Sequence record: MK250019.1
Direction: 5' to 3' (one strand)
Length of the DNA: 64,000 nucleotides
Part shown: positions 1 to 64,000 of the stretch, piece after piece
Layout of the letters: every line of letters starts with the position of its first letter
How positions within the stretch are numbered: the stretch's first letter is position 1
Notes under the pieces: model-generated
What the model was told of the DNA's origin: nothing
The model's input: the letters and a program-made list of their open reading frames with translations, nothing else
Database searches by the model: none
Made by a program: the position numbers and the translations under genes

Positions 1-524
1 CAAATTTTTTCTTCTTCTGTTAGATTTTTCCTGGACCAAATAATTGTTTGTGGAAATTTGGTCATTGATATTGTATTGATTCTTGTAGATGCTTCTTCTG
101 GATCAGGAAAACCATCTTCAGAAACTTCTGTTTCAATATCGCACCACCATGTTGGCGGAATATTCATTTCAAATAATGGGTCAACTGCTTTTCCGAATGA
201 ATTTAGAATTTCATTTATACGAAGTTCTGGAAGTTTATCTACAGGATTTCTTCTAACCCATTTATTATCATATGATTTCCATTGATGCATAACAGGAGTT
301 CCATCTGGATTGAACTTATATTGTTTTGTTGCAAAATCATATTCTTGAAATGGTTTATCTGCATTTGCTTTATTTGTATATTTCCATTCGAACATTGATT
401 CTTTAGGAACAGGATATTGTAAAAATTTAACATCTCCTTTTTTATCTACATATGAAACAAGTAATTTCTTAGTAGGTGTTCCATCTGGTAATATAAAATC
501 TATCTATTCTTTATTAATAATCAT
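1..524 (-). CDS. Family B DNA polymerase (T4 gp43-like), N-terminal/exonuclease part; runs off the window
   Basis: ATG at 524 reads MIINKE(TAG)IDFILPDG...PTWWCDIETEVSEDGFPDPEEASTRINTISMT, open to base 1. DIET is the ExoI motif. One TAG, at codon 7. Confidence 0.75.
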
Positions 525-579
525 ACTTATATTAATGATATATTTTGCTAATAATTATAGTAAGTTAATCAGTATAAGT

Positions 580-1188
580 TTAGATTACTTTACTGATTAA
601 CTTAAGTTTTAATGCTTCATCTGCTGTTATTACCCAGTCTTTTTTCTTATCATAAATATCATCAAGATCTGCTTTTGTAATTGCTGTTTCTTTCATGAAT
701 AAATCAAATATCATATCATTTAATCGTTTTGCTTCTTTAACAGAATCTTCAAGTTCTGCGACTTTACCAACAGCAAGAGATGAAACCGTATGAATCATAA
801 ATGTTGTATTTTTATATGCAAATCGTTGTTCATATGGAACTGAGAGAAGAATAAATGTCCCAGCAGATAAGCATGCACCAACTGCATATATATTAACTTT
901 ACAATGGTTATTAAGATTTCTTAACATATCATGTATAGCCCAACCATCATAACATGCGCCACCAAAAGTATTAAGATATACATTTACATCAGGCGGAATA
1001 ATTTTTTCCTTTAACTTTTGATTAAATGTATCTTCTAATATTTTGGTATTTTCTTTTATTATTTTATTATCTTTTATTATTAAGTTATTACAAAATTTAA
1101 CAGTATCAAATGATGTATCATTATTTATATCATCATTAATATAAAATACTCTGTCAGATAAATTGAATGTTTGTAATTCGTTTGTCAT
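580..1188 (-). CDS. clpP: ClpP-family protease proteolytic subunit
   Basis: YLNTFGG..YDGWAIHD, CLSAG (Ser), FMIH (His), DWVITADEA; no TAG. Confidence 0.9.
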   Translation of the reverse strand: MTNELQTFNLSDRVFYINDDINNDTSFDTVKFCNNLIIKDNKIIKENTKILEDTFNQKLKEKIIPPDVNVYLNTFGGACYDGWAIHDMLRNLNNHCKVNIYAVGACLSAGTFILLSVPYEQRFAYKNTTFMIHTVSSLAVGKVAELEDSVKEAKRLNDMIFDLFMKETAITKADLDDIYDKKKDWVITADEALKLKLISKVI

Positions 1189-1254
1189 CTAATTTATTAT
1201 TATAATTTAACTTTAAATGTTATATAACAGAAATTAACTTTTGTTTGAAATAAA

Positions 1255-1286
1255 AAAGGATATTACATTGTTGTGTAATATCCTTT
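1255..1286 (-). terminator. Intrinsic terminator hairpin
   Basis: aaaggatattaca/tgtaatatccttt stem with a T-run on the minus strand, downstream of the 1301-1906 gene. Confidence 0.7.
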
Positions 1287-1300
1287 AATATATTAATTTT

Positions 1301-1906
1301 TTATCTTCTACCACCAAAATGTCCTGTTCCTCTATTATTTGATGGGAAATGTCCTTGTGTTACTCTCGTTGAACTTCTTCTGGAACCAAAACCATTAGGT
1401 CTCCTATTAGATGGTTGACTATTAAAATTTGGTCTTCGATCCATTGGTGGACGTTGCTGATTTCCAAATGATGGTCTATAATTTGGTTTACCATAATTAA
1501 ATGGTGGTCGACTATCATGTGGTTTTCCATAATTTGGATTTCTATATGGTCTCATTGGTGGACGTTTAAATTCATAATCACGTGGACCAGGTCTCATATA
1601 ATGTCTATAACCCGGATTATAATGATATACATATCCATGAGGTCTGCAATAATGAGATGGATAGAAATACCAATAATTATTATATCTATATGGATAATAA
1701 TATATACCTCTATATAAATAGTAACTTAAAACATTATCAATATAATATGGTGTTCCATATCTAACAACTGTTGAAAATGTAACAGATGGTGTTGTATATG
1801 TATCATCATATTCATATGGTGATTGTGCAGATGCATATGTAGTTGAACAAGATGCAAATGTAATTACAGTAATTAGCAGAATCAAAAAATATTTAATCTT
1901 ATTCAT
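1301..1906 (-). CDS. Putative lipoprotein with Tyr-rich core and disordered Arg/Gly/Pro-rich tail
   Basis: MNKIKYFLILLITVITFASC lipobox; TAG-free. Confidence 0.7.
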   Translation of the reverse strand: MNKIKYFLILLITVITFASCSTTYASAQSPYEYDDTYTTPSVTFSTVVRYGTPYYIDNVLSYYLYRGIYYYPYRYNNYWYFYPSHYCRPHGYVYHYNPGYRHYMRPGPRDYEFKRPPMRPYRNPNYGKPHDSRPPFNYGKPNYRPSFGNQQRPPMDRRPNFNSQPSNRRPNGFGSRRSSTRVTQGHFPSNNRGTGHFGGRR

Positions 1907-2003
1907 ATCTTTAAAATTTTTAATATTTATATATTAGTATATGTAAAAATGCTATTGGTAAATTCATATTTGTTAATATGAAATACCATATATTTTTATA
2001 TTA

Positions 2004-2013
2004 CAAAGATACA
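2004..2013 (-). promoter_or_regulatory. Bacteroidota-type -7 promoter box TGTATCTTTG
   Basis: Contains TAnnTTTG; one of 8 identical intergenic copies. Confidence 0.7.
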
Positions 2014-2035
2014 TNNNNNNNNNNNNNNNNNNNNN

Positions 2036-2769
2036 TTAAAGTGTAAAATATTGATCATCATTAGTTTTACCAAATGGTAATTTATATGTTCCTTGTAATT
2101 TGCAATTTTGACCAGTAAAATAAAATATTCTTATATTATATCCATAATACCAAGGTTCTCCATCATAATATTTTATTTCATTATTTTCAGCTGCAATAAA
2201 TAATCCACTCATATATATGTGATCTGGATATGCATCAGATGACTTACTATACACACATGTCATTGTACATAAAGGATATATAGAAGACGTAATTTTAATA
2301 GCACTCCAAAAAGATGGCGAATTTTTTAAAGTACCATTAGTATCAATAGATGGATATGCGCCATTACTACCTATGTTTCTTATAAATACTTTATATGTGT
2401 AAGTTATAGATGTGCTTTCTTTTTTTGTAATATATTAAATAGTGGTGTACCATTATAACTAAATGTAATAGTTCTGGATGTATCTGTTTTTGATATATTT
2501 ATATATATACTTCTAACTGTTGTTGTATCTTCCCCTTCTGCATCATCTAATATAGAGGCACTACAGTCAGAGTAATTAGAATCTAATGAAAAACTATTAT
2601 TACCTAATGTTCCTGTAAAATTTCCATCATCTGTTTGTAAGCCAAAAAAAATTTGTGGTGATGTTGTTCCTGTAGCAGTATCAAATAATTGTGTTTTTAA
2701 TATACCTTTTGCCCCTCTACTAGCAGAAACTGTTATAGTATTGTTTGTATATTTCTAAAATTTAGACAT
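2036..2769 (-). CDS. Ser/Thr-rich beta-type protein (BACON-like end to the first domain), split by a -1 shift at A AAA AAG
   Basis: ATG 2769 with TAG at codon 5; the zero frame stops at TAA 2404; the -1 frame is open from 2420 to TAA 2036. Confidence 0.55.
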
Positions 2770-2908
2770 AAAATTATAATTTATTTTTATATCTACATCT
2801 AATTATGAAATACAATAAGTTATTATACATATCTAATAAAAGAATTTAAATTATAAAAATAAATGGTTAGATTCTTTATTTCGTTTAAGAATCTAACCAT
2901 TTTCTTAT

Positions 2909-3952
2909 TTATGCCTGATAAGAATACTTGTCAAACATTGAATCAATATTAGAGGGATGTACAGCATTAATGCCGATTTCATCGCATTTTCTTAATGTAT
3001 CATGAAAATCATCTATAAGACATACCTCTTTAAGATCCCACTTCATCTTATGAGCAAGCTGCTCAATAAAGACGTGCTTGAAATTTTTATTTCCAACGAA
3101 CATTCGGTTCTCAACAGGAATTTCAGGAAAATATTTATCAAGCCATTCATTCTTCTCCTTCCACGCAATTGAATTGGCACATGCAGTAACAATATATACA
3201 TTATTCATGTCATAATGTTCCTTTACAAAATCAATAACATGTTTCACTGGTTTCAGATTTTTAAATAGTTCGCTACTTACAAAATCGGAATTACCATGAA
3301 TGTCAAGTTTTGCTTTGCCATAACAGGCTAATGTACCATCCATGTCAAGAAGTAAATACTTATTAGTAAAATAATCAACGCGTATGAATTCATCTACTAA
3401 TGGAATATATTTATTCTTACATGCTTCAATACGTAAGTTTTTCTTATAAATATCTTCAACTGGAACTTTACGAGTTCGACCTTGAAGTCTCTTTATACAA
3501 ACTTCTACTGGAGTATCGAAGAATACACAAGTAATCTTATCTACATTATGTTCTCTTAAATAATCTATAATACTAAGATTATAATGATTATTAATTCCAC
3601 CACCATCAAGAATAATATTAACGTTTAGATTTTTTGATTTTGCAATTTCAAAAATCATTCGTCTTGCTAATTGAACAGAATCCTCATGAACAACTTCAGG
3701 ATGTTCATCAGTATATCCTTCTAACATAGGTTTAATTTCATCGGCAGAAATAATCCATGTAGAATTATCAATTAAATTATTCTCTAATGCCTCATTAATG
3801 TCTTCAAATGAATAATCATCAAATGGATGTGTTGTTGACAATAGAGTTGACAACATATCACATAAATGACCTGCATCTGAATAATTATTTGAAATAAACG
3901 TAGACTTGCCAGAACATGGCAACCCTACGAAATACATAAACTTACTGATCAT
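2909..3952 (-). CDS. Polynucleotide kinase/phosphatase-like protein (AAA_33 kinase plus HAD domain; PseT architecture)
   Basis: Walker A GLPCSGKS; HAD motif LLDMDGTL; LIDD. Confidence 0.8.
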   Translation of the reverse strand: MISKFMYFVGLPCSGKSTFISNNYSDAGHLCDMLSTLLSTTHPFDDYSFEDINEALENNLIDNSTWIISADEIKPMLEGYTDEHPEVVHEDSVQLARRMIFEIAKSKNLNVNIILDGGGINNHYNLSIIDYLREHNVDKITCVFFDTPVEVCIKRLQGRTRKVPVEDIYKKNLRIEACKNKYIPLVDEFIRVDYFTNKYLLLDMDGTLACYGKAKLDIHGNSDFVSSELFKNLKPVKHVIDFVKEHYDMNNVYIVTACANSIAWKEKNEWLDKYFPEIPVENRMFVGNKNFKHVFIEQLAHKMKWDLKEVCLIDDFHDTLRKCDEIGINAVHPSNIDSMFDKYSYQA

Positions 3953-3958
3953 AACCTA

Positions 3959-4894
3959 TTATAAATTAAATTGATCTTTAATTCTATCCCATTTTCTATG
4001 TAATATATCTGTACATTGTATAGCATAATTATATAACTTAATAACATCATTTTTTCTAGAAAAATATGCTTGTATACAATTATGATTATCTATACGTAAA
4101 TGAAAATTAATATTATAATACTAATTAATAAGATTAAATAATTCAATATATAAAGATTTCCAACTTATATGATTACTTATTGATATTGATATACTATTTC
4201 TCGATTTAGAAATACATCCATCACCATCTAGAAATCCTATTAAAAAATATATTAAATATACTTTATCATAGAATATTGAAATATCTGGAGGATTATATGT
4301 TTTCTACTTATTTATGAGATTAAAAGTTTTTAACCATTTTTCACAAAATGATTTATCTCCTATACGTATATAACAATTCATATATTTCCCAAAAGTAGAA
4401 TTTGCTTCATGTTCTCTAACATTTGTATTTAATTTATCTGCTAATAACTATAAATTATGTTTATCTTTATTAGAAAGAGATATAATAAATTCATTTCTTG
4501 CAGATATACAACCGTCAGCCATAAAAAATCCCCACCAATAATAGACTTCTTTATTATTTAAATTATTCATAAAATTTAAATTACCATGTCTACGACGATT
4601 TATATTATGTGAAAATTTCATTCGTTCACACGCTTGAAACTAAATAGCATTATAACTAAGATTTGGAAATGCATCTAATAATTCCTATTTAGATGCATTA
4701 TACCATAAATCTCTTAATTTTTCATTATTTTCATTAGTCCACTTAAAATTACAATGTATTTGTAATTCATGAGCTTTCTTTTTAATTGCACTTTTTGTTC
4801 TATTTGGTAATAATTTAATACATTCAGTTAATCCTGATATAGGATAATACTACTTTAATATATTAATTTCATTATCAGTCCAAAAATTATACAT
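3959..4894 (-). mobile_element. Free-standing double-motif LAGLIDADG homing endonuclease (311 aa, TAG=Gln)
   Basis: WGFFMADGCIS and IGFLDGDGCIS motifs; 936 nt open apart from at least 5 TAG codons. Confidence 0.85.
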
Positions 4895-4912
4895 AGAAAA
4901 TTAATATTAATT

Positions 4913-6493
4913 TTAGATTGTGCCATCAAGAAGTTTATGAACTGCATCTTGACGTGTTTTACGAATTTCTGCAAGTGTAAACTCTTTTACAAGCTTACCG
5001 TCTTCAAACACCGTCTTCAATTCATTCTTATCTGATGCTTCATCTTCAATAGAAACTCGATCAATAGGTTTATAATTACCATTTTCATCCTTTACAACCA
5101 TAATAAGACCACGATGTGATTTCTTTGGTGTACCAGTAACAGTCTTTGGATCTTTAAAAATTTCAATAGATTTCCCATTTACAGAGCACCATGTTGCCTT
5201 ACATGCAAATGCTAATTGATCTCTAGTATTCATTTGAAAAGAAAATGATCCAATTCCCAAAATCAAATTAGTAGCAGCAAACATCTTATCTTCAAGTTGT
5301 GCATAAATCATTCTTTGACGTTTCATATTGATAGAATCACCATAAAGAAGTCCAATATGTGTATCAAGTACTTTATATCCCTTCTTATTAAATGTTCCAC
5401 CAAATATATTCCAAAGAAATTCATATGAACCCATCTTTACAAATTGATCATTTGCTTCTGAATCACCACAAATAATCTTTACAGGATCACCACTATCAGG
5501 ACGGATAACTACTCGACCATTTCGACTCATAATCTGTTCCTTATACTTAGGTACGATCTTTGTAATAAAATACCAATAATCATAGCCGTCTGCTACAATA
5601 GAAATAATACCATCAGGAAATTCATCAAGCATTCTCTTAAAATAAATTTCATCATCAGGAATACCAGAATCATTTGTTGCATTTGAACATTCCACTGAAT
5701 GTTCTGTTGCTGGTACTGTAGCTGCAATTAATTCTTTCTTAGGGTCTGCTTTATAATAGTACTCAATCATTTTAATTGCAGGTACCGATTCAGAACCACA
5801 AAATGATGTAAGATGTGCCATGCCTGAAGTGATTGTAGTTTCAAGAGAACTCATACCTCTCATTGAAAAATCATGACACAAAAAATCAAGGTTAGACAAA
5901 TCATTAGGATTATAAAAACCTGTTTTCATTGCATGTCTAACAAGTTCACGTCTATAAACATCTGAAATTGTAGCGGATGTCATTGGTTGCCACAAAATAT
6001 TTGAAAGAATAGACTCCAAATAATTAGTAAGCCAAGCAAAATCAGGATGTGTGTTTGTGATTGTCAAAACAGGACATCCGATTGGACAATATGAACCTTC
6101 AGGAAGTGCCTTAATTCTAATAGGGAGATAACCAAGCTTATGCAAAGCAATAATATGATCTACTCCTACTTTCTTTGCAACTGCTTCACCAAGAAATGAT
6201 GTAGTTAAATCAGTATATGTTTTTCTAACAGTATCTTCATCAAGGTTAAAGAAGAAATTATTAAACGTATTAATAAGATACTTCTTGATAAAATACTGAA
6301 TACCAAATACAACTACACCTTCATTTGCCTCTGGGAGGTACTTATTTCCTCGTGGTGTAAAATTACTAAAAAGTTGTGTCATTCCCTTAGGATACATACA
6401 GTGATGACCAAGCTTGTAGCCATCAGTCATAAGCATTGCATTGAGAAGTATGTCTTCTACCATTACATGCTGAGAATCTTTTACGTTTGTCAT
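4913..6493 (-). CDS. nadV: Nicotinamide phosphoribosyltransferase (NAMPT)
   Basis: TDGYKLGH, HDFSMRG, PATEHSV, VIRPDSGDP, LLYGDSI. Confidence 0.95.
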   Translation of the reverse strand: MTNVKDSQHVMVEDILLNAMLMTDGYKLGHHCMYPKGMTQLFSNFTPRGNKYLPEANEGVVVFGIQYFIKKYLINTFNNFFFNLDEDTVRKTYTDLTTSFLGEAVAKKVGVDHIIALHKLGYLPIRIKALPEGSYCPIGCPVLTITNTHPDFAWLTNYLESILSNILWQPMTSATISDVYRRELVRHAMKTGFYNPNDLSNLDFLCHDFSMRGMSSLETTITSGMAHLTSFCGSESVPAIKMIEYYYKADPKKELIAATVPATEHSVECSNATNDSGIPDDEIYFKRMLDEFPDGIISIVADGYDYWYFITKIVPKYKEQIMSRNGRVVIRPDSGDPVKIICGDSEANDQFVKMGSYEFLWNIFGGTFNKKGYKVLDTHIGLLYGDSINMKRQRMIYAQLEDKMFAATNLILGIGSFSFQMNTRDQLAFACKATWCSVNGKSIEIFKDPKTVTGTPKKSHRGLIMVVKDENGNYKPIDRVSIEDEASDKNELKTVFEDGKLVKEFTLAEIRKTRQDAVHKLLDGTI

Positions 6494-6696
6494 AAAATTA
6501 ATTTATTTGTTTTTATTATTTGATTACAATAATAATCTGTTTGTTTGATTAACTGTAATCGTTATTTATATATTATGTTAACTTTAAAGTCTATATTTTT
6601 CATTAAAAAATAACATCCTATTTTCACAAACAAGATGTTATTATTTGATTTAATTTTTTATATGTTTAATTATAAAAATAAAAAGGATCTTTTTAA

Positions 6697-7242
6697 TTAA
6701 GCAACTTCACGTACTTCCCAATCACTGATTTCTACATCATACTTTTCTTTGTTAATTGAAATAGATTTGATGTTCTTAAGCGACAATGTACGATATTCAA
6801 TAACTGCAGTACTTGCCTTTTTCTTTGGCATAAATCTTTCCATATATGCTTTGTCAACTACAGAAATTGGTTCATCATTAAGAATAATGTTATTCTTGCA
6901 GTAGTTGTTAGGAATGTAAATCAAACATACATTACCTGTACTGATATACTGCATGATGACATTCTTAACAATATGACGTCTATTTGTATCAGTTGCCTTA
7001 TAATCTTCTCCAAGAATTTTACTCATTGTTTTCTCATAATCCTGTCCAAAATGGAAAGTTACAGAGAAACTTGTACGAGGCTGAAAGTCATCCTTGATTC
7101 TTTCCTTTGGAAGACCATCGGTGTTGAACTTATTCAACTTAATATCTGATTCACCATAAACGGTTACATATTTACCATTACACTTAGCGTTTGCCATAAT
7201 GTTGATGAACTCGTCTACTGATGTGATAATATTTGTATTCAT
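6697..7242 (-). CDS. Hypothetical protein
   Basis: 181-aa ORF behind a TGTATCTTTG box. Confidence 0.75.
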   Translation of the reverse strand: MNTNIITSVDEFINIMANAKCNGKYVTVYGESDIKLNKFNTDGLPKERIKDDFQPRTSFSVTFHFGQDYEKTMSKILGEDYKATDTNRRHIVKNVIMQYISTGNVCLIYIPNNYCKNNIILNDEPISVVDKAYMERFMPKKKASTAVIEYRTLSLKNIKSISINKEKYDVEISDWEVREVA

Positions 7243-7282
7243 AATTTTTATTTTTTAATTGTTTATTATTTCATTAACAATA

Positions 7283-7292
7283 CAAAGATACA
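7283..7292 (-). promoter_or_regulatory. TGTATCTTTG -7 box
   Basis: About 40 nt upstream of the ATG at 7242. Confidence 0.75.
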
Positions 7293-7337
7293 CATTTTAT
7301 TCCAAATAAAAAAATATATAAAGATAAAAACTATATT

Positions 7338-7484
7338 TTATTTAAAATTATCTCTGATGAACTTATCTATCACATCTTTTACAGAATTACATTTAAATTG
7401 TGTTTCAACATAACTACCAGTCCAATCTGTATGAACTTTGAAGTTATCTAAAAACCATTTAGATATTTTTTCTTTATTCATCAT
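7338..7484 (-). CDS. Small hypothetical protein (48 aa)
   Basis: MMNKEKISKWFLDNF...; ATGA overlap with the upstream gene. Confidence 0.55.
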   Translation of the reverse strand: MMNKEKISKWFLDNFKVHTDWTGSYVETQFKCNSVKDVIDKFIRDNFK

Positions 7485-7735
7485 TTTTGATTTTTTAAGT
7501 CATCAACCAATCGTTCTGTTTCTTTTAATAGAAAACGCAATACTATAAATAATTCACAAAGGATAAAAATAAACATAATCCATAATATAGTATTATTATC
7601 ATGTTTTTCCATTAATATAAAAAACATAATTATATCTATAGATGTAAACGGAAGAATTAAATATATTATCCAATTTATTATATGGCGCCAAATTCGTTCT
7701 TCTATATAATTATTTTGTTTTATATTATTATTCAT
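7481..7735 (-). CDS. Small membrane protein
   Basis: Two hydrophobic segments. Confidence 0.65.
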   Translation of the reverse strand: MNNNIKQNNYIEERIWRHIINWIIYLILPFTSIDIIMFFILMEKHDNNTILWIMFIFILCELFIVLRFLLKETERLVDDLKNQK

Positions 7736-7740
7736 ATTAC

Positions 7741-8118
7741 TTATTGTTTAATTTCTCTTTCTAAAATATTCTTTAATACCCATAATAACATATTATATGC
7801 AGTTTCTAACATATTATCATCTGCCGTAGTTTCTGCATGATAAATATCATCATTTTTAATATATTGTAATTGAATACATACAGGAGTAATAACAAGGAAA
7901 TAATCTAATGTTATAATATCATCAATACGTTTATAAATATCTTCTAACGTATATGTATAAAAACCTAATTTACATTTGATAATAGTATCAATATACTTTT
8001 CATTTTTATTTAAATTATATTGTCCCTTACCCATATAAACAAGGGAAGCATCTGAAACATCAAGACCTGCATTAATAAGAGTATCCATCTGTTTCTTTGT
8101 TAAAGCTATTTTGTTCAT
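7741..8118 (-). CDS. Hypothetical protein
   Basis: 125-aa ORF, first gene after a promoter box. Confidence 0.7.
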   Translation of the reverse strand: MNKIALTKKQMDTLINAGLDVSDASLVYMGKGQYNLNKNEKYIDTIIKCKLGFYTYTLEDIYKRIDDIITLDYFLVITPVCIQLQYIKNDDIYHAETTADDNMLETAYNMLLWVLKNILEREIKQ

Positions 8119-8144
8119 AATTATTTCGTTTTTATATTACTATA

Positions 8145-8154
8145 CAAAGATACA
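8145..8154 (-). promoter_or_regulatory. TGTATCTTTG -7 box
   Basis: 27 nt upstream of the ATG at 8118. Confidence 0.75.
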
Positions 8155-8223
8155 TATTTTATTCTAAATAAAAAAGAGAGATACTAAAATATAAAGTATC
8201 TCTCTTAAAATTATTATTAATTA

Positions 8224-9240
8224 TTACATGATATATTGTAAAAGCATTCTTGTTTCTTCATCTTGCCCGAGTTTTTTATTAGCCTCTCTCAAAATCTAAT
8301 TAACTCGTGTTTCTGTCATATTGTTTTCTTCTGCAATTTGCCAGGTATTTTTCTCTGGACGACCATTAATAGCGTAGCATGCACAAACAATTTCACCATT
8401 TCTTTTACCCATAACTCTCTTGATATTATCTTCAAGTTCTCTTGTTATATCTTCATTTTCAAGGTTACTTCCAGGCTCATTGAAAACATTATTTGTTGTC
8501 ATATCACCTAATGTTACTTTAGAATCTCCATCATCTCCAACAGATTGATCTAAACTATTTGCACGAGCATTTGCTTTCATCGTCTATACAAATGAATCAT
8601 AAGTTAAATTAGGGTGTTTCTTAACTAATACATCATAAATATCATCAATATCAGGTTCATAACCATTCTTATTAAATAAACGTTCTTTTACACGAGCAGC
8701 TTCACGAGCAATACTACCCATATTACGAGGAACTGCCATATGACCACCTACTTCATCAACTGCCATCATAATCTCTCGACGAATATACCAAATAGCATAT
8801 GATACAAATTTTACATCTTTTTCTGGTGTACTTGGATCATATGTTTCAGCTGCTTTCATAAGTCCAATATTACCATATTGAATTAAATCTTCTTTAGGAA
8901 TATTAAGATTTTTATACTTATTAACAACAGTAACAACAAACGGAAGATTTGCAGAAACTAATTTATTTTTTGCTGCCTCTACCTATCTCTTATTTGACGA
9001 ATGCTGAATAATATCTGCAAGTTTGCATTCATCTTCATGTGTTAATCTTTGTTTCTTATTAATTGCTTTTAAATATGCTACAAATGATTTTGCTGTATTT
9101 TCATCCTATGTAATAGTAAAATCATCATGTAAATCCATATGCATTCCATTATTATCTTCATTAAGAGTATTTCGTAATGAACGAGAAATACCTTCCATAA
9201 GGCTATTATACAATGCTTTCTTTTTATTAATTACTCTCAT
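8224..9240 (-). CDS. RNA polymerase sigma-70 family factor (338 aa, 4 TAG=Gln)
   Basis: Region 1.2 YLKAINKKQRLTHEDE; region 2 LVSANLPFVVTVV..DLIQYGNIGLMKAAETYD..KFVSYAIWYIRREI; region 4 HTH TWQIAEENNMTETRVN(Q)I. TAGs at 9106, 8983, 8584, 8296. Confidence 0.9.
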
Positions 9241-9331
9241 ATTTTATTTAATAAATTAATTTCAATAATTTATTATATTTATCAATATATAAAAATAGAG
9301 AATAGTTATCCCAACTATTCTCTATTATAAT

Positions 9332-9892
9332 TTAGTTATCCTGTACAATATTTAATATATGTTTAATCTTTTCTATATCATTATCTGTTATCCCTGTATA
9401 ATTATCAATGTGCACAAAATTATTCATTTGTTTGTCTAACATATCTTTATCATCATCTACAATACAATACTCTATATTTAAATTATCACTATTAAAAAAT
9501 TTTATATCATATAATGCAATATTATATGTTTGTGCACTTTTATCTAATACAATCGTTAAAAAATCATCTATTTCTTTTCCACGTGGTATATTATCTAAAT
9601 TTATATAATTTGGTGTTATTCCGACCATATATTTGTTTAAGGGTTTTAAATCTTTATATCGTTCAAATTCATGTTTTGTTGCTTCTAATGTAAATATTCT
9701 CCAAGATGATGATATAACTAATCTTACATTATACTTTTCACAAAGTTCTTTTATTTTAAAAACTGCTTTTTTATCGATAAAAATATCTCCTCCATTTTTT
9801 ATATATTCTTTTCCTTTATCATTTTCTGTACACCATATTGCATATTCTTCGGAATTTAAAACACCATCTATATCTAAAAATAAAAGTTTCAT
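9332..9892 (-). CDS. HAD-family protein (Swiss-Army-knife RNA-repair type)
   Basis: LFLDIDGVLNS, VISSSWR, YCIVDDD. Confidence 0.8.
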   Translation of the reverse strand: MKLLFLDIDGVLNSEEYAIWCTENDKGKEYIKNGGDIFIDKKAVFKIKELCEKYNVRLVISSSWRIFTLEATKHEFERYKDLKPLNKYMVGITPNYINLDNIPRGKEIDDFLTIVLDKSAQTYNIALYDIKFFNSDNLNIEYCIVDDDKDMLDKQMNNFVHIDNYTGITDNDIEKIKHILNIVQDN

Positions 9893-9916
9893 AATTTACA
9901 ATATATCTTATTTCAT

Positions 9917-10243
9917 TTAATCATCATCAAAATTATCATATATAGAAATTTTATTCTTTTTTCGTTCTTTCTGCTTTTCAATACACGGGAAACAGTATTC
10001 ACCAATACCTTTTATATATTTTTCATTTGTATATGTTGGTTCACCTTTAAAATTAAAATTTCGTTGTTCACCGTATGCAATATGTTTCTTCTTTTTCCAT
10101 TTAACAACTTTATCATGTTGTACTTCAATATCTCGAAGCTCTTTATATTTATTTTTTATTTTATATTTTTTATCGCCTTCTATAACAAAACTAGATGAAC
10201 CTTTTTTACTAATTTTATGTGACTGATGATAACTTCTAGACAT
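9917..10243 (-). CDS. Basic hypothetical protein
   Basis: 108-aa ORF within an operon. Confidence 0.65.
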   Translation of the reverse strand: MSRSYHQSHKISKKGSSSFVIEGDKKYKIKNKYKELRDIEVQHDKVVKWKKKKHIAYGEQRNFNFKGEPTYTNEKYIKGIGEYCFPCIEKQKERKKNKISIYDNFDDD

Positions 10244-10541
10244 CTTTTATATTATATATTTTATTTTTAAAATGTTTTAAAAAATCTTGATATTGCTCAT
10301 AATTTAATTCAATAAAATCATATTTTAATTTAAAATCAGTATTATTATTTGATAAACCATAATAAGAATCTGGTTGTTTATACAAAATCTGTTTATTGTA
10401 ATAAATTTTATATGTATCGTACATACGATTTGAATAACCAGTAGGCTTATATATTTCGACAGAAATAATACTACTTATCGGTATAATTTTACCATCTGAT
10501 GTACTAATATAATCATATTTTTTCTTTAATTTTATTGACAT
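10236..10541 (-). CDS. Hypothetical protein; ends at TAG, or 7 aa later at TAA 10215
   Basis: 101-aa ORF overlapping the next start. Confidence 0.65.
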   Translation of the reverse strand: MSIKLKKKYDYISTSDGKIIPISSIISVEIYKPTGYSNRMYDTYKIYYNKQILYKQPDSYYGLSNNNTDFKLKYDFIELNYEQYQDFLKHFKNKIYNIKDV

Positions 10542-10551
10542 ATTTTTTTAA

Positions 10552-10953
10552 TTAATATTCATCATCTATTTCATCACATAAATCTAAAAATTCCTCCTGT
10601 ATTGCATTATCCAAAATTTGAAATTCTCTGCGTTCGTTATATTCGTCTTCTGATTTAATCGCATCTGCCCAATCTGCATCAATATCATATACTTTTCTTG
10701 TATCTGTTGACATAACACGAATCATATTATGAATTTCTTTTTGCTTTCTGAATCCATAATCAGAAATATATCGTTCTACAAGAATTTCTTTTTTAAATAT
10801 AGGAATAATACAAATGAGTTTCGTATTCATTTCATCTTTCTCACATGAATGAATACCAGGAATCAACAATACAGACTTACCTGTTTCTACATTTATATTA
10901 TATGATGTATTACTGCGAAGAAATACAAGATCACCAATTTTAAATTCTGCCAT
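10552..10953 (-). CDS. Hypothetical protein
   Basis: 133-aa ORF after a promoter box. Confidence 0.7.
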   Translation of the reverse strand: MAEFKIGDLVFLRSNTSYNINVETGKSVLLIPGIHSCEKDEMNTKLICIIPIFKKEILVERYISDYGFRKQKEIHNMIRVMSTDTRKVYDIDADWADAIKSEDEYNERREFQILDNAIQEEFLDLCDEIDDEY

Positions 10954-10993
10954 AATTTTAATATCTTATTAATATTGTTTATTATTTACAATA

Positions 10994-11003
10994 CAAAGAT
11001 ACA
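10994..11003 (-). promoter_or_regulatory. TGTATCTTTG -7 box
   Basis: About 40 nt upstream of the ATG at 10953. Confidence 0.75.
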
Positions 11004-11107
11004 CATATTATTTGAATTAAAAAAATAAAAAAAGAAAAATCTTAATATATTATTTCTATAATAAGAATATATATATTAAGATTTAACGTTTTAAGCCTAT
11101 GAAATAG

Positions 11108-11208
11108 TAGATGTAGGGAGACTTGAACTCCCAAATTCCATACCTAGAATACCATGAAATAAACTCAAAATATTATTGAGTTGCGTTTACCCATTTCGCC
11201 ATACATCT
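11108..11208 (-). tRNA. Class II (Leu/Ser-like) tRNA-like gene with an abnormal 9-nt anticodon loop and 30-nt variable arm
   Basis: Acceptor AGATGTA/TACATCT; D arm GCGAAATGGGTAAACGC; T arm GGGAG-TTCAAGT-CTCCC; anticodon stem ACTCA/TGAGT around ATAATATTT. Confidence 0.65.
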
Positions 11209-11420
11209 ATAAAAAGGTAGTTTCTTATCCGAATGCAGTCTAACTACCAAACCTTGAGTATCACATTTCGTACGTTTCCCAGATATTGTGACATCTGCTT
11301 ACTATATTACTATAATAAGTTAATCCTTGAATCACTTAAACCTAATTTAATAGGGATACATGTCAATCCATGATTAAAAAGTCTTTAGCTTAACAATATT
11401 AAAAAATATCGCAAGGATTG

Positions 11421-11492
11421 CAGCCCTAATAAGATTCGAACTTATAACATCACAATTAAATATTATGTGCTCTACCATTGAGCTATAGGGCC
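11421..11492 (-). tRNA. tRNA-Lys(TTT)-like gene with A instead of U at position 33
   Basis: GGCCCTA/TAGGGCT; GCTC-AATGGTA-GAGC; CATAA-TATTTAA-TTGTG; ATAAG-TTCGAAT-CTTAT. Confidence 0.7.
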
Positions 11493-11579
11493 AAGGTCTT
11501 ATTTTAAATTTCCACGCAATAAGACCTTAGATTTTTGTAGATATGTGTTCATAGTACTTAAACTAATGCTTGTAAATAT

Positions 11580-11671
11580 ACTGACGTGTTAACCACTTCA
11601 CCAATCGCCCATATATATTGTTTTTTGCTTTAATTGAGGGCAATACGGGAATCGAACCCGTGTTGGTCAGT
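11580..11671 (-). tRNA. Candidate circularly permuted tRNA gene (3' half 11671-11637, 26-nt linker, 5' half 11610-11580)
   Basis: The halves complement each other in the acceptor (GGGCGAT/ATTGCCC) and anticodon (TCAGT/ACTGA) stems; canonical D and T arms. Confidence 0.7.
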
Positions 11672-11871
11672 AAAATTCATGATGTATCACGAATGAACTA
11701 TGACAATCTAACATTTACTGTAATACTAAAGCTCTTGACTCAATGCTAATGCTAAAATCTAGGATTTTGTTTATGCTAAATGTAATCAAGCTAATGCTTT
11801 AGTCAATTTACATTATTTATATATCAAACAATATACAAAGTCTATTTTTATTCTTAAAATAATTTCACTTA

Positions 11872-11879
11872 AATAAATA
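11872..11879 (+). promoter_or_regulatory. T4-late-like promoter AATAAATA
   Basis: About 30 nt upstream of the ATG at 11908. Confidence 0.45.
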
Positions 11880-11907
11880 TCATAAATGAAATAGTTATCG
11901 TAACTAA

Positions 11908-13125
11908 ATGAAAAAGAATAATTATCTATATGAAGAAATGATACAGGATATTTCTGTTATCGTTAAACATCGAATAAATGAAGCATATGATAATCAACTT
12001 CTTGAAGAATATGGTGCAAAAGATATATTTAATGATGTAATGAAAGAAGCTACAAAAGATGGAAAAATCTTTTATACACATCTTAAAAAATTTATTATTT
12101 ATGTTATCAAAAAACTTCAAGAAACAAATCAATATAAGCAAGCAGAAAAAATGATGAATGCATATGTTCAGAAAATATAGAAATATATAAATGAACATAA
12201 AAAGATTACACCTCGTCGTATGTTAAAAATTACAGTTACTGTATTAGCAATATATGGCGGTGTATCAATGGTATAGGATTGTAAATCACTAATAAAATCA
12301 CTACAAAATAATGTAGAAACATATGAGCAAACAGCAGAAGATATTCCAGATTTACAATAGGAAAATATTACTGTTGATGAACCAGAAAATTTTGTAGTCA
12401 ATGTAAAGGATGAAGCAAAATAGACATTAAGTGTTAAACATGTTTCATAGGAAGATATTAATAATTCTCCTGCAAATAAATTCGAACATGATAAGAATTT
12501 CAATTTTAAATCAAGTAACAGTGCACGTGAATTTATTAAAAAACATGAAATGCTTCTACTTTATCCTTATTATGCAAATGAAGCTGAAGAAAAACAAGGT
12601 AAAGTAACTATAGGTTATGGACATGTTGTATTAGAAACTGATGGTGCATTATATCAGCAAATACAACAATTAAAAAAGAAAGGTCTTATAAAGCAGTCAT
12701 TTACTCGTGATAAGAAAACAGGAAAACTTATATTAAATCCTAAACATTGTAAACCAATTATTACAAAAGTGCAAGCAAATAAATTATTCTTAAAAGATAT
12801 TAAGATAGCAGAAGATAGAGCATATAAAGCATTGCAAGATATGCCTACTGATGATGATAATGTTAAGTGCTATATGTTATATAATCAAAAAATAAGAGAT
12901 GGATTAACATCACTATGTTATAATGCTGGTAATCTTAAACATGATAAGTATTCATTTATAACAAAAGGACTTGCAAAATGTAGATATGATTATAAAAACC
13001 AGAAAATTAATCCAGGTGATTATAATGTATCATTCAGTTATTTTAAAAATATTAAAGATAATCCTAATAGAAGAAATGAAGAATATAAGTTATTCTTTAT
13101 GAATGCAAATAAATCAATGTCATAA
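11908..13125 (+). CDS. Lysozyme (GH24-like) fusion with N-terminal leader and hydrophobic segment (405 aa, 5 TAG)
   Basis: C-terminal REFIKKHE...TIGYGH...LTSLCYNAG...RRNEEYKLF; 1218 nt in frame. Confidence 0.8.
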
Positions 13126-13146
13126 AAATAAAAAAATATTAATATA

Positions 13147-14430
13147 ATGAAGAAATTATTTGAAGCAAAACAAAAACCATTAGTTGTTTATAATCCTGCT
13201 GATATATTTATGAAATATAATATGAAACCAGGAGATTATGTTTCTATTGCATATATATCAGACGTTTTACAAGGTGAATCAAGCCATCCTATTGCAAGAA
13301 GTGGTTCTCAAAAACAATGTTATAATATTAATGATGAAACAGATGCATAGTTAATGGAATATATTGACAACCTTCCTAATAATAGAATTAAACAATTATT
13401 AACAGAATTTAGAGAATCTAAGAAATATTAGGATTTTTTAAATGGTACCAGTAAATTAAAAACATGTAAATTAAATTTAACGACAGAACATATTATTAAA
13501 GTAAGTCATCTTACATGTAACTGGAAAGATTCAAAAGCATTGGCAAAATTCTATGATAAGTAGCGAGATGCTATTTGGAAACTCCGTCAAGATTATGGAT
13601 TTGAAGATGGTTTTGATGATAATTATGATAGAGATGAAGATGATGTAAACTGGAGAGATTCACATGATGGTAGAAATATAATGCCTCGTACAAAAAAGAA
13701 TTATAACGGTAATGTATATAAAGATGCTACTATCCTTCCTGGCATTTATGCAAGTCTTTCAGATCCTGATAAAGTTGCATTTAGATTCGCATATAATCAA
13801 AGATCTAGTCATAAAGATTCTGATTATTATTATGTAAATGGTGATGGAACATTATTTCCTTTAAATAAAGCATTCGTTACATTCTTAACATATGCATATA
13901 AGAAAAATAAAGAAGATGAAATTTATCCTACATAGGAAGAAAGAGAATTTGTTGCTAAACTTAAACAAATTACTGATGAAACTCCAAGTACAGCAGAAAT
14001 GACTCTTAGTTGTAATTAGATTTTATTTATGAAGTCAACTGCACGCACATCAAAGAACGCAAGAATTTCTCAAAATATTCCATTTGTATGGATTAATACA
14101 AAAGCAGTTGTCAATAAATATGATTTTATTAATCCAACTGAGTTAAATAACATTATTAAAAATCTTGTGTATTCACTTGATGATACTGATGTTAATGGTA
14201 CAATTGAAAATATCAATGTTAAAGGTAAATCAATAAGTGATCTTCTTAATATAGATATGTCTGGTAAAGCAACTGCTGATCCTGCAACTATTAGACAACG
14301 TTTAGGAATTACAGAAGCATTACATATGTTAGCATATAAATTTACACAAACAAAAAAGAAACGTGCATTATATGAATCAATTATGAAAAATGTTTCTAAA
14401 ACAATAAAAAGAAAATTACAATTAATCTAA
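13147..14430 (+). CDS. Hypothetical protein, probably virion-associated (427 aa, TAG=Gln)
   Basis: Three ORF-track fragments in one frame joined only by TAG codons. Confidence 0.75.
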
Positions 14431-14436
14431 AATAAT

Positions 14437-14470
14437 AAAGAGATTGAATAATCAAATATTCAATCTCTTT
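14437..14470. terminator. Bidirectional terminator between convergent genes
   Basis: 14-bp stem aaagagattgaata/tattcaatctcttt. Confidence 0.75.
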
Positions 14471-14487
14471 TCTTTTATATTAAAAAA

Positions 14488-15741
14488 TTAAAATCTAATA
14501 AATGAAACTACTTTTGCAGAAACATTAGGATCTGCAATCTTAAATACCTTATCAGGATTAACCTATAACATGATATTTGCATCACCTTTATCTGCAACAG
14601 AAGATGTCCAATATCTACCGGTACCGATAATATCCATTACTTTATTAAGTTCTGGTAATGTAGGAAGATATGCACGTTCAAAAATTTGTGATTTTACTTC
14701 ATTAACTTGTTCACTATTCAAACCATTTAATTGTAATTTCTTTATAGCCATTTGCTTTGCAAGTTTAGCAGCATTATTACCATTGTCTTCAAGAATACTT
14801 GTATAAAAATTTCCTTTAATTTCCTCTTGATAATAATAATTAGATCCTGGTGTAATCTCTAATTTCTATTTAGCACCAACTAGCTTTTTCTTAAAATAAT
14901 ATGAATCATATACATTATTATTTCCTGGATTACCCAATGTTGATTCCTATGAATCCAATATCATAAATACTGGTTTCTTATCTAATGACTAATAACTAGA
15001 AATAACACATTTAGCAAATGATCCCTATGCATCATTACTTAAAACTAAACCATCTACTTCATCCCATTTAATAAACATACCTTCATTTGCTTTTTTCAAA
15101 GAATTACCTACTGTTTTAAAATATGGTTTTAAATCTGCATATTTTTCACCAAATGGTTCATCTTCATCAATTTCATCCTCTATATCTTCATCATCTGAAT
15201 CTGATGTATCTACATCATCATAATCAGGATAATCTGCCTATGTAGTTTCTTCAGGTTCATCAACCTTTTTACTTACACTATCATCAAAGCCATGCGAAAC
15301 TATAGGTTTATCCTAAATATCTGGTTCATCTTCTATTGTATTATCATCTGTTTGCACATCATCATAATCAGGATAATCAGGTGTCTATACAGGTTCATCC
15401 TAAGAAATATTACCATCAAATTCACCACCATTTTCAACATATAATGTCTGAATATCTGCTATATTACCGCCTGCATCTATATATGCATTACCTATATTCT
15501 TATATGCTTTTAATTTATTAATATCTGCATTATTATGTGGACATCCAACCTTCATAGTAAGCAAACCAGCAACATATTTCTATAAAAGAACCTCTTTTGT
15601 ATCTTTCTTCATTACCTTTGCATCTTCACCTAATGTTGAACGCAAACGACTTGACATTGAACTCATTGAAGCCCAAATTTTTGGATCAATAGTTCTCTAT
15701 ACACGGGCTTCATTTAATATATCATTTATAAATGTTCTCAT
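14488..15741 (-). CDS. Hypothetical acidic protein with duplicated DYPDYDDV (417 aa, TAG=Gln)
   Basis: 1254 nt, ATG..TAA, interrupted only by TAG. Confidence 0.7.
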
Positions 15742-15870
15742 TTAAAATAAATCAATAATTATTTTATATATTTATTTTATTATAATTATTTATTATAACA
15801 TTATCATTTACCATAAAATTAAAGAGTATAACTTTTAAATTATACTCTTTATTCTTTATTTTGTTTTTAA

Positions 15871-16500
15871 TTATAAAATTGTTGTCCATGCTTCAAATAC
15901 TGCATCATCATATTCTTCATAAGGAATAGTAATATATCCATGATCTGCCCATGATGTTCCCCAGGAATTTCTAATAATAAAACCTTGCTTATTAAATCCA
16001 ATTACTAATGTACAATGCCCTCCTGCATAATTAGATCCTTTTCTCCAAAAATATGGATCGTTATCAGTATAAACTGGAAACCCCGCAGCTACCGGGCCAA
16101 ACATAATTAATGCACGTTTTAAAACTTCTCCTGATGGAACTAAAGCATATGAATTAATTTTTTCTCCGTTTAAACCATTAGTTTTAAGATATTTTAATGC
16201 TTCTTTTATAGACATGCCTTCCTATGGTTTATTTGAACGAGAATTATATAATGTATTAATAGAAAAATTATTACATTTACCATCAGTTCCTACTTTACTG
16301 TTATGAAGATAGTCAAGTACACCAGTTAATGATTGACATACACAAGTCTATGTATTACCCTAATCACGAACAGGAGGCATAACATCTCTTAAAGAAAATT
16401 CATCAGGTAATGGTATTTTTGAATCAACATTTACTATTTGTTCTGTACCATCTAATTTAGACGGAATGCAACCATAAAAATGTTTCTACTTATTATCCAT
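15871..16500 (-). CDS. Papain-like (C1) cysteine peptidase (209 aa, TAG=Gln)
   Basis: PVRD(TAG)GNT(TAG)TCV; GGHCTLVIGF; IIRNSWGTSW. Confidence 0.9.
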
Positions 16501-16546
16501 ATGTCATTAAATATATTTTATATATTTATTTTCTATATAATAAAAG

Positions 16547-16578
16547 AAAGAGTTAGATATTCGAATATCTAACTCTTT
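16547..16578 (-). terminator. Terminator downstream of the portal gene
   Basis: Perfect palindrome aaagagttagatat-tcga-atatctaactcttt. Confidence 0.7.
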
Positions 16579-16588
16579 TATATTTTTA

Positions 16589-18484
16589 TTAAGAGAAATC
16601 ACCACCGGTATCACCTCCACCAGTATCTGCAATTTCAGAACCACCAGATCCCATACCAGTATCACCACCAGAGAATGCTTCATCACCGCCAGAGAAGTCT
16701 CCTCCTCCACCGAAGTCACCTCCACCAGTATCACCTCCAGCGCCGAATGAATCATCAAATCCTGAACCTCCAGAATCACCACCGAAATCCATTTCGCCTG
16801 GTGCACCGTTACCTTGCTGCTCACCAACTTGCTTACCTATTTCTTGATGTTGTTTAATTGTTTTGGCTTGCTCTAATCGTTCAATAATTTCGCCTTGCTT
16901 ATATTTTTCATTAAGTGCAAAATCTTCATCAGACATACCTAGAAATTTCTCAATAAGGAATTTCATACTAAAGAATGGTTTATTTTCACCTAATTGAATT
17001 TGTGCTAAAGTACCTATAATTTCAGCACCCTATTTTAATGCTGTTCTTTCTTTTGCTTTAACAAATAAGTTTTCCTCATTGAATACAATACCTATACATT
17101 GTTTAAGCAATTCAGAATTAGCTAATTCTGGCATCATTAAACATATTTGCACCCATAAAGGTTTTAACAAAATTTCACGATACATAACGCGAATACGACT
17201 AATAAATCTACTAAATGCATATTCCTCTCGTGTTATACTTGCATCATCTCCACCTAATGGATGTGCGCCATCAGCAGCAGGATCAATCATAAATCTATTT
17301 GCTGGAACTTTTGTTTCTAATATAAAACGTCTCCAGAAATATTTCAATGGTGTAATATCACTTAAGTCATAACCTTCTGTAGGTATTTCTTCTATTGTCA
17401 TCGAATTACCATCACGAATTGGGAAAAAATGAGTTTTAGAAAATGAAAAACGTGGTTGACCATTTACAACCATTTCACCAGATATTTCATCGACTGTTGT
17501 TTCTTCATTCCAATCTGCTTTTACTTCATTAACCTTTGCACGAGCTTTGTCCTATGAAATATTACCTACAGGAATACCCACTTTAACACGTTTCTGTGAA
17601 TTCATAATATTCCAAACCATTCTTGATGTTTCAAGTTGTGTTAACATTGTATATGATCTGATTAATCCTTCTAGATAAGAAACTCGTGAATTTTCGCCAT
17701 ACATACCTGTTGACCATGATATATATACAATATTCGAATCTGGTATTTTTCTTTCCAACTATGCATCACCTCTATATTGATACCATACTTTTACTTCTTT
17801 TCCTGTTTCTGGATCTATTTCAATATCAGGTTCAAGAGTTGCTGCATCCAATTCTCTCATGCCTATAATACGTGTAGGTTTCATAAGATTATCAACAACA
17901 ATTTCAAATGCCAAATATCCTTCAACTAAGAATTTTTTAAAATAATTCCATGCATCATTTGATTTATCCCATCCATATGTAGAATATATAATCTTAAATG
18001 CTTTTTGACAATTTTTAATTAAATCATCTGCAGTTTCACCATTTGCACCTTTATAATTAGTGTTAAACTTTAATTTCAGAAGATTTAAATCTAACTATGC
18101 AAAATAATTGTTTTCATCTAATATTATAGTTTCATCTGAAATAGTATCAAGAACAAAAGAAATTGTTTGTTGTGAAGCGAACTATCTTAACTATTCACGT
18201 CTCTATTGATATGATAAATCATAATATGCATAAGATTGTTTTGTATTTTTAGTAATATCAACATACTATGAAAAAGAATTTTGATCCTAATTTAAACCAT
18301 CGTTAAATGGATATAATGAATCACCTGTATAATTATTTGTTTGAGCGGAACCTAAAGCTAATGATGTTTTAAGAATACTCTATGATGAATTTAAACTGAG
18401 AGAAGACAGATTAATAAGTGTATTGATTTTATTATGATCTGCTTTTCCTGGATTAAACTTTCTTGCTATATATTTTGTAGGCAT
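16589..18484 (-). CDS. T4 gp20-like portal protein (631 aa, TAG=Gln) with Gly/Asp-rich tail
   Basis: RVSYLEGLIRSYTML, KRVKVGIPVGNIS(Q)DKA, FFPIRDG..IEEIP, LKYFWRRFILETKVPANRF, ITREEYAFSRFISRIR follow the gp20 pattern; 1896 nt in frame. Confidence 0.85.
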
Positions 18485-18605
18485 TATTATGCTTTTATTT
18501 AGTTTTTATATTTATTATATATAAAAATAGGTAATATGTTTATGAAAAATACATATTACCTATCAAACAAAATTAAACAATTAAATATATATATTATGAA
18601 AAATG

Positions 18606-18997
18606 TGGAGACATCCGGAGTCGAACCGGAGTATTACTAACTTGTCAATAATAAACTATCTACGTGCGTATTTCTTAATTAGTTTTCATCATACATTCTT
18701 AGGAGTTAAACAGTTTAATGTCTTAATCACTCTTATTGGACAAAAAGTATAGTGAGTTTTATTTAACAGAGAAAACACTCACCGAACTCCGTGGCGATGC
18801 TCAACTTACCTTGTAAGGAGCAAATGCTTCAATGGGTTTATATTACCAATCCTACCGGATTAAGCTGCCATACGAAAATCAATTTCGTCGTCATTTAAAT
18901 TTATTTGCTAAATTTCTTTGTATTACTACAAAAGGCTTTTAACTTTCCTACACGATTTATTATCACATAATTAATAAGCAAAACCAAAAATGTCCCC
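18606..18997 (-). ncRNA. ssrA: tmRNA (one-piece), tag about (A)DDEIDFRMAA*
   Basis: GGGGACA/TGTCTCC acceptor with G3.U70; T arm CCGG-TTCGACT-CCGG; internal GAC GAC GAA ATT GAT TTT CGT ATG GCA GCT TAA. Confidence 0.9.
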
Positions 18998-19041
18998 TAA
19001 ATATTAATTACATATTTTATATATGTAATTAATTAAAAAGT

Positions 19042-19353
19042 TTACTTTTTCTTTAACTTTTTACCTGTTTTATAATAACGCTGTAACTTATTATTTAATA
19101 CAGTATTTATCTCATTAAGTCTATGATTTTCACTAATTATACTATTATATTTTTTATATAAGGTGTTATATGATATATTAAAATCTTTAATCGTTTTATC
19201 ATATGCATGAGTTAAATCTTCGTGTATTCTAATCATGTCATCTTTGTTTTTTATTATTGATTTAAATATATCTTCTTTTTCCTTTATACTATTTGGCATA
19301 AGAATAGCACTTAATATATTTGTAAAATAATCAGATAATTTCATAATTAACAT
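19042..19353 (-). CDS. Hypothetical coiled-coil protein
   Basis: 103-aa ORF. Confidence 0.65.
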   Translation of the reverse strand: MLIMKLSDYFTNILSAILMPNSIKEKEDIFKSIIKNKDDMIRIHEDLTHAYDKTIKDFNISYNTLYKKYNSIISENHRLNEINTVLNNKLQRYYKTGKKLKKK

Positions 19354-19363
19354 TCTTATTATA

Positions 19364-20167
19364 TTAAACGAATATAGTTAATTCCATATTTTGTGACATT
19401 AAATTTCCAAATACATTCATAGGAAGTGTTTTTGAAAATGTATCATTAACATACAAATCAATATAATTTGCATAACATGATGACTTATTCAATTTATTTT
19501 TTCCTTTCTCTAGAACTGTAATTCTACCATACACAATATCACCTTCTTTAACATCACTTAAATAATTTGTTTTGATATGAATTCGTTTAACAATATATTT
19601 CGGTGTTGCTAAATAAATATCTCCATTGTTTGGAGCATTATCAATTGCATCCCATTTTGCCTTTCTTCTTGCTGCATTTTTTTGTTGTCTCTTATTGTAT
19701 TCAGCAATAGCATCTTCTTCGGTTTCAAAACAACGATTTCTTACATTAGTATGTGGTACATCACACACAGAAAGAAGATAATATCCCTCTCTAATTTTAT
19801 AATTATCATCTGCTTCTCTTACAAAACATACAGACCATTTATCTGCAGAAGAATATCTTATAATTTCTGAAGCACCTCTAACTGCAGGTGAAATTTCTTT
19901 ATTAAGCTTTACAAATACAATACGTCTACTATCTTTTGATATAGGATCTACTGTATATAATGATTTACATTCATTATCTAATACTTCTTTCTTGATAAGA
20001 AATCCATAAATAGTTCTACTAAAACTAAAATAGTATGATGATCTCCCACTTTCTTCATAATTACCAAGATATAAATCTGTATTATCAATATAATATTCAT
20101 CAGGAATATTTGATAATGATTTATTATGGTCATATGAATTTATAAATGTATATGATTTTGCTTTCAT
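19364..20167 (-). CDS. Hypothetical protein
   Basis: 267-aa TAG-free ORF after a promoter box. Confidence 0.75.
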   Translation of the reverse strand: MKAKSYTFINSYDHNKSLSNIPDEYYIDNTDLYLGNYEESGRSSYYFSFSRTIYGFLIKKEVLDNECKSLYTVDPISKDSRRIVFVKLNKEISPAVRGASEIIRYSSADKWSVCFVREADDNYKIREGYYLLSVCDVPHTNVRNRCFETEEDAIAEYNKRQQKNAARRKAKWDAIDNAPNNGDIYLATPKYIVKRIHIKTNYLSDVKEGDIVYGRITVLEKGKNKLNKSSCYANYIDLYVNDTFSKTLPMNVFGNLMSQNMELTIFV

Positions 20168-20199
20168 AATTTCTATTTTTCTTTCATTAATTTATATCT

Positions 20200-20209
20200 C
20201 AAAGATACA
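20200..20209 (-). promoter_or_regulatory. TGTATCTTTG -7 box
   Basis: 33 nt upstream of the ATG at 20167. Confidence 0.75.
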
Positions 20210-20276
20210 TAAAAGTTTTTAAAATAAAAAATGGAGACTATATGAATAATCTCCATTTAATGTATAATATCATTTT

Positions 20277-20495
20277 TTAACAATCTTCTACATTTGTAAT
20301 AGATACCTTATTTAATTCATCTTGCCAATTAATAACAAACTGTAAATTAAATAAATTATCTTCTACTAATTTCATATTATTAAGTCTCTTAACTTCATTA
20401 TATAATGTAATTGCTTCTTTTACATTATTCTCCATTCTAATTGCTAAATCTGCAATTTCTGTGTATTCTTGCTTTAATATATCTTCTTTAATCAT
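20277..20495 (-). CDS. Hypothetical protein
   Basis: 72-aa ORF. Confidence 0.6.
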   Translation of the reverse strand: MIKEDILKQEYTEIADLAIRMENNVKEAITLYNEVKRLNNMKLVEDNLFNLQFVINWQDELNKVSITNVEDC

Positions 20496-20546
20496 TTAAA
20501 TTCTCTCACAATTTTTTTGATCGAAAAAGACAAAATATTATGTTGT

Positions 20547-20828
20547 TTAATTATCAGAGATATAATGTTTAAACCCATTCTGTAATTTTGTTAACATATG
20601 TTTAATCTTAACATCTCTAATTTCTGAATTTTTAATTACATTATATTGTCCTATTATAAGATCAATATAATTAGCAACAGCTTTAGCATCTAATTTATCA
20701 ATAACTGAATATAGATTTATCTCTGGTGTTTTTACTTTACTTTCATATAACTCACATTCTGTTTTATTAGTAAAAACTTTTCCATCATCTGCATAATATT
20801 CTGTCTTTATAATTGTCTTCTGTTTCAT
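20547..20828 (-). CDS. Hypothetical protein
   Basis: 93-aa ORF; YYADDGKVFTNKTECELYE. Confidence 0.7.
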   Translation of the reverse strand: MKQKTIIKTEYYADDGKVFTNKTECELYESKVKTPEINLYSVIDKLDAKAVANYIDLIIGQYNVIKNSEIRDVKIKHMLTKLQNGFKHYISDN

Positions 20829-20866
20829 AATTGTAAAAAATTAAAAATATTACTAATGTCATGTCG

Positions 20867-20938
20867 TTGGGGATCCGAGACTCGAACTCGGCCTAAGAGT
20901 TTTAGAGACTCCTGTACTGACCACTATACTAATCCCCA
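20867..20938 (-). tRNA. Amber-suppressor tRNA, anticodon CUA, Gln-type body
   Basis: TGGGGAT/ATCCCCA (U1-A72, G2-C71, G3-C70); GGAGT-CT CTA AA-ACTCT; CCGAG-TTCGAGT-CTCGG. Confidence 0.95.
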
Positions 20939-20968
20939 ATACTATATTTTAATTTACATAACTATTAA

Positions 20969-21739
20969 TTATTCTATATAATCGCTTAATTTCTATTTGT
21001 AATGATAATATGTTGATTTACATACATTATATTTAGTTAAAAAATCTGATTCTGATATATTATTTACAATATCATTCTTCATATCTACTGTTAATTTACT
21101 GCAACCATTAGAATTAAATAACTATATCTTCTCATTATATTTAGATATTTTCTACATTAATTCTTGTTTATCACGTGATAATATATATCGTTTTTTAACT
21201 AAAAGATTACTGACACTACCTCTTGTAAAATTAACATTCATATCACGTTTTAATTGTTGTAATGATGTAGATGAAACAATATTCTTTGTATTTACATCAT
21301 AACAATATATTGTATGCCTTCCATCATTCTATTTTTCATATGATTTTTTCTAAACTATTAATTTCTATTCATCTGTGAATTTATATCCATCAATACCACC
21401 ATCACCACCTTTTGTTTGATTATAACCAGTAGCTCCATAACTATTATATTTACGAATATACTATTTTTCTAATAGATCTAATTGTTGTTTTATATCAGAC
21501 GTGATATAATTATCAAATGTTTTTAATATATATAATGAAAAGGAATCTATACCATATTTCTTAAATGCTTTATATATTGGCGCATTATATCTATTATTAA
21601 CAGAATTATTAATATGATGTAATAATCTTTTATGTAGATTTATACTCTAACCAATATAACACTTTTTATTTATATCATTCTAAATCATATAAATACCCGG
21701 ACACTATGGTATATTATTTATAATATCATCTTTACTCAT
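20969..21739 (-). mobile_element. GIY-YIG (Seg-like) homing endonuclease (256 aa, many TAG)
   Basis: GIYMI(TAG)NDINKKCYIG(TAG)S and GYNQTKGGDGG; 771 nt in frame. Confidence 0.9.
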
Positions 21740-21771
21740 AATAATTTTTAATATTTAATAACCATATTTTG

Positions 21772-21845
21772 TAGCCCCACTCAGATTCGAACTGAGTCAG
21801 CGAAAGTTAGAGTTTCGAATACTTAAACCATTACATCATAGGGCA
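21772..21845 (-). tRNA. Second amber-suppressor tRNA, anticodon CUA, Gln-type body
   Basis: TGCCCTA/TGGGGCT (1:72 mismatch); CGAAA-CT CTA AC-TTTCG; CTCAG-TTCGAAT-CTGAG. Confidence 0.93.
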
Positions 21846-21860
21846 ATAAAAATATAAAAA

Positions 21861-22211
21861 TTAAATATAATCTTTTCGTCCTGTTCCCGTTTCAGGATTC
21901 CATTTATAATATTCTTTTGGTAAAGTACCTTTACATGTATCAATTAATTTATAATCAGAAATATCAAATCCAAATTTTTGTATATATGTAATATCTGGTT
22001 TATTTATACCCCATAAATAATAACCTTTTGAATTTTGAAATACATAATAAGTCCAAGTATTATCTATTTCTTCTTCGACTTTTACTTTCTTTTCTGTTTC
22101 ATCAAATTCACGTAAAATTTCAATGTCATTTTCTGTAATCTTCATTCTCTTTAATTTCTTCGGAAGATTATTTGTATAACATTTTTGACCTTTATATAAA
22201 AATTCAATCAT
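21861..22211 (-). CDS. Hypothetical protein
   Basis: 116-aa ORF. Confidence 0.7.
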   Translation of the reverse strand: MIEFLYKGQKCYTNNLPKKLKRMKITENDIEILREFDETEKKVKVEEEIDNTWTYYVFQNSKGYYLWGINKPDITYIQKFGFDISDYKLIDTCKGTLPKEYYKWNPETGTGRKDYI

Positions 22212-22363
22212 TTAATATTCATATATATTTTATGAAAAAATGCGTTAAAAGTTTTAAATATTCTTAATTATTTTTAAATATTTTTAACTAAGTAATATAA
22301 AATATTTTTTGCATTTAACATATATTATAACATGAAATATTAATAATGTCTAAAATATTTTTA

Positions 22364-22840
22364 TTATTTTATTTTTTTAATTAACTTTTCTGATTTATCA
22401 TATAGAGATTCTGTTTCACTAATCATTTTCATATATTTAGATTTAAATTCATCTGTAGATAATTCAATTATAGTAAGATTAAGAAACTCATTTAAATTAT
22501 ATGATAATTGTTTATGTGCATCAAATTCAAACCATATATCATCAAGATATGATGAATCATTATATTTAAAAGACAATCCATTTAAATATACTCTTGTATC
22601 ATGCTTATCACACGTTACAAATTGTTCATATACATGAATATAAACAGCATTATTATATGAACGTTCTTTTGATATACGAACATATTTACCTCTCAAATCT
22701 CGTTGGGAAATAAGTAATTCATTTTTTAATGTTTTATATTCATATGCTTTTTCATATGTTTCATTCTCTAATTTCTGAAGATATTCTATATTTCCTGTTA
22801 TATCTGGTTTATGTAGAATATTTTGTAATTGTTTATTCAT
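22364..22840 (-). CDS. Hypothetical protein
   Basis: 158-aa ORF overlapping the upstream stop. Confidence 0.7.
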   Translation of the reverse strand: MNKQLQNILHKPDITGNIEYLQKLENETYEKAYEYKTLKNELLISQRDLRGKYVRISKERSYNNAVYIHVYEQFVTCDKHDTRVYLNGLSFKYNDSSYLDDIWFEFDAHKQLSYNLNEFLNLTIIELSTDEFKSKYMKMISETESLYDKSEKLIKKIK

Positions 22841-23924
22841 ACTTAATTATTTCATATAAATTTCTATTGTTATAGTTATTAATAAAATTGTCACAATCTT
22901 TCTGTGTAATATTATTAATTGGTATAAATATATCATTTTTGCGATATATTAATTGCATTGATTCTGGTATTCCTAAACTTTTCTCTAATGCTTTCTTCTT
23001 TTTTTGTTCTTTAATATATAAGTCTAATTCTTTTTCTGTTTTGATATTTTTCATGGGAAAAGGATAACGACATAATTTTTTTTCTTCTTCTAAATAATCG
23101 TCACCATTATATATTTCAAAATTATCCGCTTTAGACCATATTCTGATATTTGATTTATTAAACGGTAATAGCTTATTATCAATACAATAATCAATAAATG
23201 TTTTAATATTAGCTGGATAATATAATTCAGGTAATTTATATCTTTTATATCTATTATCTTTATTATCATTTAAACAATATAAACGTTTAGTTTTTTGAAG
23301 TTCAACTATTGTATTTCCCTTTAATAAATCTTTATTAATCTTTAATATAGGAATTGACATAAAAATAACTTGGTCATCTTCCCAGGCAACATTATATCCG
23401 TTTTGTTTTTCTAATTCTTCATCAGCTTCATTAGAATTCATAACATATGAATGTTCCTTCCATAATATTCTGGATTGCCTACAATATACTTGAAATACAC
23501 CAAAATCTAATTTAATAATTCTGAATGTATATGGACCATTATTAGGTCTATTTGCTATTTCTTTATTATATTGTTTTATTACTTGTATATATTCCTTATA
23601 TTTTAAAGAATTAATTGTATTTTGTATCGCAAAATATCCTATATTAACTTTGCTTAATTGTGGACAATCTTTAACGAATTTTTGTATATCGAATAAACGG
23701 TCCAAATCCCATGAATAACTATTATCTTTCCACTCAGCTTCAAAATTATTTTGTTTTAAGTTATCATATATATCTTTACGAATATCATTTTTAAATTTTG
23801 TACAATAATCTTTAATTGTATGACAACTCCAATATTTTTTAATTGTGGTAATTTGTTTTTGAGATGGATGCTTTTTTATCACCCATCTCAACCATTCATT
23901 TATATCTATAATTTTATTATCCAT
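22833..23924 (-). CDS. Hypothetical protein
   Basis: 363-aa TAG-free ORF. Confidence 0.75.
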   Translation of the reverse strand: MDNKIIDINEWLRWVIKKHPSQKQITTIKKYWSCHTIKDYCTKFKNDIRKDIYDNLKQNNFEAEWKDNSYSWDLDRLFDIQKFVKDCPQLSKVNIGYFAIQNTINSLKYKEYIQVIKQYNKEIANRPNNGPYTFRIIKLDFGVFQVYCRQSRILWKEHSYVMNSNEADEELEKQNGYNVAWEDDQVIFMSIPILKINKDLLKGNTIVELQKTKRLYCLNDNKDNRYKRYKLPELYYPANIKTFIDYCIDNKLLPFNKSNIRIWSKADNFEIYNGDDYLEEEKKLCRYPFPMKNIKTEKELDLYIKEQKKKKALEKSLGIPESMQLIYRKNDIFIPINNITQKDCDNFINNYNNRNLYEIIKYE

Positions 23925-23928
23925 ATAA

Positions 23929-25644
23929 TCAATTCAAACCTGTTACTTTTCCATCTACAAAATCAATATGCTTAGCTGCTGGTTCTTTAGGTAATCCTGG
24001 CATACGCATCATATTTCCTGCAATAACAACAAAAAATTCTGCACCATTATTAATCTTTATTTCATCTATATTAAATATTGTATTATTATTTACAGATGGA
24101 ATAACCTTAGGATTATCAGAGAATGAATATTGTGTTTTTGCCATGCAAATAGGATATTCATAAATTTCATTAATAAATTCATCTTCATGATTTTCATATG
24201 TTCTATCAAATCTTGAAATAAATTTTAATGCATCTTTTGAATATCTTATATTATCTGGATTAATACCATATACATTTTTACATAGATCCGCAATTTTTTC
24301 CTTCATACTATCTAATGTATGATATGCAAAAATAGGTAACATTGGTTTCCTATTATTGTCTACAATATCAACAACCTCTTTTGCAAGATCAATAGCACCA
24401 TCACTGCCATTTAAATAACTTGTATTCTTAATACATTTTACATTTCTACATGTACAGAAATTCTCAAGAATACGCTGTTCATTATTTGTATCAGTATCAA
24501 ATACATTATTTGTTACAACAATTCTTACACCAAATTTCTTAATATTTGTAATATGTTGTTCAAGATTCTTTAATCCAATTTCAAGTGATTTAATATCTTC
24601 TTTAGATAGATCTGTACATCCACCTTGATTTTTCAATCCTGGAATTGTCGCAACTAATACTACAACATCTGGACATAAACCATTCTTTCTACATTTAATA
24701 TCTATAAATTTCTCTGCACCAAGATCTGAACCAAATCCTGCTTCAGTAACCACATAATCACATAATGATAAACCCATACGTGTCGCAATAACAGAATTAC
24801 AACCATGAGCAATATTAGCAAATGGTCCACCATGAACAATAACAGGATTATTATCCAAACTTTGAACAAGATTTGGTTTAATTGCATCTGATAGTAAAGC
24901 AACAATAGAACCTGTTATACCTAATTCACTGCAGAACATAAAACTACCATCTATACGTTCTGCAATAATAATCTTATTGATACGTCTGCGAAGATCATCA
25001 ATATCACGTGCCATACAGAAAACTGCCATTAATTCAGAAGCGGGTGTAATATCAAATCCTGTTTGAATTAATTTACCATATTTCTGTGTTGTATATATTG
25101 TTCGAAGAGAACGATCATTAATATCTAAACAACGTCTAAATGTAATATTTTTAATTTTTGATTCTTCTTCTAGATTCTGATAAAAATAATTATCAATAGC
25201 AGCTGCAATCATATTATTTGCAGTTGTTATAGCATGAAAATCTCCTGTAAAATGTAAATTAATTTTATCCATAGGAACAATCTGTGAATAACCACCACCA
25301 CATGCACCTCCTTTCATTCCGAAACAAGGTCCTAATGATGGTTCGCGTAACACCGCGATTGAATTTTTCTTGAGTTTTCGAAGTGCATCATTCAATCCAA
25401 TACTTACAGTTGTTTTACCAATACCAGATTTAGTAGGACTAATAGAAGTAACAAGAATAAGATGTTTATCTGTATAACTTGTATACGGTTTCATTAATTC
25501 CAAAGGAATCTTTCCCATATACTTTCCATACATTTCAATATTTCCATTTGATGGTATATTACCTGTAGGAAATAATTTATTAAAAACACAATCAATACTT
25601 TGCATAGATGCTTCTTGAGCAATCTGAATATCTGATTTCATCAT
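23929..25644 (-). CDS. fhs: Formate--tetrahydrofolate ligase
   Basis: MKSDIQIAQ, GIGKTT, REPSLGPCFGMKGGACGGG, INLHFTGDFHAIT, HGGPFANIAHG, MRMPGLP. Confidence 0.97.
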   Translation of the reverse strand: MMKSDIQIAQEASMQSIDCVFNKLFPTGNIPSNGNIEMYGKYMGKIPLELMKPYTSYTDKHLILVTSISPTKSGIGKTTVSIGLNDALRKLKKNSIAVLREPSLGPCFGMKGGACGGGYSQIVPMDKINLHFTGDFHAITTANNMIAAAIDNYFYQNLEEESKIKNITFRRCLDINDRSLRTIYTTQKYGKLIQTGFDITPASELMAVFCMARDIDDLRRRINKIIIAERIDGSFMFCSELGITGSIVALLSDAIKPNLVQSLDNNPVIVHGGPFANIAHGCNSVIATRMGLSLCDYVVTEAGFGSDLGAEKFIDIKCRKNGLCPDVVVLVATIPGLKNQGGCTDLSKEDIKSLEIGLKNLEQHITNIKKFGVRIVVTNNVFDTDTNNEQRILENFCTCRNVKCIKNTSYLNGSDGAIDLAKEVVDIVDNNRKPMLPIFAYHTLDSMKEKIADLCKNVYGINPDNIRYSKDALKFISRFDRTYENHEDEFINEIYEYPICMAKTQYSFSDNPKVIPSVNNNTIFNIDEIKINNGAEFFVVIAGNMMRMPGLPKEPAAKHIDFVDGKVTGLN

Positions 25645-25806
25645 AAATTTTTTTTATTATAAATTCAACTTACTTTTTATACAATAAATTATATAAAAAG
25701 TTATATAAAAATTATAGGAGAATAACAAACGAATGTTATTCTCCTATGTTTATTATATTAAATTATGTTTGTATCTGAATTTAAACGTATTCACATAGTT
25801 ATTTAA

Positions 25807-26313
25807 TTAATCGTTAAAACATTTACAATTTATTGTCCTCCATTCAGTATCACCTGATAATTCTCCTGTTTTAAACTTTTCATAAAATGGACAAATTCCT
25901 TTACCATTATATTCATGTCCTTCTGATGTTAAATCACCTGGAAAATTATCACAATTACAACAGAAATCTTCAAATCTGTATGGATTATCTTTATTTTCCA
26001 TATATTCATCAAGTTCTTCTTGATCTTCTTTTGAAAGTTTCCTGTCATTTAATCGTTTTTTATGTTCTTCTTTAATATCAAAACGTTTATTATCTGTCAT
26101 TACAGTTCCTGTATTTTTTATCAATACACCAAATCTGTCTTTTGTAAAATTCTGCCATGATTCAGCAGGGTTTTCACGTATAGATTTTATTGTTCTTGAC
26201 TTCTTCTGCTTAATAGGAGAAATGTAATTCCATAATACATGTGAATTCCAGAGTTTCTTTAATCGTGAAATCCACTTTTTCTTCTGACGATAACGTCGCT
26301 CTGCTCTATCCAT
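25807..26313 (-). CDS. Hypothetical protein with C-terminal Cys cluster
   Basis: FCCNCDNF..ICPF..CKCF. Confidence 0.7.
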   Translation of the reverse strand: MDRAERRYRQKKKWISRLKKLWNSHVLWNYISPIKQKKSRTIKSIRENPAESWQNFTKDRFGVLIKNTGTVMTDNKRFDIKEEHKKRLNDRKLSKEDQEELDEYMENKDNPYRFEDFCCNCDNFPGDLTSEGHEYNGKGICPFYEKFKTGELSGDTEWRTINCKCFND

Positions 26314-26477
26314 ATTCTTTTGATATAAAAATTTTAAATCATATACATGTCAGTAACATATATATTAATCCCAAAATTACAAACATAATTATTACCTATA
26401 TAATGGAAATTATGTGAATACGTATATCTTTATTCATTCAATAAAATAAATTTTATATATTATACTTAAAAAGTATA

Positions 26478-26999
26478 TTAATGTCTTAATGTTCTTTCAG
26501 AAAGTAAAACATCAAGCTTATTATTCATATCTAAAATTTGATTTTTCAAATCTCCAATACACTATATCTGCTCTTTGTTTTCTATCAAAAATTGCTGAAT
26601 TTTTTTAAGTTTTTCATCGAAAATTATCTAATTTTTCTCAATTTTTTCAATGTTTTCTTTATCCTATTGTTTTTCTGCAATAAATTTAACAATCTCTATT
26701 AATGCATCATTATCTAATATATTAAATGACATTGTTTTTATTTCTTTGTCATTATAATCTACATATTTTACATCTATATGATTAATATAATTTTTGCTAT
26801 ATGATAACATACTACCAGATGCACCACCTGCTATTAAATTAATATCCAATATACGAGATGATATTATTTCACCATTTGAAACAATAACACCTGATTTTGT
26901 TATAGGATCTTCACCAAAGCAGAATAAATTACTTTTATATGCACCAATACGTTTAAGTACATTCTTTACATTTCCTTTTGCGAATATAATATCACTCAT
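26478..26999 (-). CDS. Hypothetical protein (173 aa) with a coiled-coil C-terminus reached by TAG readthrough
   Basis: The track ORF ends at TAG 26664; the frame stays open for 62 more codons to TAA 26478. Confidence 0.65.
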
Positions 27000-27024
27000 T
27001 ATTAAAGTAACTATTTCTTTATTC

Positions 27025-27047
27025 TATTTATTGATTTTTAATAAATA
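27025..27047. promoter_or_regulatory. Back-to-back divergent AATAAATA late-type promoters
   Basis: Minus copy 27025-27032 and plus copy 27040-27047, between divergent TAG-containing genes. Confidence 0.5.
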
Positions 27048-27073
27048 TATAAAGTTTATTTTAATTAAAGAAG

Positions 27074-27520
27074 ATGAACAATAATCAATACGAAATACTA
27101 CCAACTGCAAAATCTAATATTAATGCATATAACCGTTATCCATTTACATGTTATGAAGAAGCAGTTCAGAATATTATGTAGAAAAATTTAAAACCTGGAG
27201 AATAGGCTGTTGCATATTATTTTGATGAAAATTCTATTATAGGTATAAGTGCAATAACTGCATTTGGAAATTTAAAAAAAGCAGGAAATATTATTTTTAA
27301 AAGTGGTCAGGATCTCGATAGAGATCTAGAGCATTTGCATAAAGATGTTGTTATGCACAAAAAGGTAATTAATAATATGGTTGATACTATTAATCATGCA
27401 AATAAAAACTGGTCATAGATTGAAGGTAGAATTAAAAAAATAGAATAGAAATTTGATAAAGAACATGATACATTACATGTACAAGTAATCGATTTAGATA
27501 ATTATGATTTAGATGTTTAA
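27074..27520 (+). CDS. Hypothetical protein (148 aa, 4 TAG)
   Basis: MNNNQYEILP...DLDV*; absent from the ORF track. Confidence 0.7.
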
Positions 27521-27523
27521 AAT

Positions 27524-27568
27524 AATAAAGGATTATAACTCAATAAAAATGAATTATAATCCTTTATT
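27524..27568. terminator. Bidirectional terminator
   Basis: ataaaggattataa/ttataatcctttat between convergent genes. Confidence 0.7.
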
Positions 27569-27576
27569 TGTTTCTT

Positions 27577-27759
27577 TTAAAATAAAGACGCAATCTTTCC
27601 TTTAATGTGATTTTTAACATCACTAATAATTGTAATTTTCTTCGTATCCTTCTTTTTCTCAGGAACGAAATTAAATTGTGGAGTCACATCAAAATCCAAA
27701 CCTTTTGAAGGACATCCAGGACAAATCTTTACCCGTCGCGGTGCCATTTTTTTTACCAT
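27577..27759 (-). CDS. Small hypothetical protein with CxxC
   Basis: KICPGCPSK. Confidence 0.5.
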   Translation of the reverse strand: MVKKMAPRRVKICPGCPSKGLDFDVTPQFNFVPEKKKDTKKITIISDVKNHIKGKIASLF

Positions 27760-27792
27760 TAGTTTCCTCTAAAAATTTAATTATTAAAATAT

Positions 27793-28164
27793 TTATTTTT
27801 CTTTTGTAAGATCCTTCAAGTTGAAGATCTTAGTCTTTAATGGTTCAACTTCTTTACCATCTATTACTTCATACATAGAAAATACATATTTATCAGTAAA
27901 ACCTTGACATTTCCCCAATACAATACCTCTAAATATTCTTTCAGAAGGTTTATGAAAAACTTTCATTTTTATTTTTTCATTATCTAATAATCTAGATTGT
28001 CTATCTAAAAATGATTGAGTTAATACATAATCATCTTCAACTTCATTTGATGTGTCATCTTCATTTTCATTTGATATATCTTCAGTATCATCTTCATTTT
28101 CTACATCCTGAAGATACATCATTTCTTCTAAATCTATATTAGCTTCGTCGTACATGTTAAACAT
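27793..28164 (-). CDS. Hypothetical protein with acidic N-terminus
   Basis: 123-aa ORF. Confidence 0.7.
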   Translation of the reverse strand: MFNMYDEANIDLEEMMYLQDVENEDDTEDISNENEDDTSNEVEDDYVLTQSFLDRQSRLLDNEKIKMKVFHKPSERIFRGIVLGKCQGFTDKYVFSMYEVIDGKEVEPLKTKIFNLKDLTKEK

Positions 28165-28225
28165 AGTTGTTAGATTATTTTATAAATTTAATTTGTTTAT
28201 TTATACAACAATCTAAAATTAATTT

Positions 28226-29038
28226 TTAATAGTAGTCAGATAACTTAATTTGTGATTCATATACATTATCATTTTTATAATCAATTCTATCATTTTTATC
28301 ATTTCTTATATCTGATAAAATTTCTTTCTTATCTGCTTGAATAACCAAAGGAATTGTAGAAATGTAAGAATTAATTATTTTATCATTTATCGGTGCTTTA
28401 TATAATGGTCCATCTGCAACCCAGAAAAACTTATCCATAAATGCAATATAATATTGCATACCTTTCCTAGATAATGCATACATTGAAGCATTCCATAATG
28501 CAACATCTTTATGAGCTGTCCAATATATATTATCATCATATTTTTCTAATATATTTTTTGCACGTGGATCTGTAGTAAATCCTCCAAATTGAAGTATATC
28601 ATAATCTACAGGTATATTATGAATAAAAGTTAAAAAAGTCTCATTATTTTTTAAAAATTTTATATCATCTTCCATTACTAATATATTAGAAAATCCTCTA
28701 TCATAACATTCTTTTACAATTGCATAATGATTTCTTGCACAATCATATTCATTTGCTTTTGTAAATCTACCTTTCCCTGATTCATTAAATGCAGATGCTA
28801 TTAAACTATTATAAGGAAATTTTGTCGTATAATGATAACGTAACCATGTACTTTCATTAATATTATCAAAATTCATTTCCTTAAATTGTGTTTCCATATT
28901 ATTTCTGCGATCTTTTCGATCACTTAAGTTTAATACATAACATATATCAAACTTTTCTTTTAATACATCTTGTAATTTTTCCATAATAATAAAAAACTCT
29001 AATAGATAAATGTTGAAAATATCTATTAGAGCATACAT
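28226..29038 (-). CDS. Glycosyltransferase family 25-like (start may be the Met at 28984)
   Basis: YVLNLSDRKDRR, NILVMEDD, NASMYALS. Confidence 0.8.
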   Translation of the reverse strand: MYALIDIFNIYLLEFFIIMEKLQDVLKEKFDICYVLNLSDRKDRRNNMETQFKEMNFDNINESTWLRYHYTTKFPYNSLIASAFNESGKGRFTKANEYDCARNHYAIVKECYDRGFSNILVMEDDIKFLKNNETFLTFIHNIPVDYDILQFGGFTTDPRAKNILEKYDDNIYWTAHKDVALWNASMYALSRKGMQYYIAFMDKFFWVADGPLYKAPINDKIINSYISTIPLVIQADKKEILSDIRNDKNDRIDYKNDNVYESQIKLSDYY

Positions 29039-29039
29039 T

Positions 29040-29585
29040 TTACATTTTTAATATATCTTGCATATTAACTGGTTCTGTATTGGTATTTTTAGGTTTTCTT
29101 ACTATTTGTTTCACTTGTGGTTGTTCAAAATAAATACCACTCTTATTATATTTACCTTTATCATATGCTCGTTCAATAGCTTTACGAACTCTACGCTTTG
29201 TTTTACCATCCATCATATAATGATGCTGCTGATAATAAAGTTCACCTTGCTGATACATCATAGATTCAATAAACTGCTTTCTCTGCTCATGCTTTTGCTT
29301 TGTTTTTTCTCTTATATCTGATTCTGATTTTACTTTTGCAATAGCTGCTTGTGTAATAAGAGTATTCATACCAGATTCTTCATTTAACGTCTCTACTTGC
29401 TTATCTAAATTATTATCAATAGGTGTACCTGGAATTACTGTATTACCATCATCATATGCATATGATCTTTCAATTCTATCTTGTACTTTATCTTTAGATA
29501 ACAACATTTTATTTAATGTTTCATTATCAATAACTGAACCATTCTCAGTAATATAATTATTTAATGTGTTACTATATGCGGGCAT
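29040..29585 (-). CDS. Hypothetical protein
   Basis: 181-aa ORF. Confidence 0.7.
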   Translation of the reverse strand: MPAYSNTLNNYITENGSVIDNETLNKMLLSKDKVQDRIERSYAYDDGNTVIPGTPIDNNLDKQVETLNEESGMNTLITQAAIAKVKSESDIREKTKQKHEQRKQFIESMMYQQGELYYQQHHYMMDGKTKRRVRKAIERAYDKGKYNKSGIYFEQPQVKQIVRKPKNTNTEPVNMQDILKM

Positions 29586-29609
29586 AATTTATTAATTGTA
29601 TTTTTTAAT

Positions 29610-29996
29610 TTAAAATGAATGTATATTATTATCAAGACTTGTCATTTCAGATGCTTTAAATTTACCATAAATCTTATTCCATCCTTTTGATAAACCGTTA
29701 CATAACATACTGGTATAATATGCAAATGGATTACTAAATCGTTCTGGATCAAAGCTTCGCCAATACATTGCAACATCCAACATTGCTGTCTGTATACAAT
29801 CTTCCTTATCCTCTTGACATTTATAATGTTTCTTTTTTGCTAAATTTTCAGCAATTAACTAAAGCATGACAACAGCATTATATGTAAGTTCATCTCTCTA
29901 TTTTGAAAGAACTATTTCTTTCATTAACTCTTTATTCTACACATATGGTTTTCCACCTTTAGTTTTAATACCTTCTACTTTACTAAAATCTTCCAT
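29610..29996 (-). CDS. T4 gp55-like late-transcription sigma factor (128 aa, TAG at codons 20, 33, 46)
   Basis: PYV(Q)NKELMKEI, ML(Q)LIAENLAKK and SFDPERFSNPFAYYTSMLCNG parallel gp55 YVNNKEL, MLIAEGLSKR and [21 protein letters not shown]. Confidence 0.8.
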
Positions 29997-30060
29997 GGTT
30001 TTTAAATAAAAATAGCTATTTCTTATTTTACTAAGAAATAGCTAAAAAGTTTTAATAAAT

Positions 30061-31146
30061 TTATTTATTAATTGCTTCCAAATGTTCCTTTTCATTAGGT
30101 GTTAAATTATCAGGAATCAAATAATGTACGCATACAAAATAATCTCCTCTTTGATTCATATCAGGTCGTTTAAGACCTTCACCAGATAATCGCATAACTG
30201 TACCTTCTTTAATACAACTCTGTAACTTTATTGTTTTTGATACACCAGAAGGTATATTAACTGTATATGAACAACCAAGTAATAGTTTATAATAAGGTAC
30301 ATGAATATGCTCTATTACATTCAAACCATCAACTTGATATTTGTTTGTATCAAATTTATAATCAGCTATAGCAATAAAATTACCATTCTGCCCAACTGAT
30401 TTCTTTGATTCTGATCCTTTACCACTATATACTTTATATTCACCATTCTGAATGCCTGTATTAAATTCAATTTCAATCTTTACTTCTTGCTTTTCAAATC
30501 CAGAACCACCACAATGATTACATTTATTTTCTACATAGAAACCTGTTCCATGACATAATGGACAAATTTCTTCTTGAATTGAAAATGTTCCTCTTCCTAT
30601 AAGAGACTGGTGAATAATTTTTCCTGCACCATGACACTTTGGACATGTTTTCTGCCCAGTTCCACCGGCACCATGACATGACGGACAACGTACATCTCTC
30701 TTATATTTAACAACCTTCTTAATACCATTAAATATATCTTCAATAGTAACAGGAATTTTCATTTGAATATCTCTGCCTGGTTGAACTTGATTTCTCTGTT
30801 GTTTAGCACCTCCAAAACCGCTAAATCCTCCAAATGGATTAAATCCTCCAAATGGGTCAAAACCCGATCCACCAAATGGATCAAAACCTGAACCACCAAA
30901 TGGATTTTGCTGACCATTTTCATCACCATATGTATCATAATTCTGTTTCTTCTGTGGATCACTCAATACTTCATATGCATGATTCACATCCTTAAATTTC
31001 TCTTCAGCTTCTTTTACTTCAGATGGTGATTTACCTTTCTGCATATCAGGATGATATTTCTTTGAAAGTTTTCTATATGCTGTCTTTAAGTCTTTCTCAT
31101 TACAATCTCTAGAAACACCTAAAATTTCGTATAAGTCTTTTGCCAT
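30061..31146 (-). CDS. dnaJ: Chaperone DnaJ
   Basis: J domain with HPD, G/F repeats, four CxxCxGxG zinc-finger motifs. Confidence 0.97.
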   Translation of the reverse strand: MAKDLYEILGVSRDCNEKDLKTAYRKLSKKYHPDMQKGKSPSEVKEAEEKFKDVNHAYEVLSDPQKKQNYDTYGDENGQQNPFGGSGFDPFGGSGFDPFGGFNPFGGFSGFGGAKQQRNQVQPGRDIQMKIPVTIEDIFNGIKKVVKYKRDVRCPSCHGAGGTGQKTCPKCHGAGKIIHQSLIGRGTFSIQEEICPLCHGTGFYVENKCNHCGGSGFEKQEVKIEIEFNTGIQNGEYKVYSGKGSESKKSVGQNGNFIAIADYKFDTNKYQVDGLNVIEHIHVPYYKLLLGCSYTVNIPSGVSKTIKLQSCIKEGTVMRLSGEGLKRPDMNQRGDYFVCVHYLIPDNLTPNEKEHLEAINK

Positions 31147-31341
31147 ATTTAATAACTATATAATAACATTTAAAATAAAAAGGGAACAGAATACAATCCT
31201 CTTGTATACGTTCCCTTCTTCAAATACTTTTACTCACTTTTTATAGTTTTCATTTATTCTAAATTAAAATATTGTATTCTATTATTTTATAGAATTTTTA
31301 GAAGTTAGTCTATAAATTTATAGACTAACTTTTATATCTTT

Positions 31342-33312
31342 TTAGACCTCTTCGTATTCTGCTTCCTGAACGTTATCATCTGTCTTTGAATTCTCAGATG
31401 TTGAATTATTTGCAGTTGCATCACCAAAACCTGCATTTGCAAACATATCGTTAGGGTTTTGTGCAGAATTTTCCTGAGGTTGAGAACCACCAGCATTCTT
31501 ATACATTTCCTCAACAATTGGCTTAAATACTGTCTCAAGTTCTACACGTGCAGATTCTGCTGCAACAGCATCCTTCTTAGAAACTGCATCAAGTACTGCA
31601 CTAATCTTTGTCTTCAATGTATCTTTCTTATCAGAAGGAATTGATGAACCTGTCTTCTCATCATCCATATACTTCTGAACCTGAGTTGCATACTGCTCTG
31701 CACCATTCAACTTATCAACTTCATCCTTCTTCTTCTTATCTGCTTCTGCAAACTTCTCTGCATCTGCCTTAATACGTGCAATCTCTTCATCTGAAAGTGC
31801 ATTAGGAGACTGAATTGTTACCTTCTGCTCTTTATTTGTACCCTTATCTGTTGCTGTTACTTCAAGAATACCATCTGCATTAATATCAAATGTTACTTCA
31901 ATCTGAGGAACACCCTTTGGTGCAGGTGCAATACCCTCCAAATTAAAATTACCAATTACCTTATTATCTGCAGACATTGGACGCTCACCCTGAAGAACCT
32001 TAATTGTTACTGCAGGCTGATTATCTACTGCTGTAGTAAATACCTGTGACTTACGTGTAGGAATAGTTGTATTTGCATCAATCAACTTTGCCATCTCACA
32101 ACCATTTACCTCAATACCCAATGAAATTGGTGTTACATCAAGAAGAAGAACTGAATCTTCTGTTGCATTACCAGCAAGTGTATTTGCCTGAATTGCAGCA
32201 CCAAGGGCAACAGCCTCATCAAAATTACAAGTCTTATTCAATGGCTTGTTAAATGACTTCTCCAATGCAGACTGAACTGAAGGAATACGAGAAGAACCAC
32301 CAACCAAAAGAATCTCACTAATCTGATCTTCTGTAATACCAGCCTTCTCTACTGCACGATGCGCAATATCAACAACCTTATTTGTCAAATCTTCAGTAAG
32401 TCTCTCAAATGTTGCACGATTAAGTGTCTTCATCAACATCTGTGGAACACCATCAGCAACAGTAATATAAGGAAGATTAATCTCTGTCTGAGTAGCAGTA
32501 GACAACTCACACTTTGCTTTCTCTGCTGCTTCTACAAGACGAGCATATGCCATCTTATCCTTACTCAAATCAATACCTGTATCGTTCTTAAACTCATCAA
32601 TAAGCCACTGAACAATAGCATTATCATAATTCTGTCCTCCAAGGAATACATCACCATCTGATGCAAGAACCTCAATCATACCATCAGAAATCTCTACAAT
32701 GGATACATCTTCTGTACCACAACCAAGGTCATTTACAAGAACAATCTTGTCACCATTTTTTGTATCAATATTAGAAGAAAGAACTGCTGCAGTAGGTTCA
32801 TTAATAATACGAAGTACATTCAAACCTGCCAACTGTCCAGCTACCTTAGTAGCATTACGCTGAATATCATTAAACCAAGCAGGAACAGTAATTACAGCAT
32901 CTTTACAATCATCTGTTCCATAATATCCCTTTGCAACTTCATACATATTCTTAAGAATCATAGATGAAATTTGCTCAGGTGAATATGTTTTATCGTCAAT
33001 CTTTAGACGAGGATTTCCATTTTCATCGACAACATCATATGTTACCATCTTCAACATTTTCTGTACATCTGTATCATCCCATTTTGCACCCATAAAACGT
33101 TTTACAAATGAAATGGTATTTTTTGGATTCATTACCATACCACGCTTTGCAGCTGCACCAATTTTTGTTTCATCACCTTTAATGTACACTACTGATGGCG
33201 TTGTCTTATAACCATCTGCATTTTCAATTACTTTAGCTTTGTTTGCCTCGATGATGGCTACCGCACTGTTTCCAGTACCTAGGTCCAAACCAATAACTTT
33301 CTTGTTGCTCAT
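31342..33312 (-). CDS. dnaK: Chaperone DnaK/Hsp70
   Basis: GLDLGTGNS, AVITVPAWFND, INEPTAA, LLVGGSSRIP, DINADGIL. Confidence 0.97.
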   Translation of the reverse strand: MSNKKVIGLDLGTGNSAVAIIEANKAKVIENADGYKTTPSVVYIKGDETKIGAAAKRGMVMNPKNTISFVKRFMGAKWDDTDVQKMLKMVTYDVVDENGNPRLKIDDKTYSPEQISSMILKNMYEVAKGYYGTDDCKDAVITVPAWFNDIQRNATKVAGQLAGLNVLRIINEPTAAVLSSNIDTKNGDKIVLVNDLGCGTEDVSIVEISDGMIEVLASDGDVFLGGQNYDNAIVQWLIDEFKNDTGIDLSKDKMAYARLVEAAEKAKCELSTATQTEINLPYITVADGVPQMLMKTLNRATFERLTEDLTNKVVDIAHRAVEKAGITEDQISEILLVGGSSRIPSVQSALEKSFNKPLNKTCNFDEAVALGAAIQANTLAGNATEDSVLLLDVTPISLGIEVNGCEMAKLIDANTTIPTRKSQVFTTAVDNQPAVTIKVLQGERPMSADNKVIGNFNLEGIAPAPKGVPQIEVTFDINADGILEVTATDKGTNKEQKVTIQSPNALSDEEIARIKADAEKFAEADKKKKDEVDKLNGAEQYATQVQKYMDDEKTGSSIPSDKKDTLKTKISAVLDAVSKKDAVAAESARVELETVFKPIVEEMYKNAGGSQPQENSAQNPNDMFANAGFGDATANNSTSENSKTDDNVQEAEYEEV

Positions 33313-33429
33313 AATTTTATTATGTATTTAATTTTTGTTGCTCAATAACTTCATATGTTAAACATACGGAGTTATTGTATAAATTTATTATTTAATTATT
33401 TTATATTCTATCTATTTATAGAGAAAAAA

Positions 33430-34437
33430 TTATAAATTGTCTATTTTTCTAATAATTTTTTCTAATTTTATTTTCATATCATTTATATTAATAGGAAATA
33501 TTTCATAATAATTTAATTTATTATTAATAGCAATATTTCTTTTATTAACATCTCTATATCTCCAATTATATGCTGCATTTTTATAATAGTCTGATTTATT
33601 CATCCATTTATTAAATAAATTTATATCATCTAAATCGTTTTCATTAAATGGATGTTTTCCATGTGTCCAACTTGCATTAATTTCTATATATGTATTTTTA
33701 TCTTCAATATAAAAATCACAATTAAATGGATATTCTTCAGATTTATATTGTCTTATTACTTTATTATAATGTTCAATTAATATATTATATGCAATATCTT
33801 CATATTTAGATGTATTAAATGTATTATTACGTTCTTTTGTTTTATTTGATTTATTTTTAATATCATCTAATTGAAATACATTGTTTATATTAGAACCATA
33901 TTTATTATGTAATGTTTTTAAGACTTTATCTTTATTTAAAAATGCATATTCATAACCTGTTTTAGTTTTAATTGTATTACGAATTTTATCTCTTATTTCT
34001 TTTCGTTGTAAATTATAATTAACATTATAATTTTTTTGATTAGATAATTTACAATTAGATATTGATTTTTCTTTAATTAAGTCATTTTTCATAGGATTAT
34101 CAACTCCATACTTTTTTAAACAAGTATCCTTTTGTTTTCTTAATGTAATTTGTTTTCCTTTATCAGAATATTTACAATTATTAGAACAAAATGTTTTATA
34201 TCCTAATGAAAATCTTTCTAACTTTATTTCTTTATGACATATAGGACATAAAGGTCTATTGCTTAAATGATAAAGAATCATATAGAGACATTCTGATAAC
34301 TTTATATTTTCGATATGTTTAAATTTATCTTTTATATAAAGTTGATCTTCTGTATCTATATGATTCCAATATTGACAATTATTTTTAATAGAATTATTTT
34401 CTATATATTTTGATATTATCTAATTATCTTTATTCAT
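33430..34437 (-). mobile_element. Putative homing endonuclease: Zn-ribbon, KYGV repeat, C-terminal PD-(D/E)xK-like domain (335 aa; TAG at codon 6)
   Basis: CPICHKE..TFCSNNC, CLKKYGVDNP, YPFNCDFYIEDKNTYIEINASWTHG; start extended to the ATG at 34437. Confidence 0.7.
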
Positions 34438-35303
34438 TTCAATAATTTAGGTTTATTCCTTGCATTTCTTAAATTCATATCCATATAGCCTCCCATTGCC
34501 CAACGTCCTCTTGGTTCCATTTCTTCTAAAACTTCCATACGTCTTACACATATCGATTTCCAAAAATCTGTTGCTTCTTGTACTCTACTTCTCTTTCTAT
34601 CTTTAAATGACGTTCCTTCATAATCGGTCCAATATCTTTGTGGAGCATCAGTATTTTCGATACCTTCTTTTCTATTATTCACTTTTAATGCATTATTAGG
34701 AATAAATGAAAAAGCTTTATTACCGATACGTGACATAAAATTAGAAGCAGAACCTGGTTTCAATTTACTTTCATCACCTTTTTTATGATAACCAGGATAT
34801 GTAGCATCATTTGTTCCTATAAGATAACCATATGTTTTATCTTTTGGTTTATAATAAATTGAATCTTGATTAAAATATTCAGCTAAAGATAAAAGATTAT
34901 TTAAGAAATTAGGATCATTAAATCTATTTACAACAAAAAAACTTTCCTCTGATGACTCATTATTCATTCCTTCTGGATATATTCCTTTTACGGTAGTTAC
35001 ACCATACTTTAAGTTTAATAATTCTGCTTTTAATAATTTATTTTTTTCTCGATTTTCTTCATGAGTAAATATTTTTTTGTCCACCCAATTATCATTTGGT
35101 CCATAATAAGTTTTATCTGGATTTGCAATGTCAATTAACTTATATCTAAATGCAGTAATAAATGCACAATCACATTTATTTAACCATAACATCATACGGT
35201 TAAGTGATTTTTCATTTAACTCATTATTATATATTGCTATATTATTGAAATTATCAACTTCTTCTAATAATTTCTTTTTTATTGCATCATCAAAGTTATT
35301 CAT
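34434..35303 (-). CDS. Hypothetical protein
   Basis: 289-aa ORF; TATAAATA at 35322-35329 upstream. Confidence 0.8.
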   Translation of the reverse strand: MNNFDDAIKKKLLEEVDNFNNIAIYNNELNEKSLNRMMLWLNKCDCAFITAFRYKLIDIANPDKTYYGPNDNWVDKKIFTHEENREKNKLLKAELLNLKYGVTTVKGIYPEGMNNESSEESFFVVNRFNDPNFLNNLLSLAEYFNQDSIYYKPKDKTYGYLIGTNDATYPGYHKKGDESKLKPGSASNFMSRIGNKAFSFIPNNALKVNNRKEGIENTDAPQRYWTDYEGTSFKDRKRSRVQEATDFWKSICVRRMEVLEEMEPRGRWAMGGYMDMNLRNARNKPKLLK

Positions 35304-35316
35304 AATAAAATATTTT

Positions 35317-35811
35317 TTAATTATTTATATCCTCCCTAATAGAATGAAGTGTATTCAATATTTTTTTCTGCTTTCTTGTAAGTGCTTTCTTATTTCGTTT
35401 GAAAAAAATAATATAAAGAATATAACATCCTGGATCTCCATTTGGAAAATGAGTATCATTTCTATTTCCATTATACATAGAATATGTTGTTAAAATATCA
35501 TAATCAACAAAATCATTTGGATTAAGATATGCACCAGGTACTTTATACCAATAATTAAACATTTTTCTAATAACAGATTTTTTCACACGTCCAATACGTA
35601 ATTGCATATACAAGTCTGTATGAAAATGCATGAGATGCGTTTGTACATCTCTCTTATCATATTCATCTGGAATTCTATGTTCACGTTTTTGAATAGATTT
35701 CAATCTATTCTTTTTATACCAATTAATGTAAGGTATACATTTACTTTCCCAAAACTTATATTTATCAGACCATGCATTTCTTGCATGAACAACACCACTT
35801 CTATATTTCAT
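35317..35811 (-). CDS. Hypothetical protein
   Basis: 164-aa ORF. Confidence 0.7.
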   Translation of the reverse strand: MKYRSGVVHARNAWSDKYKFWESKCIPYINWYKKNRLKSIQKREHRIPDEYDKRDVQTHLMHFHTDLYMQLRIGRVKKSVIRKMFNYWYKVPGAYLNPNDFVDYDILTTYSMYNGNRNDTHFPNGDPGCYILYIIFFKRNKKALTRKQKKILNTLHSIREDINN

Positions 35812-35813
35812 AG

Positions 35814-36362
35814 TTAAATATACTTTTTATCTGTTTCACAAAAAATAGGTTTACAATCTTTAATGCCAACCCATTGAACAAATTCACCGAAAAGATTATA
35901 TGCCTTTACTCTTGAACATGGTTTATTCAATAAAAGTATATAATATATCTTTCCTTTATGTTTAATCATTTTTAATTCTGAACTATTATCTTCTGATGAA
36001 ATAGTAAGAGACATTTCATCTTGAAGATTTCTCATAATATTTTTACTATCATGAATAATAGCTTTATGATTTGGTAACATACTTATTAATGCTGTATATT
36101 CATCAATCGATTTATCTTCATTGATTTTAGTTGCAACATATTCTTTGCCATTATGTTTCCACTTTTCTGTTTTATTTGCAAATTGAGTATTTACAATCAT
36201 ACATGCATTTTTATAAGATATGTATTTATACCCATTTATATCTTTCTCCATAACACGACGATCTTCACCATCATTCCATGGAGAAAGTTTAAGATAATGA
36301 GATGGCATAACCTTATATACAACCTCATTACAATCCTGTATATATTGTTTTTGATCGTCCAT
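35814..36362 (-). CDS. Hypothetical protein
   Basis: 182-aa ORF. Confidence 0.7.
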   Translation of the reverse strand: MDDQKQYIQDCNEVVYKVMPSHYLKLSPWNDGEDRRVMEKDINGYKYISYKNACMIVNTQFANKTEKWKHNGKEYVATKINEDKSIDEYTALISMLPNHKAIIHDSKNIMRNLQDEMSLTISSEDNSSELKMIKHKGKIYYILLLNKPCSRVKAYNLFGEFVQWVGIKDCKPIFCETDKKYI

Positions 36363-36415
36363 ATATTAATAATTTTATTTTCTACAACTATTTATATATA
36401 GAAAAATCAAAAAGT

Positions 36416-36835
36416 TTACTTCAACATATCTAAATAAAACAGTTTTTCTTCATCACTTGGACATTCCAAAATATGAAGTTCAAACACAGGAGTTATTTTA
36501 ATCAATTTCTGACTATATGTTTGCCAATGACTATATGATATATTGTTAAACTGTTTAAATGAACCTATGAAATCTTTTATACAAATATTTTCATTAATTA
36601 AATCTGCAATAACATGAAATTCATCTTGTCCATTTAACAAATGAATATTACCAATATTATCTTTATATGCATTAATTTGAAATGTATCTCTGCACATAAT
36701 TCGCAAAAACATTTTATTAATAAGTTTTTGCTTATCTATATTTTCATTAATGGGCTCTTCAAACTGTAAGACTTCTGAAGCTTTTAAGTTTTTAAGCTCA
36801 TTATATGAAACTGTTTTTATATCAATATAAACCAT
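36416..36835 (-). CDS. Hypothetical protein
   Basis: 139-aa ORF. Confidence 0.7.
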   Translation of the reverse strand: MVYIDIKTVSYNELKNLKASEVLQFEEPINENIDKQKLINKMFLRIMCRDTFQINAYKDNIGNIHLLNGQDEFHVIADLINENICIKDFIGSFKQFNNISYSHWQTYSQKLIKITPVFELHILECPSDEEKLFYLDMLK

Positions 36836-36840
36836 AATTC

Positions 36841-37056
36841 TTAAAATATTTTAAAATCTTTATTTTCATATAAATTTGAAATAGGCTTAAACAATCTCAA
36901 TACAATTAAACCTACTGCAACAACAAGAATTCCCCATAGTGAACCACTTGCAACCATAACAAAACCTTGATAAATTGCATAAAATGGTAAACAAATGATA
37001 CCTAATACTGTCAAAAACAATACAAATGCAAAGATATACTTAAATAATGTTGTCAT
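36841..37056 (-). CDS. Small two-TM membrane protein
   Basis: Two hydrophobic helices; first gene after a promoter box. Confidence 0.7.
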   Translation of the reverse strand: MTTLFKYIFAFVLFLTVLGIICLPFYAIYQGFVMVASGSLWGILVVAVGLIVLRLFKPISNLYENKDFKIF

Positions 37057-37096
37057 AATTTTATATTTTTTAATTGTTTATACTTTATTTATATTA

Positions 37097-37106
37097 CAAA
37101 GATACA
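37097..37106 (-). promoter_or_regulatory. TGTATCTTTG -7 box
   Basis: About 40 nt upstream of the ATG at 37056. Confidence 0.75.
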
Positions 37107-37164
37107 TATTTTATTTCAAATAAAAAAATCAGTTACCTAAAAAAATAGATAACTGATTTAATAT

Positions 37165-38550
37165 TTAATAATACTTATCTCTTGAAATTTCATATGTATT
37201 TTCACTTTCATTAAAATCACATACAGAGTTATTATCTACATCAAATATAACCTGACGTGTTAATTCAGTAACAACATATGGAGCATCAGAAGGCCAACGA
37301 TATTTAAGATGTTTTGATGTCTTTGTATATGTACATATAAGTTTCCTATTATTTAAATTAATATTAATTTTATCAACATCTTTCTGATCACAAAAATAAT
37401 GTGATTGATTATGTTTACCAATAATATATAATTTTTGATTTTTATTATATTCTGAACATTCTCTAATGATAGTTCTATATGCATAAGTTGCATCTGCCAT
37501 CTTAGTTTTTGTTAAATCTATAATCTTATTATAATAGTTTTTATTGATATATTCAAGAATATCATAATCAAGATAACCTGTCCATGGAGTTATCGCTATA
37601 TTATCAATCATCTTATCGATTTCATCATTTGTAAAAATTTCAGAAATTAATAAATCAACATATTCGCCATCGGATTCATAAGTTTTACTGAGTTTCACAA
37701 TTTCTTCATTAAGATCTGCTTTCTTAACAGATTTAATATATGATTTATAACATGAATATGCAACATCTTTTAAATCATTATTAATATCAATATGAATTAT
37801 AGGCACATTTATCTGCTTTAAAACAGTTTTTAATTCTTCTTTATATATTTTATAAAACTCTTCTTTATATGAACATGTAAGTTCTCTCATATAATCATAT
37901 ATTGATTTATCTCCAATAATATCAGATAATAATAATTTTAATGTACCATCTTTATCAATTCGCTTACTCTCACTTTTAGGATATATCTCTAATTTTCCAT
38001 AAGTTGTAATAAAATGTTCTTTTTTATATTTCTTTAAAATAAAACCATTAAATGAAAAATAATAAGCATTTTCTTTACAATCACAATAAGGCATCCAATA
38101 ACGTTGTTCTAATGTTATATGTATAGTAAACAACTTTTTTCTTGATTTATCACATTGCTCTTTAAACTTAAACATTGCTCTAGAATATGCAAGTCTTTCA
38201 TATCCTAAAAGTGATTTATAATTATAAGTACCATTATAAGAATCATCTAACCCTTCAAATTCATTGTATAAATTAAATGTATCTGCATGTAGTGGTAAAC
38301 CTGTTATCTTAATATTAAAGAAATTATATTCATTTTCTTTATATGAAGTATTTGTAAGTTTTGAGTATGTCAAAAGTTTACTTAAGAAAAACGATTTATA
38401 AAAATTTTGACATTCATTTATAAGAGCTTGTGCTTTATAATATTCTTCAACAAAATGACTTAAGTCTGAATAATTATTATAATCTGTCTTATGAAGTTCT
38501 ACTAATGATTTTTCTTTATCATTAATATCAAATTTATCTATATTATTCAT
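37165..38550 (-). CDS. Hypothetical protein
   Basis: 461-aa TAG-free ORF. Confidence 0.8.
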   Translation of the reverse strand: MNNIDKFDINDKEKSLVELHKTDYNNYSDLSHFVEEYYKAQALINECQNFYKSFFLSKLLTYSKLTNTSYKENEYNFFNIKITGLPLHADTFNLYNEFEGLDDSYNGTYNYKSLLGYERLAYSRAMFKFKEQCDKSRKKLFTIHITLEQRYWMPYCDCKENAYYFSFNGFILKKYKKEHFITTYGKLEIYPKSESKRIDKDGTLKLLLSDIIGDKSIYDYMRELTCSYKEEFYKIYKEELKTVLKQINVPIIHIDINNDLKDVAYSCYKSYIKSVKKADLNEEIVKLSKTYESDGEYVDLLISEIFTNDEIDKMIDNIAITPWTGYLDYDILEYINKNYYNKIIDLTKTKMADATYAYRTIIRECSEYNKNQKLYIIGKHNQSHYFCDQKDVDKININLNNRKLICTYTKTSKHLKYRWPSDAPYVVTELTRQVIFDVDNNSVCDFNESENTYEISRDKYY

Positions 38551-38562
38551 TAAATTATTATT

Positions 38563-39030
38563 TTATAGTTCATACATCATATACTTATTATTGTAATAAT
38601 ATTCTTCATGGTAATACATTCCATTACTAAATTCCCAAATTTGTTCTTTTGCTAAATTATTATCCGAAACAATATCATTCCAAACTTCAACACACATATC
38701 GCATGTACTTTCTAACTTACAACTTGGATTACGTTTTAAAAATTCTTCTGGTGAAGACTGTACAAAATTAGTTAAAACAAAATCACCTTTACCAATATTT
38801 AATTCACTAAAATATCCAATTCCATTATATCTTATTGTGAATCCCCATTCACCAGATACTTTATAATAAAAAGCTTCATGATTATTTGGATTTACATATT
38901 TAAGAATATAAATATCATCAAAATTTCTATCTCTACATATTTTCTTTAAATATATAGGAAACCATGGTAATATAATGTCAAAATGACTACTATATTTAGT
39001 TTTAATATCTGCTGTTTTTATTAATCCCAT
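38563..39030 (-). CDS. Hypothetical protein
   Basis: 155-aa ORF. Confidence 0.7.
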   Translation of the reverse strand: MGLIKTADIKTKYSSHFDIILPWFPIYLKKICRDRNFDDIYILKYVNPNNHEAFYYKVSGEWGFTIRYNGIGYFSELNIGKGDFVLTNFVQSSPEEFLKRNPSCKLESTCDMCVEVWNDIVSDNNLAKEQIWEFSNGMYYHEEYYYNNKYMMYEL

Positions 39031-39032
39031 AA

Positions 39033-39530
39033 TTAAATATCATAATTCATAAATTTATTTGTCTTTTTAGTATTATTTGCTTTAGTATCTATTATTGCTT
39101 TACCGAATTTATTACAATATGAAATTTCTAATGGTTCAAATATATTATATGTGTCATCAAAAGGTTTCCAAATAGAATTAAATTTATTACTATATCTAGA
39201 ATTAAATTTATTACTATATGTAGAAAAAGATCTAACAACAATAATATCACTTAAAAATGTATTATCTCTCAAATAATTAAATATTTCTTCTTTGATTTTT
39301 TTATATGTATTAGTATCTTCATCACAAATAGTATATGTTAATATATTACGAATAAACCCAGTATTTCCTACTAATTCGTGTACAATATATTCTGCAAATT
39401 GCTCTGCATATTCATCTTCATTTGTATAACGAAATATAAATATTTTTATTGTATCATCATCATTATTCCAATAATAAAAAACTTTATATATAGTTGATAT
39501 ATTATTAATTAAATTCTCATTAAATATCAT
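39033..39530 (-). CDS. Hypothetical protein with a tandem YSNKFNS duplication
   Basis: 165-aa ORF. Confidence 0.7.
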   Translation of the reverse strand: MIFNENLINNISTIYKVFYYWNNDDDTIKIFIFRYTNEDEYAEQFAEYIVHELVGNTGFIRNILTYTICDEDTNTYKKIKEEIFNYLRDNTFLSDIIVVRSFSTYSNKFNSRYSNKFNSIWKPFDDTYNIFEPLEISYCNKFGKAIIDTKANNTKKTNKFMNYDI

Positions 39531-39533
39531 ATA

Positions 39534-39932
39534 TTAAATTTCATATTTTGTATATGTTTTATCTACATTTGAATAAACAGATTTCGCAGATAAATTCATG
39601 ACTTCCAAAATATTATTATATTCTGCTTCAGTTATAAAAAATTTATTTCCAGATTTCAAAATAACCGTATAATTTAATTCTTCATCTTCACCATATTTCC
39701 TCATATCATTATTCATTTCAAGCGGTACTGCTAATGAAGATGATATAATATTTTGACAACTGTCTTTTAAACGTTTATCAAGACAAAGTCTTTTTACTGC
39801 ATCACCTATATTTTCACCACATGCTTCTGCCGTGTCGTATTCCAATAATTCATAAGGCCAAACAGGACCAAACATTTCAATCTGTGAGATATTAAGTACA
39901 ATACCATTATCTAATTTAATAAAACTATTCAT
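39534..39932 (-). CDS. Hypothetical protein
   Basis: 132-aa ORF. Confidence 0.7.
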   Translation of the reverse strand: MNSFIKLDNGIVLNISQIEMFGPVWPYELLEYDTAEACGENIGDAVKRLCLDKRLKDSCQNIISSSLAVPLEMNNDMRKYGEDEELNYTVILKSGNKFFITEAEYNNILEVMNLSAKSVYSNVDKTYTKYEI

Positions 39933-39947
39933 CTGCTTATCATAAAA

Positions 39948-40262
39948 TTAATCACGTTGTCCATGATATACTTCAGTACTAGGTGGTTTTGGTAAATATG
40001 TAAGTTTATATGTATATCTATAAAATGCATCACCAAAAACTTTCATAACCATCATATTTCTACAATAATCATGATATTCTTTTGAGTTAATATCCGGTCT
40101 AGGAAATTCAGTATTCATTTTATCTCTAATAAAGTCATAACATTTATTAGCCAAATTATCATAATCATATTTAGGAATATCATATCCACCAAACAATCTA
40201 TCTCTCGTTACTTTATCTTTATTTTCTTCAATAAAAGATTTCAAAAAATCATCATATGTCAT
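39948..40262 (-). CDS. Hypothetical protein
   Basis: 104-aa ORF. Confidence 0.7.
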   Translation of the reverse strand: MTYDDFLKSFIEENKDKVTRDRLFGGYDIPKYDYDNLANKCYDFIRDKMNTEFPRPDINSKEYHDYCRNMMVMKVFGDAFYRYTYKLTYLPKPPSTEVYHGQRD

Positions 40263-40337
40263 AATAACTAAAAATAAAAAGGTTACCTACCCTAATGTAG
40301 GTAAGTAACCTTGTAGTAATATTAATAAATTAACTTA

Positions 40338-40811
40338 TTAATTTCCTTCTGTCATATCAACAGGCTCATCAACAGTATCATCCAAATCAATGTCAAGATC
40401 ATCAATCTCAGACATCTCAAGAGCGAAACGGTCATCGTCATTAAAGTTCTTCAAGAACTTATCCATTACAAGCTTATACTTCGCAAGATCCTTCTTATCA
40501 TGAATCTCCTCAACTCGAAGCTTAAAATCATTATCCCATGTATCAATGGTAAATCCCAAAAACTTACGAGCTGAACAATTCTTCAAATCATCTGGACGAA
40601 CACCATACTGCTCAATTCTTGCTGTAATATTTGCATCACCATCATGTACGGATGCACCTGCACGAACAACATCGTCAATATTCATATTCTGTACCAAACC
40701 AAAAGGCTCACATGCTCGATTAGTCTTATACTCATACTTCTTACCCTCAAGCTGCTTTACCTTCTTTGCTGCAATCTTATACTTAGCAACAATCTCTTTA
40801 CGTGTAATCAT
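40338..40811 (-). CDS. Hypothetical protein
   Basis: 157-aa ORF with AAG/GAG-rich codon usage. Confidence 0.8.
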   Translation of the reverse strand: MITRKEIVAKYKIAAKKVKQLEGKKYEYKTNRACEPFGLVQNMNIDDVVRAGASVHDGDANITARIEQYGVRPDDLKNCSARKFLGFTIDTWDNDFKLRVEEIHDKKDLAKYKLVMDKFLKNFNDDDRFALEMSEIDDLDIDLDDTVDEPVDMTEGN

Positions 40812-40893
40812 AATTTATTATTAATTTAAATTAAACTTAATTTGTTATTCTTATTTGTATATAATTAAAAATTAATATTGTCTATATTTTATA

Positions 40894-41526
40894 TTAAAAA
40901 TCTTTTTTAAAAGTATCTACTTTTTTATGTTCACTATTAATATAATTTAATTCAGATATATATGAATCATAAAGAATTTCGCCAAACTTATCTTTCTTAA
41001 ATTCTTTTTCATAATTATCATCAGTAAATTCAATTTTTACTTTCTTTACACCCTTTCTAAATTTATTAATTATTTCAGGAGTAACATGCCAATAATTAAT
41101 ATTACGAGAAACATCTATAGAATTTGAATTATATGTAGATGTAATCCTATTCTTCCATACTGTTGATGTTATAGTAGGTTTAGCATATTGTATTGTAGTT
41201 TCTGTATATTCTGATGTAACTGAATGCAATTCTATAACTTCGTCATCCATTAATTTTACAAGCATTCTTGCATTATTAAATACACCTAATGGATATGAGG
41301 AATTCACATTTGTTATAACACAAAAACTTGTATCATTTGGTGAAATCCATGTTTGCAAACCAATATTTAAAATTTTACTATCAGTAAATTTACGTACACA
41401 TGTGCCTAATGCTTCTATTGTTCTCACAGAATCTACCTGTTTATCAACAACAATTTTACGTGTTTGAGCATTTACATTCGTAATAGTTGCAATCAACATT
41501 ACAAAAATTAACAAATACTTTTTCAT
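40894..41526 (-). CDS. Secreted protein (signal peptide)
   Basis: MKKYLLIFVMLIATITNVNA-Q cleavage pattern. Confidence 0.75.
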   Translation of the reverse strand: MKKYLLIFVMLIATITNVNAQTRKIVVDKQVDSVRTIEALGTCVRKFTDSKILNIGLQTWISPNDTSFCVITNVNSSYPLGVFNNARMLVKLMDDEVIELHSVTSEYTETTIQYAKPTITSTVWKNRITSTYNSNSIDVSRNINYWHVTPEIINKFRKGVKKVKIEFTDDNYEKEFKKDKFGEILYDSYISELNYINSEHKKVDTFKKDF

Positions 41527-41566
41527 ATCTTTATATTTTTAATTGTTTATTATTTTATTAACAATA

Positions 41567-41576
41567 CAAAGATACA
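41567..41576 (-). promoter_or_regulatory. TGTATCTTTG -7 box
   Basis: About 40 nt upstream of the ATG at 41526. Confidence 0.75.
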
Positions 41577-41612
41577 CATTATTCTTTAAATAAAAAAATA
41601 ATAGCCAAATAA

Positions 41613-42851
41613 TTATTGTTTATTAATCCATTCTTTTACTTCATTAATATTCCAAAATTCTATATAATTCAAATTATTCTACTATGATATATTCCTTTTT
41701 TTCAAATCTAATATAGTCCATGTATAAATAATATTATCATATTGTGACTTCTTACCATTTTTATGTGCATTAGAATTTTCTGCTTTTTCTTTTAAGTTAT
41801 TCAGCTCATTTAAATCATATTCATTATTTTCATTAAATGGATGATAATGATGATAATGAGATCCGTTATATTCAATATATAAATCTAATGATGGTATATA
41901 AAAATCACAATTAAATGGATACAATTCTGATTTATATTGTCTAATACAATCTGAATATTTTTCTTTTAATAAATCAAAACATACATCTTCTTGATATGAT
42001 ATATTAAATGAATTATTTAATAATTTTGTATTATAAATTTTTTTCTATATTTCATTACTACTTAATATAGATGAAATTAAATTTTTATAGTATTGTGTCT
42101 ANNNNNNNNNNNNNNNNNNNNNCTTTTCTAAACATGTATTTTTTATTTTATCTTTTACATATTTAAGTTGACCAATATTTACGATACTATTAATATCATC
42201 TTCATTAGAAGCATATTTTTTAATACATGTATCTAATGACTAATTTCGAAATTTTTGAACTTTAAATACAGAATCAACACCATACTTTTCTAAACATGCT
42301 TTATGAGTTTTTTCTATTTTTTCAGGAATCTAACCTGTATACTCAACACCATATTTTTGTAAACATGTTTCTTTTGATTTTTGTTTAAATATTTCAGATT
42401 TTAAAGGGGATGTTACTCCATATCTTTGTAAACATGTTTCTCTTGCTTTAATTCTATTAGAATAATGTTCATCTCCATATTTTAATAAACATGTTTCTCT
42501 TATTTTATTATTAATCTATTGCTTTTTATCTACATCACTATATATGTCTTTTAATACTTTTTTAACTGTTATACCATCTAACATATTTGCATGTTCTTTA
42601 CAACATGTTTTATTAAATAATTGATTCTTTTTACCATTCAAAAATTTAACAGGTTTTCCACAAATAACACATACAGGGCGAACCTCTATATTATACTGTA
42701 TTCTCTTAATTGTTTCTCTTAATGACTATGAATCAGTATAGCGATTATCTAAATATTCCTTATACTCCTCAGAAATATTAGTTAATCGCTATACATTTAC
42801 ATGTCCATTAGATTTAATAAAATAATCTAATATAATCTAATCTGTTACCAT
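41613..42851 (-). mobile_element. Putative homing endonuclease, paralog of 33430-34437, with tandem CLxKYGV repeats; spans an N gap; TAG=Gln
   Basis: MVTD(TAG)IILDY..., CVICGKP, repeated TCLQ(R/K)YGV, YPFNCDFYIPSLDLYIEYNGSHYH. Confidence 0.7.
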
Positions 42852-42853
42852 AC

Positions 42854-43699
42854 TTAATAATTTTCATTTTTAGGTTGATCAACCTTATCATATGTTCCAT
42901 ATGTATTAAAATATTTCTGGAAATCACATGTCTTTACTTTGAAAATAATTCGCTCACCTCTACGTGACTGTAATCCAATAGGTGTACGAAGAACAAGTCC
43001 CTCTGCAAGATGTGGTTCCTCTGCAACCTTTGAATTAAATCCCTTCTTCACAAATTCAATTGCCTCATCTACAGTAAATGTACCCATAAATGGAACAATA
43101 TCGACACCGAGCTTCTTAAAAATTTCATCTCGATTCTCACGAAGCAAATACATATCATCTACCTTCACATCAAATCCAATAAATGAATTATCTTTTCTAT
43201 AGTATCCACCTGATTGAATTCCTGCACCAAATCCTTCACCATACAATGTATATCTCTTTGGAATTTTCGTTTCATCAAGTTCATATACATTGAATTGCGT
43301 ATTAAGTACGGACCATGTTTTTTCTTGCATTAGTTCATCTGTCACATACATTTCTTTAGAAAGACCCAATGCATTCAATACCTTATCTTCTGTCAATTCA
43401 GTTGTAAGATATGCATACAGCATCTTTGGGATCTGTGCATTATCAGTCTTTCCCTTATATGCAACATTCCACTTAATACCGATATTATTACCAATATCTG
43501 ATGTGATAAATTCACGGGTTACTTCAATTCGAGTGTTAGTTCCGTCTACCTTCTCCTCTGCATCAAACTTGCAATCCCGCAACCATTCCAACTCAGGTAC
43601 TGCAAATTCATCATAAGGCATGATTACATTATTTGCATCTCTCTTAAAGATTGTGTTAATCTTCTGATAAGTATTCTCACTTCTTTTCTGTTTACCCAT
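42854..43699 (-). CDS. RNA ligase (Rnl2-like nucleotidyltransferase)
   Basis: Motif I EKVDGTN; LYGEGFG; FIGFDV; EGLVLR; IFKVK. Confidence 0.88.
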   Translation of the reverse strand: MGKQKRSENTYQKINTIFKRDANNVIMPYDEFAVPELEWLRDCKFDAEEKVDGTNTRIEVTREFITSDIGNNIGIKWNVAYKGKTDNAQIPKMLYAYLTTELTEDKVLNALGLSKEMYVTDELMQEKTWSVLNTQFNVYELDETKIPKRYTLYGEGFGAGIQSGGYYRKDNSFIGFDVKVDDMYLLRENRDEIFKKLGVDIVPFMGTFTVDEAIEFVKKGFNSKVAEEPHLAEGLVLRTPIGLQSRRGERIIFKVKTCDFQKYFNTYGTYDKVDQPKNENY

Positions 43700-43755
43700 A
43701 ATTTAATATTTAATATGATTTATAATGTTTATAACTTATATTTGATAAAAAGTCT

Positions 43756-43929
43756 TTATACTGTTAATTTTTCAATTTGTTTATCAGCAGATCTCGCAAG
43801 AGATTTAAATCTACCGATATAATATTTTATGACTTTATCAACGTATTCAATGTTTGTTGTTTCTTGATAATCGTTCCAGAAATTATCACATAAATCTTTC
43901 GCTTTTTCTGAATAAGTTTTCTTTTTCAT
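43756..43929 (-). CDS. Small hypothetical protein (57 aa)
   Basis: MKKKTYSEKAKDLCDNFW... Confidence 0.55.
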   Translation of the reverse strand: MKKKTYSEKAKDLCDNFWNDYQETTNIEYVDKVIKYYIGRFKSLARSADKQIEKLTV

Positions 43930-43936
43930 TTTTATA

Positions 43937-44113
43937 TCATTTTACCTAAAATAATTCATATGGTACAATTTCATTCTCTTTAATTTCAATAGCATCACAT
44001 GTATGAACATACTCACCATGTTTTTCCATAAGTGAACGTGCTTCTACATCATCAATAGCATTCACCAAGAAAAGACCTCTATCCGTTTTTACTTTATATA
44101 ATGTAATATCCAT
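43937..44113 (-). CDS. Small hypothetical protein; TAG three codons before TGA
   Basis: MDITLYKVKTDRGLFLV...; first gene after a promoter box. Confidence 0.55.
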
Positions 44114-44155
44114 AATTTTATTATTTTAATTTACTTCAATATTTTATTAACATCA

Positions 44156-44165
44156 CAAAGATACA
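44156..44165 (-). promoter_or_regulatory. TGTATCTTTG -7 box
   Basis: 43 nt upstream of the ATG at 44113. Confidence 0.75.
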
Positions 44166-44230
44166 TAAAATATTTGAATGAAAAAAATATTTTCAATAAA
44201 TATACAAACAATTATTTAGTTTAATTAGAA

Positions 44231-44968
44231 ATGTTATTAAATAATCTTGATCAAAATTTTGTTATTGCATTAGATTTCAATTGGTTTTATCCTGATGTTA
44301 CTGAAAAATGGATGCCAATATTAAATAGAATGTATTTACCATACATGACATTAGAAGATTTCTTCAATGCATAGATTGCATCTATAAATTTTCCAGGATT
44401 AAATTCAGGTACAGTAATATAGCAAGGAAGAGAATATAAAATTCAGAAAAGACCTGGAAAGTAGGAAGATATGTTATTGGAAAAGACATTAACATTAACT
44501 GTTAAAACAGCAGAAAGTTATATAAGTTATTTTGTAGCAAGACATCAATATGATTTATATTTAAGATTAGGATAGTTAACACCTTTATACCTTCCTAATA
44601 TATCTGTTTCTTTATTGGATGATGGCGGTTTTGAAACAGTTACATACTGTTATTAGCAATTAACACCGACAAGTATAGGTGATTTATCTATGTCATATGC
44701 AGCTCGTATGGGTTCGTTTAATACATTTACATGGTCTTTTGTATATAACTATTATGATGTATATATTAGAAATGGTAATGGTGAAAGAGAATTAATATCT
44801 AAAGAATATGATCCTTATAAAGATGGAAATAGTGAATTTCTTGATTTGGATGATTCTAAATATTCATCAAAAATACATCCAGGTATTTCATCTAAGGTAA
44901 ATATTAATAAATTACAGTCTTTATCGAGAAGAGTTCCTGGTTAGATAGGGGTTAATCTAAAAAAATAA
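44231..44968 (+). CDS. Tail-tube-like (gp19-fold) protein (245 aa, TAG=Gln)
   Basis: INFPGL, TLTLTV, PTSIGDLSMSY...TFTWSFVYNYY; AATAAATA at 44195-44202. Confidence 0.6.
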
Positions 44969-44980
44969 TTTAATAATAAT

Positions 44981-45211
44981 ATGTGTGATTGCGTAGTTTA
45001 TAATACACCTATGAATACAATAGGTGTAGGAGATCCTGTTCCATTTGGTGTAAATTCATATGGTTCAGGTGATAGATTTGATACGACTCCTGGTAGTAAA
45101 TCAAAAAATAAAAATAAGAAAATATATTCTAAACCTCCAGTTTAGCATGGATTTAACGGAATTAAACAAATGCCGTTAATTGTTATGAGTAGTAAAAATA
45201 AAAAGAGATAA
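44981..45211 (+). CDS. Small hypothetical protein (76 aa, 1 TAG)
   Basis: MCDCVVYNTPMNTIGVGDPVP... Confidence 0.55.
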
Positions 45212-45234
45212 GAATATGGAATTCTTATCTCTTT
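45202..45234. terminator. Bidirectional terminator
   Basis: aaagagataagaat/attcttatctcttt between convergent genes. Confidence 0.7.
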
Positions 45235-45240
45235 CTTTTA

Positions 45241-46719
45241 TTATATATTAAATTTAAAATTATCTATTTTATCTGTTATATTTGTTATATTACAACCATT
45301 TTTTTCTAAAAGTTCTTTTGCAGATTGATATACTTTACTGTAATCTTGTTCTACAAAAGTACGTAAACTTGTGAATCTGAATTTTAAACTATCAATTTCC
45401 TATGCTATTACTTCATGAGAAACACCCGATTTATTTTTTCTATCAATATATTTCTAATATTGTTCTATTACTGAAATTGATAAATCTATGCATCGTTGTA
45501 CTTTTAAATTTAATATTATTAAACAATCTGCAATTGATTTAAATGAAAATACAAGTTGATCATAATGTCCTCTACCGTATGGTCTACGTTCTCGAGTAGT
45601 AAATAATAAAGATGTATCACTACCATATGTTTGTCTTATCATACTTGCATAAATACCATCACAATTTACTTGATTCCAATAACTTACTAGTTTAAATTCA
45701 TCAAATTTTTTATTTGTTAATATATCATTATCTAAATCCTGTAATTCCATATTAACATCAAAACATATATCCATAAAGTTATTAACGTTTTTTATAACTT
45801 TTGAATCTAAACTTTCCTGCTTCCTGACTTTTAATATTTGTCTATAACGTTCTATATTTTTCTTATTTAAATTAGTCTATGAAAGTACGAAATCTCTATA
45901 TTCACGTCGATTATTTAATTTATTTGTTATGTCAATATTATCCATATATTTTGGATCAACAACATAAACTTTTGTTATAGCTGTTATTTTCTGTAATGAC
46001 TTTATATTATCAGCGCCTAATTCTTTTTTTATATCAGAAGAAGATGTCAAAACATCATATACAGGAATCTTTGTAAATGCTTTATTTACAAAATCTTCAA
46101 CTTTCTTTGAATCTGTTGCAAAATAAGTTATATCTGTTTTTTCATTATAATTTTTATTTGGTTCCAACCAAGAATTATAAGGATTTGCAGATGTAATATA
46201 TAATATAATTTTATTATCTATTGTTACTGCTCTTAATTGATCTTCATAATCTACCCAAAACTATATACCGCTTTTATATATTTTTTTCTTTGCTTCTTCT
46301 GGTGTTATTGTTAATAACTGTGTATCTGTAATATCTGATATACCTAAATTATGATCAGCTTTTGCTTTAAGCATACGATTAATAATACCAATAATAGTAT
46401 TATCTATATATGAACCATCCCATTGTTTAGTTTTCTATTTTTTCGTATATGTACATTTAATAACAGACTATCTTCCTTCAACTGTATCACACATTTCCTA
46501 TGTTAATTTACCTTTAGATGCTAGTCTATCATATTTCATAACAACATAAAAAAAATCTGCTCCTTCATTTCGTTTCATATATCCTTCATCTCTACATGGA
46601 CTTAATGTTAAATTAGATCTGTCAAATTTATGTAGTAAAGATGAAAGTGTTACTGAATTTAATGATTCATTTATATGTTTTAATTTTTTTGCTATATATA
46701 AAACTTCACTTAATAACAT
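45241..46719 (-). CDS. Hypothetical protein (492 aa, TAG=Gln)
   Basis: Three track fragments in one frame; AATAAATA at 46749-46756. Confidence 0.65.
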
Positions 46720-46790
46720 AATTTATAAAAATTGAATTATCATTTAATTATTTATTTAACTAAATGATAATTCAAACATATATATTAATT

Positions 46791-48386
46791 TTATGAAAAA
46801 TTAACTTTTTGTTCATATACAGGGAAATGTTGTTCCATATATATTTTCTTTCGTTCTTGTCCATGTCTCCAGAGATAATTATCTTTATAACGTTTATTAG
46901 GATCTGCTGAATATCTTATATCATCGACAAAATCAAATATAACAACTTTATCTTTTCCAGGATACAAACGAATTCCTCTACCACATATTTGTCGTACAAG
47001 ACGCTCTGATTTTGCTGTATCAACCAAAAATATAGACCATAGATTCTTAATATCAATACCTTCACCAAATGTATTAATAGATGCAACTATTACTGTATTA
47101 CCAGATGTATCTTCTTCCATGCATTGTTTATAATAATCCCTTGTTTTATTTGGTGTATTTCCGTCTGTATAATAAACGTCTTTAGATGAATTATCTTTTA
47201 TATAATCATATACTTTTTTACCGTATCCATATTTAATATCACCGAATAAAACTAATGCATTTTTCTTTGTATTAATTACCTGATCGCAAATATATTTCAA
47301 TCTTGTATATGATTCATTAACAGTTTTTCTTTCTATCTTAAGAACTTTGCTTCCTGCTGTTATATCCATCGGATTTTTATTTGCTCGATATATATACATT
47401 GTTTCTTTAGTCTGCTGATCTGCCCATTTAAGATATTGAATTACTGCATATATAGGTGTTCCTCTTTTCTCTGTATTAATCAATTGATCTGCTGTTAATT
47501 TATAAACAACGGGACCTACTACAGATTGTATATAAAGATTTTCATACATTGTTTCTTTTGGAAATGTACCTGTTACACCAATTGAATATTTTAAATTAGA
47601 CATATTATATAAAATATTCTTTATTGAAGCTGCATTTCCAAGATGGTGACACTCATCGCATATACACCCACCAAATCTATCAAAGAATTCTTTTTTACGC
47701 TTACATAAACTTTGGAAAGTTCCAAATAATATATTGCATGATTCTACTTTAGCTTTCTGCTTCTTTGTTAAACCAGAGCGAAGAATACCAATTTCCCAAT
47801 TATGATTATGTTTCTTTAAATAAGATTCATAACGTTCATACTGAACTGCTGATTGATTTGCCAAATCAACAGATGGTACAATATATAGAATATTATCTAT
47901 ACCCTGTGTATCTATGAGATATTTGAATATCATGAATGATATTAAAGTCTTTCCACCTGATGTTGAAATCTCACCACAACACTTTTTATATTTCAATAAT
48001 GTATACGCTGCCTTTACTTGATAATCATATGGTTTAAATTCTTTTCCTTCTTCATTTTCTGCACCTTCAAAAATATCATCTATATAACTCTTAAAATCTT
48101 CAAACTTTAATTTAAACTAATTTAAAAAATTCTGTGCAGCTGGAGTCATTTCCATTGCTATATTGAACTTTTTAGCAACCTTAATAATTTCCAACCACAA
48201 ATTAGTAGAGATCATATTATACTTATTCATAAATTCTCTATCTGTAATTTGTATGTCGGTAATCTTCTTTAACATCCATGCATTAGGTATTTCCCTTGTA
48301 AAAGCTCTACGTATAACATTCAATTCAAATATATAATCTGAACTAATAACAAAATAATTGTTATCAAATGTTATATCAACTTTCAT
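46791..48386 (-). CDS. uvsW: UvsW-like SF2 helicase (531 aa, single TAG at codon 90)
   Basis: PYDYQ, STSGGKT, DECH, GVTGT, QICGRGIR; TATAAATA at 48417-48424. Confidence 0.85.
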
Positions 48387-48451
48387 TTACTTATATGTTA
48401 TATTTTTACTACTTAATATTTATATAGCATAATTATATAATAGTCTTATTT

Positions 48452-48522
48452 AAAAGTCTATTATTTTTAATAAAATTAAGTAAAAATTATGTTAAAAATA
48501 AATTAAAATAATATAGACTTTT
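48452..48522. repeat. Imperfect inverted repeat in the AT-rich divergent intergenic region
   Basis: aaaagtctattatttttaat / attaaaataatatagactttt. Confidence 0.55.
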
Positions 48523-49039
48523 TTCACAAAAGTAAGTAAAATAATTACTGGTAATTTGAGAATGATAGAATATATAGATTTTTGATTAGTGAAATTTTGA
48601 TTAGTTAATATTATTTAGAATTTGTATAAATTAACATAAAAATAATATTGATTATCAATCAGTTATAAATTATTTTTTAACATTTATTAAAAATATTTAG
48701 AAAAATGTAGACTTTTTCTTAAAACNNNNNNNNNNNNNNNNNNNNNNNNNNNNNNNTTGAGATAGATATTATACATAATATGTAAAAAAATTAAATATAT
48801 TTTTTAATAATTTAATAAGGTAAGCCTTTCGGAAATGTAAATATATTTTGAATATGGTATAGAAATATTTTTTATTTTTATATCATATTTTTATTTTATA
48901 GTATATAAAACATTATTAATAATTATTAGTAAAATATATGATAAAGTTTTATATTTACTTATTATAATTACTTTAATTTGATATGTTATATTTTTACTAA
49001 ATAAATAAGTAAATGAAAATCTTTATTTGATAAAAAGAT

Positions 49040-50020
49040 ATGAATAATGGTTTAAAAGAATAGTTACATGATATATCTATTCGAACAATGATCGGATAGC
49101 TTCCAAAAATTATTAATGATAATAATACAAAGATTTGTGATTATATTGATAAGATATATGATTCATCAAATGTATGTATAACTGTTAATATTGATAATGT
49201 ATCAGATAATAAATCATATGTTAAATCTAATTTAGGTTAGTTTAAAAAACTTATTGTAGAAGATTTTGAAACAAAAAATATAAAAAGTTTAGAACAAGTT
49301 ATTAGATCAGGTGGTTCTAATAATGAAGGTATAAATCATGATGCATTAAACGGTCGTTATCTTTATAATGATGGTGGATTATTGAAAACAGTTCCATATG
49401 ATAAAATATCTCCTGATATGAATAAGTATGCACATAATTCTGGTGCTATAGGTGTTACATTAGGAAATGGTACTGTTTAGTCATTAGCAGATACATTAGA
49501 ATAGATTATTAATAGTGTCGATAGTTTAAAGAAACAATTTAGTTAGAGTTATTCAGAAGATGAAGGATATATTGGATTATATGGTGCAATTAATAATATA
49601 AATAATCAGTCAGTAAATAATTCAAATTCATTCACTTTTGATTAGAGTTTATTATTTGCTACTAAATTATAGTTAAAAAGAATGAATTTACCATAGTATC
49701 AATATAATGATATTACTCAGGGTTTTATTTATACATATTATGATTATGCAAATACTGTTACTATAAATGATGAGAATACTTCATCTATAAAAGGAATTCC
49801 TGGTTCTATTGTTAAATTAAGATTTAATGATACTAAATCAAAAGGGTTTTATAGAGTTATATTATCAAGAGAAGAAAAGAAATTTTTACGAATATCAAAA
49901 GATGAATTAAATAGAATTACATTAAAGTGTATTAGTAATGATGAACAATTTGGAGCATCATGGGATGTATTGGATTATTCTGTTCGTTCTGCTGATGATA
50001 TTATGATTGAAAGAAAATAA
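49040..50020 (+). CDS. Putative structural protein (326 aa, about 9 TAG)
   Basis: 981 nt ATG..TAA; absent from the ORF track; AATAAATA at 49000-49007. Confidence 0.75.
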
Positions 50021-50040
50021 AATTATTAGTTTAAGAAATT

Positions 50041-51912
50041 ATGATTAGAACTCCTTTATTAAGACCATTAAGAGATAATGGTGCTACTTTATATGTTTTT
50101 CCATCTGCTAATGAAGATATTGGTTTAAATTTAAACAGCAGAGCAACAGGTGTTGCAATGTCACATTATGCATTACTTAATTTACCTGTAATGTTTGGTA
50201 ATACAGATCCAAAATCAGAATCTATAGCTATTGCAACTGATTTATAGAATTATATGATGAATCTTGAATGTACATTATTAAATCAAGATTCATATAATTA
50301 TCAGGAATATCATACTGTTTCGGAACGAGCATTTTTTCATTGGCTAAAAAGTTTCGGAACAAGACATATTAAAGATTCTAAACTCAATTTAGACCGAACA
50401 CAAAATAGTAATGATGTTTACTATAAAGAGACAGATAATACAAATAGAGTAGTATAGTGCTTTGGTGCAATAGATGCAGGTAATTCATTAAGTACAGAAT
50501 TTGGTATGTTTAACGAAACATATGTGAATATACCTACAAGTTATGGAAATGGACCTGTATTTTTTAAATAGGTTTAGGATACATCAGAAACAAATTATAT
50601 ATATGGTAAAACATATAATACTGGTGATTCAGAGCATTTACAGGGAAGAAAGAATAATGTAGATACATTAAAAATATTATCAGATGTAAAACCAAAATAT
50701 GATAGTGGTACTTCATATACATTGAATGATGCATATGAGATTGTAAAAGATATTAATGAAATATAGTCTGCATGTAGAGCATTTACTAATGATAAAAATA
50801 TTCAAATTAATTCATATGATGATGTGAATATCGATTAGAAAACACAGTTCAGTGGAAAATACTGCGATATTACATCAAATCCATGTGAATTCGGTTTTAA
50901 TGCAATACTTTTATATTATAGTGTTTATGATTAGAATGATACAACTAAAACTGCATATGCTATAAATTTGTTTGGTATTGTATTTTTAGATTCACCATCA
51001 AGTGTATAGAATGGATAGGCAAAAATACCGTCTTTAATTAAGAAAAAATCATTTGGCGGTGCAAATAAAGCAAATTTCTTTGGTAACAGTTATTCATTCC
51101 GTGTTAATATAAAAACATTATCTGTATATGACAATACAGATGCAATGATTTAGGATAATACAACAATGTCTTCTATTAACAGTGTTGATTTTTCTGATGT
51201 TGTTAGCAATCTTAATAGAGCTATTGATGTAATGAATACAAATGTACAATCAACAATGGCTATACAAGATGCGTATATGACAACACTTAAGTTGACTGAT
51301 GAAAATAAGTAGAAATTATAGGAATTAGAAGCTAAATTAGATGGTTATTTAAATGGTTCAAAAACATCTGGTATAGTTTCATAGAATATACGAACAAAGA
51401 TTATTCAACCTATTACAGATACATCAATAGATTCAAGTGTTAGTGATGGTAATAATATAATTAAAATTCAACTTAATAAGCAATTAACTGATTTTATTAA
51501 CACTGAAGAATATCAAGGTTCAACTTATACACCACCTATTAAAATATTAAATGATGAATATACTTATAATGTACCTACTGTATATAAACCTATTTTTAAT
51601 GTAAGTACACAAGCTGATACTGCATTAGGAGAATGGTCTTCAGATACAGGAGATATAAATGACATTATAAATGGAATAGACGTTAATTATTATACATATA
51701 ACAATAATGTATATCCAAGTATAGAATTACCACAATATGTATTGCAGGGATTTGGATTTGATAAGTTAGTATACAGAACTGGTGATCCAAATAATGATAA
51801 TGAAAAGGATACTACATTTTTGAATTATGAATCATTGATACCATTAATGATAAAATATATTCAAGATTTAAATAAGAGGATAAAAAACTTAGAAAGTAAA
51901 AATAACGGATAA
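50041..51912 (+). CDS. Tail/baseplate protein with a C-terminal intramolecular-chaperone (S74-like) segment (623 aa, TAG=Gln)
   Basis: 1872 nt in frame; C-terminus NGIDVNYYTY...LNYESLIPLMIKYIQDLNKRIKNLE. Confidence 0.65.
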
Positions 51913-51920
51913 TATTTAAA

Positions 51921-54179
51921 ATGAGTACAAATAATAATATAAACAGTTTTGCAGAAAATATGCGAAAAACGATTGCATAGCAAACTAATGAACTTTCATT
52001 ATTATCCGCTATGCAAAGATCATTAACAACAAATGATACTTTCGTTACTTATGAATATCAAGATACATAGGGAACAAATTCAAGATATTAGTTACCAAGT
52101 TATGCGTCTATTGTTAATCGATTAAAATCTGTTGAAGAATCTCTTAATACAATTTCAACTGGTAAAGGTACAATTAACCTTAATGACGGTTCAAGAAGAA
52201 CAATTAAATTAAGTTCAATACCAAAAACACCAGATTAGATAAATGGTTTACAGGACCCATCAACATTTAAATTAGATACAAATTGGTTTTTTGAAGATTT
52301 AATGTTTCCTGGTTTAACAGTTGATATTGACTTAACAGGTTAGATTGATGATGATGCTGATAGAGTTAAAGTTGTTAGAGTCATTCTTAATTCTAATGAT
52401 GATGCGGCAACAACATTATGGAATAATCAAATATCTACAACAACATATGATTATCTTTCATTAAAATCATTATTAGCAAACAGTAATATTTCTTATTCAG
52501 AAGATGAAGAAATTGTATAGTTACCTTTAGTAAGAAATACAAAATCTGGAACATTTCAGATTATACAAGATCCAGATATTATTAACGGAAATGTATGGTA
52601 TACATTAGACAGTATAACATATTCTACTATTTCAAGTGAAGGTATTGATTAGGGAAAGAATAATATATTATCTATTGGTGATTAGTTATCATACAGTGAT
52701 TCTATTTTTGAAATTATTGCAATTAATTAGAACTCAAGTAAAGTCAGATTAAAACGAATTGTAGGTGCTGCTTTACCAGGTGTTTATGCAACTCTTAACT
52801 ATTATGAAGATCCGTTTAGAAGTAAAATAATTTCAGTAAGAGTAGGTGCAAATGAATATGATATTATATATGTAAAAGGAATTTCTGAAGCATATAACTT
52901 ATAGGCAAATACATGGTCAACACCGGTAAGAGTAGATACAAATAATCTTTTATATGAAGATAGTAACGGTAATGTTACATCAACGTCATTAACAGAATAT
53001 TACAGTAATTATGTAGTTGACTGGGGTGCAAAGATGATAGATGAAGCTAAGGAAAGAACTGTTACTGCATGGAGTGGACAAAAACCAAATGCACCAACAT
53101 TATCTGAATCAGATATGAGAGTCGTTCAGGTTAATACACAGATTAATGCAGCAATTGATACAACAACGATTAAGAATACTGCTGCACTTATAGCAGATGA
53201 TAAGACAAAGATAGATAACCTTAAATCAGCCATAGCGGACCTCAAATCTGAATTATAGAATATTACTAACATCAGTGATTATAATGCGAAACAGGAGCAA
53301 ATAAACACGCAAACATTAGAGTTATAGAATGCTCAGTCAAGTTATTCAAGTAATGTTTCTGCTTTTTAGTCAGAAGTAAGATCTAATGGTGCTTTATTGA
53401 CTGATCCGAAATATAGAATCAGAGGGTTCTTCTCTGTACCTGTATAGAAAACACGTATTGGAAATTCAGGATTATAGGAAGAAATTATAGGTTTTGATAT
53501 TGCTTACCGTTATGTGAAAGAAGATAATACACCAGTATTATTAAATACATTCACTTATAATGATTAGAATACAGGATCAAGTGTTACAGGTACTTTTTCT
53601 GATTGGAATATTTCATAGTCTTAGATGAAAACAAAAGTAAATGACGGTAATGGATATAAGTGGGTAGTAGAAAATGTTGCAGATTCTACAGAAGTAAATA
53701 TTAATCAGATTGATATACCTATACAGAAAGGTGAACGTGTAGAAATAAAAGTAAGATCTATATCAGAAGCAGGTTATCCATCAAATCCTTTAAGATCTGA
53801 TTGGTCTAATTCTATTATTATATCATTTCCTGATAATCTTTCATCAACTAATGAAATTGCAGATTTAATTAAAGATGTTAATGATGACGCATTAACTATT
53901 GCTATTAATAATACATTAAGTTCATCTGGTGTAACATCACATTTAGACGATACAATACCAAACAGTAATTCTGTCAATGGTTTGTATTTTAAGCATATTG
54001 CAAAGAATATCGCATATGAAAATACAGATGAATCAACAGGAACAAAAATTATTACTTCTATATCATTATAGGATAAAGTAGATTCTATTGATAAAGAATT
54101 TGATAATGTAGGATATTTGGGTGATATTGCAAGTATTAATTATATTAATTATGATATTAGTGTATCAGAAGATAAATAA
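51921..54179 (+). CDS. Putative baseplate/tail structural protein (752 aa, TAG=Gln)
   Basis: 2259 nt ATG..TAA; track fragments in the same frame. Confidence 0.7.
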
Positions 54180-54281
54180 TATAAAAATAATATAAAATTA
54201 AAGAGATATTACATAATTCAAAAAGTAATATCTCTTTTTTAGTTTAATAAATAATGAAACGAATTTGATTTAAGGATACAA

Positions 54282-57200
54282 ATGGCAAAAGAAAAGAAAT
54301 ATTTATTTAAATTAACACCTAATAAAAAAGATGTTGTTATTAATACATCTGTTTTATTGAATGGTTATGAAGATGTTGAATATCCTATTCCTATTATGGA
54401 TACGGAAAAATTGGGATATGTATATGATCCGACAACATTTAAGTTTAAAGATAAAGAACATGTAAAGGTAGATTATCCATATCCTGTACGTATGGAAATG
54501 GAGGTAAATTTTGGAAATTTACCTTTTTATGGTTGTAATAATGCATATAGTACAGATAAAATAAGATATAATGAAATAAAACCATCAAAATCAAACGGTG
54601 CTGCAGAGTATTCGAGTGATCCAGATTACTATAATAATTATTTTTAGTAGAATACATCATATGATGAAGGTGTATTTATAAATGCAAGAGATAGTAGAGA
54701 TAATGATTATAATTATACATTAGCTAATTATAAAATAACTGTTAGAATTTATTGGAGTGATAATAAATCACATATAAACGAAAATTATATACCTAATGGA
54801 ACAGTAGAATCAAAAGAAAACGGATGGAGAAAGCAAGTAAGTAATACAAATACTTACCCTTTCGTTCTTAGACTTGTACCGGAATTATATAATATCGAAA
54901 ACTCTGAAAATATAGTTGATAAAAATAACTCTAAAGAATTATTATTACCAAACTTAGAACAAAATAGTGATAAAGGTGGTCATGATAAAAATCATAAGAA
55001 TATATTTAATGTACCAGATAATTTTACAATGGAAGAAAGAAATATTGTAAAATTTAAAATAGATGCAACATTTACAGATCCTAAATCATTAATGTCAGTT
55101 AGTGCATATAAAGAAGTAATTGTAAAACAAGATGCATATATAGGATATAAGACAAAATATACATATGTTAAATTTATTGATTATAAACCTGTTGATATTT
55201 GGTCTCCTACTGTATATGCTAGTTATAATAAAGATAGAAATATTACATATAAAATAGATAAAGACACAAAATAGGATTATTATGCATTTTATGTTAACGG
55301 TTCATTGAATATTAAAAATTATATTGAAAATAAATCTAAATATTTTCCTGATGGAATATATTTTAATGGTGCATTAGATGTAAGTAAAAATAAGAATCGT
55401 TTTACGATAGATAAATTTGTATTAAAGAACTATTGTATAAATGCATTGGAAGATTCATCTGTTATAAATGGAAAGATATTAAATTCATCAGATAAAGACG
55501 CATTTGAAAAGAGATATAATTTATGTTATTCTATAGCTAAACAGTTAGGTGATTTTTATGATTCAAGTGTTAAGCCTTCAACTAATATATTAAAACAAAA
55601 AAATAGTAAAGGATTAATATTTGATTCTATTTCAAAACCAGGTTTATAGGTGTTTAACGGTTATTATAGTACTCCATATTCATTTTCATAGATAAATTCA
55701 ACTGATACTTCAGCATATGGCACTAAATTTGATATAACTTTAACTGAAAATGAAGTTGTATATAATTCTTCATATAGAGCTGTATATCAAAAATATTATA
55801 TTAATAATAAAAATTATTATCCAATAAATGCATCATTTATAAAAAATGATAAAGGGAAAAAAATTCCTGTATTAGATACATTAAATGGAAAATATACATA
55901 TATTAACAGTTCACTTGATTATGATATTAGTGCTATATATTCTAGAAATATAGATATATCTGTTTTAGATGGTTCAAATTTAATTTATAACTATAAAGTT
56001 ATTCAAGATGAAGAAGGACATAGTATAGAAACAAAATACTGTATTAATTCATTGTTAAATAATGATACAAGTGTACAAATTCCTAGATATGGTGTATATC
56101 CTGTATTTTCTGGATATATTGGATTTGATACATCTGTATATGATTATTAGAATAAAGATGAAGTTGAATTTGAATATCGTGATGGTTCAACTGATATTAT
56201 TTATGATTTAATGTATAGAAAAAATGGATTATTAACTATTAATAAAAAATCTAATTTTATTACAGGTAAAATTGATATTAATATCAATAAAGATAAATTC
56301 ACAGAAACTGTAGTTCTTCCAAATAATCCATTTACTGATATTGTTACAAATATAAATGGTACAATAATAAACAATAATAGACTTAATAATTTATTGGGTA
56401 ATACAAAATATAATGATTATTTATATGCAGCATCAAATATAAGTAATACATATAAATATGAGATTAAAATCAATAATAATGATGTTAGTAATTATTTACG
56501 TATTAATGGTGTTAAATAGAGTGATTTAACTAATGGTACATTATTATCTAATGTTGAGCCAGGCATATTTACATTAAGTTTAGATGATGATTATCCAAAG
56601 GAAACATCTGATAGTATAAATTTAACAATTAAGCATAAAGATGGTGATGAAATAACAGGAGAAATTTTAATTACAAATGATGAAAATGAAAAACATCTTA
56701 CAAATTATGATAATAAAGGATATGAACTTAATACAGAACATCATTCATCTATGTTATTACGAGCAAATCCAAAATTATCAGGTAATATTAAATTAGTAGT
56801 TGATACTGATTATAAATTATATCTTGATACATTTAAAGCAAATCCTGCATTAAATAATAAGAATTTTAGGAAATATCCTATTTCATCAGAAGGTAATTAT
56901 CCAAGAGATATAAAGAAAGTATTTAAAAATATTCCTATAAAGAATTTATTTGGACTTCCAGAAAATTCACTTAAAGCACATAAGGTTTATAATGATTATA
57001 AAGATCAATATGAAACTATGTATGAATATGGTGCTGAAACAAATACAGATAGCCTTTATTCAGAAAACATGAAAATACTTGCACCTCTTCATATAGGAAA
57101 TGATATACCAGAATTCTTTGCAATATTTAGATATGATGATGTCTTTAATGAAGAAACATATTCAGGAAAAGATATTAATGATATAGAGAAATTCAAAACA

Positions 57201-60200
57201 TTAATTAAAGATTCTAAAGTTATTAAAACATATGATTTAAGAACAATAACATCAATTGGTCAATATCTCAATAACTATAAGAATATGTTATCTAATTATG
57301 GTCAATGTTATTTACAGTTTATAGAATAGGATTATAATTAGAATTCACCTTATTACAGACAAGGTAACAATATATGGAAAGGAATTTCAGTAGAACGCGG
57401 TATTCTTGTAAATCAGTCAGAAACAACATATTTCGGTTCTAAAATATTAAATTCTGATATTCCTAATAAACAGGAAATGTTTAATAATTATATTATTGCT
57501 GGATTTGAACGACATAATCTTATATATTCTAATATTATAAATCTTGAATTTATGTTTAATGATGATGACATGAAAGAATACTCAATGCATCGTTATTTCG
57601 GATTATATTTAACTGCGAATGATTTTATTAATTATGGCTATATTGTTTCATCTAAAAACAATACAGGAAATACAGTATTGACAAAATATGATGAACAAGG
57701 AAACATATATAAAGGTGATGAAAATATATTCAATACAATTTTTAACAAAAATTATTATGATAGATTATTCTTTGCAATAACCAATAATAATGTAGGTAGA
57801 GTATAGACAAAAATAGATTTATAGGAGTTCTTTAAGAATTATGTTACTAATACACCTGATTCTAATTTAATAAGTTTAGATTCAACAGAAATTAATATTG
57901 ATAAGGAAAATGATAAAAGTTTTATGGTATTACATTTCCATAAACCTATTGAATGCGGTGAACATATTAAATTCATAGCATTAGATTATCCTATTGTTAA
58001 TAAATCATTTACTAATATTGCTAATACTTATGAAACAAATTAGTTAACGACAGAACATATTGTTTATGAACTTATTGCATCAAATGATGAGCGTTTATTA
58101 GAAACTGATTATAACATTAATCCATATATTGGAAAACAAAAATGTAGATATTCTGAAAATACATATTTCTATAGAATATCTTTCTATTCACAAGATACAG
58201 AATATAATGATATAACAGCGTCATTAGATGTATAGATAAACCGTATTATCAAATGTATTGAAAAATTCAACACTGATATTATTAGAGTTCAATCATATAA
58301 TGACAATAGTATTTCTATAATATCATTATATGACAGTATGTATGTATAGCATATATTACCACCAAAGTTTGATGATTTTTCATATGATTATACGGCATAT
58401 ACAGGAATTAATGGTATTATTTATACTACAAATAAAGAATATACTGATAGTCTTGATTTCTTACCACATAAAGAAATTAAACATATTGAAAATAATTCAT
58501 TAGCGCATGATGATGAAAATGATTGGATAACATATGTTGATAATAAAGATATTAAGTGTTGGCATTGTTATGTAGAGAGTGAAGATATTAACAATATAAA
58601 AGATGATACCATTTCATATTTTAATAATAATATGACATATGAAATGCATGCATTGACAAATCAATCAGATTTCTTTGATAATTATTATTGTGCATTTTCA
58701 AATTATTCATTTGAAACATTAGGCTGGAGATATAATAATATAGTTAAATTCGAACCAACAAAAAAATTAAATTATACATATCAAGTCAATACAGATATAG
58801 CAGATTTAATTAATAAAGTTAAATATCCTTTAGTTTATAATGTAAATGGTATTTATGATACAGTAAATACATTTAATATTATAAATGGTTATTTAAGAAA
58901 TAATATATTCGAAACAGATCTTTATAAAAACTATACTATAAATGATCAACAGCAAATAATTGATACTGTATAGAATGTATGTGTTATTACAAACCCATAT
59001 GATGTTGATACATGTATGATTTCTACTATAAATGAATCTTTATTGGTTACAAATAAAATACATTTATATAAACCTACAGCAGTTTCTATTTCTATTATGG
59101 GTATTACTAATATCAAGGATATTGATACAACAATAGATTTAAGCAGAACATTACATAATGAAGATAATCTTATTATCAATATACCTGCAGGAACTTCTGT
59201 TGCAACAGATGAAAGTGATTATAGAATACAGTACGGTATTATGTATGAAGTTATAAATGGTAGATTGAAATTTAATAAAGGTAACGCTCAAAAAGGAACA
59301 AAATTTTTAATAACTCCTAAAAATATCTATATTAGTTCAACAACCAATCAAATGACTAAAACTACACCTTATATTTCATTTGTAGATAATACAGTATTAA
59401 AGATAGTTGATAAGTAGAAATATTAGACATATAATTATGATACAGAAATTCCAGAATTAAAATCAACTAATTATTTTTCAAATCCATCTAATACAAATAA
59501 TAGTGAATTATTATGGCCTATTGTTCCATTAACACAATGTTTATGGAAATCAAACGGTCAATATTATGATAATAATAACATATTGGATGTTAATACATTA
59601 AATGAAAAATATGAAGTAAAAGGTAATTTCTGTGAAAATATTTATACAGCATCAGATTATGATACAAATCAATATGTAACTAATAAGATAGATAATATAT
59701 TATATATCAATAATGAATCGACAACATATAAAGAAAGTATATTAAATGGTTCAGTATAGCATTCTATTAAAAAATTATTAATTGATAATACAAATATAGA
59801 CACTACTTCAGTATATTATAATTCAAATATAAAGAGTCTTGAATTTATATTTTCTGGAATTAAATTTAATATTAAGTTAAATACAAAAATCGTTAATAGT
59901 TATATTCATCTTGAAGATTATTCAGATTTTGAAGCATTCGTATTAACTGATTATGATTTAACAAAATCTAATGAACTTTATATATCATTAAAAGAGAAAT
60001 TTATATTATTAATAAACCATTAGTTCTATATTGATTATCAACATGAAGGTGCAAATAATATAAAGAATTTAACAGATGATGAATATTAGAGTTATGCTGA
60101 TTATGCTGTATTAAATTCACCATATGATATTGATTTCAAAACAGTATCATCAACGAATAACAGTATATTATCACATAAGAGAAATAATTTCCATAAAAAA

Positions 60201-61781
60201 TTATTAAGTATTATTGATAGACATAATATGTGGAATTCATTATTTGTATAGTATGATATTCCTAATGTTAATATTAAAGATTTAAATAAGTCACAATTTA
60301 TAACATATGCATTAGAAGATACTATCGATTGTGATGAATATGTTTCAGTTAATAATGTATATGACAGAGGTTTATTATATAATGGTAATTCTGGTTTTAT
60401 TGTTAATACTCCAACTAATATATCTTCATTAAATATTATTTCATCTGATAGTTATTCTTATGTTATAACAAAAGCTGATGGTGATTATAATCATACAGCA
60501 AAACAAATATTAGAACGTGTTATTGATTTAACTACATTAAAAGAAAATTCTACAGCACAATTATTAAATATATCTAATGTATTGTATCCAAAGAAAATTT
60601 CATTGAATGAAACAAAATTAGCAGCAACTATAAATAAAACTTATTATAATCCAACATAGTTAAAATTATCTAATATTCTTAATAGTAATCAATTTATTAT
60701 GACATATAAAGACACTTCTACTGGTCTTTTAAAAAGAACTAAATTGATGACAGGTAATAATCTTGTACAATTCAAAAAATATATCAGTAAATTGATAACT
60801 ACAGAATCAGCAAAAGATAAATTAACACGATATGTAAATTCATTTACAAATGATGTTGATGTATATATTATTCCTGGTAATTCTGAAGTAAAACATATAT
60901 AGAATACAGAGGAATATAATCCGTTAATATTTACATTATCGATACCTAATCAGATTAAGTTTAATTATGGTTGGTTTACTCCTAATACAAATAATATGTT
61001 TGATTTCTATGTAGATGATGAATTGAAAGATATTCTTAATGTTGATTTATTGTAGTCAAATACAAAATTGAAATCAATTAACAGAATTAAGAATTATACA
61101 GGTAATAAAGTATTTGAGGATACAAAATTACAGAAGTTAAATAAGAATTATTATTTAATAAATGAAAGATCATTATTAAGTGCTACATGGGATAATAATT
61201 ATTATAGAAAATATACTTCAGAAAATGAGTATACAAGTATTGATGGACATAAAACCGGTATTGATGATAAGTCATTCTTTGGTTCTCATTGTATGGTAAT
61301 TCATAATGAATATATATTGCTTAATACATGGTCATACCAAACAGCAAATGATATTTTAACTGTTAATTTCTCAGATGCTTCATTTAACATGTCAGATAAT
61401 AATTAGAGAACTACAACGATAACTATTAATATATCTTCTGCGATATTTAATCATTTCATAAATAATAATCAGTTTAATGAAAACTGGATATATTTTAAAG
61501 ATTCACAATATACAGGTTAGAAGAATTATATTAATAATACCTTATCTGTTTATTACAATTATAAATCAAAAATAGAAGTTGAATTATTCTCAAAAGATAC
61601 TGAACCAAATTCAGTTATAAATATAGTAACAGAAAAACCAGATAATTTAAGTACATATAATAAGTATGAAAATTATTCAACTAAATTTGAAACAAAAGAG
61701 AATTTAAATACATTAACTATTGTACTGAATGAAACAACTGGTAAGAATATATATCCAACTGTTAAAATTTATAAACGATAA
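54282..61781 (+). CDS. Giant putative virion (tail/baseplate) protein, 2,499 aa, more than 20 TAG
   Basis: Ten track fragments in one frame; I read the gaps and found only TAG, no TAA or TGA; AATAAATA at 54246-54253. Confidence 0.8.
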
Positions 61782-61786
61782 AAAGT

Positions 61787-62914
61787 ATGCAGATTTCTTA
61801 GAGATTTCATAATGATACATATGCACCTGGTATTGCCACATATGGTATACAAGGTAAAGACGGTGAACAAGGTACACCAGGTACGAGTTTATTCTTCAGT
61901 GAATACTCGTTACCTGATGAATACCATGATTTTACTAAAAAAATTACATCTAGAATGTTACCAGTAAAAAATGAGTAGATATAGTTAAAAAGAAAATTTG
62001 TAAATGGTGATTAGTTTGTAGATCCAACTGGAAAAGTATATCTTTTAATGGATATAAATCAATTAATAAGAGATATAAATAATGGAACTGATCAATTATG
62101 GACTAATGAAAAATTAAAATATATAGGAAAATTTAATTCTACAAATAATTCTGATATATTTAGTGATACAAATAATTCTGGAACACTTAGATCACATAAG
62201 TTTATTATATCTGATGATAGCAAAACAGCAACTGGTAGCGGATTATTAACAGTTTCTCATACAACTAAAGATACAGATAATGATATTAATTTTATTAATT
62301 TAGAATCATTATATAGTGGTCAACATGATATGAATTTGGATATTAAATTTAGCAAAAAATATAATGGATTCATGATAAGTTCAAAATATCCAATTTATTT
62401 AAATGCTAATGTATATACTAAATTTAATGATTCAAATAATTCAAATAATGAATATTCACCTGTTTATACAACTGCTGATAATAAATCAAAAACTATTACA
62501 GATTATATAGCAGCAACAAAAGATTTAAGATGTGATATAGATGCATCTATATATAGTTATACAAAGAAAGATACATCTATAATTTATTATGGCGTTATTT
62601 ATAAAATATCATTTGGACGAAAAGATGATACTAACTCAAAATAGTGGGGAGATTTCGTAAATACATATGATAATGGAAATACTATAATACATTTTCAAAA
62701 TAAAGAACATTCTGATTTTACAACAGTAATTCCAACAATATAGAATTATAATTTTAGATAGGATTATGATTATGTAAAATTAAATGATTTAATTAATAAA
62801 GTACAATATAATGATTTACCAAATGTCACAATATCAGTAATTAATGGTATAGAAGCATATGTCACTATTAATGATAAAGGTATTTCAGGAATAAGAAAAA
62901 GAACAACTAATTAA
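61787..62914 (+). CDS. Putative tail protein with a short collagen-like N-terminus (375 aa, TAG=Gln)
   Basis: GIATYGIQGKDGEQGTPGTSLFF; 1128 nt in frame. Confidence 0.7.
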
Positions 62915-62916
62915 AA

Positions 62917-64000
62917 ATGAGTTATACATATAAACATGGATTACCTGGAATTGGTGTAACCGGTTAGCAGGGAAAACAAGGTAAATCTGGAAATTCTATA
63001 TATTTTGGTACATTTGATTCTTTTTTTAAATATATTGATACAAGTACATTAAGTTCTATTGATTATGATGATAAAGATTATGATATAACATATGCTAAAG
63101 ATGAATATCGATTAGATCCAAAATATAATGAAGGTGATTTACTTTATATATTAAATAGCAGTATAAAAGATTCTTCTATTGATTGTGTAATAGAAATTAC
63201 AGAAGATTTGACAACATGTACATCTACATAGTTAGCAAATAAAATAACATATAAAAAACCATTTACTGTAAATAAAAACAAATTCAATAGATTGAATATT
63301 GTTGGTGCAGGTATGGATTCAGCAACTAAACATGGAATGTTTATTGCTAATGAATTATATAATAATTATCCGATAAATGTTAAATATGTAATAGACAATA
63401 ATAATAAAAAGCCAGAGAAGATAACAGATTTAACAGATCAAAATATTGATGTTGCAGATGAACCTTTTATTATTCCCGAAAGATATTCAGATGCAAAAGA
63501 ATCATATATATATCTTAATAATGGAAAAGAAATTAATAAGTATAAGTATGAATTAAATACAGGTAAAAAGGTATTATTAAATTTAAATTATAATTCACGA
63601 TTATTTGAAATACAATCATATTTAAATTCTAATATGTGTATAAACACTTATAATGTTAATTTATATATTGATAATTTACATATTAGAAATAATAATAAAG
63701 GTAATATTGAAGCATTAAATACATTATATAATAATGATTTGGTTTTAAATTCATATGGAAATTGTTATACATTAACTGAAGATAATTATGATTCCAGTAC
63801 ATAGTCTTTTATTATGAATGTAGATAACTTCTTTAATAATATAGATGTTTCTAAAGATGATTATGTATATGGTTATATTCATATGTATTATAATTATAAT
63901 GATATGAATAATAAAAATTCTGGGGTTCGCGCACGTTATTATTCTAATTATATAAAAGGCACATTTACAGATACATCATTATCTAAAGTAAGAGTACCAA
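62917..64000 (+). CDS. Putative tail protein with a paralogous N-terminus; runs off the window (TAG=Gln)
   Basis: GLPGIGVTG(Q)QGKQGKSGNSIYF; in frame with track ORF 63292. Confidence 0.7.

Follow-up and report, generated by a model that had tools for sequence, protein, structure and literature searches.

The predicted promoter boxes and their genes

The window, a stretch of 64,000 nucleotides, is part of the Prevotella megaphage Lak-A2 (MK250019.1, 99.8-99.9% identity), a giant gut phage that reads the stop codon TAG as glutamine. Positions 1-12000 map to 124001-136000 of the Lak-A2 record as one piece and positions 36000-60000 map to 160000-184000. Translation with TAG as Gln opens long reading frames, for example one of 2499 aa with 26 TAG. 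Two runs of N, at 2015-2035 and 42102-42122, have the same length as the corresponding stretch of the record and their flanks are therefore continuous; the ORF 41613-42851 keeps its frame across the 21 N of the latter.

The 10-mer TGTATCTTTG occurs exactly eight times, at 2004, 7283, 8145, 10994, 20200, 37097, 41567 and 44156, whereas dinucleotide shuffles give 0.18 copies on average with a maximum of 2. All copies are on the minus strand and lie between ORFs called with TAG as Gln. The end of the box is 26-42 nt from the ATG in seven copies and 97 nt from it in the copy at 2004, where the nearer ATG opens only a 15-codon mini-ORF. A T tract (TTTTTTTATTT) lies 11 nt upstream of the box in the copies that can be read; the N run at 2015-2035 hides spacer and T tract of the copy at 2004. 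Three of the seven readable copies (8145, 20200 and 37097) have a strong hairpin abutting the T tract, with dG of -10 to -13 and z of -4 to -6. The first downstream gene is TAG-free in seven of eight cases, and in the eighth (43937-44113) the only TAG is codon 56 of 58. Thus, the observation of the earlier note, which described eight minus-strand, intergenic boxes behind T-rich tracts or terminators and ahead of genes without internal TAG apart from near-terminal ones, is confirmed, except that the upstream context of the copy at 2004 is masked.

We refer to these predicted promoter modules (T tract, 11-nt spacer, core) as class 1. The core at 2004-2013 is followed by the TAG-free genes 1301-1906 and ClpP (580-1188). 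The module at 7283-7315 heads 6697-7242 and NAMPT (4913-6493), both TAG-free, and the module at 8145-8205, with a terminator hairpin, heads the TAG-free genes 7741-8118, 7481-7735 and 7338-7484. The module at 10994-11026 precedes 10552-10953, 10236-10541, 9917-10243 and the HAD RNA-repair gene 9332-9892; the second gene of this unit has its only TAG at codon 102 of 108. The hairpin-bearing module at 20200-20260 precedes 19364-20167, 19042-19353 and the phage tmRNA. The module at 37097-37155, whose terminator hairpin is kept by compensatory changes in Lak-B2, heads the run that contains SAM lyase, DnaK and DnaJ. The module at 41567-41599 precedes seven TAG-free genes (40894-41526 down to 37165-38550). 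Finally, the module at 44156-44188 heads 43937-44113, 43756-43929 and RNA ligase (42854-43699), and is paired back to back with a box of a different kind for the opposite strand.

Further downstream in the same direction there are TAG-bearing genes, most of which have their own promoter of the second class described below or are homing endonucleases. A LAGLIDADG homing-endonuclease gene with 6 TAG (3959-4894, minus strand) lies inside a class-1 unit and is absent from Lak-A1, so it is a mobile insertion. A GIY-YIG homing-endonuclease-like gene with 10 TAG (20969-21739, minus strand) is an exception inside a TAG-free stretch. It lies between two suppressor tRNAs with anticodon CTA on the minus strand, one at 20866-20938, confirmed by Rfam, and one at 21771-21845, called by ARAGORN only, which starts 16 nt after the TAG-free gene 21861-22211. 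The promoter of the unit carrying these tRNAs was not found. The ORF 41613-42851 (minus strand, 10 TAG), whose upstream half is DUF7487, follows RNA ligase in the unit from 44156.

A second predicted promoter class on TAG-bearing genes

We found a complementary predicted class, A-ATAAATA-N4-AA, located about 26 nt before the ATG and with the geometry of a T4 late promoter. ATAAATA lies upstream of 64 of 88 TAG genes against 26 of 142 TAG-free genes, and 30-39 nt before the ATG in 43 of 88 against 12 of 142. The logo has A at 71% before the motif and AA at 94% and 85% five to six nt after it, with no conservation upstream.

In the window, class-2 boxes on the minus strand are found at 9276-9282, preceded by a terminator hairpin, for an RpoD/RpoS-like sigma gene (8224-9240); at 15769-15775 for 14488-15741 (11 TAG); at 16523-16529 for the papain-like protease gene 15871-16500 (4 TAG); at 18509-18515, after a terminator hairpin, for the T4-type portal gene 16589-18484 (10 TAG); and at 46749-46755 for 45241-46719 (7 TAG). 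On the plus strand they lie at 11873-11879 for the lysozyme-like gene 11908-13125 (5 TAG); at 44196-44202, the partner of the class-1 module at 44156, for the TAG-bearing gene 44231-44968; at 49001-49007, heading the TAG-rich block 49040-54179; and at 54247-54253, after a terminator hairpin, for the 2499-aa ORF 54282-61781. Two boxes stand back to back at 27025-27047 (27025-27031 minus, 27041-27047 plus) for the TAG-bearing genes 26478-26999 and 27074-27520.

Association with TAG usage in Lak-A2 and Lak-B2

The earlier note had proposed a genome-wide motif scan against TAG density as a test of its reading, and the outcome is strongly positive. The 541-kb genome, in which 383 of 620 ORFs are TAG-free, holds 54 exact copies of the class-1 core spread over both strands. 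Of these, 48 are intergenic and co-oriented with a gene start, mostly 21-47 nt away, and 47 of the 48 precede a TAG-free gene, against 25.9 under circular shifts (P=0.0008), a test that allows for clustering. Class-1 units carry 2.2 TAG per 1000 codons and class-2 units 11.3. When only the promoter directly upstream is considered, class 1 precedes 36 TAG-free genes and 1 TAG-bearing gene, and class 2 precedes 17 and 73 (odds ratio 155, Fisher p=1.6e-17). Lak-B2, with 56 copies of the core, replicates this with 24 to 0 against 18 to 49 (p=5.9e-11). The separation is not complete, as 17 TAG-free genes carry a class-2 box and some units probably have both kinds of promoter. Moreover, 86 TAG-free genes with an upstream gap of at least 60 nt have neither box and no third motif emerged, so the two-class picture is incomplete.

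The class-1 core is essentially invariant while its flanks vary, and orthologous sites in Lak-B2 have an identical core and T tract but diverged spacers and leaders. Only the TC variant among the 16 forms of TAnnTTTG is enriched between genes, at 0.99 against 0.06 per kb. The core lies 22 nt after a T tract, often a terminator tail: 43-47% of the modules have a hairpin abutting the T tract (43% with dG of -6 or lower), against 14% of control intergenic 40-mers. About a quarter of the copies (11 of 48) share a nearly identical leader with an inverted repeat.

Sigma factors and polymerases

Lak-A2 has three sigma-like genes. The gene at 8224-9240 (minus strand) encodes a sigma-70-family protein of 338 aa (regions 2, 3 and 4; RpoD/RpoS-like) with 4 in-frame TAG, and a TAG-free sigma of 316 aa (regions 2 and 4) is encoded in a class-1 unit. 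The third, at 29610-29996 on the minus strand, is a gp55-like late sigma gene of 128 aa from the ATG at 29996, with TAG at codons 20, 33 and 46. It sits 8 nt after the terminator hairpin that follows dnaJ and has no promoter box of its own. It matches phrog_234 ('late sigma transcription factor') at 9e-11, and at 1.4e-9 in a search of the genome; T4 gp55 (7d7c_F) is its only PDB hit, with an E-value of 0.017. The three TAG codons are unchanged in Lak-B-type genomes, although with 30 synonymous changes in 128 codons this has about a 0.45 chance of happening without selection.

No RNA polymerase beta or beta-prime gene is detectable in Lak-A2, with positive controls in 14 of 14 genomes, and no T7-type polymerase domain was found in a search that had no positive control. 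The 2499-aa ORF and other giant ORFs lack a DxDGD motif; the one exception, a 1682-aa ORF outside the window, gave no polymerase hit in Pfam, PHROGs or PDB.

Comparison with known promoters and recoding systems

The class-1 box contains a perfect Bacteroidota -7 element, TAnnTTTG, in the form TATCTTTG in all 54 genomic copies, and is followed by an A-rich leader of about 20-35 nt without a Shine-Dalgarno sequence, as in primary-sigma promoters of B. fragilis, B. thetaiotaomicron and Segatella copri (PMC7366714; 10.1101/2024.04.05.588293). TATCTTTG is also among the commonest -7 boxes of evident host-type promoters in Bacteroides phages B40-8 and crAss001, a comparison that covers phages and no Prevotella genome. 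However, nn is always TC, TG always precedes the box, and almost no degeneracy is seen over about 50 copies. The canonical -33 TTTG at 19-21 nt is absent and a T run takes its place, with a TTTG/A only 12 nt upstream of the box in part of the copies. This last feature is weak, since in S. copri the -33 box is found at only 15% of primary starts.

The class-2 box resembles the T4 late promoter as described in PMC2988020, an 8-bp TATAAATA-type box one helical turn before the start without a -35 element. Both are 8-bp A/T boxes with nothing conserved upstream, a conserved A lies six nt downstream at the position expected for the start, the box is used on both strands in front of structural genes, and a gp55-family sigma is encoded. 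AATAAATA is a known T4 variant, found at 9 of 50 sites. In contrast to T4, A rather than T is the majority first base, the gp55 homologue is shorter (128 against 185 aa) and carries in-frame TAG, and the host is a Bacteroidota instead of a proteobacterium. A search for the gp45 clamp family with PF02916 found nothing in Lak-A2, but also nothing in any control genome.

The modules further recall the PeSL cassettes (promoter-early stem-loops) of T4-like phages, composites of a terminator hairpin and an early-type promoter repeated many times between small early genes (PMC2839356, PMC4122927). Nevertheless, fewer than half of the Lak modules have the hairpin and the sequences are unrelated. PeSL cassettes act as recombination points, but the indels between Lak-A1 and Lak-A2 in 1-12500, at 2520-2840, 3983-4916 and 5248, do not end at a module.

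Regulation of late genes by stop-codon recoding has been proposed before (Borges et al., 10.1101/2021.08.26.457843; Devoto et al., PMC6784885). In this model, TAG-free regions contrast with TAG-rich structural regions, suppressor tRNA and release factor 2 are encoded in standard-code-compatible form, and early genes are proposed to be translated in the host code. Lak-A2 has such TAG-free regions, the two CTA tRNAs and a TAG-free release factor gene in a class-1 unit. Those papers argue from gene function only and do not mention promoters. What is added here is that two sequence-defined promoter classes separate the two codon usages and that the late sigma itself would need suppression.

Who reads the class-1 box?

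The earlier note inferred that the boxes mark early units read by host RNA polymerase in the standard code, in keeping with a Bacteroidota host and a temporal two-code genome. This interpretation is supported: the host of record is Prevotella, and the complementary T4-late-like class makes the two-code reading much stronger. We consider host polymerase with its primary sigma, acting early in infection, the most likely reader, with a probability of roughly 0.6 for the model as a whole. Since no sigma gene has a third kind of promoter, one class must be readable on arrival. The analysis itself establishes both motifs and their positions, their association with TAG use, conservation in Lak-B2 and the identity of the genes, whereas the sigma that reads class 1, the timing, the transcription start sites and the gating of the late sigma by suppression are inferred. 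Contigs of RNA libraries, which cannot show 5' ends, break at 7273-7281 next to the box at 7283, which is suggestive only.

A less likely alternative is that class 1 is read by host core polymerase carrying a phage sigma, either the 316-aa protein or the 338-aa protein, which is made late and could be carried into the next cell. Class 1 would then be a phage-specific class, immediate-early by an injected factor or middle. The near-invariant 10-mer, atypical of promoters read by a housekeeping sigma, would suit a dedicated phage factor. The enrichment of a single TAnnTTTG variant, the missing -33 TTTG and the extra TG, absent from the B40-8 and crAss001 promoters, point in the same direction, as does the presence of two sigma-70-family proteins besides the gp55-like one. 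On the other hand, the 316-aa sigma lies in a class-1 unit, the 338-aa sigma has a class-2 box and the gp55-like gene has none. No sigma gene therefore has a separate host-type promoter to start the cascade, which forces the extra assumption of a virion-borne sigma, while the box is a perfect -7 element used as such by unrelated Bacteroides phages.

Reading by an unrecognized phage-encoded or virion RNA polymerase, as in crAss-like phages, N4 or phiKZ, with a coincidental resemblance to the host box, appears improbable. Invariant cores are typical of dedicated phage polymerases and several very large late proteins, such as that of 54282-61781, have no recognizable family, but the polymerase searches described above speak against it and three sigma-like genes argue for use of the host core enzyme. 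Similarly doubtful is the view that the box is no promoter but a recombination cassette, a binding site for a repressor or packaging protein, or an RNA leader element, linked to TAG-free genes only through clustering in one part of the genome. The shared leaders, the PeSL precedent and contigs of related strains that join promoter copies to each other, a weak indication, can be cited in its favor. However, the copies are spread over the whole genome, co-oriented with gene starts at a narrow distance, they sit just after terminators so that the downstream genes need a promoter there, and the circular-shift test, which allows for clustering, and the Lak-A1 indels in 1-12500 speak against it. A recombination role would not exclude promoter function.

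A model linking the code switch to late transcription

In the most likely model, class-1 modules head units whose genes avoid TAG and can be translated by an unmodified host. These units carry host-takeover, code-switch and regulatory functions, namely SAM lyase, DnaK/DnaJ, ClpP, NAMPT, RNA ligase/repair and a tmRNA, and elsewhere in the genome release factor 2 and the TAG-free sigma factor. Class 2 heads TAG-bearing genes, including portal, protease, lysozyme-like and large unannotated, probably structural, proteins, and is most likely read by the gp55-like late sigma. As the gene for this sigma carries its three TAG codons near its start and lies in a TAG-free, early-type context, it could be transcribed early but completed only once the CTA suppressor tRNAs act, after which late promoters would fire. 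The code switch would thus license late transcription, and the transcription program and the genetic-code switch of this phage appear to be wired together.

Sequence context and recoding

The window is 99.8-99.9% identical to and collinear with positions 124001-188000 of Prevotella phage Lak-A2 (MK250019.1, 541,299 bp), a record that carries no annotation. Lak phages are uncultivated megaphages of Prevotella that read TAG as glutamine (PMC6784885, PMC8346664), and the sequence shows this directly. Under TAG=Q the plus-strand block 49040-64000 becomes a few very long ORFs, one of 2499 aa with 26 TAG, while TGA=W gives nothing comparable. The N runs at 2015-2035, 42102-42122 and 48726-48756 have the same length as the matching stretch of the record, because the alignments are collinear and of equal length, and the flanks are therefore continuous. 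The ORF 41613-42851 stays in frame across its 21 N, and its upstream half is a DUF7487 protein. It has a paralog at 33430-34281 (both on the minus strand), and both genes have zinc-finger-like N termini. Apart from a possible TAG in a short upstream extension, the paralog is TAG-free, whereas 41613-42851 has 10 TAG, which suggests a family that spreads within the genome and takes on the codon usage of late genes.

Class-1 boxes precede TAG-free genes

The earlier note had described eight copies of TGTATCTTTG in front of genes lacking internal TAG, and this observation holds. The box occurs 8 times, always on the minus strand, against 0.18 expected. All copies are intergenic and point at a gene start 26-42 nt away, except for the copy at 2004, where the distance is 97 nt and where the N run at 2015-2035 hides the spacer and T tract, so that this copy is only partly checked. 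The first gene is TAG-free, or has only a TAG two codons from its end. The note had also proposed a genome-wide comparison of the motif with TAG use, and for this we joined the rest of the Lak-A2 record to the window and called ORFs under code 15, which gave 620 ORFs, 383 of them TAG-free. The genome holds 54 exact copies, 26 on the plus and 28 on the minus strand, of which 48 are intergenic and co-oriented with a gene start, mostly 21-47 nt downstream. Of these 48 first genes, 47 are TAG-free, against a mean of 25.9 under circular shifts of the sites (P about 0.0008). Only 5 of 204 genes in units headed by the box have a solely terminal TAG, which argues against TAG serving as a genuine stop in these genes; it is simply avoided there.

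When aligned, the sites share a longer module, consisting of aTTTTTTTATTT, an 11-nt A-rich spacer, TG-TATCTTTG, then TAtTGT and an A-rich leader. In 43-47% of modules, including those at 8145, 20200 and 37097, a stable hairpin abuts the T tract, so that the module is a terminator fused to a putative promoter. The core is strikingly invariant. A position-weight matrix built from the sites recovered only the exact copies, and a scan allowing mismatches with flank scoring showed that this is real, with 51 sites having an exact core in a good flank and only one or two having a mismatch. Of the sixteen TAnnTTTG variants only TC is enriched between genes, at 0.99 against 0.06 per kb. Lak-B2 (baboon, about 82% identity) has 56 copies against 3 for the reversed control, and at three orthologous sites the T tract and core are identical while the spacer, leader and hairpin have changed, the hairpin by compensatory substitutions. 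This pattern is purifying selection on a recognition site, not recent copying.

Eleven of the 48 modules, among them those with leaders at 7243-7282 and 41527-41566, share a nearly identical 40-nt leader with the inverted repeat TTGTT...AACAA, and even the first codons (ATG AAT ACA). This could be a 5' hairpin, an operator, or the trace of duplicated gene heads. Contigs from other samples join one module to another and skip the genes between them (7266-8143, 7269-10975 and 7330-11020). The sides are short (20-27 nt), so these joints may be artefacts, although they could also reflect PeSL-like recombination between modules in related strains. RNA libraries holding this DNA, stored as contigs, gave contig positions only. 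Two of them show very high summed depth over 9400-10800, which fits a unit from 10994 to the terminator near 9300, but such depth should be read with caution and we do not use it as evidence.

A second, T4-late-like class precedes TAG-bearing genes

K-mers upstream of TAG-bearing genes gave ATAAATA, present at 64 of 88 such genes against 26 of 142 TAG-free genes (p=1.3e-16). It lies 30-39 nt before the ATG in 43 of 88 against 12 of 142, and its logo is A(71%)-ATAAATA-N4-A(94%)A(85%), with nothing conserved upstream. This is the geometry of the T4 late promoter, an 8-bp box one turn before the start without a -35 element, and the A-first variant is known in T4 itself (PMC2988020). Within the window this class-2 box precedes the portal (16589-18484) and protease (15871-16500) genes, 14488-15741, the lysozyme-like gene (11908-13125), 26478-26999, 27074-27520, 44231-44968, 45241-46719, the plus-strand block from 49040 and the 2499-aa ORF at 54282.

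Counting the box directly upstream, class 1 precedes 36 TAG-free genes and 1 TAG-bearing gene in Lak-A2, and class 2 precedes 17 and 73 (odds ratio 155, p=1.6e-17). Similarly, in 347 kb of Lak-B2, extended because a smaller locus held too few genes for a test, the counts are 24 and 0 for class 1 and 18 and 49 for class 2 (p=5.9e-11). Whole units carry 2.2 TAG per 1000 codons in class 1 and 11.3 in class 2. The 117-nt spacer 44114-44230 shows the rule in miniature, as a class-1 box points left at TAG-free genes and a class-2 box points right at a gene with six TAG.

Exceptions inside class-1 units are few. The LAGLIDADG gene 3959-4894 (6 TAG) is absent from Lak-A1 and is therefore a mobile insertion, and 20969-21739 is a GIY-YIG endonuclease (10 TAG). 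Others follow large gaps and may have promoters that we did not recognise. In the aligned region Lak-A1 differs from Lak-A2 at 2520-2840, 3983-4916 and about 5248: it lacks the LAGLIDADG gene, has an extra 1.38 kb inside the NAMPT gene near 5248, possibly an intron or intein, and has about 0.87 kb extra near 2850. The two classes do not account for all genes. Upstream of the 86 TAG-free genes that have neither box, k-mer enrichment gave only T-rich terminator tails such as CTTTTTA, and no convincing third motif emerged.

Candidate readers of the two classes

Lak-A2 has no detectable RNA polymerase beta or beta-prime domain, with positive controls in 14 of 14 genomes, and no T7-type domain was found. 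It has three sigma-like genes. A TAG-free 316-aa sigma (regions 2 and 4) is the second gene of a class-1 unit outside the window. An RpoD/RpoS-like 338-aa sigma at 8224-9240 (minus strand) has four TAG and its own class-2 box behind a terminator; one possible reason for making a primary-like sigma late would be packaging into the virion. The third, at 29610-29996, is a gp55-like protein (phrog_234 at 9e-11), with T4 gp55 as its only PDB hit.

No sigma gene has a third kind of promoter, so one class must be readable on arrival; class 2 is the gp55 type, which leaves class 1 for the host enzyme. The class-1 box is a perfect Bacteroidota -7 element (PMC7366714; S. copri in 10.1101/2024.04.05.588293), and in the Bacteroides phages B40-8 and crAss001, which served as a proxy for a Prevotella genome, TATCTTTG is among the commonest -7 boxes of evident host-type promoters. 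Against this, the missing -33 TTTG, the constant TG and the lack of degeneracy would also fit a dedicated phage factor. The search for a hidden virion polymerase yielded no support for one. We rate the host-sigma reading at about 0.6. The note's interpretation, that these are early units read by host polymerase in the standard code of a temporally two-coded genome, is thus supported by the association with TAG use, with the reader and the timing remaining inferences.

Proposed link to the code switch

The only two CTA-anticodon tRNAs of the genome lie in this window, in a TAG-free stretch. Rfam confirms the one at 20867-20938, while the one at 21771-21845 (minus strand) is called by ARAGORN but does not reach the Rfam tRNA gathering score, and the two flank the GIY-YIG gene with its 10 TAG. 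No promoter for these suppressor tRNAs was recognised in 21740-22363 or 25645-25806. Elsewhere, the long 'intergenic' stretches 11004-11232 and 11374-11907 contain several tRNA-like segments (acceptor and T-arm-like sequences), of which ARAGORN and Rfam call only tRNA-Lys at 11420-11492; the rest may be the intron-containing tRNAs mentioned for Lak phages (PMC6784885). The release-factor gene is TAG-free in a class-1 unit. A phage-encoded tmRNA at 18603-18997 (minus strand; Rfam RF00023, 58 bits; tag peptide DDEIDFRMAA) lies at the end of the class-1 unit from 20200, just before the terminator and late promoter of the portal gene, and a ribosome-rescue RNA made with the early genes may matter in a cell whose stop-codon reading is being changed. 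The TAG-free formate-tetrahydrofolate ligase gene 23929-25644 (minus strand) has its best bacterial matches (44-48% identity) in Alphaproteobacteria, Clostridia and methylotrophs, with no Bacteroidota among the best 80, so it was probably not taken from the present host.

The gp55-like gene starts 8 nt after the terminator that follows dnaJ and has no box of its own. Strong terminator hairpins at 30000-30060 and 40263-40337 (minus strand) sit only 8-12 nt before the next ATG without a promoter box between, and the downstream genes, including the gp55-like sigma, seem to depend on read-through or antitermination. The gp55-like gene carries TAG at codons 20, 33 and 46, and under the standard code it therefore yields only a 19-residue peptide. 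The arrangement and the three TAG are the same in Lak-B-type genomes, although, given 30 synonymous changes in 128 codons, this is not significant.

The model that follows, with early units in the standard code, then suppression, then late sigma, then late promoters and TAG-rich genes, is coherent but inferred. The two motifs, their positions, their association with TAG use, its recurrence in Lak-B2 and the gene identities rest on the sequence analysis itself; the sigma that reads class 1, the start sites, the timing and the gating of the late sigma are deduced from them. A more far-reaching and tentative possibility is that the code switch is the timer of the transcription programme. In this view the gp55-like sigma is transcribed with early, standard-code genes but cannot be completed until the CTA suppressor tRNAs accumulate, and only then could ATAAATA promoters fire and TAG-rich virion and lysis genes be expressed. 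Late genes would be locked twice, at transcription and at translation, and homing endonucleases that settle in early units would adopt TAG and thereby be silenced early.

Implications for recoded phages

Temporal promoter classes, T4-type late promoters, terminator-promoter cassettes (PMC2839356, PMC4122927) and TAG-free early regions in recoded phages (10.1101/2021.08.26.457843) are all known. None of the three papers on Lak phages and recoding that we read mentions promoters, and we did not find it described that two sequence-defined promoter classes separate the two codon usages in Lak phages, or that the late sigma needs suppression.

Why some phages recode a stop codon is an open question. 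The leading idea, that recoding keeps late and lytic genes silent until the phage has changed the cell's translation, has so far rested on gene annotations. Here the split is defined by sequence, as one putative promoter class precedes TAG-free genes and another TAG-bearing genes, in two diverged lineages of an uncultivated 540-kb phage in which a late sigma gene itself needs amber suppression. This makes the idea open to direct experiment, and the class-1 module is a candidate strong, compact promoter for Prevotella/Segatella genetics. The two classes also give a simple rule for annotating early and late genes in Lak genomes, most of whose genes have no known function.

Follow-up and report, generated by a model that had tools for sequence, protein, structure and literature searches.

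A shared leader of 20–25 residues (KKALYESIMxxVSKxVKKxLNE) is present on 14 proteins of Prevotella phage Lak-A2, among them a sigma70-family protein and a lysozyme-like fusion, and in 12 of the 14 it directly follows the start methionine. Apart from one family of paralogs, the carriers share no other homology. The DNA analysed, referred to here as the window, is a 64,000-nt stretch (MK250019.1, 124001-188000) that is 99.9% identical to Lak-A2, a 541-kb megaphage that reads TAG as a sense codon, modelled here as Gln. The recoding is shown by the genome itself: ORFs of 150 aa or more cover 28.5 kb of the window under table 11 and 51.4 kb when TAG is read through. Two tRNAs with anticodon CUA are also encoded on the minus strand. 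The suppressor tRNA at 20866-20938 was found by ARAGORN and scores 60.5 bits against the Rfam tRNA family, whereas the one at 21771-21845 is predicted by ARAGORN only and does not exceed the Rfam gathering score.

A first-pass annotation of the window had reported a leader with identical spacing on three proteins, and that observation is confirmed. Under TAG=Q the sigma70 gene (8224-9240, minus strand) begins MRVINKKKALYNSLMEGISRSLRNTLNE, the lysozyme fusion (11908-13125, plus strand) begins MKKNNYLYEEMIQDISVIVKHRINE, and the protein encoded at 13147-14430 (plus strand) ends KRALYESIMKNVSKTIKRKLQLI. The spacing LY-x6-(I/V)S-x6-(L/I) is the same in all three. In the six-frame translation of the window, the core LY..[LIMV][MILV]..[IVL]S lies inside real ORFs only at these three places.

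The sigma70-family gene encodes 338 aa and has four in-frame TAG codons. Its product matches Pfam Sigma70_r2 at 47.6 bits and Sigma70_r3 at 28.3 bits, both above cut-off, and region 4 at 16 bits, below cut-off; it also matches the sigma factor family phrog_351 (E 2e-43) and is 98.8% identical to Lak-A2. The leader, here called leader A, occupies residues 1-28 (9157-9240, minus strand) and scores 37.1 bits with a motif HMM. In 121 homologs L10, Y11, L14, M15, I18, S19, L22, L26, N27 and E28 are conserved, while G17, R20, R23 and T25 vary. A promoter-like box, ATAAATAT, lies at 9275-9282 (minus strand), 42 nt upstream of the start codon. The leader-bearing sigma is an accessory gene that was found only in Lak-A/B/C; a leaderless, TAG-free sigma is the one found in the two distant relatives in which a sigma was detected.

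The lysozyme fusion (405 aa, five TAG codons) consists of the leader (11908-11982, plus strand; 35.3 bits), a helical region, a hydrophobic stretch around residues 105-122, as judged by eye, and a lysozyme-like C-terminus. The last scores 22.0 bits against Pfam Phage_lysozyme (PF00959), just under the cut-off of 22.3, and matches the endolysin family phrog_7 at E 2.4e-7. The leader is conserved in Lak-B1 as MNKNYNKLYEEMMSDISVIVKKKINE, and a ATAAATAT box lies at 11873-11880 (plus strand), 35 nt upstream of the start codon. The protein encoded at 13147-14430 (427 aa, five TAG codons) has no significant Pfam or PHROG family. Its copy of leader A is C-terminal (14359-14427, plus strand; 35.6 bits) and is followed directly by the stop codon. 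This copy ends QLI, not NE, and is conserved in that form, including the KRKLQLI ending, in Lak-B1 and in a clade whose ortholog is ~69% identical (L004), so it cannot be an N-terminal propeptide cut at LNE.

The first-pass annotation had proposed that the motif be compared with shuffled controls across the whole genome, and it proves to be far beyond chance. In the complete Lak-A2 genome the motif HMM gives 14 hits of 30.7-45.1 bits, and the next best is 8.3 bits; the best scores in 20 shuffled proteomes are 3.6-9.2 bits. A profile built from the three window copies alone recovers seven further proteins elsewhere in the genome at 18.6-42.9 bits. Ten of the 14 copies end LNE or INE, the others ending VKE, LYE, IEE and QLI, and most carriers have no Pfam or PHROG family. 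One copy is internal, at residue 283 of a 491-aa ORF, though it is preceded by Met. A profile search of 1.84 billion representative proteins matched 1081 clusters at E<=1e-3, and the contexts checked are mostly Lak-like phages. Of the best 150 hits, 129 start within 15 residues of the N-terminus, and at the end of the leader L/I is present in 98%, N in 93% and E in 100%. After the leader the sequences diverge and are enriched in acidic residues. Conservation is at the protein level: copies share 41% amino-acid and 55% nucleotide identity, and 39% of identical residues use different codons. Within the 121 sigma homologs the hydrophobic face and LNE are conserved, while several other leader positions vary.

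Bare (L/I)NE motifs, which the first-pass annotation had listed as shorter leaders on three further proteins, are weaker evidence. [LI]NE occurs in the first 40 residues of 48 of 567 proteins, against about 21 (sd 4) expected; the excess is real, but roughly half of single cases are chance. ILNEA, on the gene at 14488-15741 (minus strand; 417 aa, 11 TAG codons), is supported by paralogy. The gene belongs to a four-member family whose other members (g_26125, g_429338 and g_467370) share the N-terminal ~110 aa at 35-59% identity, and the NE of its short leader, MRTFINDILNE (15709-15741, minus strand), aligns with the NE of the full leader A on g_26125. The short leader is conserved in Lak-B1 as MRTFKNNILNE, and a ATAAATAT box lies at 15768-15775 (minus strand), 34 nt upstream of the gene. 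In contrast, ELNEK at 34434-35303 lies in a SAM-lyase gene with no TAG codon and no promoter box and is best read as chance. HINES at 45241-46719 has no support from the HMM or the promoter box, and only near-identical relatives were found.

The first-pass annotation inferred that these are late, amber-containing proteins that are packaged in the head by a capsid-targeting signal, matured at xNE and injected. That interpretation is partly supported, since several independent but circumstantial lines agree with it. Lak-A2 has a T4-type head module. Its protease matches the gp21 family (Peptidase_S77, PF03420) at 57.6 bits against a cut-off of 27 and phrog_207 at E 5.6e-33, and aligns to T4 gp21 (PDB 5JBL) at E 1.6e-4. 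The capsid protein, of gp23 type, matches PF07068. The portal gene, beside the leader genes at 16589-18484 (minus strand), matches PF07230 (Portal_T4) at 195 bits, contains 10 TAG codons and has a ATAAATAT box at 18508-18515. In 18 Lak-like capsid proteins (58-100% identical) LNE (17) or VNE (1) is conserved at residue ~62-64, just before a variable stretch, and in Lak-A2 it is the last Glu before the conserved core; T4 gp23 loses a 65-residue propeptide (PMC5694885). The protease has LNE at residues 19-21, as T4 gp21 has LIE-9 (PMC9026906), and INE, LNE and INE at residues 178, 190 and 226, at the end of the protease domain and before an acidic linker. C-terminal autoprocessing is known in this family (PMC5694885). 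That these sites in the Lak proteins are actually cut is inferred.

Late co-expression of the leader genes with the head genes is plausible from sequence alone. Leader genes contain TAG in 22 of 29 cases, against 192 of 538 for other genes (p 3.5e-5), and have ATAAATAT upstream, at about -30 to -40, in 17 of 29 cases, against 58 of 538 (p 3e-9). The box sits mostly 21-40 nt before the ATG (62 of 84 occurrences), resembles the T4 late promoter TATAAATA, and also precedes the portal and protease genes. Recoded stops are reported as over-represented in structural and lysis genes (PMC10879173).

These features suggest, with no more than moderate confidence, that leader A (consensus M-x2-6-KKALYESIMK(D/S)V(S/A)KTVK(K/R)xLNE) is a portable targeting peptide of the Lak megaphage lineage that works like the capsid targeting sequences (CTS) of phage T4. 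In this view, leader-tagged proteins would be made together with the head proteins late in infection, when suppressor tRNA allows TAG-containing genes to be translated. The invariant face of the leader helix (L-Y..I-M..V..V..L) would dock them to a component of the prohead core, and the shell would assemble around them. The gp21-family protease would then cut after the Glu of (L/I)-N-E, releasing the leader and leaving the mature cargo in the head, to be ejected with the DNA. Cargo in the window would be an accessory sigma70, the lysozyme fusion with its hydrophobic segment, and the short-leader paralog at 14488-15741, while the protein at 13147-14430 would carry the same docking helix uncleavably at its C-terminus. 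The analysis establishes the motif family, its N-terminal position and protein-level conservation, the T4-type head genes, the conserved LNE of the capsid protein, and the statistical link to TAG codons and to the ATAAATAT box; docking, packaging, cleavage at LNE, ejection and any role of the sigma factor in the next infection are inferred. The further suggestion of the first-pass annotation, that a virion-delivered sigma70 would start the next infection without needing suppression, is consistent with the data but is an inference on top of an inference.

Several findings do not fit this reading well. Direct evidence is absent, as a literature search found no cultured Lak phage and no virion proteome or N-terminal data for one. 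Besides the C-terminal and internal copies in Lak-A2, about 5% of the best database hits are internal or tandem. One such protein (P0094) is a genuine table-11 ORF on a 35%-GC contig that shares only the leader with Lak-A2, and it lies next to an IS1595 transposase, so the motif is not strictly tied to Lak capsids. [LI]NE is not depleted in the bodies of leader-bearing proteins (11 observed against 8 expected), and smaller relatives (G006, about 190 kb) keep LNE in the capsid protein but have no leader A. The capsid-targeting reading nevertheless remains the best-supported explanation that could be found.

A less likely alternative is that the leader is a docking helix for a hub other than the capsid, such as a phage replication or transcription compartment, a chaperone, or a protease adaptor (degron), which brings many unrelated phage proteins to one place or one fate inside the infected cell. 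The same sequence-specific, portable, mostly N-terminal helix would be expected for any shared receptor, the C-terminal, internal and tandem copies fit a docking module better than a cleaved propeptide, and the motif occurs on the contig that shares only the leader with Lak-A2. However, this reading does not explain why the leader ends in the same (L/I)NE that is conserved at the expected capsid-protein propeptide boundary and at the domain edges of the protease, nor why leader genes share TAG codons and the promoter-like box with head genes, and no candidate hub was identified.

It is unlikely that the leader is a cationic amphipathic helix that attaches proteins to the host inner membrane, as membrane-targeting sequences do, although this could be relevant to lysis or envelope proteins such as the lysozyme fusion with its hydrophobic stretch. 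The hydrophobic moment is 0.41-0.49 for the consensus, the sigma copy and the C-terminal copy, exceeding 96-99% of shuffles (p 0.01-0.04), with net charge up to +4, but it is 0.26 in the lysozyme copy, no different from shuffles (p 0.33). Membrane-binding helices are normally degenerate in sequence, whereas L-Y-E-S-I-M and N-E are nearly invariant across more than 100 protein families, and a sigma factor has no obvious reason to be membrane-bound. Least likely is conservation at the nucleic-acid level, as a repeated 5' gene cassette (promoter, translation-initiation region, first codons) or a recombination handle that shuffles variable gene bodies, with no function for the peptide itself: the box does lie at a fixed distance upstream, leader genes are hypervariable ORFans and T-even internal-protein loci are also hypervariable (PMC3012670), but the low nucleotide identity and differing codons, the agreement of fixed and varying residues with a helical face, and the conservation of a C-terminal copy across clades argue against it.

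A second N-terminal leader, leader B (MNKxIKKL(L/I)E(S/N)LFDDxDD), was found elsewhere in the Lak-A2 genome on 12-14 unrelated proteins (28-36 bits; shuffles reach 8 at most), with no copy in the window. It also contains (L/I)-x-E, and hybrids of leaders A and B exist (g_275008, g_468872), but it is shorter and is followed by an acidic run instead of the long helix. It loosely resembles the N-terminus of T4 Alt (MELITELFDED), a protein known to be packaged and processed, although the resemblance rests on about six residues and may be chance. The giant phages phiKZ, 201phi2-1 and SPN3US also have a diverged gp21-type protease (gp175/gp245) that cuts after Glu in a short motif and autoprocesses at its C-terminus, and many of their head-internal proteins, including virion RNA polymerase subunits, are processed (PMC5694885). 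Their motif is (S/A/G)-x-E, and their propeptides are long, often over 100 residues, and are not a single conserved leader, whereas Lak has (L/I)-N-E with one stereotyped leader.

The closest parallel is with the CTSs of the T4 internal proteins IPI, IPII, IPIII and Alt, which are removed by the prohead protease gp21. These are N-terminal propeptides of 10-19 residues shared by otherwise divergent internal proteins, and they can carry foreign proteins into heads (PMC3012670, PMC9026906). In both phages the peptides are short, are shared by otherwise unrelated, fast-evolving proteins and end in hydrophobic-x-Glu, and both phages encode a gp21-family protease, a gp20-type portal and a gp23-type capsid protein with an N-terminal propeptide of about 65 residues, which in Lak is inferred. 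Packaging and cleavage are proven in T4 and are inferred by analogy in Lak. By sequence leader A is not a T4 CTS but an analogue or a distant variant, as it is ~25 residues long and has no significant similarity to MKTYQEFIAE; if the capsid-targeting reading is right, such a form of the signal would be new. Leader A is also much more strongly conserved across clades than the T4 sequences, occurs 9-14 times per genome, sometimes at the C-terminus, internally or in tandem, and has a sigma70-family protein among its putative cargo.

The window is 26% G+C and corresponds to positions 124001-188000 of MK250019.1, to which it aligns at 99.9-100%. Its reading frames are broken by TAG only. Reading TAG through raises the total length of ORFs of 150 aa or more from 28.5 kb to 51.4 kb. 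Two tRNAs with anticodon CUA are predicted by ARAGORN on the minus strand at 20866-20938 and 21771-21845; the first scores 60.5 bits against the Rfam tRNA model, but the second does not reach the Rfam gathering score. A phage-encoded tmRNA (18603-18997, minus), found by both ARAGORN and Rfam (RF00023, 58.2 bits) and having the tag peptide DDEIDFRMAA, lies just downstream of the portal gene (16589-18484, minus), about 1.9 kb from the nearer suppressor tRNA. For the genome-wide analyses, 567 non-overlapping ORFs were called in the whole 541,299-bp genome of Prevotella phage Lak-A2 with TAG read as Gln. The three masked runs of N in the window (2015-2035, 42102-42122 and 48726-48756) were left as they are.

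The first-pass annotation had claimed that a sigma70, a lysozyme and a neighboring protein share a leader, and this observation is confirmed. The sigma70-family gene (8224-9240, minus), whose product is 98.8% identical to that of Lak-A2, starts MRVINKKKALYNSLMEGISRSLRNTLNE. The lysozyme fusion (11908-13125, plus), whose C-terminus is lysozyme-like, starts MKKNNYLYEEMIQDISVIVKHRINE, and the protein encoded at 13147-14430 (plus) ends KRALYESIMKNVSKTIKRKLQLI. The spacing is identical in all three. These copies are the window's share of a genome-wide family that is much larger than was first seen. A motif HMM finds 14 proteins in Lak-A2 at 30.7-45.1 bits, the next hit scores 8.3 bits, and 20 shuffled proteomes never exceed 9.2 bits. 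A profile made from the three window copies alone recovers seven more proteins at 18.6-42.9 bits. Twelve copies follow the start Met directly, although in three cases this is a Met a few codons inside the called ORF. One copy is C-terminal (13147-14430), and one lies at residue 283 of a 491-aa ORF, again preceded by Met. In that copy the codon before LY is TAG, so the leader is intact only when TAG is read as Gln. A possible fourth copy in the window, at residues 22-40 of the product of 14488-15741 (minus; IWASMSSMSSRLRSTLGED), resembles the sigma leader but was rejected, because it is part of the conserved body of a four-paralog family and is not detected by the HMM.

The conservation is in the peptide and not in the DNA. 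The copies share 41% amino acid and 55% nucleotide identity, and 39% of the identical residues are encoded by different codons. Among 121 homologs of the sigma protein, L10, Y11, L14, M15, I18, S19, L22, L26, N27 and E28 are conserved, while G17, R20, R23 and T25 vary. Between Lak-A2 and Lak-B1 the sigma leader has changed at about half its positions, yet it has moved closer to the consensus (KKALYESIMKSVSKTIRKKLNE), and the residues that follow it are nearly identical. Synteny with Lak-B1 ends after 14488-15741.

Among 50,697 GenBank phage records, a 35-residue leader query matches only the 15 Lak genomes, at 6-9 places each. A leader profile searched against 1.84 billion representative proteins gives 1081 clusters at E≤1e-3. 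In the best 150 of these, the core L-Y-E-S-I-M and the final L/I-N-E are 93-100% conserved, 129 start within 15 residues of the N-terminus, the median protein length is 113 aa, and the sequence after NE is variable and acid-rich. The genomic contexts that were checked are mostly Lak-like. Other Lak-like genomes hold 14 copies (G002, whose orthologs are ~97-98% identical), 13, 13 and 9 copies, the last three having capsid proteins that are 71%, 63% and 61% identical. Two smaller relatives of ~190 kb, with capsid proteins 58-59% identical, hold none. Neither a keyword search of two Lak papers nor a full-text search for the motif strings turned up an earlier description of the motif.

Lak-A2 has a T4-type head module. 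The portal, encoded by the window gene at 16589-18484, matches PF07230 at 195 bits, and the capsid protein matches PF07068. A prohead protease (Lak-A2 109754-111508, minus, 12.5 kb before the start of the window) matches PF03420 at 57.6 bits and phrog_207 at E 6e-33, and aligns to T4 gp21 (PDB 5JBL). T4 gp21 cuts after Glu in a hydrophobic-x-Glu motif, and a change of this Glu to Asp blocks T4 processing. It removes a 65-residue propeptide from gp23 and capsid targeting sequences of 10-19 residues from the internal proteins and Alt; these sequences are conserved on otherwise divergent proteins and suffice to package foreign proteins (PMC3012670, PMC5694885, PMC9026906). In 18 Lak-like capsid proteins that are 58-100% identical, LNE (17) or VNE (1) is conserved at residue ~62-64, directly before a stretch of variable length. 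In Lak-A2 it is the last Glu before the conserved core, and a cut after it would leave a capsid protein that starts at Asp65. A phmmer search of the capsid protein against PDB found nothing, and the position of the T4 cleavage site relative to the Lak LNE therefore rests on length and conservation, not on an alignment. Most of these capsid proteins also have (I/L)NE-AW about 35 residues earlier.

The Lak protease is a 584-aa polyprotein with a protease domain at residues ~22-200, a ~150-residue highly acidic linker and a C-terminal helical domain; the C-terminal part may be a scaffold. A helical leader-bearing protein is encoded next to it (Lak-A2 115846-117096). It has LNE at residues 19-21, where T4 gp21 has LIE-9, and INE, LNE and INE at 178, 190 and 226, at the end of the protease domain and before the acidic linker. 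That is four sites in 584 residues, where about 0.7 are expected at the genome-wide rate. C-terminal autoprocessing is a known feature of this protease family. A papain-family cysteine peptidase (15871-16500, minus; PF00112, 45 bits; 4 TAG codons) lies directly beside the portal gene and could be a second head- or virion-associated protease.

Leader genes of types A and B (leader A is the one described above, leader B a second family described below), taken together with the paralog family, contain in-frame TAG in 22 of 29 cases, against 192 of 538 for other genes (p 3.5e-5). They carry the octamer ATAAATAT upstream in 17 of 29 cases, against 58 of 538 (p 3e-9). The octamer sits mostly 21-40 nt before the start codon (62 of 84 occurrences). 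Genome-wide it precedes 77 genes and is linked to TAG-containing genes (54 of 77 against 160 of 490, p 8e-10), and it precedes the portal, the protease and several very large TAG-rich ORFs of unknown function. In the window it lies 29-42 nt upstream of the start codons of the sigma gene (9275-9282), the lysozyme fusion (11873-11880), 14488-15741 (15768-15775), the papain-like peptidase (16522-16529) and the portal (18508-18515). It resembles the T4 late promoter TATAAATA and is a candidate late promoter on sequence grounds alone. Recoded stop codons are reported to be over-represented in structural and lysis genes (PMC10879173). The window also ends in a run of large TAG-rich ORFs (49040-63999, plus) of 326, 623, 752, 2499, 375 and more than 361 aa, with 3-26 TAG codons each and no Pfam family, which are presumably virion or tail proteins.

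Lak-A2 has three sigma-like genes. The gene at 8224-9240 has the leader, four TAG codons and the octamer; a cut after the leader would leave a mature sigma that starts at Asp29. A second gene (Lak-A2 219155-220105), encoding a 316-aa protein, has none of these, and it is the one with orthologs in the two distant relatives (G003 and G006) where a sigma gene was detected. A third, small gene (window 29610-30095, minus) encodes a region-2-only protein and has 4 TAG codons. The leader-bearing sigma was found only in Lak-A, B and C and was not found in more distant Lak-like genomes. It therefore behaves like variable cargo rather than core transcription machinery, which fits delivery in the virion but does not show it.

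Three shorter leaders had also been proposed. [LI]NE occurs within the first 40 residues in 48 of 567 proteins, against about 21 (sd 4) expected, and about 16 of the 48 are leader A or its paralog family. ILNEA (14488-15741) is supported, since the gene belongs to a four-member family in which one member has the full leader and the NE aligns in all four. ELNEK (34434-35303, minus) is in a gene for an S-adenosylmethionine lyase family protein (PF23780, 43.5 bits) with no TAG codon and no octamer; it is read as chance, and the gene is likely an early anti-restriction gene and not a leader carrier. HINES (45241-46719) has no support. Searches for orthologs of the HINES and ELNEK genes found only relatives 96-100% identical, which are too close for conservation to be judged.

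The proposal that the leader is a capsid-targeting propeptide, so that its carriers are packaged in the head, matured at NE and injected, is partly supported. It is the best available explanation and is favored by several independent but indirect lines of evidence, and it is considered somewhat more likely than not. The motif family, its conservation as a peptide, the T4-type head genes and the association with TAG codons and the octamer are shown by the sequence analysis, whereas late expression, packaging, cleavage at (L/I)NE and injection are inferred. Some observations do not fit. The C-terminal copy on 13147-14430 ends QLI and is conserved in that form in Lak-B1 and in the sequence labeled L004, where the ortholog is ~69% identical. 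It may act as an uncleaved docking helix; T4 Alt is processed at both ends, but this remains an analogy. Avoidance of cleavage sites would predict that [LI]NE is avoided inside cargo bodies, and this is not seen (11 observed against 8.1 expected), which is neutral to slightly negative. About 5% of the best database hits are internal or tandem copies. One of these, protein P0094 (231-1337 of contig L067), is an uninterrupted ORF under table 11 on a 35%-GC contig next to an IS1595 transposase, and it shares only the leader with Lak-A2. P0094 and its relatives P0136, P0142, P0102, P0059 and P0015 have a shared ~215-aa N-terminal domain, an Asn-rich linker, then Met plus leader A, then variable C-termini. 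The N-terminal domain has no Pfam family and no relative in GTDB species genomes. This is an unexplained use of the leader, apparently outside Lak. A plain membrane helix is argued against by amphipathicity that is moderate and absent in the lysozyme copy, although this says nothing about the docking partner.

A further and more tentative possibility is that Lak megaphages mark their injected proteome with one stereotyped, cleavable leader. In this view about 14 A-type and 13 B-type cargo proteins per genome, and more than 1000 protein families across the lineage, would be packaged in the head. Among them would be an accessory sigma70 that is delivered with the DNA and redirects host RNA polymerase at the start of the next infection, before the TAG-suppression system of the phage is running. 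A packaged sigma factor has not, so far as is known, been described for any phage. Lak phages are among the largest known phages, are common in human and animal guts and have never been cultured, and most of their genes have no known function. A portable leader that marks head-packaged proteins would predict the injected proteome of this uncultured lineage from sequence alone, and that proteome would hold likely anti-defense and host-takeover factors, spread over more than 1000 protein clusters. A pre-made sigma factor delivered with the genome would also point to a new takeover strategy, and it would fit a phage whose late genes cannot be translated until its suppressor tRNA is expressed.

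Leader B lies elsewhere in the Lak-A2 genome, where 12-14 unrelated proteins (for example MK250019.1 105455-106153, 113970-115355, 493587-494636 and 524037-525200) start with MNKxIKKL(L/I)E(S/N)LFDDxDD. They score 28-36 bits, while shuffled sequences reach 8.1 at most, and two proteins combine both leaders. The N-terminus of the packaged T4 protein Alt, read from AF158101, is MELITELFDED; the likeness (L-hydrophobic-x-x-L-F-D-acid-D) is suggestive but short. If the capsid-targeting reading is right, leader A would be a previously undescribed form of the T4-type capsid targeting sequence, in an uncultured megaphage lineage and with a sigma factor among its cargo, and it could also serve as a protein-packaging tag, as the T4 sequence does.

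What the first reader, a model, noticed from the sequence alone, without database searches (positions are those of the whole stretch)
8224..9240. Full-length phage sigma70 that needs four UAG readthroughs
Seen: regions 1.2, 2, 3 and 4 are intact, and in-frame TAGs separate them (codon 45, just before region 2, between regions 2 and 3, and within the region 4 HTH). There is a GATAAATA late-like box upstream (9276-9283). Inference: this second sigma is also under code control. Partial readthrough would give truncated sigma fragments that might compete with the host sigma.
Basis: partly seen in the sequence, partly recalled or inferred. Interest (0 to 1): 0.7.

Follow-up and report, generated by a model that had tools for sequence, protein, structure and literature searches.

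The report
Late sigma gene in TAG-recoded megaphage
This is an intact sigma-70-type transcription factor gene of a Prevotella Lak megaphage, a phage already known to read TAG as glutamine, and its four TAGs mark it as one of the phage's late genes rather than being a control device special to this gene.

Summary
Window 8224-9240 (minus strand) encodes a 338-aa sigma-70-family protein with in-frame TAGs at codons 45, 86, 219 and 315, and no other internal stop.

The window is Prevotella phage Lak-A2, a published code-15 (TAG=Gln) megaphage, so these are sense codons read by the phage's own tRNA-CUA (two genes lie in the window). They are not leaky readthroughs. TAG315 sits at the near-invariant Gln of region 4.2. 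In orthologs the TAGs alternate with CAA/CAG.

Window genes fall into two classes, TAG-free and TAG-rich, and each class has its own upstream box:
- TAG-free genes carry the Bacteroidetes-type TATCTTTG.
- TAG-rich genes carry the T4-late-type NATAAATA.

It is kept in every ortholog checked, down to 32% identity.

TAG positions drift between relatives. The Lak-B1 ortholog has no TAG but keeps the box, so the TAGs are a class signature that duplicates the late promoter. No evidence supports functional truncated fragments: the first stop would leave a 44-aa peptide.

The case is a known phenomenon applied to one more gene. The mildly interesting points are that an RpoD-like sigma is a late gene, and that the phage carries three sigma-like genes, two of them TAG-dependent.

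The parts
8224..9240 (-). Sigma-70-family gene: 338 codons plus TAA stop (8226-8224). In-frame TAG codons at 9108-9106, 8985-8983, 8586-8584 and 8298-8296.
9276..9283 (-). GATAAATA box, a variant of the late-type NATAAATA element, with 35 nt between it and the ATG. It is conserved as GATAAATAT in the Lak-A, -B and -C clades, and as [G/T/A]ATAAATA in orthologs of 32-49% identity.
9294..9326 (-). Intrinsic-terminator hairpin (15 pairs, then a T run) that closes the upstream TAG-free operon and insulates the sigma gene.
   Evidence: -15.9 kcal/mol, z -5.5. RNA-library depth drops here.
8168..8206 (-). Terminator hairpin and T run directly after the sigma gene's stop codon.
   Evidence: -15.6 kcal/mol, z -5.3. 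Conserved in orthologs.
8145..8152 (-). TATCTTTG early-type box (Bacteroidetes -7 consensus TAnnTTTG) of the next, TAG-free gene. Listed as the contrasting promoter class.
20866..20938 (-). tRNA with anticodon CUA and a Gln-like acceptor stem (U1-A72, G2-G5). It is the decoder of TAG.
   Evidence: (60.5 bits)
21771..21845 (-). Second tRNA-CUA call. It is weaker (1:72 mismatch) and did not reach the Rfam gathering score.
29610..30095 (-). gp55-like minimal late sigma factor, the likely reader of NATAAATA boxes. The 161-codon open frame has 4 TAGs. The probable true start is the ATG at 29996, which leaves 3 TAGs.
   Evidence: (phrog_234, 9e-11)

Best explanation
The gene is an intact, functional late-class gene of Prevotella megaphage Lak-A2. 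It encodes an RpoD-like sigma factor with regions 1.2 to 4 and no region 1.1, like Bacteroidota primary sigma.

The four TAGs are glutamine sense codons in the phage's code-15 regime. They are decoded by phage tRNA-CUA, and a TAG-free phage RF2 covers TAA and TGA.

The gene is a self-contained unit: terminator, NATAAATA box, ORF, terminator. It is most likely transcribed from a T4-type late promoter by host core RNA polymerase carrying the phage's gp55-like factor. So it is made only late, when TAG is already readable.

The dependence on TAG decoding is real, but it is a property of the whole late gene class. For this gene it duplicates the late promoter, because TAG sites drift and one clade has lost them.

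Shown here: gene integrity, TAG=Gln, class membership, box conservation and TAG turnover.

Inferred: late timing; that gp55-like reads the box; and that the sigma redirects host core polymerase to a phage promoter class different from host sigma-A's. Its region 2.4 and 4.2 contact residues differ from the Bacteroidota consensus. Which promoters it reads is unresolved.
For: Identity of the window:
- Window 8000-9400 is 100% identical to Lak-A2 MK250019.1. The offset is confirmed again near 29.7 kb.

TAG = Gln:
- All four sites carry CAA or CAG in some ortholog.
- Position 315 is Gln in 60 of 63 distant sigma homologs and aligns with the RQI glutamine of region 4.2.
- The tRNA-CUA has a Gln-like acceptor stem.
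- The literature reports the same reassignment (PMC6784885, PMC8346664).
- A TAG-free RF2-type release factor is present.

The gene is functional:
- dN/dS is 0.12-0.28 over the whole frame.
- The fold and the sequence match sigma factors over the full length.

Gene classes:
- Window genes have either 0 TAG or about 20-60% TAG among Gln-type codons. The sigma gene has 4 of 11.
- Class is conserved between Lak-A2 and Lak-B1 in 48 of 53 ortholog pairs.

Promoters:
- In the window, AATAAATA lies at -30 to -40 before 10 of 17 TAG-containing genes and 0 of 22 TAG-free genes. TATCTTTG lies before 0 of 17 and 6 of 22 (the motif was chosen after seeing the data).
- A held-out test on the rest of Lak-B1 gave [AGT]ATAAATA in 68 of 116 versus 29 of 166 (p 9e-13), and TATCTTTG in 0 of 116 versus 37 of 166.
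- In an unbiased 8-mer scan of Lak-B1 upstream regions, GATAAATA occurred 22 times against 1.6 expected.
- The box is kept in all sigma orthologs checked, while the flanking sequence diverges.
- A gp55 homolog is present in all four clade representatives searched.

RNA:
- In three RNA libraries the upstream TAG-free operon has about 20-200 times the contig depth of the sigma gene. The drop falls at the terminator.
Against: - No time-resolved expression data exist. Early and late are assigned by analogy with T4 late promoters and the Bacteroidetes -7 consensus.
- The RNA evidence comes from assembled contigs. These cannot give transcript ends, strand or reliable levels, and DNA carry-over is possible.
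- The sigma box starts with G and lies at -43, slightly further upstream than the A-variant boxes (-30 to -40).
- TAG codons are about 1.5 times over-represented among Gln-type codons in the first 20 codons of Lak-B1 genes. Four distant sigma orthologs carry a TAG at codon 5-6. Both hint that TAGs may be selected as a gate, not merely tolerated.
- An RpoD-like sigma made late has no obvious job in a simple early-to-late scheme.
Confidence: 0.75

Rival explanations
1. The four TAGs are a dedicated translational switch on this sigma, and incomplete readthrough yields truncated sigma fragments that compete with host sigma.
For: - Translation does need TAG decoding.
- TAGs occur in 14 of 16 orthologs.
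- TAG is enriched near the 5' end genome-wide.
- A product ending at codon 218 would carry regions 1.2, 2 and most of 3, including the conserved core-binding region 2.2.
Against: - Sites are not conserved.
- Lak-B1 and a second B-like genome have no TAG but keep the same promoter box.
- The first TAG, at codon 45, would yield a 44-residue peptide with no sigma domain.
- Longer fragments would need success at two TAGs followed by failure at the third.
- The gene already has its own late-type promoter and is insulated by terminators on both sides.
Confidence: 0.12
2. The TAGs are a selected translational gate that acts together with the late promoter, as a double lock, but without any functional fragments.
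For: - Strict two-class pattern, conserved across clades.
- 5' enrichment of TAG.
- TAG-rich homing-endonuclease genes sit inside TAG-free operons with gaps of 6-18 nt, where only translation can discriminate.
- The gp55-like gene keeps 3-4 TAGs in all clades.
Against: - For this gene the gate is dispensable in the Lak-B lineage (0-1 TAG).
- In Lak-B1, 10 of 64 late-box genes with 8 or more Gln-type codons are TAG-free.
- The pattern is also what relaxed selection against TAG in late genes would produce.
Confidence: 0.3
3. The gene is a decaying pseudogene, or the TAGs are sequencing or assembly errors.
For: Under table 11 the frame is broken four times.
Against: - Only TAG interrupts the frame, never TAA or TGA.
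- dN/dS is 0.12-0.28.
- More than 100 near-full-length relatives come from independent samples, and every locus examined is a full-length open frame, needing TAG=Q in most.
- The same TAG sites recur in independent assemblies.
Confidence: 0.02
4. TAG is decoded as something other than glutamine, for example tyrosine.
For: In one ortholog TAG alternates with TAT at codons 45 and 219. ARAGORN labels the tRNAs 'Pyl' by default.
Against: - CAA or CAG is found at all four sites in orthologs.
- Codon 315 is at a near-invariant Gln.
- The tRNA acceptor stem is Gln-like.
- TAT and CAT are one-base neighbours of TAG at variable positions.
Confidence: 0.03

Closest known systems
Code-15 (TAG=Gln) late genes of Lak and crAss-like phages (Devoto 2019, PMC6784885; Crisci 2021, PMC8346664; Borges preprint 10.1101/2021.08.26.457843)
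   Same: - In-frame TAGs confined to a subset of genes, together with phage tRNA-CUA and RF2.
- TAG arises by CAG-to-TAG change.
- The proposed role is to delay late and lytic proteins.
   Different: Those papers discuss structural, lysis and replication genes. None mentions a sigma factor or promoter classes: 'sigma' occurs 0 times in the Borges preprint, and 'promoter' occurs 0 times in Crisci 2021.
Bacteroidota primary sigma factor (RpoD/sigma-A, about 287 aa, no region 1.1)
   Same: - It is the closest cellular family. The alignment consensus with the roughly 285-295-aa hits is the Bacteroidota type.
- Relatives of one such hit lie in Prevotella genomes.
- The domain order is the same, and region 2.2 is conserved.
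   Different: - Only about 30% identity.
- A 45-residue N-terminal extension.
- NCBIfam RpoD models score far below their cut-offs (110 against 354 bits).
- Contact residues differ: region 2.4 reads WYIRRE against the consensus WWIRQS, and region 4.2 reads TETRVNQI against xxERVRQI.
T4-type late transcription (gp55 with TATAAATA; NATAAATA in T4-like cyanophages, from my own knowledge)
   Same: The gene carries a NATAAATA box at the position seen before other TAG-rich genes. The genome encodes a gp55 homolog.
   Different: This protein is not gp55. It is a full-length sigma that appears to be a target of that system. T4 itself has no RpoD-like sigma.
RpoD-like and minimal sigma factors of group 2 jumbo phages (Iyer et al. 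2021, PMC7824862)
   Same: [quoted passage not shown]
   Different: It gives no statement on timing, promoter or TAG content.
Phage sigma factors SPO1 gp28/gp34 and phiEco32 gp36 (from my own knowledge and abstracts listed)
   Same: Phage-encoded sigma-70-family proteins that retarget host core RNA polymerase.
   Different: Those act as middle or late switches made early, in the standard code. Here the sigma gene itself looks late and is recoded.

Membership tests
Sigma-70 family, group 1/2-like architecture | Region 2 (core binding, -10 recognition) | tested here: met
   Pfam PF04542: 47.6 bits against a cut-off of 24, residues 94-159. The region 2.2 motif is conserved and the aromatic residues of 2.3 are kept.
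Sigma-70 family, group 1/2-like architecture | Region 3 | tested here: met
   Pfam PF04539: 28.3 bits against a cut-off of 25.3, residues 180-241.
Sigma-70 family, group 1/2-like architecture | Region 4 helix-turn-helix | tested here: met
   Pfam alone is below its cut-off (16 against 24.1). However, alignments to solved RpoD/RpoS run through 4.2 to residue 331, the model has helices 258-337 at pLDDT 90-97, and Foldseek aligns the full length to sigma chains.
Sigma-70 family, group 1/2-like architecture | Region 1.2 | tested here: inconclusive
   Pfam gives 13.8 bits against a cut-off of 22. PDB alignments start at residues 47-55, and the model shows helices 47-80.
Sigma-70 family, group 1/2-like architecture | Binds core RNA polymerase and directs promoter-specific initiation | not testable with these tools
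   Needs biochemistry.
Housekeeping RpoD ortholog | Scores above the curated equivalog cut-offs | tested here: not met
   Best NCBIfam hits score 95-128 bits against cut-offs of 354-572. It is a divergent phage lineage, not an RpoD ortholog.
Code 15 (TAG=Gln) gene | Only TAG interrupts the frame, and TAG aligns with Gln in relatives | tested here: met
   (Gln in 60 of 63 distant homologs at position 315).
Code 15 (TAG=Gln) gene | A cognate tRNA-CUA and a release factor that spares TAG are encoded by the genome | tested here: met
   tRNA-CUA at 20866-20938. An RF2-type factor with SPY in place of SPF, and with no TAG, is present in Lak-A2 and Lak-B1.
Code 15 (TAG=Gln) gene | Gln is actually inserted at TAG in the protein | not testable with these tools
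   Needs peptide mass spectrometry.
T4-type late gene | NATAAATA box shortly upstream of the gene | tested here: met
   GATAAATAT at -43, conserved in all orthologs checked. The box class is associated with TAG-containing genes.
T4-type late gene | gp55 homolog in the genome | tested here: met
   phrog_234, E 9e-11. Present in the four clade representatives searched.
T4-type late gene | gp33 co-activator, and late timing of the transcript | not tested
   gp33 is reported for group 2 jumbo phages in PMC7824862 but was not searched here. Timing needs an infection time course.

The most novel reading that the evidence does not exclude
The genetic-code switch may sit inside a three-sigma relay:
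- a TAG-free ECF-like sigma that can be made at once;
- a gp55-like late factor that keeps 3-4 TAGs in every clade and so can only appear after tRNA-CUA;
- this RpoD-like sigma, which is both driven by a late box and TAG-containing.

Because it is made last and has altered -10 and -35 contact residues, it may not serve the current late phase at all. It could instead drive a final promoter class, or be loaded into the very large capsid to seize host core polymerase at the start of the next infection.
Probability: 0.15. Interest if true: 0.65.

Novelty: new member of a known kind. Interest (0 to 1): 0.33.

Why it matters
It adds a transcription factor to the list of genes whose production depends on the phage's change of genetic code.

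Across a whole Lak genome, TAG use tracks two distinct upstream boxes, a host-type early box and a T4-type late box. That gives a sequence-only way to assign timing classes in an uncultured 540-kb phage. It also gives a concrete way to test whether recoding is a selected gate or just tolerated in late genes.

The practical lesson for annotation is that this gene, called with table 11, breaks into fragments.

Tried and rejected
- The two-piece match to Lak-A genomes, spanning 2145 bases for a 1401-base query, looked like an insertion. It is only a second copy of the repeated hairpin-plus-early-promoter cassette.
- No whole genome is held for the window. I worked from the Lak-A2 and Lak-B1 GenBank records instead.
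- The literal word GATAAATA is not enriched in the window. The signal appears only when upstream position and the A/T variants are considered.
- The E. coli-type promoter scan gave no more hits than shuffles (21 against 24), so it is uninformative here.
- Database proteins of full length first suggested TAG-free orthologs. The loci showed that the gene caller had read TAG as Q.
- Cluster names were almost all empty.
- RNA runs are kept only as contigs, so transcript starts and strand could not be read.
- A search for a third promoter motif that this sigma might read gave only weak candidates (TAAACTAT-like words), and nothing links them to the protein.
- The first 5'-enrichment test could have been inflated by over-long ORF starts. 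The enrichment persisted after I restricted it to genes without alternative starts, but more weakly.
- No complex prediction was run, because no binding claim rests on it.

Full report
**What the window is**

Window 8000-9400 is 100% identical to Prevotella phage Lak-A2 (MK250019.1). Window position x equals record position x + 124000, and the same offset holds near 29.7 kb. Lak phages are the roughly 540-kb megaphages for which TAG-to-Gln recoding (code 15), a tRNA-CUA and an RF2 gene were published in 2019 (PMC6784885). The finding therefore lies in a genome whose alternative code is already established.

**The observation**

The minus-strand frame 9240-8224 has 338 codons. It contains four internal TAGs (codons 45, 86, 219, 315), no TAA or TGA, and a TAA stop.
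- Read with TAG=Q it matches Sigma70_r2 and r3 above Pfam's cut-offs, and r4 and r1.2 below them.
- It aligns with solved RpoD/RpoS chains over residues 47-331 (E 4e-25).
- It gives a confident model (pLDDT 83.8) that Foldseek aligns over the full length to group 1/2 sigma chains.
- TAG45 is in a disordered linker before region 1.2. TAG86 is at the start of helix 84-97, just ahead of the Pfam region-2 match. TAG219 is inside region 3, not between regions 2 and 3. TAG315 is in the 4.2 recognition helix.
- dN/dS against orthologs is 0.12-0.28, so the whole frame is under purifying selection.

**What TAG means here**

- Every one of the four sites carries CAA or CAG in some ortholog.
- Position 315 is Gln in 60 of 63 distant homologs. 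It aligns with the conserved glutamine of the RQI motif of region 4.2.
- The window holds two tRNA-CUA calls (20866-20938 and 21771-21845). The first reaches 60.5 bits in Rfam and has a Gln-like acceptor stem.
- A TAG-free RF2-type release factor is present in Lak-A2 and Lak-B1.
- These are sense codons in a reassigned code, not leaky stops.

**Two gene classes and two boxes**

Under code 15 the window's 65 ORFs split into two groups. One has no TAG. In the other, TAG makes up about 20-60% of Gln-type codons. The sigma gene has 4 of 11. TAG-rich genes include the portal, a lysozyme-like protein, a papain-like peptidase and three homing endonucleases.

Upstream regions differ by class:
- TAG-free genes with room for a promoter often carry a long conserved cassette containing TGTATCTTTGTAT. 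This holds the Bacteroidetes -7 consensus TAnnTTTG (the consensus is from my own knowledge).
- TAG-rich genes carry AATAAATA 30-40 nt before the ATG.

Window counts (the motif was chosen after looking at the data):
- AATAAATA: 10 of 17 TAG-containing genes against 0 of 22 TAG-free genes.
- TATCTTTG: 0 of 17 against 6 of 22.

To test this on fresh data I fetched the whole Lak-B1 genome. Outside the parts orthologous to the window:
- [AGT]ATAAATA precedes 68 of 116 TAG-containing genes against 29 of 166 TAG-free genes (p 9e-13).
- TATCTTTG precedes 0 of 116 against 37 of 166 (p 6e-10).

An unbiased 8-mer count of Lak-B1 upstream regions ranks TATCTTTG (45 found, 2.4 expected), GATAAATA (22, 1.6) and AATAAATA (68, 5.9) among the most enriched words. 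The genome also encodes a gp55-family minimal sigma (window 29610-30095; phrog_234, E 9e-11).

**The sigma unit**

A 15-pair hairpin with a T run (9326-9294) ends the upstream TAG-free operon. The box follows at 9283-9276 and the ORF starts at 9240. A second hairpin with a T run (8206-8168) follows the stop codon. After that comes the early box of the next gene at 8152-8145. The gene is thus an insulated single-gene late unit inside an early region.

Contigs from three RNA libraries show the upstream operon at roughly 20-200 times the depth of the sigma gene. The fall lies at the terminator, and the sigma gene is covered at low depth. Flat DNA carry-over would not produce this pattern. Contigs cannot give transcript ends or reliable levels, so I treat this as consistent evidence, not proof.

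**Orthologs**

Sixteen orthologous genes were read at the DNA level.
- Lak-A/C-like genomes (88-100% identity) carry 2-5 TAGs. TAG alternates with CAG/CAA at codons 45, 86, 219 and 315, with TAT at 45 and 219, and with CAT at 68. Further TAGs appear at codon 318 in these genomes and at codon 331 in Lak-B2.
- Orthologs of 71, 76, 49, 34 and 32% identity carry 1-4 TAGs at other places. Four of them have a TAG at codon 5-6.
- Lak-B1 and a second B-like genome have none, and Lak-B2 has one.
- All of them keep the hairpin (where alignable) and a [G/T/A]ATAAATA box 35-45 nt before the ATG, while the surrounding sequence diverges.
- Among 53 reciprocal-best ortholog pairs between the window and Lak-B1, 28 are TAG-free in both and 20 are TAG-containing in both. 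Four of the five discordant pairs differ by a single TAG. The sigma gene (4 against 0) is the only larger switch.
- TAG-free genes behind a late-like box are not rare in Lak-B1: 10 of 64 such genes with 8 or more Gln-type codons.

**Interpretation**

But it is a class property. For this gene it duplicates the late box, and it is dispensable in one clade.

The fragment-competition idea has no support. Termination at the first TAG leaves 44 residues with no sigma domain. Longer fragments would need two successful decodings followed by a failure.

Two observations keep a selected gate on the table. First, TAG's share of Gln-type codons in Lak-B1 is about 0.6 in the first 20 codons against about 0.38 further in. 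This survives restriction to genes without alternative start codons (36 genes observed against 24.5 +/- 3.2 expected, 0 of 2000 shuffles; with the stricter set, p 0.025). Second, TAG-rich homing-endonuclease genes sit inside TAG-free operons with gaps of 6-18 nt, where only translation could discriminate.

**What the sigma does**

This remains inferred.
- Its closest cellular relatives are the roughly 287-aa Bacteroidota primary sigma family, at only about 30% identity.
- It scores far below the RpoD equivalog cut-offs.
- The residues corresponding to the -10 and -35 contact positions of E. coli sigma-70 (numbering from my own knowledge) differ from the Bacteroidota consensus. The differences are conserved within the phage family.
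- I therefore expect a promoter specificity different from host sigma-A, but could not identify the target class.
- Lak genomes carry three sigma-like genes: a TAG-free ECF-like one, the gp55-like one with 3-4 TAGs in every clade, and this one.

**Novelty**

The following are all published: code 15 in Lak, TAG use in late modules, CAG-to-TAG substitution, and the presence of minimal and RpoD-like sigmas in this phage group. I found no paper that links TAG use to promoter classes or mentions TAGs in a sigma gene.

The finding is a correct reading of a known phenomenon in one more gene, with a modest new angle.

Noticed in passing
window 18603-18997 (-): A phage-encoded tmRNA (Rfam RF00023, 58.2 bits against a gathering score of 47; ARAGORN tag peptide DDEIDFRMAA). 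It lies just downstream of the portal gene, in a phage that reassigns a stop codon.
   Followed up: partly
window 8141-8206, 7250-7330, 10960-11040, 20170-20250, 37060-37140, 41530-41610 (-): A repeated intergenic cassette: hairpin, T run, then a nearly identical early box ...AATAAAATNTGTATCTTTGTAT.... It precedes TAG-free genes only. It resembles the mobile 'promoter-early stem-loop' cassettes of T4-type phages (from my own knowledge). It caused the spurious second match piece.
   Followed up: partly
window 3959-4894 (-), 20969-21739 (-), 41613-42851 (-): LAGLIDADG, GIY-YIG and a third homing-endonuclease gene are among the most TAG-rich genes (43-62% of Gln-type codons). They sit inside otherwise TAG-free gene runs, two of them with gaps of only 2-18 nt. 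The GIY-YIG gene lies between the two tRNA-CUA genes.
   Followed up: partly
window 29996-30061 (-) and Lak-B1 record 402855-402920: The leader of the gp55-like late-sigma gene holds an AATAAATA box overlapping the stop of the upstream J-domain-like gene. A 13-pair hairpin with a T run follows, only about 13 nt before the ATG. Both features are conserved between Lak-A2 and Lak-B1. This could be an attenuator or an autoregulatory arrangement.
   Followed up: partly
Lak-B1 whole genome (loci L018, L019, L024-L048): TAG codons are over-represented in the first 20 codons of TAG-containing genes. TAG's share of Gln-type codons is about 0.6 there against about 0.38 downstream. The effect is still significant after excluding genes with alternative start codons.
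   Followed up: partly
window 9332-10953 (-): In three metatranscriptome assemblies the TAG-free operon upstream of the sigma gene reaches contig depths of thousands, against tens for its neighbours. The operon comprises a HAD_SAK_2 protein and three small unknown proteins behind an early box near 11000.
   Followed up: no
Lak-A2 record about 219100-220050 (locus L005 1108-2058, -), outside the window: A third sigma-like gene: 316 aa, ECF-like regions 2 and 4, TAG-free in all four clade representatives searched. Neither the early nor the late box is upstream.
   Followed up: partly
Lak-B1 upstream regions lacking both boxes: Words such as TAAACTAT and TTAAACTA are about 10 times enriched. They may mark a third promoter class.
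   Followed up: no
window 4913-6493 (-), 23929-25644 (-), 2909-3952 (-): Host-like metabolic genes, all TAG-free: nicotinamide phosphoribosyltransferase, formate-tetrahydrofolate ligase (680 bits), and a kinase/5'-nucleotidase fusion.
   Followed up: no
Lak-A2 record 287896-288246 (locus L062): The phage RF2-type release factor has SPY where RF2 normally has SPF (the SPF motif is from my own knowledge). It is TAG-free.
   Followed up: no

What the first reader, a model, noticed from the sequence alone, without database searches (positions are those of the whole stretch)
11580..11671. Apparently circularly permuted tRNA gene in a phage
Seen: on the minus strand the 3' half of a tRNA (ACTGA-CCAAC-ACGGG TTCGATT CCCGT-ATTGCCC-T; 35 nt, positions 39-73) comes first. 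A 26-nt A-rich linker follows, then the 5' half (GGGCGAT-TG-GTG AAGTGGTTAA CAC-G-TCAGT; 31 nt, positions 1-31). The halves pair in both the acceptor stem (7 bp, one G.U) and the anticodon stem (5/5), with the break in the anticodon loop. No other partner half is visible nearby. Established: permuted tRNA genes are known in some algae and an archaeon, maturing through a circular intermediate; I know of none in phages. Inference: RNase P/3' trimming removes the linker and a ligase (an Rnl2-like gene is at 42854) closes the anticodon loop. Alternatively it works as a permanently nicked, two-piece tRNA mimic. The anticodon cannot be read from the DNA.
Basis: partly seen in the sequence, partly recalled or inferred. 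Interest (0 to 1): 0.9.

Follow-up and report, generated by a model that had tools for sequence, protein, structure and literature searches.

The report
Phage Y-RNA-like tRNA mimic
The "scrambled tRNA gene" is real and under selection, but it is best read as the tRNA-shaped part of a larger phage non-coding RNA of the Y-RNA type, the partner of a Ro60-like ring protein, and not as a gene for a working tRNA.

Summary
On the minus strand of this Lak megaphage window, a tRNA 3' half (11671-11637), a 26-nt linker and the matching 5' half (11610-11580) lie in permuted order. ARAGORN calls a tRNA only after the halves are rearranged.

Twenty-five distinct homologues keep the same order. They come from Lak clades and from 95-190 kb gut phage contigs. 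Of 31 stem pairs, 28 show two-sided compensatory changes.

The anticodon stem never ends in a conserved 7-nt loop. It opens into a four-way junction closed by a covarying, bulged 14-bp clamp helix. A highly conserved 5' domain and a 3' hairpin flank it, about 314 nt in all (11806-11493). The element sits at the head of a tRNA array.

In all non-Lak homologues but one short contig, the RNA lies about 840-875 nt downstream of a DUF2828/DUF7788 gene on the same strand. The AlphaFold model of that protein matches only Ro60/TROVE structures at the top of the list. Lak encodes the same protein elsewhere.

This is the architecture of YrlA-type Y RNAs: T arm, closed acceptor stem, D arm. RNase P cutting at G1 is plausible.

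Verdict: a new variant of a known kind.

The parts
11711..11806 (-). 5' domain. It runs TTGACTAAAGC...TCCTAGA...ATTGAGTCAAGAGC..., is nearly invariant from Lak to the 95-190 kb phages, and is built of NAG(C)NN repeats. Its structure is unproven. The first ~16 nt could be DNA-level promoter rather than RNA.
   Evidence: Alignments. RNAalifold shows only invariant pairs and no covariation. Contigs from RNA libraries in two studies end at 11790.
11697..11710 (-). Clamp helix X, 5' strand: X3 TAGAT, X2 TGT, X1 CATAGT.
   Evidence: Pairs with 11555-11538. All 25 distinct sequences give 14 of 14 pairs, and every position covaries.
11672..11696 (-). Hairpin H1 (ATTCGTG...CATGAAT) plus a UUU junction, between the clamp and the tRNA-like module.
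   Evidence: A hairpin is present at this place in every member, but its sequence varies.
11637..11671 (-). tRNA-like 3' half: anticodon-stem 3' strand, 5-nt variable loop ending in C48, T arm, acceptor 3' strand, discriminator U.
11611..11636 (-). Acceptor loop (linker). It is A/U-rich and varies freely: 17-29 nt in Lak, L051, L079 and L111, and 67-130 nt with an inserted hairpin in the other phages. U at -1 lies before G1.
   Evidence: U at -1 in 23 of 25 sequences.
11580..11610 (-). tRNA-like 5' half: acceptor 5' strand starting at G1, U8, a near-invariant D arm (GGTGAAGNGGTTAACAC) with G15 and G18G19, and the anticodon-stem 5' strand.
   Evidence: RNA-library contigs from two studies end exactly at 11610.
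11556..11579 (-). Junction strand J, about 24 nt, containing AAGCAUUAGUUUAAG (NAG repeats).
11538..11555 (-). Clamp helix X, 3' strand: X1 ACTATG, AAC bulge, X2 ACA, 1-nt bulge, X3 ATCTA.
   Evidence: The AAC bulge is present in 24 of 25 sequences (AAA in one)..
11493..11528 (-). 3' hairpin. The 11-bp stem covaries and the 14-nt loop GCGUGGAAAUUUAA is invariant in Lak. It abuts G1 of tRNA-Lys.
   Evidence: The non-Lak members have an equivalent hairpin with a GAGGAU/GGGGAU/AGGGAU loop motif.
11421..11492 (-). tRNA-Lys(UUU), the first ordinary tRNA of the array. Its 5' processing would set the 3' end of the non-coding RNA.

Best explanation
The locus encodes a structured non-coding RNA of about 314 nt (minus strand, about 11806-11493) at the head of a phage tRNA operon.

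Structure. The core is a complete tRNA-shaped module whose strands are permuted. The acceptor end is closed by a variable loop. The anticodon end is replaced by a four-way junction, held shut by a bulged 14-bp clamp helix.

Class. This is the design of YrlA-type Y RNAs. I propose that the RNA is the partner of the phage's divergent Ro60-like ring protein (DUF2828 plus a vWA/MIDAS domain).

Processing, inferred. RNase P cutting at tRNA-Lys frees the 3' end. RNase P probably also cuts before G1 in the acceptor loop, because the module has a 7-bp acceptor stem, U at -1 and an intact T arm. The 3' half could then be trimmed and given CCA, as in Mycobacterium smegmatis YrlA. The result would be a two-piece RNA held together by 26 base pairs.

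Function, inferred. The tRNA mimic would let the RNP engage tRNA-recognising enzymes or a host exoribonuclease for tRNA/RNA surveillance or turnover during infection.

Shown versus inferred. Shown: the fold, the selection on it, family membership, the link to the Ro60-like gene in relatives, and presence of the region in contigs assembled from RNA libraries. Inferred: protein binding, cleavage and biological role.
For: RNA structure:
- Permuted order and pairing.
- Twenty-five distinct homologues, with 28 of 31 pairs covarying and 1 of 775 cells non-canonical.
- tRNA tertiary nucleotides kept: U8, A14, G15 with C48, G18G19, and a TTCGA T loop.
- Clamp helix with a conserved AAC bulge in 24 of 25 sequences.

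Link to a Ro60-like protein:
- In every non-Lak locus the RNA starts 15-21 nt (55 nt in L051) after a DUF7873 gene on the same strand. In 21 of 22 loci that gene follows a DUF2828/DUF7788 gene.
- The AlphaFold model of that protein (pLDDT 72) has Ro60/TROVE structures as its top 13 Foldseek matches, at full length, with E 1e-7 to 1e-4. A DxSxS MIDAS-type (metal-binding site) motif is invariant in its alignment.
- Lak-C1, Lak-B7 and a complete Lak-like record encode both DUF2828+DUF7788 and DUF7873.

Precedent and context:
- YrlA RNAs have the order T arm, acceptor-like stem-loop, D arm. They lie near Ro60 on the same strand, occur in phages, and one with a 7-bp acceptor stem is cut by RNase P and given CCA (PMC4201824). 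A phage Ro60 binds phage Y-like RNAs (PMC12135203).
- Sub-threshold but full-length Rfam YrlA hits lie in the same tRNA arrays of the related phages.
- Contigs from RNA libraries of three or four studies cover 11108-11790 but not 11834-12300, and several end at G1, 11610.
Against: - In Lak the Ro60-like gene is about 149 kb from the RNA, so the link rests on homology and co-occurrence.
- Pfam TROVE does not hit Lak.
- Rfam YrlA (RF02553) does not hit this element. Its weak hits in Lak fall on the neighbouring hairpin and tRNA-Lys.
- The YrlA motif GNCGAAN0-1G is absent as such.
- The element is about three times longer than YrlA and has extra domains.
- No binding or processing data exist. Contigs cannot prove RNA ends, and DNA may contaminate RNA libraries.
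- The X and anticodon-stem registers were chosen by best fit in my own script. RNAalifold did find the same helices independently, but only on the seven Lak-type sequences of alignment A2.
Confidence: 0.68

Rival explanations
1. A true circularly permuted tRNA gene. The precursor is cut at both flanks, the anticodon loop is sealed by the phage RNA ligase, the linker is removed by RNase P and 3' trimming, and a decoding tRNA results.
For: Every tRNA feature except the anticodon loop is present, and ARAGORN accepts all 25 rearranged sequences. The acceptor stem has 7 bp with U at -1 and a discriminator base. An RNA ligase lies in the window. The phage recodes TAG and carries many tRNAs.
Against: The flanks of the anticodon stem differ between clades: ATATTT/AATTTT, TTTAAC/TTAAA and CTTAGT/TAAAA. 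They give no shared loop or anticodon, and the Lak-A/B reading ATATTTT has a pyrimidine at position 37. Selection instead preserves a clamp helix, hairpin H1 and strand J around the stem end. There is no bulge-helix-bulge motif. No group I intron or other ribozyme was found by Rfam at E up to 10. The homologues belong to a Ro60-like operon.
Confidence: 0.05
2. A two-piece tRNA-like RNA that acts on its own, without Ro60. [quoted passage not shown] U73 with G1-C72 and G/C2, G/C3 resembles glycine identity (from my own knowledge).
For: A 7-bp acceptor stem, a conserved discriminator and U at -1. M. smegmatis YrlA does receive CCA (PMC4201824). Contig ends and one joint lie at G1. Gene order matches permuted tmRNA genes, and a weak tmRNA_permuted hit of 13.4 bits was found.
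Against: There is no G3.U70 and no conserved tag reading frame. A normal tmRNA lies at 18603-18997. In most relatives the linker is 67-130 nt with a stable hairpin, which is odd for a segment meant only to be discarded. Linkage to the Ro60-like gene also argues against it.
Confidence: 0.12
3. A cis-acting leader of the tRNA operon, serving as a processing scaffold or attenuator, with no role in trans.
For: It always sits directly upstream of the first tRNA of an 11-23 tRNA array. The 3' hairpin abuts tRNA G1.
Against: A full tRNA tertiary design and the strict co-occurrence with Ro60-like and DUF7873 genes are not needed for a leader. Similar units also lie inside arrays.
Confidence: 0.12
4. 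Non-functional remains of two tandem tRNA copies or of a rearrangement.
For: None beyond the bare order of the halves.
Against: Covariation in every stem across widely diverged phages, and no relative with two full tRNAs at this place.
Confidence: 0.01

Closest known systems
YrlA-type bacterial and phage Y RNAs (Rfam RF02553; Chen et al. 2014, PMC4201824)
   Same: A tRNA-like module in the order variable region, T arm, closed acceptor-like stem-loop, D arm, enclosed by a stem formed from the flanks. tRNA tertiary nucleotides are kept. In the related phages it is encoded next to, and on the same strand as, a Ro60-type protein. The class is known from phages.
   Different: It is not detected by the Rfam model. 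It has a full 5-bp anticodon stem and a strict 7-bp acceptor stem. It is about 314 nt long, with an extra conserved 5' domain and a 3' hairpin. It heads a tRNA array. The GNCGAA motif is absent. The partner is a DUF2828-type Ro60-like protein that Pfam TROVE does not recognise, always with a DUF7873 gene. In Lak the genes are dispersed.
Mycobacterium smegmatis YrlA
   Same: A 7-bp acceptor stem closed by a loop. This RNA is cut by RNase P and given CCA in vivo, which is the processing predicted here.
   Different: Processing here is only inferred. Sequence, size and context differ.
Thermus phage phiLo Ro60 with Yrl1/Yrl2 (PMC12135203; PDB 9KOP, 9L5Y)
   Same: A phage-encoded Ro60 ring protein with phage-encoded Y-like RNAs. 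These entries are among the best structural matches to the DUF2828 protein model.
   Different: The phiLo Yrl RNAs are described as stem-bulge-stem RNAs with a CGAA motif, not as full tRNA mimics. Protein sequence identity is about 13%.
Circularly permuted tRNA genes of Cyanidioschyzon merolae and other algae, and of Thermofilum (from my own knowledge)
   Same: The 3' half lies upstream of the 5' half on one strand, a linker joins the acceptor ends, and the break is at the anticodon side.
   Different: Those genes have a bulge-helix-bulge motif, a recoverable anticodon loop, and a splicing endonuclease-ligase pathway through a circular intermediate. None of these is present or supported here.
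Two-piece tmRNA from permuted ssrA genes
   Same: The T arm and acceptor 3' strand are encoded before the acceptor 5' strand. The intervening segment is excised, and the mature RNA stays in two pieces.
   Different: There is no G3.U70, no tag frame and no pseudoknots. A canonical D arm and anticodon stem are present, and the phage has its own one-piece tmRNA.

Membership tests
YrlA / Y RNA | tRNA-like module in the order T arm, acceptor-like stem-loop, D arm, enclosed by a stem formed from the flanks | tested here: met
   The Rfam YrlA consensus structure shows the same topology.
YrlA / Y RNA | Conserved tRNA tertiary nucleotides, including the 15:48 Levitt pair | tested here: met
   U8, A14, G15 and G18G19 in the D arm. 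Every variable loop ends in C. The T loop is TTCGA.
YrlA / Y RNA | Encoded within about 4 kb of a Ro60 orthologue on the same strand | tested here: inconclusive
   Met in 21 of 22 non-Lak loci: the gap is about 840-875 nt and the protein is Ro60-like by fold. Not met in Lak, where the DUF2828+DUF7788 gene lies at 26 kb and the RNA at 175 kb in Lak-C1.
YrlA / Y RNA | GNCGAAN0-1G (CGAA) motif near the 5' end | tested here: not met
   No such motif is conserved. The nearest are GUCAAGAG in the 5' domain and CGAAU in H1 of some members only.
YrlA / Y RNA | Reaches the Rfam RF02553 gathering score of 69 bits | tested here: not met
   No hit on the element at E up to 10 or in the relatives. Other units in the relatives' arrays score 34-40 bits.
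YrlA / Y RNA | Bound by Ro60 | not testable with these tools
   Needs EMSA or co-purification.
Ro60/TROVE proteins (for the partner gene) | HEAT-repeat ring followed by a vWA domain with a MIDAS motif | tested here: met
   The top 13 Foldseek matches of the model are all Ro60/TROVE at full length, and DxSxS is invariant. Sequence models do not detect TROVE. TM scores are only 0.33-0.56, so the match is at fold level.
Permuted tRNA genes (algal/archaeal type) | 3' half before 5' half on one strand, with acceptor ends joined by a linker | tested here: met
Permuted tRNA genes (algal/archaeal type) | Bulge-helix-bulge motif at the leader/trailer junction next to the anticodon stem | tested here: not met
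   The stem opens to hairpin H1 on one side and a 24-nt strand on the other, followed by the clamp helix.
Permuted tRNA genes (algal/archaeal type) | A recoverable, conserved 7-nt anticodon loop | tested here: not met
   Flanking bases differ between clades.
Permuted tRNA genes (algal/archaeal type) | Circular intermediate and joined mature tRNA | not testable with these tools
   Only assembled contigs were available. The one back-joint seen links tRNA-Lys to G1, not the anticodon sides.
Two-piece tmRNA | G3.U70 alanine identity, a tag reading frame, and the Rfam tmRNA_permuted score | tested here: not met
   Position 3:70 is G-C or C-G. The score is 13.4 bits against a threshold of 47. No conserved frame was seen in J.

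The most novel reading that the evidence does not exclude
[quoted passage not shown] It then works as an anticodon-less tRNA during infection by these recoded phages, either on the ribosome or as an amino-acid donor. Alternatively, its halves are joined in vivo into a real tRNA, which would be the first permuted tRNA gene outside eukaryotes and archaea.
Probability: 0.08. Interest if true: 0.9.

Novelty: new variant of a known kind. Interest (0 to 1): 0.55.

Why it matters
- It explains an apparent "impossible" tRNA gene in the largest gut phages as a tRNA mimic.
- It defines a widespread, unannotated RNA family: 28 IMG/VR contigs, further metagenome contigs, and none in 185,579 species genomes with the exact pattern.
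- It assigns a likely identity to two domains of unknown function. DUF2828/DUF7788 appears to be a Ro60-like ring protein, and DUF7873 is its constant neighbour.
- Ro60-Y RNA particles are studied in RNA quality control and autoimmunity. A phage branch tied to large tRNA arrays and stop-codon recoding gives a new, testable setting for what tRNA mimicry by Y RNAs is for.
- It also warns annotators that tRNA halves in phage arrays may be Y-like RNAs.

Tried and rejected
- Permuted group I intron (intron halves flanking the exons). Rfam at E up to 10 found no intron or ribozyme. There is no conserved terminal G, the flanks form a simple covarying clamp instead, and one base is lost or gained next to the stem between Lak-A and Lak-B.
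- Bulge-helix-bulge splicing: no such motif.
- Pfam TROVE in Lak: no hit. The partner was found only through DUF2828/DUF7788 and a fold search.
- Rfam YrlA on Lak genomes: the weak hits fall on the 3' hairpin plus tRNA-Lys or elsewhere, not on the element.
- The pattern hit L023 (a GC-rich giant-virus contig) was a chance match.
- An exact-pattern scan of the species genome collection found nothing.
- The 5' domain is single-copy in Lak genomes.
- DUF7873: no family name and no meaningful fold match.
- The sequence search of the Ro60-like protein against PDB was blank.
I left it out and did not send it elsewhere.
- A tmRNA-like tag frame: the short frame GCA-UUA-NNN-UAA in J is not kept in L030.
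- I did not run complex prediction, because I make no protein-protein claim.

Full report
**1. What is in the sequence**

The window is Prevotella phage Lak-A2/A1, at 100% identity over 2.5 kb. Lak-C1 is 97.6% identical and the Lak-B genomes about 77%.

- a tRNA 3' half at 11671-11637;
- a 26-nt linker at 11636-11611;
- the matching 5' half at 11610-11580.

ARAGORN and Rfam see only tRNA-Lys(UUU) next to it, at 11492-11421. ARAGORN calls a tRNA only once the halves are rearranged around any 7-nt loop. No other partner half exists in the window.

**2. Selection on the permuted fold**

Lak-B keeps the same order with compensatory changes:
- T stem: ACGGG/CCCGT becomes CATGG/CCATG.
- Acceptor stem: GGGCGAT/ATTGCCC becomes GGGGATT/AATCCCC.

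A metagenome scan added further Lak variants (L026, L027, L030), in which the anticodon stem also covaries: TCAGT/ACTGA becomes TTTAT/ATAAA.

RNAalifold on seven Lak-type sequences independently recovered the acceptor, T and anticodon stems. It also recovered a long helix formed by the two flanks. Nineteen of 44 pairs had two-sided changes.

The D arm is almost invariant, and U8, A14, G15 with C48 and G18G19 are kept. The linker varies freely in length and sequence.

**3. The anticodon end is not a loop**

In every member the 5-bp anticodon stem opens into a four-way junction with these parts:
- a hairpin (H1) on the 5' side;
- a strand of about 24 nt (J) on the 3' side;
- a clamp helix: 6 bp, a 3-nt bulge (AAC in 24 of 25 sequences), 3 bp, a 1-nt bulge, then at least 5 bp.

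All 25 distinct sequences give 14 of 14 clamp pairs, with covariation at every position. The bases next to the stem differ between clades and give no common loop or anticodon.

Over the acceptor, T, anticodon and clamp helices, 28 of 31 pairs show double changes, and 1 of 775 cells is non-canonical. The registers of the clamp and the variable loop were chosen by best fit in my script. For the Lak-type sequences, the RNAalifold result does not depend on that choice.

**4. A larger RNA and a wider family**

Two further elements flank the clamp:
- a 5' domain of about 95 nt (11806-11711), far more conserved than the tRNA-like part;
- a 3' hairpin (11528-11493) whose stem covaries and whose 14-nt loop is invariant in Lak.

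Searching viral contigs with the D-arm pattern gave mostly ordinary tRNA-His, Gln, Glu and Asp genes. It also found two non-Lak contigs with the same permuted unit and the same 5' domain (L051, L079).

A pattern from the 5' domain then found 28 viral contigs: Lak, about 20 contigs of 95-190 kb, and a few shorter contigs (38-77 kb). It found none in the species genome collection.

In all of these the element precedes an array of 11-23 tRNAs. In most non-Lak members the acceptor loop is 67-130 nt and holds a stable hairpin.

A covariance model of the core scores 85-96 bits on one site per genome. It also finds extra 43-bit units in the tRNA array of one 174-kb phage.

**5. The neighbouring genes**

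In every non-Lak locus the RNA begins 15-21 nt (55 nt in L051) after the stop codon of a 263-aa DUF7873 gene, on the same strand. In 21 of 22 loci that gene follows a 600-aa DUF2828/DUF7788 gene, which PHROGs labels "RNA-binding protein".

An AlphaFold model of the 600-aa protein (pLDDT 72) matches only Ro60/TROVE structures in its top 13 Foldseek rows. These include frog and human Ro60, Deinococcus Rsr and Thermus phage phiLo Ro60. The matches are full length, with E from 1e-7 to 1e-4. vWA/MIDAS domains follow below them. A DxSxS motif is invariant in the protein alignment.

Sequence methods do not see this relationship.

Lak-C1 and Lak-B7 encode a 453-aa DUF2828+DUF7788 protein and a 267-aa DUF7873 protein, far from the RNA. 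Both records that are at least 90% complete and carry the RNA also have the Ro60-like gene.

DUF7873 has no informative fold match.

**6. Comparison with what is known**

Chen et al. (PMC4201824) described YrlA Y RNAs with these properties:
- nearly invariant T and D stem-loops, with an acceptor-like stem-loop between them;
- tRNA tertiary pairs;
- a location within about 4 kb of Ro60 on the same strand;
- occurrence in 22 phages;

The Rfam YrlA consensus has the same topology.

Phage Ro60 binding phage Y-like RNAs and host PNPase has been shown for phiLo (PMC12135203). Ro60/TROVE with a tRNA-like partner is noted for some jumbo phages (PMC7824862).

The element here shares that architecture and, in its relatives, that gene context. 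It fails the Rfam score and lacks the GNCGAA motif. It is also larger and more tRNA-like, so I call it a new variant rather than a plain member.

Sub-threshold, full-length YrlA hits of 34-40 bits lie elsewhere in the relatives' tRNA arrays. This fits a Y-RNA setting.

**7. Evidence from RNA libraries**

Logan contigs from four RNA-library runs were laid at 80% likeness or more. Two of the runs look like one data set filed twice. The contigs cover 11108-11790 and leave 11834-12300 empty. One run also covers the gene at 10700-10896.

Contigs from two studies end exactly at 11610 (G1) and at 11790. One contig joins tRNA-Lys position 72, plus one base, to G1.

Compensatory changes appear there too: G11659A with C11647U.

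These are contigs, so they prove neither transcription nor ends. Conservation alone could explain the coverage pattern. I treat the ends at G1 as a hint of RNase P cleavage.

**8. Verdict**

The best explanation is a Y-RNA-like tRNA mimic that partners a divergent phage Ro60-like protein, at 0.68. Probable RNase P nicking at G1 would give a two-piece RNA. Protein binding, processing and function remain inferred.

An RNA ligase (PF09414) is encoded at 42854-43699. Nothing links it to this RNA.

Noticed in passing
window 11108-11208 (-): Rfam calls a tRNA (43 bits) with an insert of about 27 nt in the variable region and an odd anticodon loop. ARAGORN misses it.
   Followed up: no
window 18603-18997 (-); 20866-20938 and 21771-21845 (-): A one-piece tmRNA (tag DDEIDFRMAA) and two tRNAs with anticodon CUA. 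The latter fit TAG reassignment in Lak phages. Many ORFs here carry in-frame TAG codons.
   Followed up: partly
window 11422/11610 and 11606/11790 (RNA-library contigs): One contig joins the tRNA-Lys 3' end, plus one base, directly to G1 of the tRNA-like 5' half. This could be a circular or ligated RNA, or a tandem DNA copy. Another contig joins 11606 to 11790 on opposite strands. Contigs from two studies end at 11610 and at 11790.
   Followed up: partly
window 11611-11643 (run X15 contig): A near-identical relative lacks 26 nt here, reading ...CCCGT-A-GTTGGCC-GGGCGAT.... This would remove the linker and alter the acceptor 3' strand. It could be a variant, a chimera or a processed RNA. Unexplained.
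   Followed up: no
window 11711-11806 and 11556-11579 (-): The 5' domain and junction strand are built of NAG(C)NN repeats (UUUAGC, UUAAGC, CUCAGC, AUAAGC; AAGCAUUAGUUUAAG). They are almost invariant across very different phages and show no covariation. This looks like a protein-binding platform. Part of it could instead be promoter DNA.
   Followed up: partly
L111:6681-6807, 6924-6991, 6460-6511; L079:5832-5935; G003:C1:8010-8078 and 10119-10193: Further permuted tRNA-like units (T arm, closed acceptor hairpin, D arm) sit between ordinary tRNAs in the arrays of the 95-190 kb phages. They score 34-40 bits with Rfam YrlA and 43 bits with my model.
   Followed up: partly
L097:4260-6062 (-) and 3466-4257 (-); Lak-C1 record about 26.2 kb and 3.8 kb: DUF2828/DUF7788 proteins have a Ro60-like fold that sequence models miss. 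The search found 2275 relatives at E up to 1e-5. DUF7873 always lies between that gene and the RNA, and it has no known fold.
   Followed up: yes
L097:7615-8152 (-) and 6283-6387 (-): The 95-190 kb phages also carry a tmRNA and a RAGATH-34 RNA (76.7 bits) just upstream of the Ro60-like gene.
   Followed up: no
window 42854-43699 (-): A 281-aa ORF with the Pfam RNA_ligase domain (PF09414, E 6e-17). The neighbouring ORF 41613-42851 is DUF7487.
   Followed up: partly

Follow-up and report, generated by a model that had tools for sequence, protein, structure and literature searches.

In the 541-kb gut megaphage Prevotella phage Lak-A2 (MK250019.1, 541,299 bp), the only two tRNA genes with a CUA anticodon, inferred to read the stop codon TAG as glutamine, flank an intact GIY-YIG homing-nuclease gene that itself requires TAG read-through, and comparison with sister phages suggests that the nuclease moves between genomes together with one of the two tRNAs, a possible route by which the ability to change the genetic code spreads. 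The stretch analysed (the window, 64,000 nucleotides) corresponds to record positions 124001-188000, except for 73 masked N at 2015-2087, and positions 18500-23000 of the window are 100% identical to Lak-A2. It is established that Lak megaphages read TAG as glutamine (Devoto et al., 2019; PMC6784885), and in the window late genes such as the T4-like portal (16589-18484) and the plus-strand block from 49040 are full of in-frame TAGs, while many minus-strand genes have none. The features of the locus are the following:

21861..22211, minus strand: upstream neighbour of 116 aa without TAG; its Lak-B counterpart (136 aa) ends exactly at the left edge of the allele swap described below.
21771..21845, minus strand: tRNA(CUA) #2, a putative amber suppressor with a host-type (Bacteroidales tRNA-Gln) acceptor stem and D arm, a U1.U72 mismatch and an A10-U25 pair, 31 nt upstream of the nuclease start codon.
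20969..21739, minus strand: free-standing GIY-YIG homing-endonuclease gene of 256 aa, with 10 in-frame TAG codons (codons 12, 20, 31, 93, 125, 130, 137, 196, 206 and 249) and a TAA stop.
20942..20959, minus strand: 18-nt leader ATGTAAATTAAAATATAG just 5' of tRNA(CUA) #1.
20867..20938, minus strand: tRNA(CUA) #1, a Lak-specific putative amber suppressor resembling the phage's own tRNA-Gln(CUG), with U1-A72, G2-C71, G3-C70, G10 and A73, starting 30 nt after the nuclease stop codon.
20547..20828, minus strand: downstream neighbour of 93 aa without TAG; homology between the two Lak-B alleles resumes about 13 nt after the tRNA, just upstream of this gene.

The observation from which this analysis started, that two distinct CUA tRNAs bracket an amber-dependent GIY-YIG gene on one strand, was confirmed, with the correction that the gene carries 10 in-frame TAGs and not about 11 (the Lak-A1 copy has 11); both tRNAs had already been listed in Table S2 of Devoto et al. 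(2019). ARAGORN places the tRNAs at 20866-20938 and 21771-21845, and a whole-genome ARAGORN scan finds no other CUA tRNA in Lak-A2, although a tRNA(UUA) elsewhere in the genome could also read UAG. The Rfam tRNA model scores tRNA#1 at 60.5 bits but does not report tRNA#2 even at E<=1; the latter, however, was called by tRNAscan-SE at 41.2 bits in the published table. On an alignment of 22 members of the tRNA#2 family the cloverleaf is paired in 97.4% of cells, against 40-48% for slid controls, and the covariation score is 0.52 against 0.19 in shuffles (0 of 500 reach it), the Lak-A copies keeping the stems by compensatory changes, with double changes in the D, anticodon and T stems. Among six Lak-A-type genomes only 3 of the 75 positions of tRNA#2 vary (two in the variable loop and one G-C to G-U change), while tRNA#1 is invariant.

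The two tRNAs are 59% identical, which means that, as had been claimed, they are not copies of each other. tRNA#1 is closest to the phage's own tRNA-Gln(CUG) (74%). tRNA#2, in contrast, belongs to a widespread family whose first 18 nt occur in more than 113 IMG/VR contigs, about half of them as tRNA-Gln(UUG) and half as tRNA(CUA), and also in chromosomal tRNA-Gln of Bacteroidales and Prevotellaceae, with which it shares its acceptor strand and D arm. When compared with the identity elements of E. coli GlnRS (weak 1:72 pair, G2-C71, G3-C70, G10, U35), tRNA#1 has all of them, whereas tRNA#2 has U1.U72, G2-C71 and U35, but C3-G70 (as in Bacteroidales tRNA-Gln) and A10. The U1.U72 mismatch is typical of this family: position 1:72 is U.U or U.G in 12 of 14 suppressors but U-A in 8 of 8 tRNA-Gln (p 1.4e-4, without phylogenetic correction). 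GlnRS opens this pair, and it can be inferred that a weak pair could favour glutaminylation.

The nuclease gene contains no TAA or TGA inside, and its product matches Pfam GIY-YIG (PF01541) over residues 14-107 at E 1.3e-9 (38.6 bits, cut-off 22.6), PHROG homing-endonuclease families over residues 15-249 at E 5e-21, and the catalytic domain of I-TevI (PDB 1mk0) at E 0.005. The residues Y17 (GIY), Y28 (YIG), R38, H41/H42, E91 and N106 are present at I-TevI spacing; the Glu-to-Asn distance of 15 matches I-TevI E75-N90, although the phmmer local alignment is shifted by 4 at the Glu, so this residue is placed by spacing and motif. The longer C-terminal part is presumably DNA-binding, as in I-TevI, but Pfam finds no DNA-binding family in residues 110-256; in contrast to I-TevI, the Lak gene does not lie inside an intron. 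The gene is single-copy and under purifying selection, with a dN/dS of 0.23 against the Lak-B5 orthologue (dS 0.78) and of 0.07 within Lak-A. Five TAGs are conserved and three are swapped with CAA between Lak-A2 and Lak-B5, and a TAG sits at the 'YIGQ' position of the family, both of which support glutamine as the residue inserted. With 3.9 TAG per 100 codons, representing 62% of its Gln codons, it has the highest TAG density of 59 ORFs in the window, while three genes downstream and five upstream have none. Without suppression it would stop at codon 12, and four of its TAGs lie inside the catalytic domain.

The original prediction had named the comparison of this locus across related phages as a test of its interpretation, and this comparison was made. 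Lak-A1 (four records), Lak-C1 and three IMG/VR or ENA contigs share the order tRNA#2, nuclease, tRNA#1. Lak-B2, B4, B5, B7 and B8 have the nuclease followed by tRNA#1 only, and the nuclease starts 6 nt after the stop codon of the upstream gene. Lak-B1, B3, B6 and B9 have neither (in B3 the nuclease is absent from the whole genome), and at the same place they carry the orthologue of tRNA#2, interrupted in the anticodon loop by 245 nt. Across 15 complete Lak genomes and 7 further contigs the nuclease and tRNA#1 are present or absent together, but the linkage is not absolute. One contig (L238) has tRNA#1 without the nuclease, with the break at the nuclease stop codon; this contig joins three distant genome regions through a dispersed repeat, which may reflect either rearrangement or misassembly. 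In addition, the Lak-C1 copy of the nuclease carries a TGA at codon 87, before E91.

Lak-B3 and Lak-B5, compared whole, are 99.77% identical and 74% of their 500-bp pieces are identical, yet 877 bp (nuclease and tRNA#1) in one replace 406 bp (intron-split tRNA#2) in the other, between the stop codon of the upstream gene and about 13 nt past the tRNA. tRNA#1 and the split tRNA#2 share the 18-nt leader and a related trailer, so they occupy one orthologous 'suppressor slot'. The leader has no other exact copy in the Lak-A2 genome and is not a genome-wide promoter; a function as promoter or processing signal is inferred only, and a scan for sigma-70 promoters and terminators gave nothing above shuffles.

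In an alignment of 20.4 kb from all nine Lak-B genomes, five with the nuclease and four without, the differences fixed between the two alleles lie only in columns 8214-12162, that is, from 2.1 kb on the tRNA#1 side to 0.95 kb on the other side of the block. To the left of that tract B5 is identical to the intron genomes (0-3 differences) and far from the other nuclease genomes (47-76 differences), while to the right it is B2 that is identical to the intron genomes (0-2 differences). Inside the tract the five nuclease genomes are nearly the same, with 17 segregating sites in 3970 bp against 168 in 16447 bp (Fisher p 1.7e-4), a 2.4-fold drop in diversity. This pattern fits the spread of the nuclease tract onto different backgrounds with co-conversion of flanking markers, but does not prove it: extensive homologous recombination has been reported among exactly these nine baboon genomes (Devoto et al., 2019), other divergent patches exist between B3 and B5, all the genomes are metagenome consensus sequences that can be chimeric, and the four intron genomes are one near-clonal lineage that may have imported its tract once, so that the direction of transfer is unresolved.

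The insert in the alternative Lak-B allele (locus L002, 3886-4138 region) is probably a group I intron, a reading held with good confidence. It lies between nt 35 and 36 of the tRNA, with junctions CUCU / UUAAAUAGGAG...ACG / AAA, so that the 5' exon ends in a U that pairs with G in P1 (CUCU with GGAG) and the insert ends in G; its removal gives the loop CUCUAAA and a cloverleaf identical in form to that of intron-less relatives. P3 (AUUCCG/CGGAAU), P7 (GACUAU/AUAGUC), GAAA loops in P2 and P5, and R/S-like elements can be read by eye, while Rfam Intron_gpI gives a full-length alignment at only 15.7 bits and E 0.1, below the gathering score of 50. The MFE fold of the split tRNA is no better than shuffles (z 0.5), which is uninformative for a pseudoknotted ribozyme in AT-rich RNA, and since a search for RNA runs returned none, splicing and expression are inferred from sequence alone. 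Two other phage lineages carry inserts of about 1 kb with HNH ORFs at the identical site of tRNA(CUA) genes, with a covarying P3, and these were not found by Rfam. The reading of the split gene as Ser(CGA) by ARAGORN was rejected because it breaks group I splice rules and matches no family member. The intron, which standard tRNA finders miss or misread, explains why the published table shows no Sup-CTA for B1, B3, B6 and B9, and 30 rather than 31 tRNAs. Small ORF-less group I introns also occupy anticodon loops in bacteria (cyanobacterial tRNA-Leu(UAA), Azoarcus tRNA-Ile), whereas this one lies in a phage suppressor tRNA.

Outside the Lak phages, the nearest homologues of the nuclease (35-46% identity) are enzymes of crAss-like Suoliviridae, the closest being that of cr131_1 (45.5%). 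In cr131_1, cr114_1, cr109_1, cr6_1, cr4_1 and cr56_1 the gene starts 15-25 nt after a tRNA annotated as Gln whose anticodon is CUA; five of these loci are syntenic and cr131_1 is in another context, which together with Lak makes three contexts. The tRNA of cr131_1 has the tRNA#2 acceptor stem, including U.U. These crAss-like enzymes have no in-frame TAG, so amber dependence is not intrinsic to the module, and none of 46 other tRNA#2-family suppressor loci in IMG/VR has the nuclease within 1.5 kb, which led to rejecting the idea that the association is general to that tRNA family.

Taken together, these observations favour, by a modest margin, the proposal that the amber-suppressor ('code-switch') locus of a Lak megaphage is occupied by a SegB-like selfish element, formed by a free-standing GIY-YIG homing endonuclease gene joined to tRNA#1. 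What the sequences demonstrate is that both CUA tRNAs are real and distinct, with resemblances to tRNA-Gln, that the nuclease is intact, conserved, single-copy and translatable only if TAG is read through, and that nuclease and tRNA#1 behave as one presence/absence unit that alternates with another suppressor allele in near-identical genomes. The remainder, including cleavage, homing, and the expression, charging and suppressing activity of the tRNAs, is inferred. In this view, the tRNAs would be transcribed early in infection and charged with Gln by the host GlnRS, and only then would TAG-bearing genes, including the nuclease, be translated; in mixed infection with a Lak relative lacking the nuclease, the enzyme would cut in or beside the suppressor slot, and repair from the nuclease-bearing genome would copy in the nuclease, tRNA#1 and 1-2 kb of flank. 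Three kinds of tRNA would escape cutting, namely tRNA#1, the diverged intron-less tRNA#2 of Lak-A, and the intron-split tRNA#2 of Lak-B1/B3/B6/B9. No naive allele, with neither nuclease nor intron, was seen in any Lak genome.

The original interpretation, a self-mobilising code-switch cassette whose nuclease can be made only once its flanking suppressors act and whose homing would co-convert the suppressors into rival phage genomes, is partly supported. The amber dependence, the joint presence or absence of nuclease and tRNA#1, the co-segregation of SNPs within 1-2 kb of the block and the position of the homologues in crAss-like phages speak for it. However, the idea that the two tRNAs move as one bracket was rejected, because tRNA#2 is absent from the Lak-B nuclease allele and is the sole suppressor of the nuclease-less allele. 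Likewise, every recipient seen already uses TAG as Gln and has its own suppressor, so that this would be the replacement of one allele by another, and the conversion of standard-code rivals is not supported.

Other explanations have been considered, all of them less likely. The nuclease could be a resident, possibly domesticated gene that merely sits at the suppressor locus, the two Lak-B alleles having been shuffled by the general recombination described in this population and not by nuclease-made breaks. This possibility, unlikely but the strongest of the alternatives, is favoured by the reported admixture of the baboon genomes, by the many other divergent patches between B3 and B5, by the permanence of the gene at one locus under purifying selection since the Lak-A/Lak-B split, which is unusual for a purely selfish gene, and by the report that SegB itself serves the phage by amplifying tRNA genes (PMC13096335). 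It has to be reconciled, however, with a clean block whose breakpoints fall at gene edges, with the drop in diversity exactly round it, with its presence on intron-type backgrounds on opposite sides in two different genomes, and with the same nuclease family following tRNA(CUA) in unrelated phages.

It is also possible, although doubtful, that the invader is the other allele, that is, that the intron-split tRNA#2 tract entered the ancestor of Lak-B1/B3/B6/B9 once from an unsampled phage and displaced nuclease and tRNA#1, the intron protecting the tRNA gene from the GIY-YIG enzyme or from HNH enzymes, in which case the locus would be a battleground of two selfish elements for one target. The four intron genomes are nearly clonal over 16 kb (0-4 differences) and nest within nuclease-bearing diversity, their tract carries private alleles, including a 160-bp segment about 19% divergent, HNH-bearing introns occupy the identical site in other gut phages, and nuclease and intron are mutually exclusive in all Lak genomes. 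On the other hand, the Lak intron has no ORF and cannot home on its own, and this proposal does not explain the reduced diversity of the nuclease tract across backgrounds; it complements the favoured explanation more than it excludes it. The least likely alternative is that part of the assembly is decaying, with tRNA#2 of Lak-A2 a weak or dead copy or the nuclease inactive. The failure of Rfam to find tRNA#2, its U1.U72 mismatch, its A10 and two G-U pairs in the D stem, its absence from the Lak-B nuclease allele and the premature TGA of Lak-C1 point in this direction, but the compensatory changes in its stems, its restricted variation among six genomes, the frequency of U.U or U.G at 1:72 in its family and the dN/dS of 0.07 within Lak-A point against it.

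The closest precedent is SegB of phage T4, a GIY-YIG enzyme also encoded between tRNA genes on the same strand, which recognises a tRNA T-arm motif and drives the inheritance of its tRNA region (PMC2330249); related phages lack the gene and differ in the neighbouring tRNA genes, and segB homologues are enriched near tRNAs (PMC13096335). What is new in Lak-A2 is that the putative cargo belongs to the genome's only CUA suppressors, its code-changing parts, and that the gene itself needs that suppression. T4 and T6 SegB were not among the 40 best tblastn records obtained with the Lak enzyme, and cleavage and homing have been demonstrated for SegB, whereas for Lak they are inferred. A free-standing endonuclease and an ORF-less group I intron reportedly also concern the same short target in the cyanophage psbA / F-CphI system of collaborative homing, but there the two sit in one genome and cooperate, while in Lak they are mutually exclusive alleles, which suggests competition or protection.

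How phages acquire and spread a changed genetic code is an open question. Borges et al. (bioRxiv 10.1101/2021.08.26.457843) propose that the gain of a suppressor tRNA comes first, and could detect a suppressor in only about 40% of TAG-recoded genomes. The locus described here offers a candidate vehicle for the horizontal spread of suppressors, and a putative selfish gene whose translation would be gated by the tRNAs it carries. A more far-reaching and tentative proposal, which is on balance unlikely, is that the pair formed by tRNA(CUA) and this endonuclease is a cassette that moves between unrelated gut phage lineages (Lak megaphages and crAss-like Suoliviridae), delivering a ready-made amber suppressor and so seeding or maintaining TAG-to-Gln recoding, and that the suppressor gene is a contested target for which free-standing GIY-YIG genes and HNH-bearing group I introns compete; intron-split suppressors would also explain part of the 'missing' suppressor tRNAs in recoded phages.

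The richness in amber codons is not exclusive to this nuclease, since the two other homing-endonuclease genes of the window, a LAGLIDADG gene at 3959-4894 and a phrog_3339 enzyme at 41613-42851, are also TAG-rich islands among TAG-free genes. The logic of delayed translation had likewise been proposed by Borges et al. for an endonuclease of Agate phages, preferentially rich in the reassigned stop codon inside an early region and proposed to be held back until late infection; that endonuclease is TGA-recoded, intron-encoded and not linked to the suppressor tRNA, while in Lak-A2 the nuclease is physically joined to the suppressors.

The region around the suppressor locus of Lak-A2 also encodes other elements, all of them on the minus strand:

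window 18603-18997 (-), a phage-encoded tmRNA
window 3959-4894 (-), a free-standing homing-endonuclease gene of the LAGLIDADG type with 6 TAGs
window 41613-42851 (-), a free-standing homing-endonuclease gene of the phrog_3339/DUF7487 type with 10 TAGs
window 23929-25644, 4913-6493, 42854-43699 and 2909-3952 (all -), metabolic and repair genes without any TAG: formate-tetrahydrofolate ligase (Pfam E 2e-204), nicotinamide phosphoribosyltransferase, an RNA ligase and a polynucleotide-kinase-like protein

The tmRNA scores 58.2 bits with Rfam (gathering score 47), ARAGORN gives it the tag DDEIDFRMAA ending in UAA, and it is conserved in Lak-B at 47-48 bits; the main text of Devoto 2019 does not mention it. 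Each of the two homing-endonuclease genes is a TAG-rich island between TAG-free genes, and the second has about 10 paralogues in Lak-A2 and no orthologue beside the RNA ligase in Lak-B. A run of 73 N at window 2015-2087 is masked and was left unfilled; these positions differ from the public record.

The copy of the GIY-YIG gene in Lak-C1 (locus L004, Lak-C1 record 184639-185406) has TGA at codon 87, where the others have Leu, and this codon lies before the catalytic Glu, which represents either decay of the nuclease or a consensus error. In a Lak-A-like contig (L238, OIXA01000380.1, 2434-3349), tRNA(CUA) #1, the suppressor that lies downstream of the nuclease in Lak-A2, is present without the nuclease. 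Upstream in this contig are pieces from the 357-kb and 210-kb regions of Lak-A2, joined by a dispersed repeat of about 200 bp that is also present at Lak-A2 record 211911-212138 and 509885-510055, and at several places in Lak-B5.

The only tRNA(CUA) of Lak-B1, B3, B6 and B9 is split by a 245-nt insert, a probable group I intron, between nt 35 and 36 (locus L002, 3861-4173 (-), which corresponds to Lak-B3 record 410803-411120; also loci L231, L232, L233 and L239). ARAGORN misreads this gene as Ser(CGA), and the published tRNA tables list no CUA suppressor for these genomes. Other gut phage contigs (282 kb and 74 kb) carry inserts of about 1 kb with HNH-endonuclease ORFs at the same position of tRNA(CUA) genes, and each insert ends in G and has a P7/S-like element (contig loci L148, about 4342-5414 (-), and L235, about 4877-5966 (-); also L113 and L234). 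In addition, ARAGORN reports several other Lak tRNAs with inserts of 87-143 nt, for example at Lak-A2 record 33234-33393, 396968-397197, 409836-410022 and 417502-417666; these are the “enigmatic introns” of Devoto 2019.

In the alignment of the family of tRNA(CUA) #2, the suppressor upstream of the nuclease (alignment A3, column pair 1:74), position 1:72 is U.U or U.G in 12 of 14 CUA suppressors, but U-A in all 8 tRNA-Gln with the same body. This difference may be an adaptation to GlnRS after loss of the anticodon identity. Every Lak genome also has a tRNA with anticodon UUA (ochre type), although TAA is the main stop codon, and this tRNA could also read UAG by wobble; it is found at Lak-A2 record 211337-211409, outside the window, and at Lak-B3 record 343746-343818 and 199749-199823.
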